From NCBI GenBank assembly GCA_977017645.1, contig OZ360240.1, positions 37,076,001 to 37,140,000 on the forward strand: a stretch of DNA of 64,000 nt. Reading direction: 5' to 3'. Positions 1 to 64,000 of this stretch are shown here, piece by piece (the first letter of the stretch is position 1; every line of letters starts with the position of its first letter). The stretch is from Torpedo marmorata. Its lineage: Eukaryota. Under the pieces are notes generated by a model. It saw nothing but the letters and a program-made list of their open reading frames with translations. It was not told the DNA's origin and did not search any database. Made by a program: the position numbers and the translations under genes.

Positions 1-2018
1 TAACCGTTCTCACATTTTGCCCCTTTTCTCTGGAAAGAAAAGAAGGACCCAAGCTGCATGCATTAGGGCTCTAAACACCATCTCTTTCTTCTCCACCAGT
101 AATGTACCCAGACAGTCAAAGATCTATCCAAAGCCTCCACCATGAAAAGGCTATTCTGTGGTTTCCTGTGGAAACCACACTCATTCTTATCCTCACATGG
201 CAACCACCAGGCACAACTTTGATAGCAGAAGTGCAACCCGATGTGTTTCTGTGAAACAACCATAAACACAGTCATTCTTGTCCGTGGGGGGTCTGAAGCC
301 CTGACTGCTCGTGCTTTCAGGAGCTAAATAACATTTTTCTCCCCATGCCATTCTTTTTGTGAGTTTTATCGGATTCAGTTTATACCACAAGGCAAGTACA
401 TTAACGATAGCCAAAGAAAGAAAACATCTGGTCATTCATGCCATATATAGAGGGTCAGCTGGAAACATCAAAGAAGTCACATAGTCGAGACCTAAAGATC
501 AGCAGGTGACACATTTACTTCTCCTTTGCCACATCAATAAAATTGTCAGACCCACCATCTTGTTGGAGTCGACTTGACTTCAAGGAGCTGGATTCTGATA
601 TCTATACATTAGCATTTTTATGGTAAACATCCCACATTTGTATTTGTTTAAACTTCATATTAAATCTCTGAGGACATGAAAGAGGTGACCTATGAATGAT
701 GCGGAAATCTCTTTACAATAATAAAAAGAAACAAAATTGCCTGGTCATGGATTTGCATTATTCATCTTGTGCCAAGTTATTCATGTAAAGATAAAACGAT
801 CATAATGCACTTTCTAATTTACTGTTGCTTAAATTGACATTGCCGATAACATGGTGATACCGTAGACTCTGATTTATTTGGAACTACAGTACTTTGTTTA
901 ATGAATTAACTCTCATGCCCCTTTTTGTCAGCCCAGTAGTGCAAGCTGCTAAGAAAGGCCCCAATTTGCTATTTTAAGACGGAACTGCCAATCCCTTCCA
1001 CCCTGATGTGTGTTTGTGATCAGCCTGCTTGCTCTTGGTAGCTTAGGGAACTAACTAAACATAGCAGAGCTGTTCACTTTTTGGATGTGATTCGGGACAA
1101 TTAACAGGATATAATGTTGTTATTTTTAAACTGGGTTTGTCATTTGAATGCAAAGCAGATTTATTAACAAAATCAGGGAAAAGTTCATGGCTTGCTGATC
1201 TTGCTCCTGAAGAAAGTGACATGGAAAAAGTGAATATAATCAGGATAACTTAAAAAAAGACAGTAAATGCTTCCCTCCACACTCTTTTCAACAACACTTT
1301 GAAATTTGCTACGAAGTTAGCATGTTGTACTTCAAATTTTCTGTGCTAAAAATGAAACTAACCAATGTACTAAAGTTTGCTCACTCTGAAAGAAATCCAG
1401 AAGATATTTCTCATTGCTATACCCAATATAAAATCATCTTTTCTTTAAAAAAGAGTGTTCAGCTTTTTGTCTGTTAACTTCAGCACTCTTACAAAAACAG
1501 CAGTATAGATTAAACATATTACTGTAGAAAATTAAATCAACATTAGTCTCAAATCAACTATACAGGCATTGGTCCAAGCAAAACACATGAAATTACTTGC
1601 CTCTTCTTATATAAATACATGTATTAAGTAAAAGGCCTACAGAAGACCTACATTACAAATTGCAGTTGAAATTGTGGCTGCACATTTCCATAAATGTTCT
1701 TGATCTCAGAAATACTATTAAGCATAGCAACAAGAGTATTATCAGGAAGTAAAAAGGGCACATGGGTTTCTTAGGCCTATCCCCAGGACATACAGAACAT
1801 TTATAAACAATTTAGGTCCAAATTTCATAACCAATTCCGAGTCTTCTTTGGGAAATGGCAATACCAAATGAAGTATGGAAAGATACACAAGTACCTATTG
1901 AAGCAGAATGTTTGGTCTTATGGACAAATTCATGAACATTAATGATTGTACTTAAGAAGACAAGCCAGACATGTTAGAATAATCTTAAAATCATTTGGAG
2001 TCAAGGTTTATGAATAGT

Positions 2019-2764
2019 ATTTTTTTCATCAATTATATTTAACACCTAAAAAATTAAAGAAATTTAATCCGACATTGTCAGGTTTATGTTTTAGATGTAA
2101 TAAAGAGGAAGGTTCCTTTGTACATTCTACATGGTTTTGTCCAAAAGTTTATGATTTTTGGTTGAAAGTTAAAAATTGTTTAGATAAAGTATTTAAGATT
2201 ACATTTCCAATGGATCCTATGATATTTTTGTTTGGAGATATTAGAAAGTTTAGCATTAAGAAGAAATTAAATATGTATCAAGTAGAATTTTTACGAATTG
2301 CTTTAGCTGTTTCAAAAAAATGCATTGCTATTACTTGGAAATCTGATTTAGATTTAGGATTAGAAAGATGGCATGCAGAACTTCGTTCGTGTATACCACT
2401 TGAAAAAATTACCTATAATTTACGTAATAAATATCATTTTTTCTTAAAAATTTGGAGCCCATATATGAGAGCTGTGGGTTTAAGGATTTGATGATCTCTG
2501 GATATCGGATCTACTGGCATGCTTGACCTCCACAATAGAATTAGTTTATAGATGGCATTCCCCTTACTCTATCCTTTTCTTTCTTTCTTTTTTCTATTTT
2601 TACTTTTTTTATTTTTTTAAAATATTTTTATTTTTATTAGATTAGTGGGGTTGGGGAGGGGAGGGAGAGAGGGAGGGTGAAAATGTATCACATGTATTTT
2701 GATAATTTTATATTTTATCTTATGTATTTTGTGATTTAAAAATTTAAATAAAATATTTAAAAAA
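2019..2764 (+). mobile_element. 5'-truncated L1-clade LINE (ORF2 C-terminus, 3'UTR, poly(A)) with 16-bp TSD
   Basis: ORF 2075-2491 has an L1 ORF2 C-terminal Cys/His motif (CFRCNKEEGSFVHSTWFC) and ends in KIWSPY. T-rich/G-rich 3'UTR, AATAAA and A-tail follow. Identical flanking repeat AAGGTTTATGAATAGT at 2003-2018 and 2765-2780. Confidence 0.9.
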
Positions 2765-3399
2765 AAGGTTTATGAATAGTTACCTGACTCTTGTGGCAGT
2801 CCATCAAAACAACTAATCAAGACATTCAGGACAGAAAGAAATTAATAGATGTAGAAAAATGCATACATATAAACCTCATAAATTTCTTGTCTAGTTTACC
2901 GAGCATCAGGAAGGGCAACATAGTCCAGGCAGTTGGCAACCTATGTGCCACATAGATACAGGAGGAAATGCATGGCAACATAAAAGTTGAAATGAATCTT
3001 TGCTGCTCTGCTTATAAAATACATAAAGATTTAACTGGAATTTTAGTGCCTACAATAGAATGAAATTTTATCAGGCAATGATAGGTTAGGCTACAATTAT
3101 TTCAGGTAGGTGTAGTCTTTGGTCATCTACACAGTATTCTCTTGGTACATATATAACTTGAATTTTGATTTTTTGACAAGGACAAATAATTTAGACTGAC
3201 ACTTCAATGTAATACTAAGGTATTGTTGGGCAGTAAAATGCGCTCTCTTTAAGATTGGACCAGCCATCACAGTTAGAAATAAAGAATATCTCAGAGCACT
3301 TTTTAAAAATAATTTGGCCAAACATTCATTACTTAATCAATACCACTGAAAGAAATTGCTCATTTATCTCAATGTTATTTGAAGAAAGATAAAATGTAA

Positions 3400-3770
3400 C
3401 GCCTTTCCCATCTGCAGATTGCCTGAAGCACTTTATGCCATTGTTGAAGTGAAATGACCACTGGACCATACGAAACACAGCAGCCAGATAATTAGTTTGT
3501 GTGAAGGATAAAGGTGGGCTAGAGCATTGCTTGTATCTCACATGGTCTTCTTTTTACTAGCCTTCAAATCTTAAAAATGCAACTGCAACAGAAGCTGTGG
3601 CATAACTACTTTCTCAACAGAAATCGGTGCCTTCGACTGTGCAGTCCCCTTCTTCATCACACTGGAACATCAGCCTCGATTTTTGCACTCAAGTCCCTAG
3701 AACTGGACATGATTCTATGAACTTCTTTGTTCCAGGCCAAAATCCTATCAATTGAGTCAAAGCTGACACA
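3400..3770 (-). mobile_element. Old Deu-domain SINE (SacSINE1/AmnSINE-like) remnant
   Basis: 3625-3690 (ggtgccttcgactgtgcag...cactggaacatcagcctcgattt) resembles the reverse complement of the Deu-SINE central region as I recall it. A related copy lies at about 27040-27380. Boundaries approximate. Confidence 0.5.
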
Positions 3771-4165
3771 GGGGCCTTGCTGTACTCAAAGTGGTCGCTG
3801 CATTTCTCTCCATTATGGCACTGGTTGTCAAGGACTTTGGCTATCCAGAGTGAAAGCTGCTTTAGAAATGCAAATTCCTTCTCTCTTTTTCACTTATCTT
3901 CTAAATTGTAATGCTGCAGAATGTCAAATGATGGCAAAGATGCAATTCAAATATGACTAGAATTTACATGACCAATAGCCTCTATTTTATATACAGTATA
4001 GGGAATAAAATGGTTCTAATTAATTGAGAAATGCTAGTAACATCAGATTTTGCGCAGAGGTGAATGTATCAGTTATGACTTTCAATTATTTTGCCATAAG
4101 GTATGGCTTTTGGGGAGTACCGAGTCTTGATGAAAATCAAAGTATTAAAGCATAGTAAAAGTTTA

Positions 4166-4170
<5 letters not shown>

Positions 4171-4200
<30 letters not shown>
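4171..4200. repeat. (AT)15 microsatellite
   Basis: Direct reading. Confidence 0.95.
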
Positions 4201-4204
<4 letters not shown>

Positions 4205-4681
4205 TTTTTTTAAGTGGTTATCAAATGAAGAACTCATTCCCTAACCCTACCCCTAATGTTTCTAAAATACATACTGAGACCTCACTTTCCTTTTTGAAGA
4301 GGTTAATTACTAATCACCTTCAGTTTAGCAACAGCAGGCACACTATTCTTCATTTACCATGAATGCGAGATGCAATATGTTGACAGAAAGGATGAACTCA
4401 CAGTCAAGAGAACACCAGGAAAGCTTTGTGAATTTCTGAAATCACCCCAATCAAGACAGTATTCTATTTTGCCAATGCAAAAGCAAATATAATGATTTCA
4501 AAGTTCCAAATACAGGAACCAAATGATGGACACATGCTAAAAAGACCATTTGTATGGTGTATGAAGTAATTTGACACCACTCCTCTTTAACAAAACTATA
4601 ATTCTCTTTCCAATCCTCTTTGAGGTAAAGTCTCACTTTTATATAGAAAAGATCAGAAATAAGCTAAAAACTCAAAACTGT

Positions 4682-5377
4682 TGTTATGGACCATGACTGA
4701 CCATTTGGACTGCGGACGGTCAGCAGGAAGGATGAAGTCTTTTGGAGTACACACTGGGAACAGGTTCTGAAAGAGTTAACTTGCCCAGGACTTGGTGTAC
4801 CCAGAGAGAGAGAGAGACCAGAGAGAGAGAGACAGGCTGTGGAAAATATACTTTGTTGCACTTTTGCAAAAGCAGGTGCAAACCTCTGCAAAAAGCATTC
4901 AGTTTTGGAGTTGCAAAGGCTAGAGAACACAGCAAAATCTAGGCTTGTGCATCCCAGGGAAAAAGGCTGGGAGAATAGCACATGGCCTCCTGTCTCAGCA
5001 AAATCCTGAGTTAAAGCAACTTTTGTGGAGAACAGGCGTGAGATCAGCGAGACCAGCTGTGAGATCCAAGTACACGCCTCAATCAGTGGTATACTGATTT
5101 GGAGTCGCAATCCTCGGGAATCTCTACCAAAAGGGAAAGTCATCAGAGAAGAAAAGCAAGCCAAGTATTCGTAAGCATAAACAGTCATTGTCTCTCTCCA
5201 ACGTTCATTAAGAAGTCTTTCTTGCCAGCACACAGAGCTGAATTTGGATCTTGAACATAGAGAGTGGACTGTATTATTTTTTTCTGACTGACTTGTTTTT
5301 ATGACTGACCTGGGGTTTTTGGGGAAAGTTTTTCCATTTTTACATGAGGGTTGGGCACAGACTGTAATGGCCTGGGC

Positions 5378-5438
<61 letters not shown>

Positions 5439-5585
5439 CTTTTAGATAAGAATAGTGTTTATAGATGCTTATAGTGGGGTTAATTGTTGTGAAATTATAT
5501 GTTTAATTGTCTTTAATAAATATAAATTTCAATTTTACCCCTTTTGCATTGCGTCTTCTGTCGTTGCTGGTTTGAATTTGTAACA
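4682..5585 (+). mobile_element. Solo LTR (Gypsy-like) containing (GA)n and (CA)n tracts
   Basis: Starts TGTTA and ends TAACA (inverted termini). AATAAA near 5515. Flanks CTGT / CTCT look like a 4-bp TSD with one mismatch. No internal coding sequence. Confidence 0.7.
5381..5437. repeat. (AC)28 microsatellite
   Basis: Direct reading. Source of the spurious MCVCVC... ORF. Confidence 0.95.
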
Positions 5586-5637
5586 CTCTGCATCCATGAA
5601 AAGCCATGGTACATCACCAGCAAAACCATATTTCACC

Positions 5638-6210
5638 AGAAGCATAAGATGTAGGAGCACAATTAGGCCATTCAGCCCATCGAGACTACTCCGCCATTTG
5701 AATCATGTACGATATTTTTCCTCTCAACCCCATATTTCTGCCTTCTCCTCTAACTTTGACATCCTTAATCAAGAATCAATAACCTATCAACCTCCACTTT
5801 AAATATACACAATGATTTGGTCCCAACATTCATTGTGTAGCAATGAATTCAGATTCACCACCCTCTGGCTGAAGAAATTTCTCCTAATCTCTGTTCTAAA
5901 TGGATGTCCTTTTATTCTGAGGCTTTGCCCTTTGGTCCTAGACTCTCCTAGTATGGGAAACATCTTCTCCATGTCGACTCTATCCAGGCCTTTCAGTATT
6001 GGGTAGGTTTCATTGAGATCCACCATTATCCTAAATTCCAGTGAGTACAGACCCAGAGCCATCAAATTCTCCTCAAATATTAACCATCTCATCTCCAGAA
6101 TCATTCTCATAAACCTCCTCTGGACCCTCTCCAACACCATACATCCATCCTTAGGTATGGGGCCCAAAACTGCTCACAATACTCCAAATATGGTTTGACC
6201 AACGCCCTCC
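5638..6210 (-). mobile_element. CR1 LINE 3' fragment
   Basis: ORF 5799-6167 matches the CR1 ORF2 C-terminus (LERVQRRF.RMI, LGLYSLEFR, RRNFFSQRVVN), followed by a CR1-type 3'UTR. Confidence 0.9.
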
Positions 6211-6642
6211 TGACCTCCTTGCCCAGTAAGTCTCTTATGTTTCTTCACCATCAGGTCAGGCACCAGCCCAGACTCAATAAACTGTTTAGAGGAGCATACC
6301 CAGAGCAATGTGGGTGTAAAGTGCCAATATGTTGAAACTGTAACACAGAGTCACTCTGACACTTAATAAAGACAGAAGGAATCGCAGTAGGAGATCAAAT
6401 CTGCCTGGGGTGTTCAAAAATCAATGTTTAAAAAAAATAAACTGCAAGAATGTGCACACTGAAATCTGCTACCAATGAAGGAATATGTCCACATTGGCGT
6501 GGGTATCTTGGTGGCTGTGTCTACGAACTGTAGCTATCTCTTTCCGAACAGGAGCTATTGAGACATCTGCGTTCACTGTTATGCAAAAGCGATAACTGAT
6601 CCTGACAATTCTCCATAACTAGCAAGCACATGGTGGGGAGAC

Positions 6643-6646
<4 letters not shown>

Positions 6647-6695
<49 letters not shown>

Positions 6696-6720
6696 AATAA
6701 TTCTCTCTCTCTCTCTCTCT
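6647..6720. repeat. Compound (TC)n/(AC)n microsatellite
   Basis: Direct reading. Confidence 0.9.
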
Positions 6721-7236
6721 TCCCCTGACTTCCTCATGGTATCTGCTGACATTAAATAAACCACATTGTGGGTCCTGTAATGTTGACTTTGCCTTATACT
6801 ATAGACATCCCAGGATGCAGGCCATTTATCAATATCTTTGGTCAGTCCAAATGTCATCGTTCTGTCCCAGTTCACTGTGTCAGTCGCATTTGAACCATAA
6901 CAGTAAACCAACAGGTGATCACTTGGTGAAAGGGCTATCTGTTGATGATAAAGCTAATAACTTCACTGCAATCCATGTACATCTGTGGAAGGCCATGATG
7001 CCATGAGCAATGTGATAAAGAAAATCATGCGCATATTTCTACTGACTAAAACAATGGGGATGTCCATAGCATCTGGAACAGTGTGTGTTAATATTTGTGA
7101 TGGCCTTGCCAACACAGTAGATTAGCAAATAAGAAGCAGAAACATGAGGAAGAAGGAGGAATGGAAATGTCAACCTTGACAGCTACTTTCTGCCTCGACT
7201 GTTAGTACCAGTATCCTGTTAACTTTCTTAATCATT

Positions 7237-7610
7237 TAGAACCATAGAACCATTGAACATTACAGCACAGAAAACAGGCCCTTCGGCCCTTCTAGTCTGT
7301 GCCAAACGATTATTCTGCCTAGTCCCACTGACCTGCACCCAGTCCATAGCCCTCGATACCCTGCCCATCCAAGTACCTGTCAAAATTTTTCTTAAATGTT
7401 AAAATTGAGCCCGCATTCACCACTTCAGCTGGCAGCTCGTTCCACATTCCCACCACTCTCTATGTGAAGTTCCCCTGAATGATCCCCCTAAACTTTTCCC
7501 CTTTCACCCTTAACCCCTGTCCTCTAGTTTGTATCTCACCTAACCTCAGTGCAAAAAGCCTACCCCTCATAATTTTGTATATCTCTATCAAATCTCCCCT
7601 CATTCTATCG
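7237..7610 (-). mobile_element. CR1 LINE 3' end
   Basis: Begins with the reverse complement of a short-repeat tail (agaaccatagaaccat), then the acaggcccttcggccc hairpin region and CR1 C-terminal coding remnants. Confidence 0.8.
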
Positions 7611-7974
7611 GAACATTCAGTGAATACATTGTAAAGATAAATGCCATCAAAAAATTATTCCAAATCAAACTGATAACTAAAACTATAATTTACAGCAAGC
7701 AATCAATTGCTTTTATCCATATCCTTTGTATCAGTCTAATGCCTTCCCTTGTCCCAGTTCTGCCTCTATGGCTGGTGGAAAGCTGCTAACTTTCAGTGGA
7801 GCTTACATTACATGGGAATGGAGGACAACCTCATCCAACCAAGAGTTGATAGGACATGGGAAGGATCTTGACATAGGTTGAGCAATCTATGCTGGCTGGC
7901 TCTCAGGCAAGAGATGAATGGAGAGGCAGAGAATGCTTGCGATCGTACAGAAGTAGGGCATTAGGTTTGAAGCA

Positions 7975-8342
7975 GTGGAGGTGACCTCGGTAAATAGATT
8001 TAAGACAGTGGTTCTCAACCTTTTTTTCCACTCACATACCACCTTAAGTAATCCCTTACTAACCACAAAGCACTTATGGCATAGGGTGCCATTGGTGCTG
8101 TGGTTGGTAAGGGATTACTTAAGGTGGTATGTGAGTTGAAAAAAAAGGTTGAGAACCACTGATTTAAGACAAGGTTGGATAGATCTTTACATAGTACGGG
8201 AATTAAGGGATATGGGGAAAAGGCAGGTAGGTGGAGATGAGCCTATCATCAGATCAGCCATGATCTCATTGAATGGCGGTGCAGGCTTGACGGGCCGGAT
8301 GGCCTACTCCTGCTCCTATTTCTTATCTTCTTTGTGCTCCAT
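7975..8342 (+). mobile_element. CR1 LINE 3' fragment interrupted by a hAT MITE
   Basis: gaagcagtggagg...tttaagacaaggttggatagat...gggccggatggcctactcctgctcctatttcttat is a typical CR1 3' end. Confidence 0.8.
8006..8161. mobile_element. Palindromic non-autonomous hAT (Charlie-like) MITE, 156 bp
   Basis: TIRs CAGTGGTTCTCAACCTTTTTTT / AAAAAAAGGTTGAGAACCACTG. Almost the whole element folds back. Perfect 8-bp TSD ATTTAAGA at 7998-8005 and 8162-8169. Confidence 0.92.
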
Positions 8343-8938
8343 GGAACCATTGCATACCCCATGGCAGCATTTCTGCAATCCTAATAATTGGATGGAGGAC
8401 TGCTGCCACCTCTTGCACACTCCTTTGTGCACTGTAATCAACAAGCATGAAAGCAACTCGCGGACTTTACATAACAAGAGTCTGAGGTTGCAGGGCAGCA
8501 TCCAGAAATGGTATGGCTGCAGATTGTATTGCATGAAACTGCAACATTGCACATTAGGTACTTCAACAAACTTGAAGAGATTTGGCGACTGCATCCATGA
8601 CAAGGGTGGACTGTAGGTTTTTTGAAACCCCTTTGTTAACTTGGCTCTTCCACATTCATCAACATTGAATGCAGAAATTCCATCAGACTCCCTTGTGCAC
8701 CAAGCAGTCCAACAAATATAATCATCCATTTTCTGCAAGTTGGAAACTGAAGGCTAGAGTCAAACTCCAATCTTTTGCATTTTTTGGCAGAAAAACCTGG
8801 TTACTAAATCAGAATCAGGGTCTCTGCTGGAAGACGTCCTACCCACAGGCATCATAACAAGTTGTAGAAATGCATTACTGGGCGGTAACACAAGTAGACC
8901 GAATACTTTTAAAAAGTAATCTTTAATTACTTTACTCT

Positions 8939-9978
8939 AGGCCTCTGTACCCCACTCTGCAACTGGATCCTTGACTTTCTCATCGGAAGACCACAGTCAG
9001 TACGAATTGGAAACAACGTCTCCTCCTCACTGATTATCAACACAGGCGCACCCCAAGGATGCGTGCTTAGTCCACTGCTCTACTCGTTATACACCCATGA
9101 CTGTGTGGCCAGGCACAATTCCAATGCCATCTACAAGTTTGCCGATGACACCACAGTTGTCGGCAGAATCACAAACGGCAATGAGGAAGCGTACAGGAGG
9201 GAGATAGATCAGCTCGTTGAATGGTGTAATGACAACAACCTTGAGCTCAATGTCAGCAAAACCAAGGAGATGATTGTGGACTTCAGGAGAAAGTCAGTGA
9301 ACATGACCCAGTCCTCATCGAGGGCTCAGTAGTGGAGAGGGTTAAGAACTTCAAATTCCTGGGTGTCAACATCTCCGAGGATCTGTCCTGGAGCATCCAC
9401 GTTGATGCAATCACAAAGAAGGCTCGTCAGCGGCTATACTTTGTGAGGTGTCTGCGGAGATTCGGTATGTCACCGAAGACTTTCGTAAACTTCTACAGGT
9501 GTACTGTGGAGAGCATTCTGGCTGGTTGCATCACTGCCTGGTATGGAGGCGCCAACTCTCAGGACAAGAGTAAACTCCAGAGGGTTGTTAACTCGGCCTG
9601 TGAAATCACAGGCACCAAACTTCACTCCATCGAGGACATCTACATGAGGTGGTGTCTTAAAAAAGCAGCCTCTATCCTCAAAGACCCCCACCACCCAGGC
9701 CATGCCCTCTTCACTTCTGCTTCCATCGGGAAAAAGGTACAGGAGCCTAAAGACGAGCACTCAACGGCACAAGGACAGCTTCTTCCCCGCTGCCATCAGA
9801 TTCCCGAATAATCAATGAACCAAAGACACTGCCTTACTTTTCGTGAACTATTATTTATAATTTTTACAGTAATGTCATAAGATGGTTAATATGAATGTTA
9901 ATTGCACTATGAATTCTGCCGCAAAACACTGAATTTCATGACTTGTTCATGACAATAAATTCTGATTCTGATTCTGAT
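8939..9978 (+). mobile_element. Rex1/Babar-clade LINE, 5'-truncated, frameshifted RT
   Basis: RT motifs [20 protein letters not shown] and YKFADDT, then FKFLGVNISEDLSW and KKARQRLYF (ORFs 9063-9332, 9332-9811). 3' tail AATAA(ATTCTG)n. Confidence 0.92.
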
Positions 9979-9989
9979 TAATCGGACTT

Positions 9990-10365
9990 GTATATCACTA
10001 GAAAGGCTGGTATTTAATCGCTGCCCTAATTTCTCTTGAGAAAGTGGTAGTGAGTTGCAGTGTTTGTGGTGAAGGGACTTCACTGTGCTATTAGATAAGG
10101 GTTTTGACCCAACAATTTCCTCCCACCGTTCAAAACGTACCGGGGGTGTAGGTTAATGGGGTGTAAATTGAGCGGCACGGACTCGTGGGCCAAAATGGCC
10201 TTGTTACAGTGCTGTATGTCTAAATTTTTTTTAAAATTAATTTTTTTAAAAAGAACAGTAAAGAAACTGGGACATATTTACAAACTTGGACAATGCTCGA
10301 CTTGGCAACGTTTGCTATTCCTAAATCTCTGCTCCCATGGTCCTTCTTAGTGGTAGAGGGCTTGT
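9990..10365 (-). mobile_element. Old degraded LINE (CR1-like) 3' part, host of nested insertions; probably resumes at about 12430-12690
   Basis: ggctggtatttaatcgctgccctaatttctcttgagaaagtggtagtgag resembles the reverse complement of an elasmobranch CR1-type 3' end. Pattern recognition only. Confidence 0.4.
10116..10250 (+). mobile_element. V-SINE (HE1-like) 3' fragment
   Basis: Matches the 3' half of the full copy at 20322-20582. Confidence 0.8.
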
Positions 10366-10374
10366 CAGGTAATA

Positions 10375-11758
10375 CAGGTACCCCCCGCTTCTCGAAAGTT
10401 TGCTTTACGCCACTTCGCTTTTACGAAAGACCTACATTAGTACCTGTTTTCGCTAACCGAAAGAAATCCGAAGAGGATTTTCGCTTTTACGAAAAAAGAC
10501 GAAAAGCGAAAATAGCGTTCAGCATTTGTTTTGCAGCGAGCCGTTATAGAGGCAGCGCGCACCCCGAGCAGCGAGAGTGGCGCCACCAAGCTCCTTTCCC
10601 AGGAACTACACTCAGCATCTCAGCATCAAGCCGCCATAACTTTGAACTGTGTCTGTGAGCATCTGTGCTTTATCTCGATTTATTTTGTGCATCCGTTAGC
10701 AAGATGTGTCCTAAGGTATCAGAAAAGCTGAAGAGTGCTTAGCGTAAAACTGGACGTAATTAAGCGTTTCGATCGTGGTGAACGAAATAAAGACATTGTG
10801 CGTGCGTTGAACTTGCCTGCGTCCACCATTCGTACTATTTACACGCAGAGAGAAGGAATCTTGAAAGCTGCCAAAGTTACTATAGGTTCTGCTGGTAGCA
10901 AAGTGATCTCTTTTAGTCGGCATCCAGTAATGGATAAAATGGAAAGTCTATTGCTTGAGTAGATTGATGGGTGTACAAAGCGTGGTGTTCCGTGAAGTTA
11001 TCTTATACTTAAGGAGAAATATAGGCTGTGTATTTATCATATAATTCCTGCTTTTACTATATGTTAGTGTTATTTTAGGTTTTATGTGTTATTTGGTATG
11101 ATTTGGTAGGGTCTAGGACATTTTAGTGCCCACATTTTGGCACCAGACAATTTGGCCTCCACAGTTTGGTGTCCACAATTTGGCGCCAGACATTTTGCCA
11201 CTCACAGTTTGACGCAGGACATTTTGGCACTAACAGTTAGGTGGATTTCACCATGGGGCGAGGGGAGTGCGGAGATGTCACCGCAGGGAGAGGGGATGCA
11301 GAGATGTCACCGCGTGGAGAGGGGAGTGCGGAGATGTTACCGCGGGGAGACGGGAGTGCGGAGATGTCACCACGGGGAGACGGGAGTTAGAGTTGACCCT
11401 AAGCCTAACCCTAAACCTAATTAAAATTATAATAAATTAATAATTTTATATTCATTATATTTAATTAAAAATATAATACATTAAATGCCGTGTCCATCGC
11501 CAAATGCGAGCGCCAAAATATCCGAAGGGCTACAAAAGTCTTTTTTTTTGGCCAAAATGTCTGGCGCCAAAATATCCAGCGCCAAACTGCAGACGCCAAA
11601 ATGTCTGATTCCGGATTTGGTAGGTTATTTTTTGGGTCTGGGAACACTCAAAAAATGTTCCCATATAAATTCATGGTAATTGCTTCTTCGCTTTACGCCA
11701 TTTCGGCTTATGAAAGGTTTCATAGGAACGCTCTACTTTCGGATAGCGGGGAAACCTG
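10375..11758 (+). mobile_element. Tigger/pogo-family DNA transposon, internally deleted
   Basis: TIRs CAGGTACCCCCCGCT / AGCGGGGAAACCTG flanked by TA. ORF 10735-10962 is an HTH_psq/CENP-B-like N-terminus (KLDVIKRFDRGERNKDIVRALNLPASTIRTI...MDKMESLLLE). No DDE domain. Confidence 0.9.
11109..11613. mobile_element. Non-autonomous MULE/foldback-like DNA element nested in the Tigger
   Basis: Direct repeat GATTTGGTA(GG) at 11100-11110 and 11614-11624 (9-11 bp TSD). ACATTTTGGC-like repeats on the left, inverted GCCAAAATGT-like repeats on the right. Internal 30-bp tandem repeat at about 11245-11387. Confidence 0.7.
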
Positions 11759-11869
11759 TAAATAGCCAAAGGCAAATAATTTCCATTTCCTCCCTGACAG
11801 TTGTATTATTCTCCATGGGATAGATGGCATTCAATTCGACCTACTATCCCCATTTAACCGCAGGTTAAA

Positions 11870-12402
11870 CAGGTTTCTACAGTAGCTCTATTGACAGCGT
11901 CCTGGCTGGCTGCATCACAGTGTGGTACAGTTGCTGCAGAGAAATAGATCGGTGGTCAATCCACGGGCCCATAAGAGCAACAGAGAGGATCACTGGTCTC
12001 CATTACCCCCACCCCCCATTGACGTGATCTACCAGAATCGTTTTCTGAGGACGGTGCACAATATCATTGAGGACCCCTTCCACCCCGCACACAGCATCGT
12101 TCAGCTGCCCCCATCAGGAAAGAGATACAGGAGCATCAGAGCCAGCACCACCAGGCTGAGGAACAGCTTCTTCCCCCGGGCAGTGAGAATGCTGAACGAC
12201 CAAAGGAACTGCTCACACTAACCATCTGAGACTCTCATATTCACGAAACAATATTTATTTATTTATAAGTATATATGAATGCATATGTATTGTTTGTCTG
12301 TATGTGTGTTATGTCTGGTTGTGTGTCTGCGTGTTTTGCACTGAGAATCGCTGTCGGGATGTACTTGTGCAATCAGATGACAATAAATTTGACTTGACTT
12401 GA
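11870..12402 (+). mobile_element. Rex1-clade LINE 3' fragment
   Basis: IIEDPFHPAHSIVQLPPSGKRYRSIRASTTRLRNSFFPRAVRMLN is the Rex1 C-terminus. Tail AATAAAT(TTGAC)n. Confidence 0.88.
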
Positions 12403-12699
12403 GGTTATCCCATGGTCACTTTTACCTACTTTCAAAGAATACTTGGCAAGTTTTTGCAATCCATTTGTTAGAAAGTATGAATTGCAGTCACGGTAAGCCA
12501 AGAGTTAAGAAAGTGAATTTTCAGAGATATGGATGGGATGCTAATCAATGGGGCTTTTTTTTTTCCTGAGTAATATCAAGTTGCTTGTGTTGGAGCTGTT
12601 CTCATTCACGAAATTGAAATATACTCCATCAGACTCCTGACTTGCACTGGAAGGTGGTGGAAAAACGTGAGTGGTAGGAGGTGACTCAAGGTATGAGGA

Positions 12700-12800
12700 A
12701 GGAAGGGCTCAGGCTCGAAATGTCAGTAATATATCTTTACCTCCTATGGACATTGTGAGACCAGCTAAGTTCATCATCCAGAATTTCTGTGTTTTGACTA
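12700..12800 (+). mobile_element. Penelope-derived terminal fragment with degenerate hammerhead motif
   Basis: gaagggctcaggctcgaaatgtcagtaatatatc is homologous to the 3' end of the Penelope at 14132-14220. Confidence 0.7.
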
Positions 12801-13517
12801 CCGACGGCTCCATACAAGCTTTAAACGGCCTGTTGAAAGAGCTGACGACGGTTTATTTTAAAATCCTGCGATCACAGGGTCTGGGCTCAAGATGGGGTTG
12901 CAGACTCCGGGGAAGCAGAGGACTGGTGCAAGGCACCAGAAAACAGGGAGACCACCCCCCATTTAAGAAGGAGAAGCAGAGGGGACGACCCTATGGGACA
13001 GTGACCACAATGGTGGACCAGCGAGGGGCTCTGCGGCTGAAGAACACACAGTCGATGGGCTGTTGGTGACTCGAGGCGAGGAAACCATGCAGGCAGCAGG
13101 CTGCTGGTGACTGTGGTCAAGGGACTCACACCAGGCTGCAGACTGCTGGAGACTGGCTGGAGACTGGCTGAAGGGGTACCAGGTATCGAAACCGAGATGC
13201 GAGAGGGAGCTGAAGGCGCTGAGGGCTTCCTGATTGTGTCAGAGTTTTGGATCTGGAGCTCGGGTTGCCGATGGTTTGGACTGAAGACTGTGTGGCTGCG
13301 GAGACTGTGGGAGCGCTGGAGGCGAATCTACAGTATGGGCACTCAGTGACACGGCGGAGCTCTCTTTTGCTTCTCTTTCTTGACTGTAAGGGGTGCCAGG
13401 CAATTTCTGCTGATGGCGAATCTTTGTCTGCCTTATGTTATGCCAAAGGAAATTTTGTGTAATATTACATTTTCTGTTTTATTACACATGGCAATAAAAG
13501 AATCTTGAATCTTGAAT
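12801..13517 (+). mobile_element. GC-rich non-coding retroposon with (ATCTTGA)n tail (copy 1)
   Basis: Homologous to 27527-28299 (-) and 47521-47877 (+). Ends GGCAATAAAAG(AATCTTG)2. No conserved ORF. Confidence 0.75.
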
Positions 13518-13519
13518 AT

Positions 13520-13765
13520 GATTGTGCTGATCTTCAATGGCCTCAACTCCTCTTCTGTACTAGTTCTGCATCATCGGGACCTTTCAAACTTTTATCTATC
13601 ACCATTTTAAATATATCTAATGATCTGGCTCAGGGGCAGTGAATTATAAAGTTCACTTCCCTCTGAGAGAAGAAATTTCCATGTACCTCAGCTTTAAATA
13701 AATGGACCCTTATTTATCAGCAATGTCCCCTTGTTAGTGATTCTCCCACCAGGAAAAATGGTTAC
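13520..13765 (-). mobile_element. Old CR1 3' remnant
   Basis: Similar to the CR1 at 5638-6210 (ccctctgagagaagaaatttcc...). Confidence 0.55.
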
Positions 13766-14131
13766 AGTATTTAGACGCTGAGCATCTAATCAACTGTGAC
13801 AGCCATGATGTTGATTTTCTGTATGTTTCAAGAAAATTACTTCTATCTAGTTTTATGGGCCAAAACTGCCAAATTACTAGAATAAAGTTAGCAAAGAGAG
13901 TAAATGTCTTCATGAACTTCACTTTTCTGTTGAAGCCAATTTGCTGCCTGATATTTTCAGAGGTTTTGGAATATCAGAACATAAGATGTGGTGAAAGTTG
14001 ATGTAACAATTCTGTTAATATTTTGACCAATATGCAGAATGTTTAAGCACAATTCAACATTTATTGTAAAAACTTTTGCCAGCAGCTCACAGGCAAAATA
14101 AAATTCAGCTCCCAGCTTTATCTGTCAGATA

Positions 14132-15290
14132 GTAAAAACACCGAAATGCTGGTCATTTCAGTATCTATAGGAGACAAAGATATATTGCTGACGTTTCGGG
14201 CCTGAGCCCTTCTTCAAGGAAAAATCAGGAAAGGCAGAAGCAGGATATATCAGAAAATCTCAGAATTCAAACAATGGGGGAGGAATCCGGACCAACAAAA
14301 GGTGTTAATTGGATGTGATAAGGGATTAGGTATAATTTATCATGTCTGTGCGAAGGGAGACAGGGAATGGAGAGACGACGGGAGAAGCAGGGGGTGGGGG
14401 AGGGTTTAACGAAAGCCAAAGAAGTTGATATTAATGCCATCCGGTTGGAGGGTGCCCAGTCGGAAGATGAGGTGTTGTTCCTCCAAGTTACGGGTGCTCT
14501 CAGTCTGGCAGTACATAAGACCATGGACAGATATGTCAGCAAGTGAATGGATGGAGAATTGAAATGGGTGGCCACTGGGAGATCCACGTTATTGTGGCGG
14601 ACAGAGCAGAGGTGCTCAACAAAGCGATCTCCCAGTCTGCGTCTAGTCTCTCCGATGTAGAGGAGACCACAGCGGGAGCACCAGATGCAGTAGACGGCCC
14701 CTGAAGATTCACAAGTGAAATGTTGCTTCACCTGGAAGGACTGTTTGGGGCCCCGAAAGGTGCTGAGGGAGGAGGTGTTGGCGCAAGTGGAGCATCTCCT
14801 GCAGTCACAAGGGTAGGTCCCAAGGGGAGATTGGTGGGGAGGGAGGAGTGGACAAGGGAGTCACGGAGGAAGCGGTCCCTGCGGAAGGCGGAGAGGGGAG
14901 GAGAGGGGAATATGTGTCTAGTGGTGGGATCACGTAGTAGGTGGCGGAAATGGCGGAGGAGGATGTGTTGGATGCGGAGGCTGGTGGGTTGGTAGGTGAG
15001 GATAAGAGGTATCCTGTCCTTGCTGCGCGTGGGGGCGGAGGGAGCCATGGCAGATGTGCGGGTAATAGAGGATATGCGGGTGAGTGCCGAGTTGATGGTG
15101 GTAAAGGGAAGGCATGTTGTTTGAAGAAGGAGGACATCTCTGATGATCTGGCATGGAACTCCTCATCCTGAGTGCAGATGCGACGGAGATGGAGAAATTG
15201 AGAGAATGGAATGGAATCCTTACAGGGGCAAGGTGGGAAAAGGTGTAGTCGAGGTAGCTGTGGGAGTTGGTGGGTTTATAGAAGATGTCT
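14132..15290 (-). mobile_element. Penelope-like element, 5'-truncated: RT thumb, GIY-YIG endonuclease and hammerhead-bearing 3' terminus
   Basis: Frameshifted pieces TDIFYKPTNSHSYLDY, DRIPLILTYQPTSLRIQHILLRHF...PLSAFRRDRFLRDSLVHS, and FTCESSGAVYCIWCSRCGLLYIGETRRRLGDRFVEHL (GIY-YIG). Flanking direct repeat TCTGTCAGATA at 14121-14131 and 15288-15298. Confidence 0.92.
14186..14220 (-). ncRNA. Minimal type I hammerhead ribozyme-like motif at the Penelope 3' end
   Basis: Minus strand reads cc-UUGAAGA-a-GGGCucagGCCC-GAAA-cg-UC. Core boxes and stem II are visible; stem I is weak. Confidence 0.55.
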
Positions 15291-15659
15291 GTCAGATAAA
15301 CAAGCAGACAATGAAAATGAATAGCCATTTCCCCTTTGATAGCTGCATTATCACCCGGTTAGATCCTGTGTAAACCAATGTACAGCCTACTCTGTATATT
15401 CTGTCCTCGGTCCATGAATTACACTGTACCTTTATGTTAATCTTGTGGCAGGGCTTACTTAGAATAGGATTGGCCTTGCTGAAAGTCTGAATGGGCCATG
15501 AATGGTGACCTTGCCTTCAGCAGTGAAACTGTTACTGGTGCTTAGGGCAGTGAAACCCAAGTCCTTAGTACCAATGACAGTTCATAGCTATCAAAAAGAA
15601 TTGTCACTTTATTTATATCCTGTATATATTATAGACATTTAGAAATTTTAAATGAAAAT

Positions 15660-15848
15660 AAATAGTTATTTTTATTTAAATTAATTTAAAGATATTTAAT
15701 TTAATTTTGATATACAGCACGGTAACAGGTCTTTTCGGCCCAGAACCTGTGCCGCCGAATTACACCCAATTGACCTACAACCCCGGTACGTCTTTTGAAG
15801 AGTCGGAGGAAACCGGAGCACCCGGAGGAAACCCACGCAGATATGGGA
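15660..15848 (-). mobile_element. V-SINE 3' part
   Basis: Matches 60327-60584. Confidence 0.8.
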
Positions 15849-17049
15849 AGAAATCTCCCAATGATTCGTTTTTGGATAACGATTTATGAATATTTTAAAT
15901 TCATTCTTTAAACACTCCTTGTAGCTACACTGATTCTGGGTTAATGCTTTAAAGCATATCTCCAACACGTTAATGATCCAGGGTAAATTAACAGTTTCAC
16001 CAAAATAGTGCAACCGGAAACCCAGTACCTTATTTCTTGTTGCAAGTCTTCCATTATACAGTAGGTACTGGAAGGAAGAAAATTGGGCTAGTATTTTTGT
16101 GAGCACCTATGTATAGAGGTTTTTAAATTTGTTGACCATGCAACTCATCTTATTTTGAATGTATTTTATTTCTTTGTATAGAATTTCACCGCTTTCTCAC
16201 TTAAAACATGACCATCCTCAATCACCAATACTTCTGTCACTCGGTGATTGCTACAGAAGACATTGCATGAAGTAGGGATATCACTCAAAGGCCCTTTTCT
16301 TTGCCCTGTTATAAATGAGATGTCGCTTTTGACACACTCCCCTCACAAACTGGTCCCAGCGCCTTCCTTTATTAAAGCATTTAACGAGTTACTTGTACTG
16401 CTTTCTGGAACAAACATTAATTTTAATGTGATTTACATAATGGTTGAGGTTTTCTTCCAAAAGTGGAATTGCAATTTTAATATAGTTCACTGAGCATGGA
16501 GGCATTGTTTAATTATTTCCTCATTCCTTTGAAATACATAATATTTAGAAGATATCACTGATCATTGTTAATACTCCCTGCCTGATGGATTAACCTCTGA
16601 GCATACTTCATTTAATAAATGTAATTTTCTGAGATCTTCTATGAGATTATTAATAAATGTCTTGGAAATGAATTCCTTGTTATAATGAAGCACTATATTT
16701 TAAAGCAGTATTTCTAAATAACTAAGTACATTTTCAGGCTTTGCTGAGGATATGTGTGCATTAGTATTCAAAAACTGTGTCTAGTCAAATTGCAGGGGAG
16801 TCTGTAGAACAATAACTAAACTCACATAAGCCTGAATGTCACAGCACCAAAACTTCAGAAATGTTAGATGCATATAATGAGAGCTTTGATAAAGTACAGC
16901 TGGTCTCGCAATGGCATGGATGAGAATTTTGACATGCTTGCAAGACAGACATGTGGAATGGGTTATTCTCATAACTTACACTGCAGTAAATTTAAGATTG
17001 CATAAACTTTCTGTCTAAATCACCAAGAAGATAAAATTCCCCCGAGGGA

Positions 17050-17540
17050 AAAAAGGAAATTTGGAGGAAGGTACACTGCATACACATTTCCCAGTTTGAG
17101 AAGCAATTAACAAGGCCAATCAAATGCTGACACTGTAAAAAACAAGTCAGAGGAAGTTGTGCTCAAAGAACAGGGTGGTCTGGTCACATCTTGAGTACTA
17201 ATGCCTCCAGTTCTGACCATAAAGAAGACATTCAAGACCTGGAGATTATTCAGGAGAGGATTGATTCTTCAGGTGACTGTGGTATGTGCAGCAATGCAAT
17301 TGAGTTGACAAGTGGATAACATCGAAGTATATATGGCATACAACGTAAAAATGTAGATTCAAGTAATGGCTTTAGACTCTATTGTGAGAATAGAACAAGT
17401 GAAAAAATATTCACCTTCACAAATTAGAATTTATGTTATGATTTTCTGCTCCATGCAGAGAGATCAAGTAGTGGCAAAAATCATCAAATAGTTAAAGGGT
17501 TAGATTGCATGATGGGTTTAATAGGACCTTTTAGAAGGAG
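17050..17540 (+). mobile_element. Highly degraded CR1 fragment
   Basis: ctggtcacatcttgagtac...cagttctg...aagaagacattcaagacctggag resembles the CR1 RPHLEY..QFW..KDI..LE region. Confidence 0.5.
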
Positions 17541-20321
17541 AAGTTAAGTTTAACAGCTTACTCGTGTATTTGCCTAGTAAGATGGAAATGTATCCTGGTA
17601 CTTCTGAAAAATGTTTTATAAATGCAAACTATTCTTTCCTGCTTTGCCGCATCTTCAAAGAGGAGAATGAAAAGTAATCACAGAGCTGGATTAAAGTATT
17701 TTTGAAGAAAGCCTTAACAACCTTCTTTAGCTTTGAAATTATGTTGTGCAAATATTGATACGAGAAAATTAACACATTGATTTGAAATTCATGTGTCCGC
17801 TAATTTATTTTAAATCAGTTAACATCTTAATTAAAGTGGTAGATAAAAAAGTTGTAAGAACATAAGAAGTGTTTATATATTGTTATTCACTCAATGTCAT
17901 TACAAAGACACTGACTGAATATTGTATTGCCTCTTATTACTCTTGTTGAATTTATTTGAGTTTCCTTAACTGAGAAGATGACATGTCTGCAACACAATCA
18001 TCAGGAATCTGGATTAGGAATCTCGTTTGCTTTTGCCACATTGGCTAATTTATTTACTGTCAGCACGAACAAGGAAGTTGCTAGCCATTAAATTTGTCAG
18101 ATTTATATGTTTGCTAAATGACAGAATTCCATTTTGTAAATATAAGATTGAGATTAAAATTCACAGAGTTTGTGTTCTCATGTCTTCTTCTGATGTGGAA
18201 ATAAATATTTGATCTCCACCTAAGTAGTTGTTTTACATATTAAATGGGCTTTCTTATTGAAATCATGCTACATGCATCTAAAGGAGAGTAAATGTCTGAT
18301 GCCTTCTTCATTCTATTTCTTTATGCAATAATTATTTTCCCCCTTCCATGCAATACAACTCCGATATGTGCTGCAACATCACTGTTAAAAATTAATGCCT
18401 AAAAGTTTTTACCATTAAAGCCGGAAGCTCTTCTTGTTAGACATCATGCACGATGAGTGCTCCCTCGTGAAATGCAAAGTAAAATCAATGTCAGGTTGGA
18501 CTAACTACTGTAATGCAGGTAATATTTCTTCAGACATCTCCGATTGGTGAATATGTTTGATTACAAGATCATGGCATACACAAAACAATCATGTAATTCC
18601 AATGTGCCAAACAACATTCCATTAACTCCTCTTGTTAGACTTCCTGATCCAGTAATATTTTTTCCGTTATCCAGGCTTTTTTGTAAAATGCATTTTGCCA
18701 GTCTGACGTGACAAACATTTTATTTATTGTATTATTTTAATCAATCTCCACTACACGATGAGCCATGTTAATTAATTAAATAATATATCAATTTGATTAT
18801 TGTAAATATTATTTGCAAAACAATATTCTAGGTCTCTTTGTATGTAAATCCCTTTAATAATGCACTTCACTCATGAATTCAGCATTCATGAGGTTTGCCG
18901 ACCTAAACTAATAGTTTAAATTGTGCATCAAAACAAGTTGATGGAGGTTGTTTCCACCAGGGAATCTTAATTCCTCTGTTTAATATCTGGTTATGGCCTG
19001 CATTAGCATCAATAGTGTACAATAGTACATATGTGTAATGACATACTTCAAATGTTCTATTTTTATTGTTCACTGAAGCATTTTTACTTCTAGTGTATCC
19101 ACATTGTGCAGTGAATGTCTTAGGTTTTTCCCTGTTTCAAGGTTACATTGTCTTACTATGGCAAAAGGATGAAGATCAGAAGGAAGGTAAAGGACTGAAG
19201 ATCAATGATAAGTTTAGAAAACTTATACAATAATGGTATAAGTATTGAAATAAAAGTACTAGTTCAGGAAAAAACAAATAATCACCAGGAATTAATTTGA
19301 AGTTGACTCAAGGTTTTGTTAATATCCATTCTTTGGACAGCAAAGATATTTTTTTGTTTATACATCTTGCCATATTTAATAGGCTTTGCTGATATTTATC
19401 CTTAAGATGTATATCTTTGAAGCTTGGTGATATATTAAGTTTGTGGATGTCCTTATTCCTGTTGATATTTAATATTCTATCTGCATATTCACTTGTCCAT
19501 CTATCTTGATAATTCCATTTTAAAATTTGAAGCACTTGTACAGATCTCTGATAACATCAGTGGAATTGTGTGCCTTTGCAATAATAATTTTACTTAACCA
19601 TGGTGCTTGTGCATCTTCCATAGGGAAATATAGTTGACCCCAGATAAACATATTTGAGAAACAAAGTAACTTTGCAAAGATCTAGGTTGGCTCCACAAAA
19701 CCATACAAGGCTAAAATTGTATCGTAGCTGTGAATCTGCACCAGCAATCCAACGATCAGGAGTTCAAATCACATGATGAGTTGTCATTTGCTTTGAATAA
19801 ATTAATTATTAAAAATGGTAAATCTGTTGTATAATTGAAATGTCCTTCTACTTGACCTAAATGTGTTGAAATACAAATTATTTTTCCTAATATGAAATCG
19901 TCACTAAATGTCATTTTTAATACTGTATTGGGAACATTTTATCAGTTGAAAATTATTTAGTGCAACAGTACATAGATATTCATGGAGAATATTGCTTATT
20001 TTCAATGAATATTGAGCTCGGCTAATCTATCCAAACTGTGATGATGCCATTTTCATCAAAGATAAAAACATTCCATGATAAAACATCACGAAATCATGGT
20101 AACTCATTAACCCCAAACCAGCTCTGCTGTTCATGTTATATGAAGAAGCCATGCTACAATATGAACTCTCAGGTAACAGCTATGGAAATGGAATTCTCAG
20201 TGCCCCCAAACAGCAGGATGAACCTATGTCTTTGTTACTTGCTAGTTCAGTCATGATCAAACATATATCAACAATTAATATGAACACACTAAAATCAGTG
20301 TATATTTTGGTCAATCATGTG

Positions 20322-20582
20322 GGGCGGCACGGTTGGCTTAGCGGTTAGCGCAATGCCTTTATAGCGCCAGCGATCGAGACCAGGGTTCAAATCCCGCGCT
20401 GTCTGTAAGGAGTTTGTACGTTCTCCCCGTGTCTGCGTGGGTTTTCCCCGGGGGCTCTGGTTTCCTCCTACTGTTCGAAATGTACTGGGGGTGTAAGTTA
20501 ATTGGGTGTAAATTTGGCGGCACAGGCTCGTGGGCCAAAATGGCCTGTTACTGTGCTGTATGTCTAAATTTAAAATTTTTAA
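20322..20582 (+). mobile_element. Full-length tRNA-derived V-SINE (HE1-like)
   Basis: Pol III A box TGGCTTAGCGG and B box GGTTCAAATCC. V-domain gtttgtacgttctccccgtgtctgcgtgggtttt. AT-rich tail. Confidence 0.88.
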
Positions 20583-20759
20583 AAATCGTTCATAGAGAAT
20601 GGAAAATAATTGGGACTATCATGATTTTGACTGAAATCATTGGCTAAGGTTTCATTTCCATCAATAAATTATTCCATGGAAAATCTTAGGTTAGATTGGG
20701 ATACTTCAATAACTTACACTGCACAGAAGAGAGTCAAAAGTGTCAAAAAATATCTAAAA

Positions 20760-21258
20760 CGGTGTTTCCCAACCAGTGGGCCACTGCAGTGTTCCATGTG
20801 GGCCACGGAGATTCCCCAACCCACTGAGGTCAGAGTGGGTCTGAGGTCATGTCCTGGTCCTCCCGGGTGACCTTGGGTGGGGTGACGAGCAATCGGCCAC
20901 TGAGGTCAGTGAGGTCAACTGGCCGTCTCTCAATATAAGCGGCTTGGCGCTCAGCACTCAGTCGCAGTTCCTATCAGACCAAGGATGTGGAAACTGGTGA
21001 AGAAACTTCAGGAACAGGGGTCTCATTAAAGTGGCTTGAGCTTTGATTTTGATTGGGAGTTTTTATGTTCAGTGTATGCTTGCAGTGTTTTTATTCTTTA
21101 AAAATGTTAAATAAAATACTTTGAATTTGATAATGATGTGTTTCTTACAGAGCTGCCTTTGACTTGAAAATATTGCTCAGTCATTGCCACGAGTGGGCCA
21201 TGGCATGTAAGGCCAGAAGCCAGGTGGGCCTTAGACTGAAAAAGGTTGAGAACCACCG
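20760..21258. mobile_element. Non-autonomous hAT (Charlie-like) element
   Basis: TIRs CGGTGTTTCCCAACC / GGTTGAGAACCACCG. 8-bp TSD ATCTAAAA (20752-20759) / ATCTAAAT (21259-21266). Confidence 0.85.
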
Positions 21259-23074
21259 ATCTAAATGAAAATACAAGGAAGTTGCCAATAGCATGATATG
21301 AAAGCGGAGATTGACATTGAAAGGAACAAATTAGCTAAACTATGGAATCGAGCATTTGCAAAATTAGCTGAGCAATGCCAGTGGAATTTTGTCTGGGGCT
21401 ACTGAACCCAGCAATGGGAGCAATTTTGATGCCACTTACCACTTCTCACCTTAGCTAATGATGGGATGATTTCAAGTTAAATTAAAAGAGTGATTTGACA
21501 ACAGAGCTTTTGAAGCTAGATGTCATCATTACCACTTCGCAATGTCATGAAAAAAGTACATTACTCCCACCAATTGTTTAATCATTTTAATCTTTAATTT
21601 TAATATGTTAGCCGTAGTTACAGGAGAGGAAATGAGTGTGTGAAAGAGCATATCTATAAGAATAGAGCTTCAGAGCAGTGAATAGAGGAGCTGACAATGC
21701 TATAAAAAGGTGATCAGAAAGTTAGCCTTGGACTCCAAAACTTTCTAAATATAATTTGGTTAAAATTAAGTTGCTATGACAACATTTCAAATAATTGCAT
21801 TTTAAAAACAAGCAATATTTTCTAGCTGAAAGCAATGTGACTATTTTGATAACTCAATATTAGTAAGTACCCTGCCTAAAAGTAGCAACTGTTAATTGCT
21901 GGCAGTGGAGGATACATTATCATAATAATTTGAACAGTTATAGTAATAATCCCAAATAAAACAGTTTTGCCCATACAGAATATTAGTATCTTTGATGTAC
22001 AGTTGACACCATATTATTTAAAAACACCAAATAGGAACAATTTCAATATAGTTCTCGATTTTCCACAATTTTAGGCAAATTAATCCCTTTACACAAAATA
22101 ATCTGATAAAAATTAGATTAAAAAGAACTACCAATCAGTAAACACCAATAACTAAAATCATTGTCTCTATCTTGATGGTGAAATATATTCACACACTGTC
22201 CAGAATCAAATGCTGTAGGCTGTCCTTCATTTGGAGCCAAACATTACAAATTCAAATCTTATTGTACAATTAATAAAGGTAAAGCATAAAGGTATCCCTT
22301 TGATAAACACATAAAATGTCTCATTAAATCAGTCTCTTCAGATCATTGTTTACCTTTGGAAAGCAAAGAAAGCAAATGTTTTGTGATGTGTGTGTGTGGT
22401 AACATTGCTCACATAACATGAAAGGAATGCGTGGCAAAGGCAACTTCAATGACAACATGATGGATGCAGTGAGTGATGAATTTCGTCACAAGGTCCAATT
22501 CAGGACAACTGAAATAAGTTCTGCAACTTCTTCAATAATTAGCAGTCATTCTGTGAAAAGGGGTACACTCAGTGGAATTTTCAACGTGTTTCCTATTGGG
22601 ATCATTTCTTGCCTTGGTACATCATTATCTGTCACTATGATTGATGATTAAGCTTGCTTATTTTTTTAGGGAACACTGTTCATAGACCAAGCAAGATAAT
22701 CACGAAACCCTCTATTATGTATAGTTACCTAATCTTCTTCAGAGCTTGTACTTAATAGTATTTTTAGTAATGTATGTTCAGGTCATGTTTTTATTGCAAA
22801 AGATCAGGAAAGTGATAAAGAGGATATGTAGTGCAAAAGACTGAAATTGCTATCTATGTTTTACTGATGAGAATAATGTTAGAAGTTTTCATCAACATAT
22901 TTATGAGTGAGTTAAAGAGGTCAATCTCCCAATGAAGTTATTATAATCTCTGAAAAAGGTATGAGCATTTAAATAAATATTCAGAAGAATGTAATATATT
23001 AATTCTATTGCAAACAGTAAAATTCGGAGGCAGCAAAACGAATTTATGATGTCTTTACAAACTGTCATAACATC

Positions 23075-23372
23075 AAAGTAAAAACACAATGCTTGAGAAC
23101 AGTGTACTTTATATAGCAAAGATAAAAACACATAACCAACGTTTCGGGCTTGAGCCCTTCATCAGGTATGAGCAAAATGTAGGCAGTCGCTCAAACAAAA
23201 TGGTGGGGGGAGGGTCAGGGAAGGAGCACAGTCCCACAGGCAGGAGGTAATAGGTGGATAAGGGAGGGAGGGCACACCAGCAAACAAGGGGAGAGGGAAA
23301 GGCTCTGTGAATGGAGAGGGAAGGGGGTGGAGAGCTGGAGGAAAGTCGACAGAGGGATGGGTAAGGGAAAAT
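23075..23372 (-). mobile_element. Penelope-derived 3' terminal fragment
   Basis: Purine-rich tract plus the same terminal module as 45895-46057 and 53628-53802. Confidence 0.8.
23131..23170 (-). ncRNA. Minimal type I hammerhead ribozyme motif (canonical core)
   Basis: Minus strand reads CAUAC-CUGAUGA-A-GGGC(UCAA)GCCC-GAAA-CG-UU-GGUUAUG. Both conserved boxes, a 4-bp stem II, a palindromic AACGUU in place of stem III and partly complementary stem I arms. Confidence 0.7.
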
Positions 23373-24945
23373 AGCTATTTTGGTTAAGAACTAAATATTG
23401 CAGTCCATAAGATGGCTCATTGTAACCCACAGCTAATGACTTTCATCCCTAAATAATAAAAAAATCTGATTACTTCACAAAATGATATGTAGACGCCATT
23501 CATCAGTAAGGTAGATGCCTCACATTCATCAGTAGAGTACATGACTCACATATTTAATGACATCAAAATGATCCCAATAGTACACCTGAATCAATTCATC
23601 ACTTTTAAATGGAGCATAATAATGATCCATAATAAAAATTGACCACTTCCCCAAACTCCATTCCCCTTGAATTATCCAATTTTTCACTTCCTGAGAGCCA
23701 CTAAATAAAGATTCACAATCTATATTTCAAAAATATCCCAGCATTAAACAGCTTGGTATTGATTAAAATCAACATGGTTCATCCGAGGAAGTGAAATTGA
23801 GCTGGCAATACACTTGTCTTTTTTTTTTACAGTAATTGCATGATTGAATACATTAAAACTTCCAGCTCCATGATGATGGAGACATACAATCCTTCATAGT
23901 TGATATTATTAGAATTCCACAAAGAAATGAGATCAATCAAACAAATCTGTAATATAATTTGAAGTCCTCCAAGAAGAAACACCATGTTGTGGAAAAATAT
24001 ATCAGTAATAGGTTTGCACTCAAGTGGTAAACTAAGCAGTTTATTAAAGTTTTGATAAACTCTATTTTTATTATCATTATCATACTTTATGTGAAAACCA
24101 GAGCAGCATTCTTTTATGGTAAGTTTCTTTATTGGAATAAAGTGGAACCAGATTTCCAGCAATCACAGTGTTTTCCTTTGGTAATTTTATATAATTAGTT
24201 CTCTTCTTCCCTTTCTACCACATCCTGATCAACCTTTTTTGTCTCATTTTGCACTGTCATCTTTTTCATCTCCTGAATTCCACCCCATCATATACCATCC
24301 TCCTGGCTTGTTCCTCTCTTGTCCCTTTCTCTGCATCTGCCATACACTTACTTTTATTTTTCCGTTCTGATAAAATGAGAATAACCTCAACATCTAACAC
24401 TACTTCTCTCTCCATAAATGCTGCCTGATTTGTTTCAGCATTTATATTTTGTATTTTAAAAAAACTAAACTGAACGAGACAAACTCCCAAATCAATTTTA
24501 GCAAATCCATCTTTACCATATAACTGCTGTTTTTTTCTCCATTCTTTTCTACTAATTTATAAATTTCAATGTAACGAATGTCAAATAATTTAATACTGTT
24601 ATCTTTCTGAAGCCTTTTTAAATGATTTTTGTTTTCACTAAACAAGATAAGTATTAACTGATTATTGGGGCTTAACAAGAGGTGTTGTGAATGTGGATTA
24701 ATCTACCTCTGCATACTCTGAAATCTTTCTTGTTATGCACATCTCCTGCATTGGATTGCACAGATTGATATCACAGTTGTTTCTGCATTATCTCTCTACC
24801 TGACAAACTCCAATGATGATTTTTCATGAAAATTGTAAAAGCTGTTGCTTTACCATTCCACAGAGCAAAAATATATTAGTCAAGTATGTGTCTGCATGTG
24901 GATATTTGTATGAAGACAATGTCATCCTAACAACCAAATCAATTA

Positions 24946-25962
24946 CCGTCATATAAGACCCCCCCTTTTTCCCCCAAAAAATTGCCTCAAAAACCACCCC
25001 GGGTCTTATACGCGAAGGTGACATTTTGGTACCGCTATTTTGGGCACTGAGTGGAGTCCAGGAAGCGGGTCCGCAGCTTCGCAGACCACTTTTCCTTGGG
25101 TGGCCCGTACTTTCCAGAGTCGCCGCCGCTCACTTCCCCCGGTAAGAAGGCTCGCTCTCTCCCTCCTTCCCGCCCGCCCGCTCTCTCCCTCCCGTTCGCT
25201 CTACCCGCCCACTCTCTCTCCCTTCCGTTTGCTCTCTCTGCCCGCTCGCTCGCTCTCACCCGCTCTCTCCCCGCCCATTCGCTCTCCCCGCTCGTTCGCT
25301 CTCCCCGCCCGCTCGCTCGCTCTCCCCGCCTGCCCGCTCGCTCGCCCACTCTCTCCCTGCCCGTTCGCTCTCCCCGCCCGCTCGCTCGCTCTAGTCCGCC
25401 CTCTCCCCGCCCGTTCGCTCTCACCAACAGTGCTTTGAGGGGAGTGCTGGGCCTCGATGATCAGCCTTTGTTTGACGAGCACGGACCCTCGAGCAAATTG
25501 AATGAGGCGCGGGGGCGGGTGGCAGTGAGCGAGCGGCCTGTCAAGCTCAGCTCAACAGGTCGCCCGCTCGCTCACTGCCACCCGCGCCTCATTCAATCTG
25601 TTCGGGGGGCCGTGCGTGTCAAACAAAGGCTCAGCATGGAGCCTGATCACCGAGGCCCAGCGCTCCCCTCAAAGCAAGCGATCGATTGTCTGCTCCCCGC
25701 GACGGTGGGCCTGGGCCCTGCCCGTTGTCCTGGCTTCTCTCCCTCCCACCCTCGCGCGCCCGCAGGTCCCCGCACACCTGTCAATCAATTAGCGTTTGGA
25801 CGTTGGTGGGGAAGCAGCCTGAGCCTCGGCGTGCGGCGGGCAGGAGAACGTGTTGCTGCTGTGAAGGTAAATACACTAAAACAATTTTTTCCTGAAATCT
25901 CATGCTAAAAATGGGGGGGGGGGTCCTATATGCCAGTGGGTCCTATATGCCATCAAATACAG
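24946..25962. mobile_element. Non-autonomous Tc1/mariner-superfamily (Tc2/pogo-like) element with GC-rich palindromic interior
   Basis: TA|CCGT-CATATAAGACCCCC at left and GGGTCCTATATGCC...AAATACAG|TA at right (repeated subterminal motif, TA TSD). Interior has a (CTCG/CCCG) low-complexity tract at 25150-25425 and a fold-back at about 25430-25678. Confidence 0.75.
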
Positions 25963-26171
25963 TATTCATGAACCAATACTGTTTTATAAGTGAAAAGGTG
26001 ACACAAAGCTTGTAAATGCAGTTTGGGAAGGACAGGTTAGCATACTTGACACTTGAAATTTAATTTCAAGCTCTAAGGTGATGCATTTTGCTGGGAAGAA
26101 TAAGAATAGCAATTTGAAACTAAATTTTACAATTTTGATGACGCCACAGAAGCACCAGGACATTTTTTAAA

Positions 26172-26335
26172 GTGCAGCTGCTGGAAATCTGAAATAAAAA
26201 CAGAAAATGCAGCAGGTTAGGCAGGATCTGTGGAAAGAGAAATATAGTTATTGTTTCAAGTTGAAGGCCCTTCATTAGAACTTTAAAACATTAGATTTTG
26301 CCTGACCTTCTGACTGCTTCCAGCATTTTCTGTTT
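26172..26335 (-). mobile_element. Older Penelope-derived fold-back fragment with degenerate hammerhead
   Basis: aaaacagaaaatgc ... gcattttctgtttt inverted ends. Minus strand reads CUAAUGA-agggccuucaacuu-GAAA. Related to 54063-54240. Confidence 0.6.
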
Positions 26336-27013
26336 TGTTGCAGAGAGGCCTAAGGTATCAATTGTGGAGGAACACGTAACCTCTCTGTCTGGAACATTGT
26401 GGATTGCAGAGAGTCACGTGTCCTCCCTGTCTGAAATTTATTCGGAAGTCGCATCACCTGCCAATCAAGGTTGGACTCCGGCACACCTTGCTGTTGGCTC
26501 ATTTAAATTATTTAGGGTCATCATTGGCTTATCGCCCAGCTCAGAACTGTATAAAACATCGATGCATAGCACATTTCTCTCTCTCTGCCTCGTGGTCCAA
26601 GCCCCAAACATCGCTCTACGCTAGGTCGCTACTGTGGACATCGCTGGAGGAGTCACGGGTAAGGTGTGCACTACACCTAAGCTGAGCCGTAGTACTGCGA
26701 TAGATCAGTGCTTGCAGACAGCCGCATCCCTATTGGTACAGGGAACCGGGAGTGTGTTTGAAAATCCCTGTCTGTAGAGTGTGTACACGTGCATGAGCGT
26801 GTAGAAGACAAGCGGCCATTGGTATCAGAGTCAAACCTGGGTCCAATGTGAATGTCTATATAGTTGTTTAGTAGTAGAGTAATTAAGTATCATTTGACGT
26901 TCTCCCCTGTTTGTCTCCTGTGTGTTCAATAAAGTTACTTGTAATTGTAACACTTGTGTCCAGACTCGTCTCTCTGTGAACCCACCGAATCTGATACTCT
27001 TCCAAACACAACA
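26336..27013 (+). mobile_element. Solo LTR-like element
   Basis: TGTTG...CAACA termini. CCAAT (26461), TATAAAA (about 26550) and AATAAA (about 26928) in U3-R-U5 order. No clear TSD. Confidence 0.65.
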
Positions 27014-27039
27014 AAGGTACTTAAACATATGATTTTGGT

Positions 27040-27380
27040 GGTTGCAGGTCACAAAACAATTAATAGGCAATGAAGTACTTTAAAGTACAGTGACATTAGT
27101 AATGGAGAAAATGCAGAAGTCAATTTTCACTTTGTGAATCAGTATGGGAAAGCATGTCGCTCTCACCTTCAAAGTGGATCTTTTACATCCACCGAGAGAA
27201 CAGGTGGAGTCTTAATTTAAAGTTTAATCTAAAAGAAACATATAGAATTGGGCAGATAATTCAGTACTGCACTGAAGTTTCAGTCTAAACTTTTGCGCAA
27301 AGCTCTCTGGAATAACACTCGAACCCAGAACCTCTGAACCCAAAGGCAAGTCACACCATTTGAACCTGAGATAACTGCTT
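27040..27380 (-). mobile_element. Old Deu-domain SINE remnant
   Basis: ttcagtactgcactgaagtttcagtctaaact...ctcgaacccagaacc (reverse B-box-like). Related to about 3400-3770. Confidence 0.5.
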
Positions 27381-27526
27381 ACCTCAAGAACTCTCAAAAC
27401 GAAGGACACTATGCTCAAAGTGACTTTAATTTACAGAACATCTTTCACATTTGTTTCACGATAACCCAAAGTGCTTTATAGCCATGAAGTGATTTTTTTA
27501 ACGTGCAGGCACGCAATACAGAATTA

Positions 27527-28299
27527 ATTCAAGATTCAAGATTCAATCTATTGTCATAGTAATAAGACAGTGTCATATTCCATGAAATTTCTTTTTGCCT
27601 GCTGCAAGGCAGACAGATTCGCCACCGGCAGAAATTGCCTAAGCGCCTCTAACATTCCTTACAGTCAGAGAAAGAGAAGCAAAAGAGAGCCCCCCCAGAG
27701 TCACCAAGTGTCCATAGATTCGCCTCCAGCGCTTCCGCAGCTTCCGCAGCCACACAGAGTCCAGTCCAAACCATCGGCAACCCGAGTTCCAGATCCAAAC
27801 CTCCAACACGGTCAGGTCACCCTCGGCACCCCCTCGCATCCCGGTTCCGATACTTGGTTCTCCTCCAGCCAGTTCGAGTCAGCCTCCAGCAGTCCCCCGA
27901 TAGCAGTCTACAGCAGCCCACAGCCTCCTCGGGTTCCTCACCTCGAGTCGCAAGCAGCCCGCCGCATGCACTGGTCCTTCAGCCTCAGAGCCCCTCACTG
28001 GTCTGCCACCGTGGTCACCATCCCGTGGGTCATCTCCTCCGTTTCTCCTTCTCAGACGGGGGTGATCTTCCCGTCCTCTGGTGCCCTGCTCCAGTCCTCC
28101 ACTTCCCCGGAATCTGCAGCTCCTCATGGCTGCTGCCGGTTAAAAGGCGCTGCCATCTTGGGCGCAGACCCCGTGGTTGCGGGATCTTAAATAAAACCAC
28201 CGTCGGCTCCTTCAAAGCCCGTGCGGAACCGACTGCAGTCGACTAGGCGGCTGGACCCCGCGGGAGCGCTGTACCTCCGCTCCCACGCTCCCCACGGGT
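27527..28299 (-). mobile_element. GC-rich non-coding retroposon with (ATCTTGA)n tail (copy 2, longest)
   Basis: Starts with the reverse-complement tail (TTCAAGA)n. Collinear with 12801-13517. Confidence 0.78.
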
Positions 28300-28329
28300 C
28301 ATATTACACAAATATGAATGATTGTAGTC

Positions 28330-28795
28330 ATTTTGGGATGCCATTCATCATTATAGGAAGTTGTCAAGTTTTTCTTTGCAGGTACATGAGAGGTTTAATA
28401 AAATAACACAAGGTATGTGGAGAGACTGGAGAAGTAGGGAATTTTTGCCCCAGAGCAGAGTACATTAATAACAAATATGAAAAGAGGGAATTTGATCATG
28501 AAGAGTTTTGATAGGATAAGGAGTGGTAAACGAGTCAGTAACCAGAGGGCATAGATTTAATATATTTCCATCAAAGCACTTGAGCCAACACAGCAAGTGA
28601 TTGTGATCCAGAAATATACTGAAAGGATGGAGAAATTCAATGGTAACAACAACCAAAAGGGAATTCTATAAATATTTTAAGGCAAAACATGTGAACTTCT
28701 ATGGGGAAAAGGGAATTGTAGGATAATGGTTACGGTAATTCCAGAAAAAGATCAAGCCACATTGGGCCAACTAATGTATAATTCTATGATTGTTT
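28330..28795 (+). mobile_element. Degraded CR1 3' fragment
   Basis: agactggagaagtagggaattttt...accagagggcatagatttaa...ttctatgatt tail, a CR1-type pattern. Confidence 0.5.
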
Positions 28796-31269
28796 GATAA
28801 CGGACAAAGCTGTGATGCTGTGCAGAACTGAAGGGCCTCTCTAAGCTCAAACATGAAGATTGGTTAAATAATGAATGAATTATTAGCAGGAAACTGGCAG
28901 CAATAGAAGAACAATCTATCATGACTCATGGTCCAAGAAAAATGTTGCGAAAATAATGAGAACGTTTAGAATTATACATTGAGGAATATTCAAGGGACTA
29001 TTGCAATGAGTAGGTTTAAATGCAATAGCATTACAAGGGCATCAAAACAATTCTACATTGTAGCCATGAGAGTGCACTAATTTAAGGTAAAACTTCATTG
29101 TACTATACGTGGTACATTATTATTCTTGGTTATGTTAATGAAAGGAGTAACAAAATATTTTCTGCATATAGAATGCCCTACATCACATAATTCATTAGAT
29201 ATGTGTCTCATTATTGTTGGGATCCTGCTATTTGCAATATGATTACAGAATTTTCTCAATTAACAATAGTAAGTACATGTCAAATTAATTCATTATCTCT
29301 GAAGTGCTTTGGTTGGTGCCACAAGATCTGAAGAGATGCTGTATAATTGTACATCATTTTTATTATAGCAACAATTATATTTTGACTGCACGTTCCTTTT
29401 TTAGCACAGGCCATTTAAAATAAGTATACTATGAAAGTGATGTGGTAAGGGTGCTACAAATTGTTTTGTTTGAAATCAGTCAGAAACAGGATTGAGCCAA
29501 TCCGTTATTGAAATTCCTATTAATGGTGAACAGAATAAAAAGAAAATTCTTCAAATAATTCTAAATGTTTCACGTTGAAAAGATAATTTGAATCATTATT
29601 GGTGGGACTCGCATCATTCCGACAAGGGGGGATGGGGAGATTTTCTTGTTTCAGGCAACACTAACTTGAAGATCCCACCTCCCTCCTCCTTCTGCAGTCC
29701 CTCGGGATCGAGTGTGTCTTGCTCCTACTTTAGTGGGTACTGAGGTGGCTAATGAGGCCAAGGTGGGAACCTCAGCCTTCTGTAGATGTGAGAGGAGGTG
29801 TTTGGTAGGTGGATAATTTGAGCCCCCATTACATATGCAGTTATTTTTTTGCTCCAACTGCTATCTCTAACCAGATTGAAACAAAAGTTGTACATTTTTC
29901 AGTTTGGGGGAATGAAATGTTCAACTCTAAGTGTCATATAGGAGGCTATATGTAATTAGTGGCCTCATTTATATAGCGACTTATATTTTATTTTTCATTT
30001 GTTCCACTTCACTCAAAAAGAGCTTTCCGCTTAAATTGCGGGAGATGGTGCTTAGAAGTAATGCTTCCCGCGTTTGTCCATTCATGGCTCCACTAAAACT
30101 GAAAACATTCGTTATCTAAGAGTTATATGACGACGGACCTGTTTCTCCTCCACGACTGGAGGTGCGGGGCAGGCCATCGGAAATCTGTACTGTTCAGAGG
30201 GTATAACCTGGGACAGGTTCACAGATCTCTCTCGTACTCCAACTCCCCTCCCATGTATTAGATTCATCGATTCACCCGTGGAACATGCATGGCTTGTCAG
30301 GGTCACGAGAAGAGTCAGTGAAGGCATTGAAAGGACCCCTCTTTGTGCAGCAGTCCTTTTGCTGGAGCCATTTTCTGCACGTCACTATGACAGAAATCAC
30401 TCGTCTTTCTCCCCACATGTCAGCGTGGACACGATTAAACATTGCAAGGAGCTTTATCTGCACCTTCGCTATTCTTTATCCGCCCCGGAACCAGGAAAAT
30501 AAATCCAGCTTTCGACCTCTCGCCAACTCTCGGCCAGGTCCTGTCCATTTTACTCCATCATTTCACCCATTACTCATTCGACCTGACACTGCATGTTCCT
30601 CTCCTCCTTTCGTACCCACTTGTCGCAGTGATGAATAACAAGCTCCCGATGCGTGGCTCCGGCTGTTAGAGTGTCCATTCTGCTGGCGAGGATAAAGACT
30701 TTCCCCCACCCCGCCACCCCCGCCAGTTGAATTGAAAGAGGGGAGTGGATACAGAAGCGCGGTCAAGCTGCTACCGAATGCCCTTCACACACCCCTCATC
30801 AATTAACCGCGCTGAAAAGGAACTGCTCGCTGCAGCCGCTACAAAAAAATGTTTCTGGTGAAAGGAAGGATTGATTATGTTTTCACAAAAGTATTCTGCT
30901 AAACAAAGAACAGAATAAAAAAATAAAAATAATCAAGCTTAAAAGAAGCAAGATGACTGCCGGCATAAATTATTCGCTCATAGATTTTTTTTTTATCCTT
31001 CGCATTACCCCTTATCTCGTATTCACTTGCATAGCGGTTGAGGAAAAATGGGGAAAGTGGCTGCTACTCGTTTAATAACGACCGATTCTTGAGCAGAACC
31101 AGCGAGGACTCGTACACCGGTGGCTTTGTTTATCCCCACTGGAAACATACTATGATGAGGAAGCAGATACAGCACTCCTGATGTAGGAGAGTAAAGACAT
31201 TCACAAGCAAAGAATGCATCGATCGTATGGCCTTGCTACTGTTGAAGTGAACTTTATAAATCTGGGTTT

Positions 31270-31350
31270 TCTACATTGAGCTCTCGGAAGGCCAATCGGA
31301 AGCAGCCGGCTCTCTCTCTCTCTCTCTCTCTGAGCGCGCTCTGGATTGCA
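31270..31350. promoter_or_regulatory. Candidate intronic promoter-like cluster (CGGAAG x2, CCAAT, (CT)n)
   Basis: ctCGGAAGgCCAATCGGAAGcagccgg(ct)n gagcgcg in a CpG-rich, repeat-free context. Confidence 0.3.
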
Positions 31351-32129
31351 GTCACACACGACACACGATACACACGAATAGGGTCCGAAGGGCAGGTTCG
31401 CGAGAACACGGTTCTGGGGGGCAGCCGCTAGCACGTTGCGACAGAACTCTGCCCACCAACGCATTGCGTAGATACTCACACAGTTTCTCCTTTCTTCCCA
31501 TCGGTTTCATTTTCCCTTTGCCTTTAAGACATGTTTTGTGTTGTATTTCTTCCTCGTCCCTGACCTTATTGGAAAAAAAAACTACTAAGAGTACCATGTT
31601 GTAGCCACTGCTTTCCAGGGAAGTCCCGACGCAAGTGTGAGGCAAAACCAGATTAGAGAGCACTTACTCCATTCATTCAACACAGCTTCACACAGGGACT
31701 TTCTCAATATTTTTCCTGTGCCCTGACATTAAAAGGCAGTTAGTTAAATGTAATTATTTCACATTAAAATACCGAGTACTTTTGAAGGATTATCACCTCC
31801 CCTCCCCCGCTATCTTTACTTTAAAGAATACATTTCCTTTCCCGGCTTGAAGAAGCATCTCCCACAACTGATCGTTTTAAAACTTGGCGTCCTTAATTTA
31901 GCTGTTTAATGAGGTATAAATTAATTAATTAAAACACAACTTTAGCCGCGGTTTAACAGAGCAAGTTAAAAGCGGTTTCAAGTCTAAACTGCAGTCAAAC
32001 AGAAAAAAATAAATAAGTAAATAAAATCAATTGAAAACAACAGCCAGATTGCCTTGTTTTACAGCGCTCTAGGTAATAAAACCGTGCAACTCTAAAGAAA
32101 CATGAAAGGCACTTGGTTTATTGTTCAGT

Positions 32130-32440
32130 GGTAGTAAAATTATAAATCCTTTCATGATAGTGAGCGTCAATAAATGACAGGGTGGGTTTGACTCTCCCTC
32201 CGGATGACAGAATTTGTGGCAGCGTCGGATTATTCGATGATTAACTCTCTCCGGTCTCCCTGGATTACACTCGAACCAGGGGGACTCAAGGATTTATTTG
32301 ACTGCGGTGACTTGCACTGAACATTGGACGAGTTGTTTTAACTGCCAGGCTCACACCAGATACCAACTCTTCAATTCCATGGCAAATAATATGGAGTGCC
32401 AGGAGTTGCACCATTATTTGTCCTGATTAAATTTGGAAAT
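32130..32440. promoter_or_regulatory. Candidate conserved non-coding element (intronic enhancer)
   Basis: Unique sequence with CAATAAA, two TGACAG (32175, 32205) and two TGATTAA. Conservation not tested. Confidence 0.35.
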
Positions 32441-33558
32441 ACAGGAGAAAGTTCCTTTATGTATTTGTGCAGAAATCATGAAATGTGTGCCCTTGCAACA
32501 CGTAGGACCAACATTTTCTCTAGTAATTGTTGGTAGGCTTCCACTCTAGTTTCAGAAAGATTCCATTGCAATAAAATCCCAGTGCAGCGAAATGCTCTTT
32601 ATAAGGAGTGGTTTTAAAAAAAAAATTCACCTCTGAACATTCGGCCCTTCTTCCAAATCTCAACTGCATTATGAATATAAACCCATAAACAGTAGCGGAC
32701 AAACCTTCGAGACGGGTGTGTTGACACAAGCATTGATTCCAAACACCGTGCGCAATTATTTTCTGTATGAATGCTAAGAACGTCTGGTTATTTTTGCTCC
32801 CCGGCTTTGAAATACCAACTGCAGATAAAGACATAGTCCTTCTGTAAATCATATTGACAGTACAATGAACCTGATCAATTCCCAATTCTCTTACTTTGCA
32901 AAATAATGCCAATCTGCTGTTTTCTGTGCTGGTTGTCAATATTAGCGTCTCTGCGCGTAAAAGATCATGATCGACATCTTGCCTGTCTCATTTGAAATCA
33001 ATACCATTGAACCAGCAACTTATTAATGTGTACGATATAGGATTCCCGGCGAGTTTTTTTTTAACCTGTTGATAAGAACAGTAATCGGTGACCACCACTT
33101 AGAATGATCAGTGCGCAGAAAGCAGTTAAGATCGGATACCCCTTTGGTACGCAAATCATTTCGCGCCTATAATAATGCCAATGAATATAGAACTGGGAGG
33201 ATCAAATTATCGCGTTAGTTATCCTTTAAGTAGATGATTAACAGTGTATGTTTATTGCTGCAATGTGGACGGCGGATCTGGGACAACCGATCTATGCCGT
33301 GCAAGCTCATAAAGATTTGCCCCGTTAGCCGTCGGGGGGTGGGGGCGGGATGGTGGGATTGAATGTCCTTCTTCGCTGTAAAGTGAAAGGACCGATACTG
33401 CTCGGAGATGTAAAGGGGTTATTATTGCTTTTGCTTTTCCTGATTTAGCTGGAGCTTTGGATTTGAATGCTTTCTCTCGCTGAAACGCTCACAGGATTTT
33501 CGGGTCAGGGCTGCGTGCAATGACCTGTCTTTAAAAAAAGATGGAAGTTTGCTCTTAC

Positions 33559-34576
33559 CTACGCACTCGTTGGACTCTCTGGCCGTGGCTCTCTGCCAGG
33601 GTCGATCGTAGTGGAAAGGTTTGCATCGGTCACATTCCGGGCCCGCGGTGTTGTGCTTACAGTCACAAACCAGGTTGCCGTCTCGATCCTTGATGCACCT
33701 GGACGCGTGGCCATTGCACTTACACCGGCCACCGACCTGTAGATCAGAGACTGCGTAATAGTAGGACTCCCTGGCTAGTTCCGAGTCGTCTTCATTCTCG
33801 TCCCCGAAGGTATGGAGACGGCTGAATGCCACCTTGATGTCTGTAGCAGTGACCCAGTCTTGAAGGACAGGGCTGTTGTCAAAATCGTGCGCCGAGGGGC
33901 GACCGTCCAAGGTGCTGAAAGCGATCAAGCCCCCCGTGAAAGGATGCATGTCGGTGTGGGAGTCGGTGCAAATGGCCTCTTGCTCATTCTGCTTCGTGAT
34001 CACAGCCTTGTTGGGTTTGTTGTACATTTTTCTGCATTGGGTGGAGTAGAACTGAAAGGGTACCCAGGATTTACCGTAGTCCATCGATTTATAGATGGCC
34101 ATCGAGTCTGGCCGCGGGGAGCAGAATTGAAGACTGACGTACGTGACTTCGAATTTCTTGCCGAGGGAGAGAGTGAGGGTCACATTTTGAGGGTACTGGA
34201 TGTAATTCTCTGACTGCCAGCAGGTTAGGTTGTGAGGGTTGTTGAGATCGGTCAGGTAGGCTGGCGGGCGAGCCTTTTTAGGGTCCGTGGCATCGCAGAT
34301 GTGACAATTCCTGAACCGATCGTCTGCCTTTTCCGTCACCACACAGTACCTGGACGCGGGTTTGCCGCAAGTGCTGGACACTTTCACTTCCTTGCCGAAA
34401 GCGGAGTTGACGAAGTCGGGGATACAACGCCGGGGGTTGTTGTTCTCGTCGTAGCAGGGGTCTGGGGGAGTTTGTTGTGCTGCAAACATGCTCATGCCAT
34501 AGCCCCCGCGGACGCCTTCCACCAGGCAGTTCAGACCCAGGAAAGCGCAGACAAACTCCCAAAAAGTCAACAGCAT
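33559..34576 (-). CDS. ntn1: Netrin-1, first coding exon (signal peptide, laminin N-terminal domain VI, EGF V-1); partial CDS
   Basis: 339 codons + 1 nt. Sequence PDPCYDE...[24 protein letters not shown]...[15 protein letters not shown]...[15 protein letters not shown]...[11 protein letters not shown]...[20 protein letters not shown] closely matches vertebrate netrin-1. Ends at donor G|GTAAGA (intron starts 33558, phase 1). ATG has A at -3. Confidence 0.96.
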
Positions 34577-34623
34577 TTTGTTCTCCCTTCACAGTGTAGC
34601 CTCGAGACATACGACGAAGGATC
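34577..34623 (-). other. ntn1: 5'UTR part of the ntn1 coding exon, preceded by a splice acceptor
   Basis: Minus strand ttgcgtttctgtatttttcccccAG|GATCC: polypyrimidine tract with AG at 34625-34624. Confidence 0.75.
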
Positions 34624-34768
34624 CTGGGGGAAAAATACAGAAACGCAATGCTCAGGAACGTCAATTAACATCAATTAAAAGAGTAAAAAAGCTTCCCACA
34701 TTCTGGTAACATTAAGTTTTTAGATTCCTTTTCATTCCCTCGGTGACTATGCTCTGGTGGAGTGTTAC

Positions 34769-35160
34769 CTGTAACACGATTTGATTGAAAGCAGAACAAT
34801 GCAAAAACCGATGCCCTTTTCTTTAGCTAAGAGACCGCTTTCTACACTGTGCATCAGTCATTTCCATACCCCAGTATCGAGGAGAGTCTCCCTTTCCTTT
34901 GGGACTCTCTGTCTCTGCGCCTTGTGTCTGCATAGAAAGTGAATGACGTGCACAACTCTTGCTAGCTCGAGGTCATTCTGTGCCCTGACTGAGAGTGTCA
35001 TTCTACACACAGAGGGAGCGAAAACAACGACATCCACTGGTAGTTTATCAATAGCAAGCAGACATTCTTTCACATGGAGCTCAAACCACAGAACGAGCCC
35101 AATTAGACTGTTTACAGCCTCTGCAATCATTGAACACTGCCGTTCAAACTGCTGTTGTCT
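34769..35160 (-). other. Candidate proximal non-coding first exon of ntn1
   Basis: Donor-like CAG|GTAACA at 34769/34768 would give a 145-nt intron to the 34624 acceptor. The 5' limit is a guess. Confidence 0.35.
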
Positions 35161-36539
35161 GATTCTATGGTGCAGGGATTCACATATGAAAAAAAAAACA
35201 ATTTTAACGAGAAAGAAATCTTTGATTTGGGCACGTAACAATGTAGAATAATGGTGGGAAATTATGATAGATGATAATTGCTCTGCTCTTATATTTCGAA
35301 ACACGTGAAGTTCTATTACAGTGGACATTGTAGGTGTGATCACAAATAAAACAAATTGACAGGTAGTTGCCAATGCCATTCTGTTACACCCTGGGGATGC
35401 TTGGCTGTGTTGTGAATTCATCTTTGTCGTCGAAGTTTCTTATTTTTTGCCGATCAACAAAATTTTATAATTTATACACATGCCATTTGCAGAAATCATT
35501 GAAGTTTTTTTTTCCACGAAGGTTATGACAATATTTCCTTTCTTAATATCTCCGGGAGGAATAAAATTAAGACTTTAAAACATTATGCTTTGTGTTAAAA
35601 TATACGGCTAAAGCACACATTTAGTGTAAAATTATATGTTTTTTTTCATCGTGGAAACGTGAATACATACTACTGAATCGAATTATGGTCTACAGGCGAT
35701 CAGACCACTGTCATATAATATTATCTCTACCACTGTATGTTGATGTGGAAAACGAAAATAGTGCGTTACAGAACATATAAGATCACATAAACGAATTACT
35801 TCCACCAACCACCTGCTGTTTATTTAACCGCGTTTCCCCTGAAAATCAACTATATTCGTGCAAATGATGGTTTGCGGTGTCATCAGTATCGCCCCTTCCC
35901 AATTAAGTGGGATACATAGAACTGCCAAAGGAAACCCTTTATAAGCACGACTTGTTGGTCGAGAATTTAACGCATATCAAGATACAACTACAAAAAGTGC
36001 AATTAAAATGTTAATGAGTGCAATAATGGTCGTGGAAGGCATTCCGCATCAGTTTTGTTACAACACAAAAGACTGCTACAAATTCACATGTAAACGATGA
36101 TTGACACTGCAATGAAATTGTTAACTCGGAGACAGCGCAAGACCGCTTCCAAAAAGTTGCTGAATAAAAAGAGTGCTCACGCAGCCGAAACAAAAGCGAG
36201 AAAGGAACTTCAATTTCCAGAGGTAGTTCTTTATGCATGCAGTCCTAAAAACCACTTGATAAGAGTGTCAGAAATTATCTCTAAAACAATTGTAGCATAA
36301 TTTCGCCGCCTGGACGTTGCGTGTGCGTGTATGTGTGTGAAATGTAGCAGTATTTCTGTTTCTAGCTAAACCACGCTAGCTCGTTTGAATGTAGATTATT
36401 GTAAACCCACTGATCCTCGTTGCAAAGTAAGGTGGAGCGGTGGGGGTGGGGAATCAAGAACCTGTTATTGTGGCAATCACAACTGCAGATTTGGACTATG
36501 CAAATTTGCTTCGACAATGCTTCTGTGAGGCTTTGCTTG

Positions 36540-36840
36540 AAAAAAGGAGGCTGAATAAATGGGCTGTTGTAAATTGAATTAGCCCCTGATTAATCTCGCC
36601 TCAGTCCTGCTCTCTCAGTGGGATGGCTTTGGAACTCCAGCCGCTGTCTCTGCAGGAAAGCCCCGGCTCAGCAGCGTGGCCTGTCCCCTGTCAGCATGCT
36701 GCAGGATTTGTTAACTGTTCACCGTGAAATAGCTCATAATACCTTACCCAAATCGTTTTTACAACACGATCACCCCGGGCTCATTGGGGTCGCTACCTGG
36801 ATCCCAATTAGGAGAAAGACAAATCATTACCACATGTAAT
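36540..36840. promoter_or_regulatory. Candidate upstream conserved non-coding element
   Basis: Unique sequence about 2 kb 5' of the exon with TGATTAAT (Pbx/Hox-like), AATTAG, CTGTCA and TGTTAAC motifs. Not tested for conservation. Confidence 0.35.
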
Positions 36841-36983
36841 AGCAAATTGTAACTAGGGACATTAAGATGAAAATTGTGATTTTCTTTTCATGATAAACAC
36901 TTCCAATCAATTGATCTTTAAAAAGTTATAAAGTCATTTCACATGGCAAAAGTTTATACAGTCCAATTAATCTGTACCTTATC

Positions 36984-37123
36984 CATACCTTGGTGAAGGG
37001 CTCAAGACCGAAACGTTGGTTATGTATCTTTACTACATAAAGTGCACTGTTTGACCTGCTGAGTTTCTCCAGCATTGTGTTTTTACTTCAACCACGGTGT
37101 CTGCAGACTTTCGTGTTTTACTT
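36984..37123 (+). mobile_element. Short Penelope-derived insert beginning with a hammerhead motif
   Basis: CATACC-TTGGTGA-A-GGGCTCAAGACC-GAAA-CG-TT-GGTTATG followed by the shared module tttgacctgctgagtttctccagc...gtctgcagactttcgtgttttact. Confidence 0.8.
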
Positions 37124-37579
37124 CCTTACAATTAATGTGTACGTTTGAGGGTCATGGTCTTAATATTCCAGCTTGAGGACCAATTGTGACAGAATGTTGT
37201 GCAGAATGGCGAGGGAATAAAACATTGTTGATCCAATAACATTTCTGAGCGTGAAATTATTTCAGAGGCTCCATGAATTTGCTTTGGAAAATCGTTTAGG
37301 ATTGGAAACTCTGTCGGCAGCATCTATTGTAATAATTCATTTATTTCTAGATGTTTAATCAGCAATAATGATTTTGCCCTTCTTTATGTCAAAATGAAAA
37401 TACACCGGAAGAACGCCAAACTGAAAAGAAAACCTTGGCAACAAGAATCAAATAGTTTGAAAGGAGTTCTTGCCAACATTTCCAGTAAAGAATTTAGAAT
37501 GCTTGACTTGTTCTATCGAATTACTTCGTAGAAAACAATTGGTAATTGTTTTAAAAAAAACAAATGGTTGTCGGTCACC

Positions 37580-37708
37580 CAATAGACAATAGGTGCAGGA
37601 GGAGGCCATTCGGCCCTTCGAGCCAGCACCGCCATTCACTGTGATCATGGCTGATCATCCACTATCAGTACCCCGTTCCTGCCTTCTCCCCATATCCCTT
37701 GATTCCCA
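37580..37708 (-). mobile_element. CR1 3'UTR fragment
   Basis: caatagacaatag tail plus ggccattcggcccttcgagcc. Related in reverse complement to 8200-8330. Confidence 0.8.
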
Positions 37709-38117
37709 CAGAAAACAAATAAAAATACTTTACATTAAATTACTCTTATTTTGGAAACTATTTTGCGAACAGTTGAATTAAAATCTCCTTTTAATTTATG
37801 TGCGCATCCATTAAACCTTGGGATCTATCTCGTTGAAATTTATAACGTTTGAAAGTATATTAAAATAGAGTACTTTTTTTATTGTAAAAATATGTATTAG
37901 AGAGTTATATATCGTATGAAGGACCTCAAAGCAACCTGCTGGACATCTGCTCAGAAACGCAACCTTATTTGGTGGCGCTGGGACGAAGATTTTCCCGGTT
38001 GAATGTCGTAATACGACAGGACCGTTAATTATTTCGACCTACTGAAGAATTAGTCCCCTGTTCCGAACATGTATTTAGTTTAAACGGCTAAGTAGTTGAG
38101 AGATTGTCCTCAATGTT

Positions 38118-38428
38118 TCTTTTTAAAATATTTTTATTGAGTTTAACATATATCATATATACATGATCCGTAATAGACAGATAATAAATCTTTTCGTATA
38201 CATATATTATAACTTATTGGAACGACATATAACTATTTTCCATATAGATCAAAGTTAAATTCTATTTGATTTAAAAAATAAACACTAATAGACATAGCCA
38301 AACCCATTTTCCAATTGCTCAAAAAAATGGAACAAAAACAAAGTAAAAAGAAAAAAAGAAAAGAATCCAACAAAAAAAACTAACCTAATTCTAATTTAAC
38401 CCCTTCCTCTAATCAAGATTGCCATAAC
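38118..38428 (-). mobile_element. L1-like 3'UTR fragment with 15-bp TSD
   Basis: ATTGTCCTCAATGTT at 38103-38117 and 38429-38443. Minus strand ends AATAAAAATATTTTAAAAAGA. Confidence 0.75.
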
Positions 38429-41400
38429 ATTGTCCTCAATGTTATGCTTATTTTTTTTGCAGCATCCTATGATTGACAATGCTTATCAATTCATATTTGA
38501 CCGACTCGGCTGCTTCTAAGTTTTACAAATGAATTCTTCAGTAATGATTTCTTCCCAGAATTATTTTTTATGGAAGAAATCGAATTTATGATTGTTAATT
38601 TAACATCCAATGAAAGTTTAATATGACCATTATACAAGAGGAAATTTTAATGTCGAGCTCGTACTGTGGTTGTTCTTCCCAAAGAGAAATGAACATTATG
38701 AATGGTATACCTGTTGGAAAATGTGGAATCCGCGAGGATTACGGTAATTCGGTATGAATTAATTATTATGGGCAGTGTAGATCGGGAATTTTTACATCTC
38801 TTTTCAGGGAGAAGGAAAAATACTTTTTTTGCCATTGGAAATTTGCCTCATTGATGTGTTAACAGGCCTTATTGATGTGTTCTCTCGGTCAAAGCGGCTA
38901 GTTTTCACATCAGCCGTATCTGGTCTCAGATGCACACAGTGAATATAACACAAGGGACGAGCCAGATGACCCCTCTCCAGTTTGTTGATGGCAAGAACAA
39001 TATTCGTCTTGTCCAAACACACTGAATTGGCTGAGCAACTGTATTCCATCCTCGCACTCCGCCGCGACTATAGACAATCAGCAAAACGTTTGTTCTGCTC
39101 GGGAAAGCTGGAGAAGCTTTTGTGTAGTGTTTTTTTTTTCAAACTTTACTGGAATTGCACAAAGTTAATGTAAATGATAAAGCCACTGAAGAGTTGCAAA
39201 GCTTTTCCAATCTGCTGTAGTACAAAACAGATCACAACAAAAGTGATTCCATTCAGATTTCATTATAACAGTGGTTTTAAAAGGCGTTTCATTTATTGAC
39301 ATGGATATCGAAATGCAACCGTGTCTTATCACAAGATTCGGCTCTTCTTTTATTGCATCTGGTTAAAATGACAGTTTACTGCAGACCTCATGGTCATCTT
39401 TGTGTACTGTTCTGCAACATACAATCCTTACTTTAGAAGTAAGCACGACTTTCCAACAAACTTATCATTAACCAAAGTTGGCATTTTGATTACTTTACTT
39501 TGGGTCACTCCTTAAAATTGATATAGAAAAGGGCCTTACATCTGAGATCATTTACTATCCCTCGGGGCACATAACCTTTGTTTTGCGATTAGGTAGACCT
39601 TCACTGAGGTGACGGCTTGCATATTCTTTACCTTTAGTTGTAAAACCAGAAATGAGATAGGCCTTTTCCTGAACCATTCTGAATTCTATCCTGGTCGATA
39701 ATAATGAACACTTATAGAGCGCGTTGAAACAATCCGAGAATCAGTCCATCCACCGATTTTTGTTACGGCTTATTATTGTCATAGTGATTCAAAAAGGTTT
39801 CCACCTATATGTGAGAACAAGAGAATAGCTGTACATCCATTTACCACATTGATTGAATTTGTGCAATTCTCTTGTCCATTAGAACGTTAGCAACTTTTTT
39901 GGGCAGATTGGATGAAATTGAAATCGATGCCTTCCGAATTTCAGACTCCCAACTCTTTCATAAGTAATCGAATAAACGTTTTTAAAATCCCCGCCAATAT
40001 TTCGTACTTTTGGGAAGGCAGTTTCTACTTGTAGATGATTTGCTGTTGAGTTGCTTTTTTAAAATCAAGATAGCACTGTAATAATCAACGCTAAAATATT
40101 TAGATAAGTGTTTGTTGGTGTCATAACATCATCTATTCACCCTTTACTGCATATGTAGATTAATAACTTGCACCTGATTGATTTAGTTAAGATATTGAAA
40201 GCAACTGTTCACACCTTTCATCCTCACGAATCCAGGCATGAAAACTAAAAGGTTACTTTGCTTAAATTTTGTAAGGGTTACGATGGTCGTACAGCGACGT
40301 ATGTTTAAAAAGATACTGTTGATCGGGGTTGGAATTTGCGTTCGCATTTCACGGATCGTTGAACACACTATCTATCTGTAAACAATGAAATAAACGATAT
40401 TTAACTTTCAGCTTCATTTTATTGGTGGATGCATTTAGATTTTAAGAAAGATGGATTCCGATTATGTGGATCACGAAATGTATTTTTAATCTAAAACAAT
40501 TAAATCTCAATTTAGGAATGTACAATAATTAGTATAGAATCAAATCCCATGTGCATCAACTAACAATCTCACTCCCCTCTTCCTCCTCTTTTATCTTTTT
40601 TTTTGGTTAATAGCGCGAACTTCCAGTGCGACACGTTTCGAAAATAAAACTGACCATAACAGAGTGAACAGTCTGGGGAACAAATAAATTCGCTCTTCAC
40701 CCACACCCCCACCCCCATCCCCACCCCAACCCCAACCCACCAATATATAAACTAGCTCGAATGCGGTGAGCAATGTATTGCATCAGAATTAACTTTCACT
40801 CTTTTGGGATTTGGGAGGGCCTCTCTCCCTCAACGCGAATCTGAAAAACAAGTCAGGGAAATAAATCGATTTAAAAGGAAACTTTGAACGTACAAAGTTT
40901 TGTCAAGATTCCCCAATTTATAGTTGCAGGGCTGATTGTAATTTCTGGCTATGAGACTCTTTGGGAGAGTTGAGAGTTTTCAGCACTCCATCTTTGTGTC
41001 ACCCCCTTGGGACCAGAAGGCCGATGGTCTCTTCCCGCTTGAAATGTAGTTAATACACAGATGCAAAGTCAGCTTTCTATTCTATTTCCCTTGCAGACGA
41101 ATCTTCACCACACTGCCACGCACCCTTGTGTGAAATCCAGTCAGCACCCCTACCCAACCCCCACCCCTACACCCACCATCCCCACCACACACACAAAAAA
41201 AGAGCTGCTAAGTAATTGTAGGACTATGGAAATCCACGAAGGCCTGTTTAAATAAGCAGCGAGTAATCGGCGGCGATTTATTCCGCGGACTGACAGTTCC
41301 TTTGAACAGTAACGGAATGGTATTTTCTGGCTTTCTGAAAGCTTTTCTTAAAGTTTTTTTTTCCAGATGAGACCGGAGGGATGAATGCGGGTATTATGTT

Positions 41401-43128
41401 AGCCGAGTCGCTATTCTGAAATGCCAAATTAATTACGAGGAGCTGCTTCTGTGCAAGAGTCCCTCCGAAGAAGCTTCAGTGTGAAATTATGTGTTTTAAG
41501 AAAGATTTAAACAAACACGCTGCCAAAAAGACCAGGAACTACATTTTCACATCTCTGGAGCAACCAGTCGGTGCGCACAACGCGGGCACTTCTCATTATT
41601 TAACATTCTAAGGATTGCACACGTGTATTCATTCTACCTGTGACTGCACAACCCTCAACTATTAAATAATTCACGCTTGCACCAGGCATAATCTAGAGCC
41701 AACAAGTGCCGAACAAAAGTATTCATTCTCCAATATTTACAATTTTCGACGTCTTGGCTTTCTCTTGACAGATTGTTCACCGATTTCTGCGGGTGGGAAA
41801 GCAGACGGATACTGACCTGTATTTTACAGCGAACACCAGCGTAACAACACCCAGAACATATTCCTGCAGCTCTCGTCTCTTCTGGGTAACGTTCTTTTGG
41901 CGAGATTGCCAAGAAATCTTTGTTGTGTGGTTTCGACCTTCTTTATAAACGCTGCCAAAGTCAACACGCCAATGTTTTTACTAATAATTTCATTTTAATA
42001 GAAGGGAGGGGGCGGATCTAGAAGAACAAGTTGAAATCAACCGAAACGAAACGCCAATTGTCAGACTTCCTCAGAATTTTATCCTTAGAAATTTGTCTGC
42101 TCCGCCACAGATAAATGAGCAAACCCAACGTTCTAAAATGGCACTTTATAAAACACAACCAATTGTGTGGATTTCCCTTAAAACAATAAACTGCAACTTA
42201 AATATCTGTAGCTAAATTCAGGTTAGCAACTAAAAGACCTTTAATGCAATGAACTGGGAGATCCTGCACTGGTTCTGAGTTTGGGAACATAGACGATAGA
42301 AGATTACTTCTTCAAGTCAAAATGCAGGGTAAGCCCACGTGACAATAACGGGAATCACGCTCTTTTGCTTTTGAATCCAAATACAACCTGCAAAAAAAAA
42401 AATCCAACCACTTTCCAAATAAATTGAGGTAGGATGTAAATGAAGGTTAAAATATCTATTAATAAAACATACTTGATGAGTAACTGCGTGTATTTTGTAT
42501 GTAATGCGTAAATATGGGTATATACTGAGTTACTGGCAAGGTGTGCATGCAGACGTTAAGTTTATGTGTTATGAATTGTATTTGGCGTGGAGAAAACACG
42601 CGTTGCTTGAGGGTTCGTTGCTTTGCAAGGTAACATTTTAGATTTAATATCCCAAAGAACCGTTTCCGTTTTCACGAGGAGACTGCCTTATGACAATGAT
42701 TAATTTATAAGAAATTGAAAATTATTGTAAAACGAGATTAACGGGGTAAATGACAAATTAGTAAAATGTTGTTTATTGTTTCTCATGAACTTTGACTCAT
42801 CACACTAAAACAATAATACAATTAGAGTGATGCTTTGATGGTTAGTTTATCTACAGGGGATAGAAATATGCTTCTGGCTTACAATTTCTGAAGAATAATG
42901 ACGCAGTTCTAAATAACATGGGACAAGGTATTTTACTGGATTCGCAATTCTGAGGCCACGACTCGTGATGTGGAGACGTGTTCAGAACACTCTTGGGGTA
43001 TTTCAAATCAGTTAATTGTGTACACCTGGAATTTCTAAAGCAAGTGTTATTGACACTGACAATGAAACTATGGGATGTTCGTCAAACCAATCTTGTTCCT
43101 CGGTTGTCCCGGACACCACACCGACGTG

Positions 43129-43320
43129 AAGTAAAACACGAAAATCTGTAGACACCGTGGTTGAAGTAAAAAACACAAATGCTGGAGAAACTCAGCAGGT
43201 CAAACAGTGTCTTTTATGTAGCAAAGGGCTCAAGCCCGAAACGTCGGTTATGTATTTCTACCTTTGCTACATAAAAGACACTGTTTGACCTGCTGAGTTT
43301 CTCCAGCATTTGTGTTTTTT
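43129..43320. mobile_element. Penelope-derived fold-back mini-element with 14-bp TSD
   Basis: TSD ACCACACCGACGTG (43115-43128, 43321-43334). Perfect 61-bp inverted repeat (43167-43227 / 43261-43321) around a loop containing GCTCAAGCCCGAAACGTCGGTTATG. Confidence 0.88.
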
Positions 43321-44313
43321 ACCACACCGACGTGGTCGATTCCGATCTCCCTTCTGAAGTGACCCAGCAAATCTTCCAGATATGCCACATTTGGGCATAG
43401 ACATCAACTGCTGTCTCCATCTTGTGAACGTGGAAAAATAAATGAAAGAGCCCCAAACAATTTTTAAAATGCTAATACCCTGTATATATCGTCACTGTCA
43501 AGCATTTACAAAGGCAGAAAATCAAGTTCACGAAGTTACTATACACCCCCACCCCCACCAGCCAGGTCCAAACATTGAGGGACTCTTCCAAGGCGCAATT
43601 GAATCCCAGGGCAAGCGCTTGTCACTGAGCTCTTACAGAATGAAGTGGATGTTTTGAAAATAAAATCGGTGACTTCCCCAAGTCAGAGGTTTATTGCTGT
43701 TTTCACGGACAGCGCCTTTTCGTGAGATGCCTGCAGCCACACTTTCTGTGGAGGACACGGTTGGCTGACAAACATTAAAGCGCAAATGTTGGAGAGCGTT
43801 GATAAGAGTGGTAAGAATGGTTGCTAGAAATCAGACCATAATCAGTTTAGAAGGTTATCTTTTTAAAAATCAAACCATCAGATTAGTCTTGTCTAAACAA
43901 AAGATAACGACGAGTAAACAAAATGCGACGAAGAATCTAAATCGAAAACACCCAGTTTCTTCACTTTCTCTCCTACCTCTGATCTTTAAGCTTTTACACA
44001 AAAGGCAAAAAGACAAGTTCCCTCATACACTAAGGTTCCCACCTCAGACATGACCACTTCATTGACAACGGTGAGAGGCAGGATCTTCCATACCACCACA
44101 CTCATAAGAGTTGCGTTTAAGTAGGCTGTTCCCAATTTGCGGCATTTTCCGATCCAGTGGCACTTTCTTTGAAAACGACGTTCCATCATCGCAGCAGACC
44201 AACACAAATTTCTCTACAAATCTCCTTGTCTTTCGATAGTCAGCCACAGCACTAACCACGGGAACACCGCAGGGCAAATTATTTATTCGAATAAATATTC
44301 TCACTGATGTTAT

Positions 44314-44631
44314 GGATTTTAACTTTCTTTCTCTTTGGGGTTCTTTTATCAATTAATTTCCGACCCCATTGTTATTATTATTAGCAGTGGACTCCTTAAC
44401 TTGGCCAGCAAGCCCTCATAGGGTGGGGCTAGATTCTTAGTCGAGGAATATATGTTTTTTTTCTTTCTTTCCTTTTTTTCCAATTTAATAACCTGGGTTC
44501 ATATGACCCTTGTTCACTGTTATTTGATATTTGTAACTCGATATTAATTTACTTTATCATTATTATCATATGTACCTATGCGATTTGCGTATGTTAAAAC
44601 CAATAAAAAGATTGAAAAAGAAGGAAGAAAC
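44314..44631 (+). mobile_element. L1/Tx1-like 3'UTR fragment with 12-bp TSD
   Basis: CACTGATGTTAT at 44302-44313 and 44632-44643. Ends CAATAAAAAGATTGAAAAAGAAGGAAGAAA. Confidence 0.65.
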
Positions 44632-45063
44632 CACTGATGTTATTATTTACCGAGAGGTCTCTGAAACAAACTTTTAGCATAAGGTTGACCGGGTAATCAG
44701 TGTGCGAGGTTTACTAAAACGGGAGCACTTCTATTTATGTGTAACCAATTTACCGAATTTTGCGCGCACGGAAAGTTTTACATTCTCAGTCTGTACAGTA
44801 CTGCAATCAGGATTGCCATGACTTCTGTACTGTGGAACAATTGTTACATCTCAAGGGCAATATGATGCATGAGAAGTGATGCTGAAGATCGTACTATTAT
44901 TTGGATTCAAAGCATGAACCTCAAGAGCAGAATTATCTGAACAAACGTGCACTCTTCATCTAGGGGTCAGACACGGATGGATGGCGGCTGGGTCATGCAC
45001 TCAAGTTGCTGTGTTACCTCAGCTATAACCGAACAATTAACATTTATTAACAATTAGTAAATG

Positions 45064-45362
45064 TCTTTTTGAAGGTATGGAGCCCATATACAAAACCTGT
45101 GGGTTTAAGGATTTGAAGATCTCTTGATATCGGGTCTGACTGGAGAACCTGTGTTCCACAATAAAATTAATTTATAGTTGTTTCTTTTAGAATGACATTC
45201 TCCACACTCTATTCTTTTTTTATTTCTTTTTTAGTAGAGGGGATGGGTGGGTTAGGGAGGGGGAAGGGAGGGAGGGGAGGGTGAAAATATATCACATGTA
45301 TTTTGATAATTTTGTATTTTATAATCGTGTGATTTGAAATTTTAAATAAAATATTAAAAAAA
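45064..45362 (+). mobile_element. L1-clade 3' end (same family as 2019-2764) with 15-bp TSD
   Basis: tggagcccatat...ctgtgggtttaaggatttga shared with the 2 kb copy. TSD AACAATTAGTAAATG at 45049-45063 and 45363-45377. Confidence 0.88.
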
Positions 45363-45817
45363 AACAATTAGTAAATGGAAATAGTTTTCGCAATGAAGCA
45401 TTTCATATGTAAAGTGCACTAAAGTACCTTAACAATAACCGCGTAATTATTTATAAACCATGATATTCGAGAGCGAATAAATAATATGGAAACATTGAAG
45501 GATGACAAATGTTGCTGTGATAATAAAAGTGGCAAACCAAACTTGTCTCATTTCTGAAGCGCAAGCGAGAGTCACAAGGAAGGAAACTGGGAAATGAATG
45601 TTCGTGCTCACAGCCTTGGAAGCGTCAACTGTCTCAGCGCACAGACTGGTATATCTCATGTGCCGCTGCTCCTGGTGAGTGGGAGAATAACAAACATCAA
45701 TATTGCCAACAAAGCAAGAAGGTTAAATGTTATGAGAAATGCACTGTAGGAAATAAACAGAAACGGGTTATTGAAGAGGAGAGAGAGTCTGTTCCTCGCC
45801 AAACTGATTGCACAATG

Positions 45818-45831
45818 GCGCCACCCAGTGG
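45818..45831 (-). promoter_or_regulatory. Candidate CTCF site
   Basis: Minus strand CCACTGGGTGGCGC is one mismatch from the CCAC(C/T)AG(A/G)(G/T)GGCGC core. Confidence 0.35.
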
Positions 45832-45894
45832 TGCTTTTGTTCGTTTCGTTTCCATATTCAAGCATCTTCTCCAGATGATTCAATCATCTTCAAA

Positions 45895-46057
45895 AACGAG
45901 TCTGCAGACACGGTGGTTGAAATAAAACACAATGCTGGAGAAACTCAGCAGGTCAAACAGTGTACTTTAAATGGTAAAAATAAAGATACAAAACCAACGT
46001 TTCGGGCTTGAGCCCTTTATCAAGGTATGAGCAAAATGTAGGCAGGCGCCGAACAAA
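45895..46057 (-). mobile_element. Short Penelope-derived insert with hammerhead motif (45991-46029)
   Basis: Minus strand CAUACC-UUGAUAA-A-GGGCUCAAGCCC-GAAA-CG-UU-GGUUU plus the shared terminal module. Confidence 0.82.
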
Positions 46058-47285
46058 ACGATACATCACCTGCGTTTCACAGAAATTTGGTATTACAGTA
46101 TTTGAAAGATGGTACATTTTCTGTAAGGCGTTTTATTGGCTAATTTGACTCGTACTCAAAACATAAAGTACCTCACAAAAAATATTGCATTTAAATTGAG
46201 AAGTTGGGTTAGTGTTTATACGATAAAATAACCTTTTTGTTTCAAGCACTCCAGCTATGAAGAAATACTTTGGGGAAATTTAATTTTCCTTTGCAGATTG
46301 AGATCTTTTATGGGATGGCAGGATTTAGGCACAACACATTCACAATGCAAATGAGAAAGTAGATTTTAGAATATAATAAAAATGTAAGTTTTAAAATGGT
46401 GACTGGAAGGGAAAGGGGGGGGGGCTGCATTTTGTGGCTGCATTCCTTACTTGTTATCAGCTTGGGAGCTGATAAGAAGCTCCGTATTTGGTAGGGTGGT
46501 GTGAGACTAACCAACAAATCGCAAGAAAATTTTAAGGAACATGTACTTATTTGGAGCAGTCAGTTCGAATGTTCCACAAAAACTAAAGGTTAAAAACTAA
46601 AACTGAGGTGATATTGTAAGCGACGAGTCAGTCTCCTTTCTTGTAAGCTAGCTGCTGGTGGTAGTGCTTCTCGCTGTAACTGAGTGCTCATGCTTTGCAA
46701 AGTGATTAAAGGTTTGTTTGCCAGCTGTATTCTTGCTTGCTTTGGAGCAACCTCGGGTCCACTTTAACACAAATGATAATGGAATTAATTTGAAAATAGT
46801 TGAATAAACACCGTTGAAAGTCCGGACTTGGTGGAGGGATTTTAGGAACCAGAAGCAATGGTTTGACTGAAGATCCAAAGCATTCCCAATTGGACAGAGG
46901 AGGAAACAATTGGCACGCTTTGGTCACTTTCCCTTCTTCCTGAGCAAACCTCTGTAGTTCTTCATGATCTGGATTAATTTTCAGTTAATGTTTGAGAAAA
47001 TGCTTGCAGTATGCACACCAGTTATCCATGGCAGGCACAAGATCGTAAATTAACCAAGCAGGCAACTTTTGAGAAACGCACAGACCTGCTGATCCACAAA
47101 ATCCTGTGGCAGTTGCTTAAGAGTTGAGGAAATGTCGGTGAGCACATTTGTGACCACCTCGAACCTTATTTATAGACAAATGTCATGGAAGTTGATACAA
47201 CTTCATATGCATTTTTCCATGTTGCCCCCATTTTAAACAGACACACCCATTGGAAACTGGGATGCGAAGGAGCCCGTGGAAATCC

Positions 47286-47407
47286 AGAAGAAGGGCTCAG
47301 GCTCGAAACATCGACTGTCTTTTACTTCCTATTGGTGTTCCATGACCTGCTGAGTTTCTCCAGCACTTTTATGTGCTACACTAGACCACAGCATCTGCAG
47401 ATTTCTT
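47286..47407 (+). mobile_element. Short Penelope-derived insert, degenerate hammerhead
   Basis: agaagaagggctcaggctcgaaacatc...gacctgctgagtttctccagcac...catctgcaga. Possible 7-bp TSD GAAATCC. Confidence 0.7.
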
Positions 47408-47494
47408 GAAATCCCCCAATCCCCTCACCCTCCAGTGGAAGAGAAATTTGTTCAACTACAATAAGTTCACATAACATAAAATTCAACATCCCAT

Positions 47495-48045
47495 ATTTCA
47501 GATTTATTGCCACATACATCTTGGAGGTTGGCTCGAACTGGCTGGAGGAGTACCAGGTATCGGAACCGGATGTGAGGGGGTGCCCAGGGCGACCTGACCG
47601 TGTTGGAGGCTCGGATCTGGAGCTCGGGATGCCAATCGTTTGGACTGGACTCTGTGTGGCTGCGGAAGCGCTGGAGGCGAATCTATGGACACTCGGTGAC
47701 TCTGGGGGGACTCTCTTTTGCTTCTCTTTCTCTGACTGTAAGGAATGTTGGAGGCACTTAGGCGGTTTCTGCCGATGGCGAATCTGTCTGCCTTGCAGCA
47801 GGCAAAAATAAATTTTGTGGTATATGACACTGTCTTATTGCTGTGACAATAAAGTGAATCTTGAATCTTGAATCTTGACATCACATACAACCCTGAGATT
47901 CTTTTTCCTGCGGGCGAGGCAGAATTACCATTTATTGGCAGTGCAAAAAAAAACGGACTCAACTTACACATGTAAACAAATAAAGAAATGTAAACAAGCT
48001 GACTGCAAAACAGAGATAGAAAAAAATCAATAAAGTGCAAAAGTA
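47495..48045 (-). mobile_element. Rex1-clade 3'UTR fragment interrupted by an insertion
   Basis: 47497-47520 and 47878-48045 align with the uninterrupted copy at 50984-51190. Confidence 0.78.
47521..47877 (+). mobile_element. GC-rich non-coding retroposon with (ATCTTGA)n tail (copy 3, 5'-truncated)
   Basis: Closely matches the reverse complement of 27527-27885. Ends GACAATAAAGTG(AATCTTG)3. Confidence 0.8.
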
Positions 48046-48659
48046 AAAATTTGGACCTACAATTAAGATTTCCCTATATGAAAGACAACTGTATTCTATA
48101 TTAATAATGTGTGACAGTTTAACATCGAGGATGAGGTATGACTTAGCATTAAACACGGAGAAAAATGAAGTGAAATTAATGGTCCCGGACTGCAATGATT
48201 TGTGTCGCGTTAATACTGGATTATGAGAAGCGTTTTAAATCCTAGAAAATTAAATATTGAAATAAATAGTAAATATTAAAAAAAAATCAGGAAGCCTGTT
48301 TCTGTGACGGTTTGGCATGTTGTACCGCAGCTAGAGCGGGTTTGAACAGCGTGCATAATAATGGATTAGTTAAAATACATGCAAAGGTTGATCATATAAC
48401 GCTTGCTCAGGTATATTGTGATATCCAAATCCGAGTTTTGAGGCTATAAATTTCCAGGGATTCCGTTTATTTTTGCGGCGAGTTTTTAAGCAAATACTAA
48501 CCAAAATCTTAAACCCTTCATTAGGATGATTCGTGTAATTTTATTAGTTGACTGGCTCGCGAGGGAGAGAGTAGGTGACACGAGGGAATGGAAATGAAGG
48601 GGCTGTTCTGAGAACCGGTAGATTAGAAAGGCTATCTATTGGGAATATTGGAATTTCCG

Positions 48660-48702
48660 AAACACCGAATTTCATGACTTGTTCATGACAATAAATTCTG
48701 AA
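48660..48702 (+). mobile_element. 43-bp Rex1 3' terminus
   Basis: aacaccgaatttcatgacttgttcatgacaataaattctga matches 9925-9966 and 62494-62530. Confidence 0.75.
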
Positions 48703-49169
48703 ATATTATTACAGCTCAAGTGTGATTATACATTATTTCTAGATAACATCGTAAACCAAACACTGAAGTTTACCGTTTACACTTGTCCCACACTAACATG
48801 TAGAATTTCTCACATTGTTGGATGATAATTGCCACGTCTCCCATTTCCCTAAGGTATTGCAATATAATTTGGAAAACATTGTGTTTTAGATGTTGACATC
48901 CACTTTAAACAACCATTAGTGATTGGACGGTGAAGATCAAACGTTCATACATTGATTCTTTCGGCCTTCGTTTTAAACATGGTGCACTCAGGAGAACGTT
49001 GACTAAATGCTTTTGACAAGCCCTTTATTTTACCAGGCTTTGGTGATTAAACTGTCCCTGGAACAGGCAGAGACATCGCTTGGTGTTAATTAGTGAGAGT
49101 AAGAAACTGTTCAACCCATCGGGCAGTTCCCACCCAGAGCTGGTTTTAAGTTAGTGCCAGGTCATGGCC

Positions 49170-49550
49170 GGGAATTGGATGGGTGTCAGTTGTTCGACTG
49201 AAAGCTGCCTTTCTCTATAAAGATTCTCATTAGGCTGTGGTACGGAGGGGTGAGGATTGCAAATCCATTCAATCTGCGGTTTGGCATTGACACAAAGGCA
49301 GGGCGGGAGCGTTTCCCCTTTTTTGTTTCCTCTTTTGACTTTGACACTTATTATGAAAGGAGCTGTGTCTCTAATCTGGGATCAAATCTTAAATTTTATA
49401 TTATCGTGTAAATGGCATATCAATAAACCCTACCCTTGCCATTATAATGCCCTGCTTAGATATCTCACACATCCGCTGCACACAAAATGCTTTGCAGTTT
49501 CCTTCTTAACTGGAAAGCAAAATAAAATGAGTGCTTATATCAATCATTTC
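49170..49550. promoter_or_regulatory. Candidate conserved non-coding element
   Basis: Unique sequence with ACAAAG (Sox-like), TAATCT, ATCAAA, TTGACA x2 and CAATAAA motifs. Not tested for conservation. Confidence 0.35.
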
Positions 49551-49564
49551 TAGTATCTGTGAGT

Positions 49565-49815
49565 ATCTTCAAGTAAGAGATACAGGAATATAAAAACCAG
49601 GACTGCCAGGCTGGGAAACAGCTTCTTCCCTCAGGCGGTGAGACTGCTGAACAATCCTAGAAACCCGTAAATTATTTTTACATATATTTATTTTGGATCG
49701 CTACATATCTATGTCGTTTGTGTGTGTGTGTGCACTATGGTCCGGAGATGCGTTGTTTCGTCGGGTTGTATATATATATATATGTACAATCAGCTGACAA
49801 TAAACTTGAACTTGA
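49565..49815 (+). mobile_element. Rex1-clade 3' fragment
   Basis: Encodes KRYRNIKTRTARLGNSFFPQAVRLLN. Tail AATAA(ACTTGA)2. Confidence 0.82.
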
Positions 49816-50719
49816 TTTGTATTTGTGGTGTTTGGCGTTGAGTGCCGTCCTACTGTTTGGATTATGTCTCATTGCCCCGTTGCAGAGAGGTGCAGGTATG
49901 CATTTAAAGAAAAACCCAGGTTCTAGTGTCAACCATCTCTCCCTAATCTTTGAATGCAAAATTTGAAAATGATGATTTAATTAAGAGGTTTACATCATTG
50001 CTAATTGTGCAATCTCGGGTTAATCGGAGCCTTCAGAAACACTGTGCAGATTGAATAACTTTCGATCGGGCGGAGATCAGAAGGAAATGTCTTCCCGGAG
50101 TAAAATTTGCTTAAACATTTAATTCCGCTGCAATACATCCTCCACAAAATTAATTTTACTGTTACTTTCGCAAATCTTAGTAAAAACAAGATCATCTGAA
50201 AACAAGCAGCAAGAGCCTGTGCATCAGCTTTGCACTGTACAACAACACATCCTGATGTTGCAGGCACCAGGGAAGATGAACTAATTGCATGGCAGAATGA
50301 AGGAATTTTAATGTTGTCTCGTGATTCACAATGGGTGGAATACATTGGACGTGCAATGATATCCGAGGGCAATAACTCGTAAGAAACTTTTGCGTTAGCA
50401 TATCCTGTCAGGTTTATTACGAATGTTGTTGCGGGATTTTGAGACTTACATGCCATGAGCTGTAGTTCGGTCACCCTGTGTGTTGGAGTTCAATCGTAAA
50501 CGTAAACCGACTGATCGGTTCCACACCAGGCTTCGCTGCTTGATTATTCAAAATAAATAACATTGCACTCTTTTCTCGTTCCAAAGGGCTCCGTTTCCAA
50601 CCAAAGAATTTAAAAAATGGAACCACACTCGGAATACGAAAAAAAAAAAAATCATCCAGGCATTTGGATATTCCGAGAAACACCTGTGGTGAAGTTTATA
50701 TATTTTTGTAGGGACTTAC

Positions 50720-50900
50720 CCGTTTTGCTCTGTGCAAGTCCAGAGTCAAGTGTTGGCTTGGATTTAAGATAACGGCGGCATCTTTTGCTCTGCTACCCCG
50801 ACTGCTGGCTGCCGCTTGCGGTGGTCCGGAGAAGTCCAATACATGCAGTGTGAACCTTCCGTAGACTTCCGAGCTCTTGGGCTAAGAAAACTGCCTGAGC
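50720..50900 (-). other. Candidate distal non-coding first exon
   Basis: Strong donor CGG|GTAAGT (GT at 50719-50718) after a CpG-rich stretch. Same strand as ntn1. The 5' limit is a guess. Confidence 0.35.
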
Positions 50901-50983
50901 AGCACCAATGAAATAAAGATCTTGAAATGGCTGTTGGTTGAACATTCTGTTTGTTTGACTTAAATCAGGGTTTAATTGTTTGA

Positions 50984-51390
50984 AGTTCAAAGTTCAGATT
51001 TATTGTCAGAATACATACATGACATCACATACAACCCTGAGGTTCTTTATCCTGCCGGCTAGACAGAATTACCACTTATTGGTAGTGCAAAAAAAAAACT
51101 ACTCAAGTACACATGTAAACAAATAAAGAAATGTAAACAAACTGACTGTGCAATACAGAGAGAAAAACATCAATAAAGTGCCAAAGTAAGTGTCCTTAAA
51201 TGAGTCCCTGACTGAGTTTGTCCTTGAGGAGTCTGATGGTGGAGGGGTAGCAGCTGTTCCTGAACCTGGTGGTGCAAGTCTTGTGGCACCTCTTTCCTGG
51301 CAGCAGCAAGAACAGAGTGTGTGCTGGGTGATATGGATCCTTGATGATTGCTGCTGCTCTCCAACGGCAGCGTTCCCTGTAGACGTTCTA
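50984..51390 (-). mobile_element. Rex1-clade 3' fragment
   Basis: Minus strand encodes AAAIIKDPYHPAHTLF...TTRFRNSCYPSTIRLL. Tail AATAAATCTGAACTTTGAAC. Confidence 0.85.
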
Positions 51391-52887
51391 GCGATTTAGC
51401 GTCTAGTGTTTTAGCGATTTAATTTTCAACATATATTTTGAAGCATTTAAACTTGTATAATAGCCGGTGGGTGTTTTTGGTATTTGGAACACCATTAACA
51501 TTCACAATCTTCCCATTTTAGTGTCAGTTGTTTTTCACTGGGGATTTGGGGTGGGGGAGCTTTACCCTGTGTCAAAGCCATTCTGAGAGTGGTTGGGCTG
51601 GGGGAAGACCTGGACTACACCAGGATGTCCCAGGCACGCTAATGTTGGCTTCATGGCTACAAGCAAAGCTATGGTGATCTCCAGACAGTGGAATATCTAC
51701 CATACTGGAACAGATAATTGCTTATGTTTTTATCAGTTGGAGAAAAGTTAGCTGGAAAAGGGCCAAGAGTTTTTATTTATGCCTTCTTGAATGGTTAAAT
51801 GGTTTATTGCCATGTATGAAATATAGTAACTGCCAATGCAGCACTCTCTAAGTACAATGATGAAATGTCAGCCCAAGTTAAGTGCATATGTCTTTAAAAT
51901 GAACTTTAGCTTGAATGCACTTTCTTTTTCACTCAGAGTTGTGAATACTTACTCATTACACCTTCTTCTGAATGTCACTTAGAAATGACTGATTAACTCT
52001 CCGATGCATGCATCCAACAATAATTGTTTGTTTACAATATACAGATCTAAATAAGAAATGTTTAATAACTGAGTTTGAAGCCAATAATGAACAGAACTTT
52101 AAGTTTTATATTTGATAAACTCAATACTCTCTTTAATGGAAGCAATTGTAAGAGTAAAATAAATTGATTGTTCTTTTTAAGTCTTTGTGGTGAGAAAATG
52201 AATCTAATTTAGTTACTGTCCTCAATTTTGCTGGTGCATTAACTGACATTTATTTATTGTTACTGCATGCAACAATGAAGAATTCTGTAACTTCTACCAT
52301 TTCACATAGAAAGGTCACCTCCTTTGAGTGAATTCTGTGGGACAGATAATTTTTTATTTAGCATGGCAAAGTATAACTGATTGGCTTTAGGTTCTGCACC
52401 AAAATTGAAAGTTAACTTTGGTTGTATGATTGCAACTCTTTTTTCATAAGACTATGCATTTTGATTGCTGAAATATTTTGAGAGAAATCTCATAACTTAC
52501 ACATATGTTTGTTTAGTTTGTCAAAAGCAGACATCTACTACAAAATTCAGTAATTATATTGGTTAGTAACTCATATACCTTGCCCTGTATGATCATTTAA
52601 AATATATATGTCTGTGAAAGCACAGGGAAATTTTGAGGCATGTTTTGCAAAATAGAATCACACAAGCATATAATCGACAGGTATAAAATCATAACAAAAA
52701 CAGCAGGTTCCAATTATACCACAAACTTTCTACAGAAAGGAATTAAGTGGAAACAAATCTTACAGTAGCTGGAGCCACATCTAAAGATGGTCATGGAAAA
52801 TAGTCACGGTTGTCAGAGCCTAATCATCAAGCCTAGGACATTACTGCAGGTGTGCACAGAGAAGTGTCCTTGGTCTAATCCCTTTAG

Positions 52888-53463
52888 CTGTTTCATTAAA
52901 GGGCCAGATTGTTATGGACCCCACTGTTTCATTAAAGGGCCAGATTGTTATGGACCCCACTGTTTCATTAAAGGACCAGATTGTTGTGGACCCCACTGTT
53001 TCATTAAAGGGCCAGATTGTTGTGGACCCCACTGTTTCATTAAAGGGCCAGATTGTTGTGGACCCCACTGTTTCATTAAAGGGCCAGATTGTTGTGGACC
53101 CCACTGTTTCATTAAAGGGCCAGATTGTTGTGGACCCCACTGTTTCATTAAAGGGCCAGATTGTTGTGGACCCCACTGTTTCATTAAAGGGCCAGATTGT
53201 TGTGGACCCCACAGTTTCATTAAAGGGCCAGATTGTTATGGACCCCACTGTTTCATTAAAGGGCCAGATTGTTATGGACCCCACTGTTTCATTAAAGGGC
53301 CAGATTGTTGTGGACCCCACTGTTTCATTAAAGGGCCAGATTGTTGTGGACCCCACTGTTTCATTAAAGGGCCAGATTGTTGTGGACCCCACTGTTTCAT
53401 TAAAGGGCCAGATTGTTGTGGACCCCACTGTTTCATTAAAGGGCCAGATTGTTGTGGACCCCA
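52888..53463. repeat. Minisatellite, 16 x 36 bp (CTGTTTCATTAAAGGGCCAGATTGTTRTGGACCCCA)
   Basis: Head-to-tail, near-identical units with no spacers. Confidence 0.97.
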
Positions 53464-53627
53464 CTGCTTGGACTTGTTGCCCAGCCTCATTTAATTTTGA
53501 AGATCTGGAGGACTCAATGAGCTGACAATTGCATTATCATGCTATGTTAGTCCATTTAAAAATATAGTGTGACCTTGCCCATTATCTTGGGTGTGTTAAT
53601 AAAGAAACTGGTCATTTATTCTTCATT

Positions 53628-53952
53628 GGAGTAGTAAAATATGAAAGTCTGCAGACACCGTGATTGAAGTGAAAACACAATGCTGGAGAAACTCAGCAGG
53701 TCAAACAGTGTACTTAATATAGCAAAGATAAAGATACATAACCAACGTTTCAGGCTTGAGCCCTTCATCAAGGTATGAGCAAAATGTAGGCAGGCACCTG
53801 AATAAATTCCTCAAACTGGTTCGGGCGCTTGCCTACATTTTGCTCATACCTTGATGAAGGGCTCAAGCCCAAAAAATTGGTCATGTATCTTTATCTTTGC
53901 TATATAAAGTACAGTGTTTGACCTGCTGAGTTTCTCCAGCATTGTGTTTTTA
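53628..53952. mobile_element. Penelope-derived fold-back element with two oppositely oriented hammerhead motifs and a 15-bp TSD
   Basis: TSD CATTTATTCTTCATT (53613-53627, 53953-53967). Inverted arms of about 130 bp (about 53672-53802 / 53820-53950). Motif intact at 53737-53777 (-); GAAACG changed to AAAAAA at 53845-53885 (+). Confidence 0.9.
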
Positions 53953-54062
53953 CATTTATTCTTCATTATGCAGCGATGAATTTATCTTATCAATAATACA
54001 TATCAAGTGGATGGCAGGGATGGAACCTATTCATTGTACCAGTAGCACCCAGAATCTATTTT

Positions 54063-54240
54063 TAATAATAAAAATAGAAATGCTGGAAACACCCAGCAGG
54101 TCAACACAGCATCTGTGGGAAGAGAAACAGAGTTAACATTTCCAGTTGAAGACCTTTCGTCAGAAGTGATGAAGGGTCTCAGACTTGAATGTTTTCAACA
54201 TTTTCTGTTTTTATTCCAGATTTACAGTATCAACAGTTTT
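54063..54240. mobile_element. Older Penelope-derived fold-back element with back-to-back hammerhead-like cores
   Basis: Minus strand 54132-54165 reads CUGACGA-aaggucuucaacug-GAAA-ug-UU. Plus strand 54166-54193 reads gUGAUGA-agggucucagacuu-GAA-uguu. Confidence 0.6.
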
Positions 54241-55449
54241 TAATCTATTTATAATTGCTGATTTAAAATCCAATACATTAGATTCTTTCCAGGGTGTGTT
54301 TATAACTGAATCAATCGGTTAGTTCACCCTGTGGTGGAGAAGGAGGCAATAAATACTAATGCTTTTTGTAATTAATTGGAGACTGTACAAACAAACCAAT
54401 ATAGAAAATAGATATTTAAGTAGCAGGAAAGTTCAGAATATTCAGTACAGTAATGCTGTATTCACAAACTTTCAAGGTGTTGCCAGCTAATGCCAAACCT
54501 CGTGCCATTTGTTACACAACTCTGTAGTTGTGATGGGACAAAGATAGGATTTGTAATCACTGACAATGTAAGAAAAGAGGTACACAATGGTAAAAAAGAA
54601 CTGCAGGATATTTATGACACATGGTCACCTACTACATATGAAACCAATATGTCCACTGCACAAGGTAAGAGGCGAACAAAACAATTTTGCATACCTCTGG
54701 GACACATTGCTGCAAAATATCAATTTTTTTTGTCATCATGAGCTGAAACTGAAGTTCATTGAAGGATGCATTTCAAACAATTTTGATGAAAAGCCCTTGA
54801 CAAGAATTTCAAACTGACTGCCTTGCTTGAGAGATCATTGACACTTTCAGAGAACTGAATAGTTGAAAGAGCAACACTTTAGGGAATCGAATCAGAGAAG
54901 AAAATAAACACCCATGCAGAACTTTTCATTCATAACTGTCAACAAAGAATGATTATCTTGCTACTGTTGTGGGGTCGAGGGAAAACAGTGAAAATCACGT
55001 GGAAAATACAACTGTTTCAAGAGATGTTGTTCTGCAAACCCATGATTCAGAACACATCAAACTTTATAGAGTGCTGATGTCAATGCTGAAGTCATCAGCA
55101 CTCAGATGGACCTGAGTACGCTTCTGTTATTCACTATATTTATCAGTTGGCTCAGACACAGTTAGAACTGAACATTTGCAAAAAATATACTGGTTGATAA
55201 AAACTTATCAGTCAATGTGCTGACTGATCTTAAGTGTCCATTTACTCTAATTCAGTGAGGAAGTCTTAGGATATTTCTTTACAATAGTACTAAACCATTG
55301 TCAGTTTGGGGAACATTTTCATCATCTAGGACAAATAAATCTCAGGGTGTTAATCCTATGTAACCTCTGGTGAATACGATAATGCTTTGAGTTTTGATGA
55401 AGTGTCAGGTTTCCACATTATAATGATCATATACGGAGATTAATTATAA

Positions 55450-56670
55450 TTCATAGCAGGAGACCTTGGACCTGTGGAATATTTCTCCTGCGCAATATGG
55501 ACAACCGTGTGACAACCGTGTGCATACAGTGTTCCAGCTGCCGCTAATGTTCAATTATATTGCAGAGCTGTGGATAGATTCATGGCGGAGGCATCTACAA
55601 GGCTGAGATAGATGTGGACTACACATTTAGTGCAGTTGTCAGGCAAAGAATGTACAGGCAGGAAAGGAATGGGTGACCACCAGGCAGAGTTGAGGAAGGC
55701 AGGTATTGTGGCCATCCCTCTCTTTGATAGACGTACAGGTGTGAATATTGATGGGGGTCAGGATCTTTCAGGAGAAGGCAGCAAGAGCCAAGTTCATAGC
55801 CCTACGGGTGGCGCTTCTGTGCAAGAGGGGAGGATGGGGCTAAAATGAAAGGGAAACAGAGAGGAGTTTCTTCAGTCACATGTTTTACTCCCAGATGGTT
55901 TGTCACCAACCTCATGCAAGGGTCAAGGACATAGACATAGAGCATCATGAAGTGGCAGAGTGAACAGGCAGTGATTGCAATACACAGCAGTGTCAACGAC
56001 AGAGATTATAAAAACATGTAGGTCTTGCAAGATGAATTTAGGAAATAAATTGGGAAGCAAGAATCTCCAAGGTAATATTTTCGGGCTTACTCCACCGCAC
56101 ATGCTAGGGAGTATGGGAAGAGTATTGGAGACCTGGATGAATATGTTGCTCATGATTTGGTGCAGGGAGAAGGATTTAGATTCCTGGGATACTGGAACTG
56201 CTTCTGTGGAAGGTAGGACCTGTGGAAGTGGGACAGTTTCCACTCAGGTAGGACCGAGGCTGATCTCCTATCACTGGTGTTTGTCACTGCTGTAGGCAGC
56301 GCTTTAACTAGAATGGCAGGGGGATGGGAACCTCAGCATGGTGACAAGGGGAAAGAAACAGCAACTCAAATGAAAGAGAGAACTTCAGAGTACAACAGTA
56401 GAAGGCAGGGAAATCAGGGCTGAGAGGTAAATGGGGCTACAGTTTAAAAGAAAATTAAAAAATGATTATGAAGGCAAATCTAAAGGCCATGTATTTTAAT
56501 GTACAATGCATTTGTAAAGTAGCTGAACTAATGGCACAAATAGAGATGAATGAGTATTATCTGACAAGTTATCATGCAAGAGGATCAAAGCCGTGCACTT
56601 AATATTCAGGAATATTTGATTTTTAGGAAGGACAAGTGGGAAAGAAAAGGTAGTAGGGCAATGCTGTTAA
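55450..56670 (+). mobile_element. Degraded CR1 5' portion (ORF1 zinc finger/SGNH-esterase remnants and start of ORF2 endonuclease)
   Basis: MNMLLMIWCREK.. / tggtgcagggagaaggatttagattcctggg resembles ORF1 N.WL..WC..EGF.FL.HW. atgtattttaatgtacaatgcatttgtaaagtagctgaacta resembles the YFNA.SI..K..EL endonuclease start. Confidence 0.6.
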
Positions 56671-59600
56671 TAACCATTTGTTCTATGTTGTACAGCAGTG
56701 AGTTTCCCAAATTAATCACACATATCAAGGGCTCAGCAGTTGTCCTTTACATTGACTCTCTAAACCTCACAGGTGTCTGAGAAGATGGAGTGGGCTTCAA
56801 ACAGTCCCCAGGCAGCTGAAAAAGGCTTTTAGGTTGCTTTCAAATCTCTCTGAGAGCGAGAGAAACAAAAACGATTGAAGGGAATTTAAATAATTAAAAA
56901 AACATTGACGACTAGGTCTTGCTCATTGCAAGCCAGTGGTAGCAGAGGGAACAACTTGCTTGCTGCAGTGTGCATGTTAGGGTATTCAGACCATCACCCA
57001 CCACTAAGTCCAGGAGGGTTCCATAACGTACACCAGGTACCTTGCCTCTCAGCTTTATGCCAACCTGTCACACAGCTGCACTCAATGCAATGTTCGCCAA
57101 GGTGGAAAAATATCATTAGGGGAATACAACTTAGGAGAATGATCTTGGCTTCATGAGGAAAATTTATGCTCCCCCTCCCCCATATCCTGAACTTCTCAAC
57201 CCTGATTATGAAGCCCCCCTGAAATTCTAATGTATGAACTGGCTCCCATGCCAGGACTGTTCCTTCAGACCATGGCAGCAACTTTCTGCTGCCTGATGCT
57301 GCATTCCTGCCTGCCAGCCAGCTGGAGCTTCTCATGAGTTTGATCACACAATGGATTGGAGGCATGCAGAGTAAAAATCTCCACTGTAATACAGTGCCAA
57401 ATCAGAGCAGATTGCCTCCTGCCTCATCATCCGCCCACCCAATTCCCATTTGGAATGAAAATGGGGCTCTTACTTTTAGGAGCTAAAGGGTTTGAGTACC
57501 ACCCGTTTGGAGGGAGGGTAGGTGGAGTTTTAGGTTTGGGCACTCAGAAAGCGGAAAATGTGAGACCATTTTTTTCCTGTAGCTGTTTGCTGATTCCACT
57601 CTGTGCAAGCATTTAGGATTGACACTGAATAGTGAGGTACAGCTGCAACAGCTGCAATATTCTTGGCATAACCACAGATGTTAGGCTTAAGTACTTTCAG
57701 TTCCTGTGACTGTCTTGCCATGATCTTATAAAGACTGACATTCCAATTCTGAGATAAATTAAGCCAGACGAATCAATATTATGTTAAAACTGCAATATAA
57801 TATAATTCATTTTGTAATGAAAACTAACAGCATTGTGATCAGCAATGGAATCCGCACTGGTTTTTACAATCAGAATTAATCACTAAAAATTAGATTGGAA
57901 TCCACTTCTAAATTGGACTGTAACTTAGAAAGGACAAAATATTAAATTAAAATCAGAATGATGATTTACAATAATCTCTCCATGGAGTTGCATTTCATTT
58001 GCTTGCTTTTCTACTCTGTCTTCATACAGATGCACCCAAGCATGAAGATCATGGATTCTATTTTACCTCTTCACCTTTCATTTGACACCTGCAGTGTTTG
58101 GTTAATGCCACTTCGTTCCCTCATTTCAAAGTGAACCTCAAGACAAAACGTGTATATAAAGGAGGATGCCTCCGGGACTGGTTAAATATACAATGTGTGC
58201 TAATTGTTGCAACTTATCCCAATATACTGCAGATTTTGTTTGTCCCATGATTTAAAAAAAAAGCCTTGAAAATAACGTACACTGTTGTGTAGGAGTGATC
58301 CTATATATTGTTTGCAATCTTAGCTTAAGTTTGAATGCAATGCTAATGGAGTTATTAATATTGTGCAGAAATGCACAATTTTTCAATACCTTGCTTGTCT
58401 TTTGAGTTAGTGTGTTAATATAAATAATAATGTTCAAACAGCCCTTTCCTTTCGCTAAGGAATTGTTTGTGCTTTGTATGGGCATTAATGTTTTGAAGTC
58501 ATATCACACAGTCCTTTTCAGAATTGTGCTTGTTGTACAATGAAATATTCAACAGGTACAATTGTAATTGAGATTCAGTGTACAAGCTATAGTTTACAAG
58601 AAACAATCTACATTTCACTAAATCTTAAAAACCCCTCTGATTCTGCTTCATCTTTCCTGCCCTTTAGTTTATTTTAAACTTCATATCATTCCTGCTGTTG
58701 TCGAAGCAGATTTATATTATTGGTAGAACTCAAAGGATGGAAGGAATTCACAGTGGGTCACTCATTAATCTTTGTTTTCTGTCATTGATTCATAAACCAT
58801 GTAATCCCAAGAAATACTAATTCTTTAGTGTGTAGCAGCCCCACATGCTTTATTGTTCTGCTAAAATCCCTCATGTTGTTCAGTGTTTCACAGCAATGTG
58901 TTTGAAAAGATGGATCAAGGCAACTGGGAGACTTGGAGGTCAAGAATTTGCTGACTATTTCTGAAAGGGAAAAAAAGGAAGCACTTTTGTACCATATATG
59001 GAGTCTCCTAAGTCTTGTGGTAAAAACTTAGTGATATAAATTCTATCTAAATAGTTTTGAAACCAAAACTTCACAAGTTATTGGTTAACTCTCTTCAAAG
59101 CATGAAATGCAAAACATCTTAAACATTTATGTGCTACAAATATCGAAGAACACTTACATTTTTCATACTGTTTCATTGCATCTGTTTGAGAGAACTTCAA
59201 TTTGAAAGACTTCTGCCAAGAAATTGGACTGCACCTATATTTGATGTGCTAAAATATGATTGCAATTTGTGTTAAAATCCAATCAGGTCCTGTGCAAAAA
59301 TAAATGTGGTACTGATGAAATAGGTTTTTGATATTTTTTAGGGTGGTTTGCACACAGAAACAAGCAATAAAATGGGACCTGTATGGCTTTCATAGAGTCA
59401 TGGATTCACAGCTACAGCATGGAAAAAGGCTCCTTGGATCACTGAGTCCATGCTGAGCATCAAACATCCATTAGTCCGACCCGACCCATTTTATCCTTTC
59501 GTCCCATTCCCATCAGCTATCTCCATCCACCCCAACCTGCTCCCCTGCCCTCTCCAAAGACCTGCGGCTAAACAGCATCTTCCAGATGTCCATGTTAGAA

Positions 59601-60326
59601 AACACGGTCGGTCATGCAGGGTGTATAAACTGGGGATTACTGACTGCCGTTACCCCAAACCTAAAACAATGAAAAGCGTGTATAATGCCAGTTCTGCCAG
59701 TGAGACTCTCTGCTGACAGTACTGGAATTAAAGCTTTTACTAATGATAAAGCTTTAAAATGTTACAAAGGATTTACTTGTTGGACATTGGTGACCAAGCA
59801 GAAATTAAGAGTTTTGGTAATAAAATTGTGCAGCTTAGGATTCAGGACTCAGGCCAGGGAACCCAAATGGGATGTGCTGTTTTCCAGGTACGGAGAAAGG
59901 TGGAAGTGGAGGGGTGGTATTAGTTGAAATGGACGAGTGACCAAGGGTCATGCCTAGAGGTGTGGCCAATGCCATGATTGAGGGTGGGGCTGTGATGAGG
60001 GAGGGGAGGTGGAAGGGAGAATGATTGGCCCTTGCTTTGGACTTGCAGGGGAAAGAAAGATCAGCATAGTTAGAGGTAGGGTTGGAGAAGGTATGGGATT
60101 TTGATTTGATTTGTAGGGGAGGAAGTGGTGACACCAAGTGCTGTTGTCAGAGTGGATTGTTGTGGGGTGCCATTTCTTCCAAATTTGGGAGATCAGGAAG
60201 ATTAGATGACTGCCCTGTGAAACATTAAGCTTCCAGTCTTCTGTTATGTTAATTTGCTTTCTGATTTCCACTTGACCTCCCACAATGTTCCAATGAAGTT
60301 CACAAAAACTGAAGGAAAAGCACCTC

Positions 60327-60584
60327 ATTTATTTATTTAGACATACAGCACGGTAACAGGCCATTTCGGTGCACGAGCCCGTGCCGCCTAATTACACCCA
60401 ATTAACCTACAACCCCCGGTACGTTTTGAACGGTGGGAGGAAACCAGAGCCCCCGGGGAAAACCCACGCAGACACGGGGAGAACGTACAAACTCCTTACA
60501 GACAGCGCGGGATTCGAACCCCGGTCCCGGTCACTGGCGCTGTAACAGCGTTGTGCTAACCGCTACGCCAACCGTGCCGTCCCC
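60327..60584 (-). mobile_element. Full-length V-SINE (HE1-like)
   Basis: Minus strand GGGGACGGCACGGTTGGCGTAGCGG (A box) ... GGTTCGAATCC (B box), V-domain, (AAAT)n tail. CpGs largely retained, suggesting a young copy. Confidence 0.9.
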
Positions 60585-61457
60585 TTTTTTTTCTGAGAAA
60601 GAGATATTAATCAGTTTTTCCAATAAGCAAATAGACCCATCATTAAATATGTCCAAGAAATAGAAATAGATATATTTTCTAATACTTAATGTGATTGAGC
60701 AATATGGAGTGATAGTGGGAACTGAAATTTCAGCCATAATCACATTCAACTTTGGAGCACACCAAACGGTTTAATTGGCTTATCTTGCTCCTTCTTGTTA
60801 AGTTTATATTTGGTTCACCACTTGCCTCTGCCGCCACATCTTGTTTCACTCCTTATTTTTGATTTTACCTCTGTGAAGTGTCTCAAAAGATTTTTTACTG
60901 TTAAATAGTCGATATTAATTATTGTTGCAAATCTCCTGATTGAATATGTCAGTTGCAATTGCTGTTAAACATACGATTATAATATATTCCTTGGAGCAAT
61001 CTATACATTAAAGTTGACTTCCATCTGACATTTAATGGGAGCAACAATTGCTTCAATGCTATTTTGTGTCCATTTAGGCAGAAATAGATACTGCTCCTTT
61101 AAATTAGCCATTATGTCATTGAGTCAACATTAACTGCTTTAATTTACTTTGGAAGTTAAACATTGCAGAGGAGGAATACATTTCAGACTATTAAGAAGCC
61201 TGAAAAGTCTCAGAGAAGAATTAAGTTATGAAATGATAGTTGGTTTATACTAAGTATCCTGATGCAATATGGAACTGAATGTAGATTTTCTGCTTTGTTC
61301 ATGACTTCTTATATTTAGTCAGCATTCTCCTTCAATTCATCTGAAGATTATTCATAAAATTGAACAAGAACAGGTCACTTTGGCTTAGTAGACCATGCCT
61401 GTGTTTATATAGCTCACAAACTTCTCCCACCCAATCCCATCACTGTAACTGTACCTC

Positions 61458-61688
61458 TTTAAATTTAAATTTTTTAAAAATTTAGACGTACAGCACGGTA
61501 ACAGGCCCTTTCAATCCATGAGCCCGTGCCGCCCAATTACACCCAATTAACCTCCATCCCCAGTACATTTTTGGACGGTGGGAGGAAACCCACGCAGACA
61601 CAGGGAGAATGTACAAACTCCTTACAGACAGCGCTGTATTAGAACCCCGGTCGCTGGCACTGTAAATGCTACGCTAACCGTGCCGCCT
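61458..61688 (-). mobile_element. V-SINE copy inside an old CR1 remnant (about 61350-61900)
   Basis: Homologous to 60327-60584, with deletions. Confidence 0.85.
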
Positions 61689-62213
61689 TTCTTTCCAGCG
61701 TATTTGCCGGGCTTCTCCTAAATACAGCACACTTTGGAACAACCATTCCACATGCTTTCAGCAACACTTGGGTTAAAGATTTTTCTCCTCAATACTCTAT
61801 TGGATTCATCAGTCTCTTACTTGTCCCTTGTTTAAACTCTTCCTGACAAATGAAGATCTTTGTTATATTTATCCAATCAAATGCTTAAATAAATAAAACC
61901 CTCTTGGACTTTTCAGTGCTTTGCTGTTTAGTTTTGTCATTGGGGTATGATGCTTCTTTTACAAGTTTCCACATCAGGTGCTCAGGGCTGGATGGTAACT
62001 TGGAAGTAAGGGTGTTTTGAGGTTGGGAAGTATGGATTTCCAAAACACCTTGTATTATCTATATTCTATACTTTTAATGTTGTGTCCTGCCATTGCCGGT
62101 TAGTCAAGGTCTTGTTGGGTGGGTTGAGGTGTGAATGGTGGAATGGGAGTTAGGAAATCAATTGGGCTCAATCATCAGCCAAGTAGTACATTATGTACTG
62201 ATAGAATCACAAA

Positions 62214-62546
62214 CGAGGTGGTGTCTTAAAAAAGCAGCCTCTATCCTCAAAGACCCCCGCCACCCAGGCCATGCCCTCTTCACTCTGCTACCATCAGGAA
62301 AAAAGTACAGGAGCCTAAAGACGAGCACTCAACGACACAAGGACAGCTTCTTCCCCGCTGCCATCAGATTCCTAAATAATCAATGAACCAAAGACACTTG
62401 CCTTACTTTTCGTGCACTATTATTTATTTATTTTTTATAGTAATGTCGTAAGATGGTTATAATATGAATGTTTGCACTATGATGCCGCCGCAAAACACCG
62501 AATTTCATGACTTGTTCATGACAATTGATTCTGATTCTGATTCTGA
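62214..62546 (+). mobile_element. Rex1 3' fragment, near-identical to 9646-9978
   Basis: RWCLKKAASILKDPRHPGHALFTLLPSGKKYRSLKTSTQRHKDSFFPAAIRFLN. (ATTCTG)n tail. Confidence 0.9.
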
Positions 62547-62570
62547 AATGCAAAGTGGAAAATGCAAAAT

Positions 62571-62815
62571 GAGCAGCACAGTTAGCGTAGCGGTTAGTGC
62601 AACGCTGTTACAGCGCCAGTTTCGAATCCGGCGCTTCTGTAAGTTTTTTTACGTTCTCCCCGTGCCTGTGTGGGTTTCCTCTGGGTGCTCTGGTTTCCTC
62701 TCACCCTTCAAAACGCACTGGGTTCTAGGTCAATTGGGTGTAATTGGGCGGGATGGACTCGAGGTCCGAAATGGCCTGTTACCATGCTGCATGTCTAAAT
62801 TTAAATTTAAAATTA
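62571..62815 (+). mobile_element. V-SINE copy
   Basis: gcagcacagttagcgtagcggttag...tttcgaatcc...acgttctccccgtg. Confidence 0.85.
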
Positions 62816-63669
62816 TAAAACACATCAAGAGCAGTTAGTGCACACTTCCCCTAAATACAACGTATTGAAGAAAGGTTAAATTAAAAACAGGAATTGCATT
62901 TTATTCTCTGTTATGTTTTAAAGCTCAGATGATTAGTTCTTTATATATAAATGCATGGAAAGGCAAGATTCAGAAAGTTTTAAAACTACCATTAGGTATT
63001 GATTTAAGTCATTGACTCCAGAAAGAGCACTGCAGCAATTTTTTATTGCAACTATTTTTACGTGATCAGGTTGATGTTTTATTTAGTTTTGTACGGGCAA
63101 TTAACAGATTGTTGATATTTGGTTTAAGTTATCACTCACTGGAAAAGTTATTTGAATTCAACAGCAAGTTGCGATTATCCTTACAACATCAGAACTATCT
63201 CTTTTCGGTGACAGCAGGGTGACTTCACCATTGATTTTACGACATTCCGAATGACACTCAGTACTCTTCCGAATTCAGATTAATAAACCTATTTATTTAT
63301 TTAATATAGTCAGAGTTCTACACAGTGTTGAAGTTCCTCTTTGTCAAAATGCTATCTCCTTGTAAATAAGAGGGTAAGGGTGGGGCAATGGATGGGGTGA
63401 AGAGCAGAGGCTCTACATGGTGGACTCAATTTTTGCTCCATAACCACTGGCTTTTACTGAAAGAATAGCTGTCTAGGAGTGGAAATAGGCAAATTATATT
63501 TCTCCTACCCTGTGAGAAATATACTGTGAGAAATGAAGGAAAATGAGCAGAGAAATGAACAAACCTCGCACTATATTGAGGGATATAAACAGGATTTAAA
63601 TGACATGAAAAATTATTTTGTCAAAGAGCAAGAGGATGTTATTGAAATGCCACGTTGTGAATTAATCTT

Positions 63670-63955
63670 GTCCCTCAGGTGCTGTCTTGTGCAAAGTTTG
63701 CATGTTTTCTTTGTAACCATGTGGGTGTCTCCAGGCTCTCTGCTTTCTCCCACATCCCAAAAAAAATGAGCCGCAAGGTTAACTGTCCACAGTAAATTAC
63801 CCCTTGGTGCAGTTTAATGGCCAAGGAGAGCTGATGGACATGTGTGAGCTATAATACGTTGCAGAAGTACAGGGAATTAGAGGGGAGAATGAGATTGATA
63901 GGATGGCTCTGCTGGGATGAACAGAATGGTCTCCTTCTGTGTGGTTATGAGACAA
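63670..63955 (+). mobile_element. Older diverged V-SINE
   Basis: agtttgcatgttttctttgtaaccatgtgggtgtctccagg...ctcccacatcccaaa (V-domain-like). Confidence 0.6.
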
Positions 63956-64000
63956 GTTTTCGAGTCTGCTGCAAATGCTGCGTCAGAAAACTAGGAAATC

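Follow-up and report, generated by a model that had tools for sequence, protein, structure and literature searches.

The short hammerhead-bearing repeats scattered through the 64-kb stretch of DNA analyzed here (the window) are ordinary debris of a Penelope-like retroelement (PLE) and not a class of ribozyme mini-elements apart. They very probably represent 5'-truncated insertions from several subfamilies of one endonuclease-bearing (EN+) PLE lineage with a linker of the Neptune/Nematis type, in which the hammerhead and the tail that follows it form the 3' end of an element of ~4 kb. The first-pass annotation had left two readings side by side, extreme 5' truncation and a non-autonomous retrozyme-like class. 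The former stands and the latter does not: short and long copies form one colinear sequence running into the endonuclease/reverse transcriptase (RT) frame, the short ones contain no sequence of their own, and there is no fixed 5' boundary.

We found one and the same 3' module at all of the roughly 10 dispersed places proposed for it, in 10 insertions with 14 arms (positions along the module are numbered with the first base of the tail anchor as 0), and a 20-nt motif of the tail has 8 matches in the window versus none in each of 20 shuffles. The copies fall into at least four subfamilies rather than the two initially distinguished, and the hammerhead module as first written out has no exact match among them and lies within one edit of two copies (only the 0- and 1-edit counts of this search are used, some copies being missed at two or more edits). 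The copy that had been taken for the 3' end of an RT/GIY-YIG Penelope fragment is indeed a 1.16-kb 5'-truncated PLE (14131..15292, minus strand). It comprises the RT end, a CX-CxxC linker (variant CxCRRCxxC), a frameshifted GIY-YIG domain (PF01541; E = 3.7e-4, just under the Pfam curated cut-off), the 3' UTR, a hammerhead with a U3 core (about 14223-14183, minus strand), and a short 3' end at +34. Four further insertions are single modules of various lengths: 12702-12807 (plus strand; -64..+44, short 3' end, starting after the core and preceded by 12 nt of the stem I region in antisense at 12686-12697); 23076..23368 (minus strand; -274..+35 with a tail deletion, hammerhead at 23170-23131), which is the sole family-A copy of the window with C at core position 3 and whose hammerhead has one base fewer than that of its family; 36984..37122 (plus strand; 139 nt, -75..+69), whose 5' end coincides exactly with the 5' edge of stem I and which carries A6G and a stem II mismatch; and 45892..46058 (minus strand; -104..+65, with G8A in the core). 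The copy at 47287..47408 (plus strand; -67..+62) belongs to a different subfamily and is missing the 5' strand of stem I and the first core bases; in its relatives elsewhere, position 3 is C and stem I has no bulge.

The remaining four insertions are head-to-head pairs. At 43129..43320, a left arm of -25..+69 with the tail faces a right arm of -63..+31 with neither tail nor core, and at 53633..53953, a minus-strand left arm (-103..+69; hammerhead 53777-53737, U3 core intact) faces a plus-strand right arm (-100..+33) in which G12 and stem III are altered. The other two are of the old subfamily: 26190..26336 (arms at about 26190-26275, minus, and 26303-26336, plus) has a degenerate core, and 54069..54240 (arms at 54069-54165, minus, and 54167-54240, plus) has a C3 core on the minus arm with a decayed stem II. 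That several copies have their own target duplications was borne out by repeats of 14 bp (43115-43128 and 43321-43334) and 15 bp (53613-53627 and 53953-53967) around the first two pairs, and by flanking repeats, read by eye, of 11 bp around the 14131-15292 copy and 7 bp at 47287. Since truncated insertions and retrozyme-like units are both predicted to have such duplications, these do not discriminate between them. The TGANGA...GAAAC core is kept by only three arms of the window (at 14216, 23164, and 53770); the copies at 12700, 43225, and 47286 begin within or after the core, and those at 36984 and 53845, together with the old-subfamily copies, have core or stem changes. An Rfam scan returned nine matches at E<=1, none of them to a hammerhead and all of them chance matches to microRNA hairpins and scaRNAs below the gathering scores.

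Long copies of the family encode both RT and GIY-YIG within one open reading frame (ORF) of one colinear element. At locus L278, an RVT_1 domain is recovered in a 980-aa frame (E = 2.2e-6, just under the Pfam curated cut-off), and the RT-endonuclease linker reads CX4CxxC both there and in family A, in agreement with the CX2-5CxxC signature of the Neptune/Nematis clade, to which the family is provisionally assigned by this linker motif. A direct 5' pseudo-LTR running into the ORF at its start, that is, the partial tandem of EN+ PLEs, is present in 4 of the 18 stretches upstream of near-full-length copies (L295, L300, L301, and L303). No fully intact single element occurs among the loci examined: L278 is frameshifted before the endonuclease, and L295 and L300 carry stops close to the ORF start. 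PMC8557442 describes for Neptune/Nematis EN+ PLEs the same order of RT and GIY-YIG, the latter with two cysteines separating GIY from YIG, the same linker, direct pseudo-LTR partial tandems, 5' truncation with inverted 5' copies, a 35-nt tail on one end, and a very high copy number. The closest named proteins are uncharacterized ones of the bamboo shark at 65-69% identity. A search of mostly open-access literature turned up no earlier account of how PLE insertions end in rays or of insertions whose 5' termini fall at stem I. The analysis adds a large, apparently uncurated Penelope-like family, and the first-pass expectation that it would be very abundant genome-wide was correct: one 25-mer has at least 85,752 genome copies, two exact 34-mers have 13,775 and 6,695 matches versus none for reversed controls, and a first look at the 6.2-Gb genome gave 292,359 endonuclease candidates.

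We determined the ends of the insertions in two samples, one of 96 copies chosen by the tail alone and one of 91 copies chosen by the hammerhead; both were drawn from a single contig, within its first 63-90 Mb, are biased toward less diverged copies, and have 5 loci in common. The 5' ends of the tail-picked copies are spread continuously from 35 nt to >1.5 kb, with 32 of the 96 extending past the ORF stop into the GIY-YIG/RT frame and 17 extending at least 690 nt; among the hammerhead-picked copies, 37/91 extend at least 440 nt. Two sites separated by 35 nt account for the 3' ends of 90/96 tail-picked copies (61 at +64..69, 29 at +33..38, and 6 elsewhere) and of 78/91 hammerhead-picked ones, which corresponds to the optional 30- to 40-bp tail of EN+ PLEs. 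About a quarter of the 96 (24 insertions) have an abutting inverted 5' arm, and in 12 of these an arm stops at -65..-76. Truncation, an adjacent inverted copy, and a 30- to 40-bp tail are typical of PLEs according to PMC8557442 and PMC8969392. An automatic test for target duplications was positive for 5/79 copies versus 1/79 in the control, an underestimate, as inverted arms were ignored.

A retrozyme-like class would consist of short hammerhead units that are transcribed, self-cleaved as dimers, perhaps circularized, and reinserted by the PLE protein. Animal non-LTR retrozymes, as described in PMC7229834 and bioRxiv 10.64898/2026.07.22.740005, share with the present copies a type I hammerhead, PLE ancestry, short non-coding units, and long target duplications; the second of these sources derives retrozymes from PLE pseudo-LTRs and records them in the one cartilaginous fish sampled. 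However, the retrozymes of these accounts consist of a fixed unit repeated head to tail, have canonical ribozymes, and yield RNA of unit length, whereas the copies studied here occur singly or as head-to-head pairs, vary freely in length, and align colinearly with a coding element. Assembled contigs from two sequencing runs presumed to be RNA cover the stretch; as such contigs reveal neither starts, ends, and strand nor circles, they were set aside. Head-to-tail hammerhead arrays are absent from the window, and among about 300 loci there is one mini-tandem (L242; two hammerheads 321 nt apart with a 14-bp flanking repeat), which, like the covariation of the stems between subfamilies (see below), speaks for this alternative. 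In the head-to-head arms, the motifs lie on opposite strands, so that one transcript carries only one sense hammerhead, and 11 of the 14 arms of the window are without an intact core. No common downstream continuation abuts the 3' end among the 96 copies (one pair shares another repeat). Nor is there the unit length that cleavage would fix: in the comparison of 5' ends with the predicted cleavage site that had been proposed as a check, only 2/96 lie within 5 nt of it (-37..-46), and genome-wide about 0.5-0.8% of covering copies end there, with 7 of 20 inspected -41 boundaries being small indels or tandem duplications that were discounted. We therefore rejected cleavage-defined 5' ends and regard the retrozyme-like class, largely refuted for the 64-kb window, as highly improbable. 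Across the genome, insertion ends bear no imprint of ribozyme cleavage, in agreement with the in vitro result from the anole. A separate non-autonomous family was also considered and rejected, as the one shared deleted composite spans its joint in just 2 of the 40 places scored.

The 5' ends show no clustering at the cleavage site, but neither are they fully random, random ends having been anticipated for ordinary truncated debris. They pile up modestly where stem I begins on its 5' side, ~34 nt upstream of the cut site, with 13/96 falling within 7 nt (scan p ~0.006); their density in the tail-picked sample is 3.2% per nt at -72..-78 versus 0.2-1.3% to either side. The excess is 2- to 3-fold genome-wide, where ~1.4% of covering copies end at -75 versus ~0.9% at -68 and 0.5-0.8% at -41, and is larger in the tail-picked sample; in the hammerhead-picked one, the density is 1.5% versus 0.7-0.8% per nt. 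On inspection, 29/30 of the -75 boundaries were true ends or joints, 6/30 having target duplications of 9-15 bp. In published work on the anole PLE (PMC11167929), RT begins copying uncleaved RNA at two neighboring internal sites, thereby producing the tail, with ribozyme cleavage being unnecessary for insertion. In the mechanism that we propose, which carries this over to the present family, RT would usually detach early in copying and would stop, fold back, or jump somewhat more often just past the 40-nt hammerhead hairpin, so that short copies and inversion joints would accumulate where stem I begins on its 5' side. The majority of short copies would be dead on arrival, being single, frequently coreless, and decaying; the minimal hammerheads of PMC4209133 are likewise mostly solo, and opposite-strand pairs occur. 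Against truncation as the whole explanation, an internally deleted composite is present with identical joints at two loci (L269 and L270), suggesting that defective copies can be remobilized. That stops and inversion joints are overrepresented at the edge of stem I offers a lead on the origin of the unexplained inverted and tandem forms of PLEs.

The distribution of 5' ends is not smooth, and short copies may therefore have a second source. The RNA might itself begin at the 5' edge of stem I, such that RT starting from the tail sites of the upstream pseudo-LTR would run off after about 108 or 144 nt; the strong-stop-like cDNA would then be inserted by itself, fold back, or jump to another RNA end, adding a defined short class to ordinary truncation. 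The peak and the genuine nature of the inspected -75 boundaries accord with this reading, and several such boundaries are joined to ORF pieces (L242, L249, L267, L269, and L270), as template jumps would predict. The initiator consensus, YYANWYY, is matched by TCATACY at -76..-70, but the match is short, lies inside a pyrimidine tract, and is lost in some subfamilies. Penelope has an internal promoter in this repeat (PMC2377424); however, the Drosophila virilis start (PMC4209133, PMC2377424) lies 46 bp before a 75-bp intron ending at stem I and hence not at stem I. The small genome-wide fraction ending at -75 and the weaker peak in the hammerhead-picked sample also count against an RNA start, and hairpin-induced stopping predicts the same peak. 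We consider an RNA start at this edge unlikely. Equally doubtful is the broader proposition that the edge is an RNA start or programmed stop, that internal initiation at the tail sites of the upstream repeat yields a 108/144-nt strong-stop cDNA, and that the fate of this cDNA (insertion by itself, a snap-back through stem I, or a jump to the RNA 3' end) gives rise to solo, inverted, and partial-tandem PLEs, with the U3-G8 motif being a structural signal and not a cutter.

The identification of the module as a minimal type I hammerhead of PLEs was supported, and its stems covary between subfamilies. Among 16 copies selected by hand from several subfamilies, 75% of the cells are paired and 16 cells changed on both sides, with a score reached in 0/500 shuffles and exceeding all slid controls, figures that are inflated by relatedness and the hand choice of rows; the pairs with two-sided change number 5, which is not above shuffles (68/500). 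Likenesses to the minimal hammerheads of PMC4209133 include the extra base between A9 and G10.1, the G10.1-C11.1 pair, a palindromic ACGU replacing stem III, and a short bulged stem I, whereas stem II has 4 bp here versus 7-8 bp in Schistosoma. The family masters match the core at U4 G5 A6 N7 G8 A9 / G12 A13 A14, A15-U16, and H17 and deviate at C3: core position 3 is U in 221/233 motifs and in 50/53 motifs not picked by hammerhead, with C3 retained in one subfamily. The catalogue of Lunse et al. 2017 reportedly holds about 150,000 hammerhead variants. The text of PMC4209133 reports C3-G8 and U3-A8, as opposed to the U3 with G8 of the dominant subfamilies here, though U3-G8 cores may already be in print (Lunse et al. 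2017 supplement; PMC4209133 figures).

The prevalence of U3, which would break the C3-G8 pair, raises the possibility that the motif no longer cleaves in these subfamilies and persists solely for its hairpin or as a signal bound by protein. This is conceivable, albeit not the reading that we favor. Changes of C3 and G8 in the anole PLE ribozyme abolish cleavage and leave insertion unaffected (PMC11167929), and in the predicted fold the core is base-paired to the cleavage triplet. On the other hand, U3 can wobble-pair with G8, a natural U3 variant is recorded among slower-cleaving core variants in PMC7151607, GUC is kept at the cut site in the youngest long copies, and none of the 16 aligned copies, whose rows were chosen by a loose core pattern, departs from G5, A6, A9, A13, and A14. 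The region from -75 to -35 is predicted to fold as one long imperfect hairpin, which favors the truncation reading with its hairpin step, but the stability of this hairpin is unexceptional (z of -0.6 to -1.9 for four recent copies and +0.8 for the old one), which counts against it. An intron in the tail was considered on account of two CAG acceptor-like sites and dismissed, there being no good donor. Poseidon PAc of Anolis carolinensis (PMC11167929) resembles the present family in having two 3' ends, one to either side of the tail, about 75 and 110 nt 3' of the cut site, and in showing no sign of genomic ends at that site; it belongs to a different clade, the linker being present here. In family A, the AUG of the core precedes the cut site by 25 nt, versus 26 nt in PAc, but here it opens only 15-17 codons and is missing in the UGAAGA subfamilies.

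The repeats in the window are real, abundant, and ordinary: they are the truncated termini of a new Penelope-like family whose hammerhead is of a known type. Every place listed in the first-pass annotation holds a copy, giving a total of 10 insertions with 14 arms (single copies, whole or partial, of the module of hammerhead motif plus conserved tail), and four of these insertions are head-to-head pairs of arms on opposite strands. The tail motif has eight matches in the window versus none in 20 shuffles. No copy matches the hammerhead motif as originally quoted, two fall within one edit of it, and TGANGA...GAAAC is retained in 3 of the 14 arms. TSDs, previously ascribed to several copies, were recovered for two head-to-head insertions (14 and 15 bp), and the copy at 14186 does end a Penelope fragment, as proposed, being part of a 1.16-kb copy (14131 to 15292) with a GIY-YIG frame.

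Position 0 is the base with which the tail anchor begins, which puts the start of stem I at -75, core position 3 at -69, and the predicted cut between -42 and -41. From the 6.2-Gb host genome, sample 1 comprised the first 96 of 13,775 exact matches to a tail 34-mer, all from contig C1, and, being chosen by the tail, it is blind to the 5' end; sample 2 comprised 91 of 6,695 matches to a hammerhead 34-mer, with an overlap of five loci. Copy lengths in sample 1 form a continuum from 35 nt up to >1.5 kb, with 32 of 96 copies reaching beyond the stop codon of the ORF (about -293) and 17 extending at least 690 nt 5'; in sample 2, 37 of 91 extend at least 440 nt. Long copies encode RT, then a CX4CxxC linker (defined for the Neptune/Nematis type in a section of PMC8557442), and then GIY-YIG, and the nearest named relatives of the protein are from a bamboo shark (65 to 69% identity), which points to a cartilaginous fish as host. 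Among 18 regions lying 5' of near-full-length copies, 4 contain a direct pseudo-LTR (a direct copy of the 3' end, hammerhead and tail included) that runs into the ORF. Given this continuum into the RT/GIY-YIG ORF and the direct pseudo-LTRs, the module is no more than the 3' terminus of a Neptune/Nematis-type element, which also forms its pseudo-LTR. The continuum and the colinearity with the coding element also uphold the earlier suggestion that the short copies are 5' truncations.

The 3' ends in sample 1 are bimodal (+64 to +69 in 61 of 96 copies and +33 to +38 in 29), and 24 insertions have an abutting inverted arm. Truncation, an inverted copy, and a 30- to 40-bp tail are typical features according to passages of PMC8557442 and PMC8969392, and an excerpt of PMC3846280 interprets head-to-head joints as self-priming. 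Two internal RT start sites bracket the tail, and ribozyme mutants insert normally (PMC11167929). Minimal hammerheads number thousands per genome, mostly solo with some opposite-strand pairs, in the relevant portion of PMC4209133.

The other reading first offered, a nonautonomous retrozyme-like class, is very unlikely for the window copies. Retrozymes, as described in parts of PMC7229834 and bioRxiv 10.64898/2026.07.22.740005, consist of a fixed unit repeated in tandem, whereas the window copies have no fixed unit and the 64-kb window contains no retrozyme-type tandem arrays. Two observations at other loci nevertheless argue against flat dismissal. At L242 (1180 to 1610), two hammerheads spaced by 321 nt form a mini-tandem that looks like a retrozyme seed, with both units beginning at about -75 and a 14-bp repeat flanking the whole. 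At L269 and L270, 560 kb apart on contig C11, a composite that combines an inverted arm with 465 nt of RT sequence and a -75 to +69 end shows identical joints within different flanks, and L249 has a similar 3' joint; the composite is a small re-mobilized deleted derivative. From the mini-tandem and the recurrence of the composite with identical joints, it follows that deleted or tandem derivatives arise and can move, but the deleted composite occurs at just 2 of 40 scored places.

The proposed clustering of 5' ends at the ribozyme does not hold at the cut site, where -37 to -46 contains 2 of 96 ends in sample 1, with no excess (0.26% per nt versus 0.46 to 0.63% in the remaining bins from 0 to -64). 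Genome-wide, using a 22-mer starting at -41 and scoring four nonconsensus bases upstream as an end, we found 201 such flanks among 122,602 matches. This amounts to 0.76% once corrected by 0.215, the probability that such flanks arise by chance. Since 13 of 20 inspected candidates were real ends, the estimate falls to about 0.5%, or to 0.7% with tandem arrays removed from the denominator. What stands is a modest excess of ends where stem I begins. Positions -72 to -78 hold 13 of 96 ends in sample 1 (3.2% per nt; scan P of about 0.006 versus a constant rate over 0 to -120) and 9 of 91 in sample 2 (1.5% per nt versus 0.7 to 0.8% on the flanking sides). The genome-wide count at -75 is 191 of 85,752, or about 1.5% after correction (0.149), with 29 of 30 inspected candidates real; the corresponding control at -68, based on uninspected candidates, yielded 13 ends among about 7,000 matches (about 0.9%). 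Among the 24 inverted insertions of sample 1, whose arm ends were compiled by hand, 12 have an arm ending at -65 to -76, and several joints pair the two strands of stem I (e.g., arms -75/-34 and -70/-34). The predicted fold from -75 to -35 is a single imperfect hairpin of unremarkable stability, which, once completed in the cDNA, would favor release, snap-back, or a jump to another template. Alternatively, the excess may reflect RNA starting at -75, the sequence pattern being compatible with both. Only two leads emerge, namely stopping at stem I and the U3-G8 core.

The predicted hammerhead is real as a structure. The anticipated stem covariation is present, with 75% of cells paired and 16 changed on both sides over 16 copies, a result inflated by relatedness among copies hand-chosen to represent subfamilies. 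None of 500 shuffles reached these values, which also exceed all slid controls; the number of base pairs showing two-sided change in this alignment, by contrast, does not exceed that in shuffles (68/500). In the youngest long copies, the predicted cut site is still GUC. Of 233 motifs, 221 carry U at core position 3, a natural U3 variant being on record in a passage of PMC7151607; one subfamily, which includes the 47286 copy, has retained C3 together with a stem I that lacks the bulge. In family A (L295, 664 to 720), the A6-U7-G8 bases of the core spell an AUG, located 25 nt upstream of the predicted cut site, that opens a frame of 15 to 17 codons, and two CAG acceptor-like sites each lie just 5' of one of the two 3' ends.

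Elsewhere on contig C1 (705866 to 723860), an about 18-kb minisatellite has a 27-nt unit from element positions about -46 to -20, spanning the predicted cut site, and similar 27- to 30-nt duplications are present elsewhere in the genome. The window also contains a netrin-like first coding exon with Laminin_N and EGF domains (33422 to 34588, minus strand), a tandem array of about 17 copies of a 36-nt unit at 98% identity that is open in several frames (52841 to 53533), and two unrelated inverted repeats with 47- and 70-nt arms (8021 to 8145 and 25444 to 25650), possibly small DNA-transposon derivatives. One Penelope endonuclease fragment (L287) has about 20 equal-scoring copies on C74, C48, and several small contigs, which suggests a large tandem or segmental repeat.
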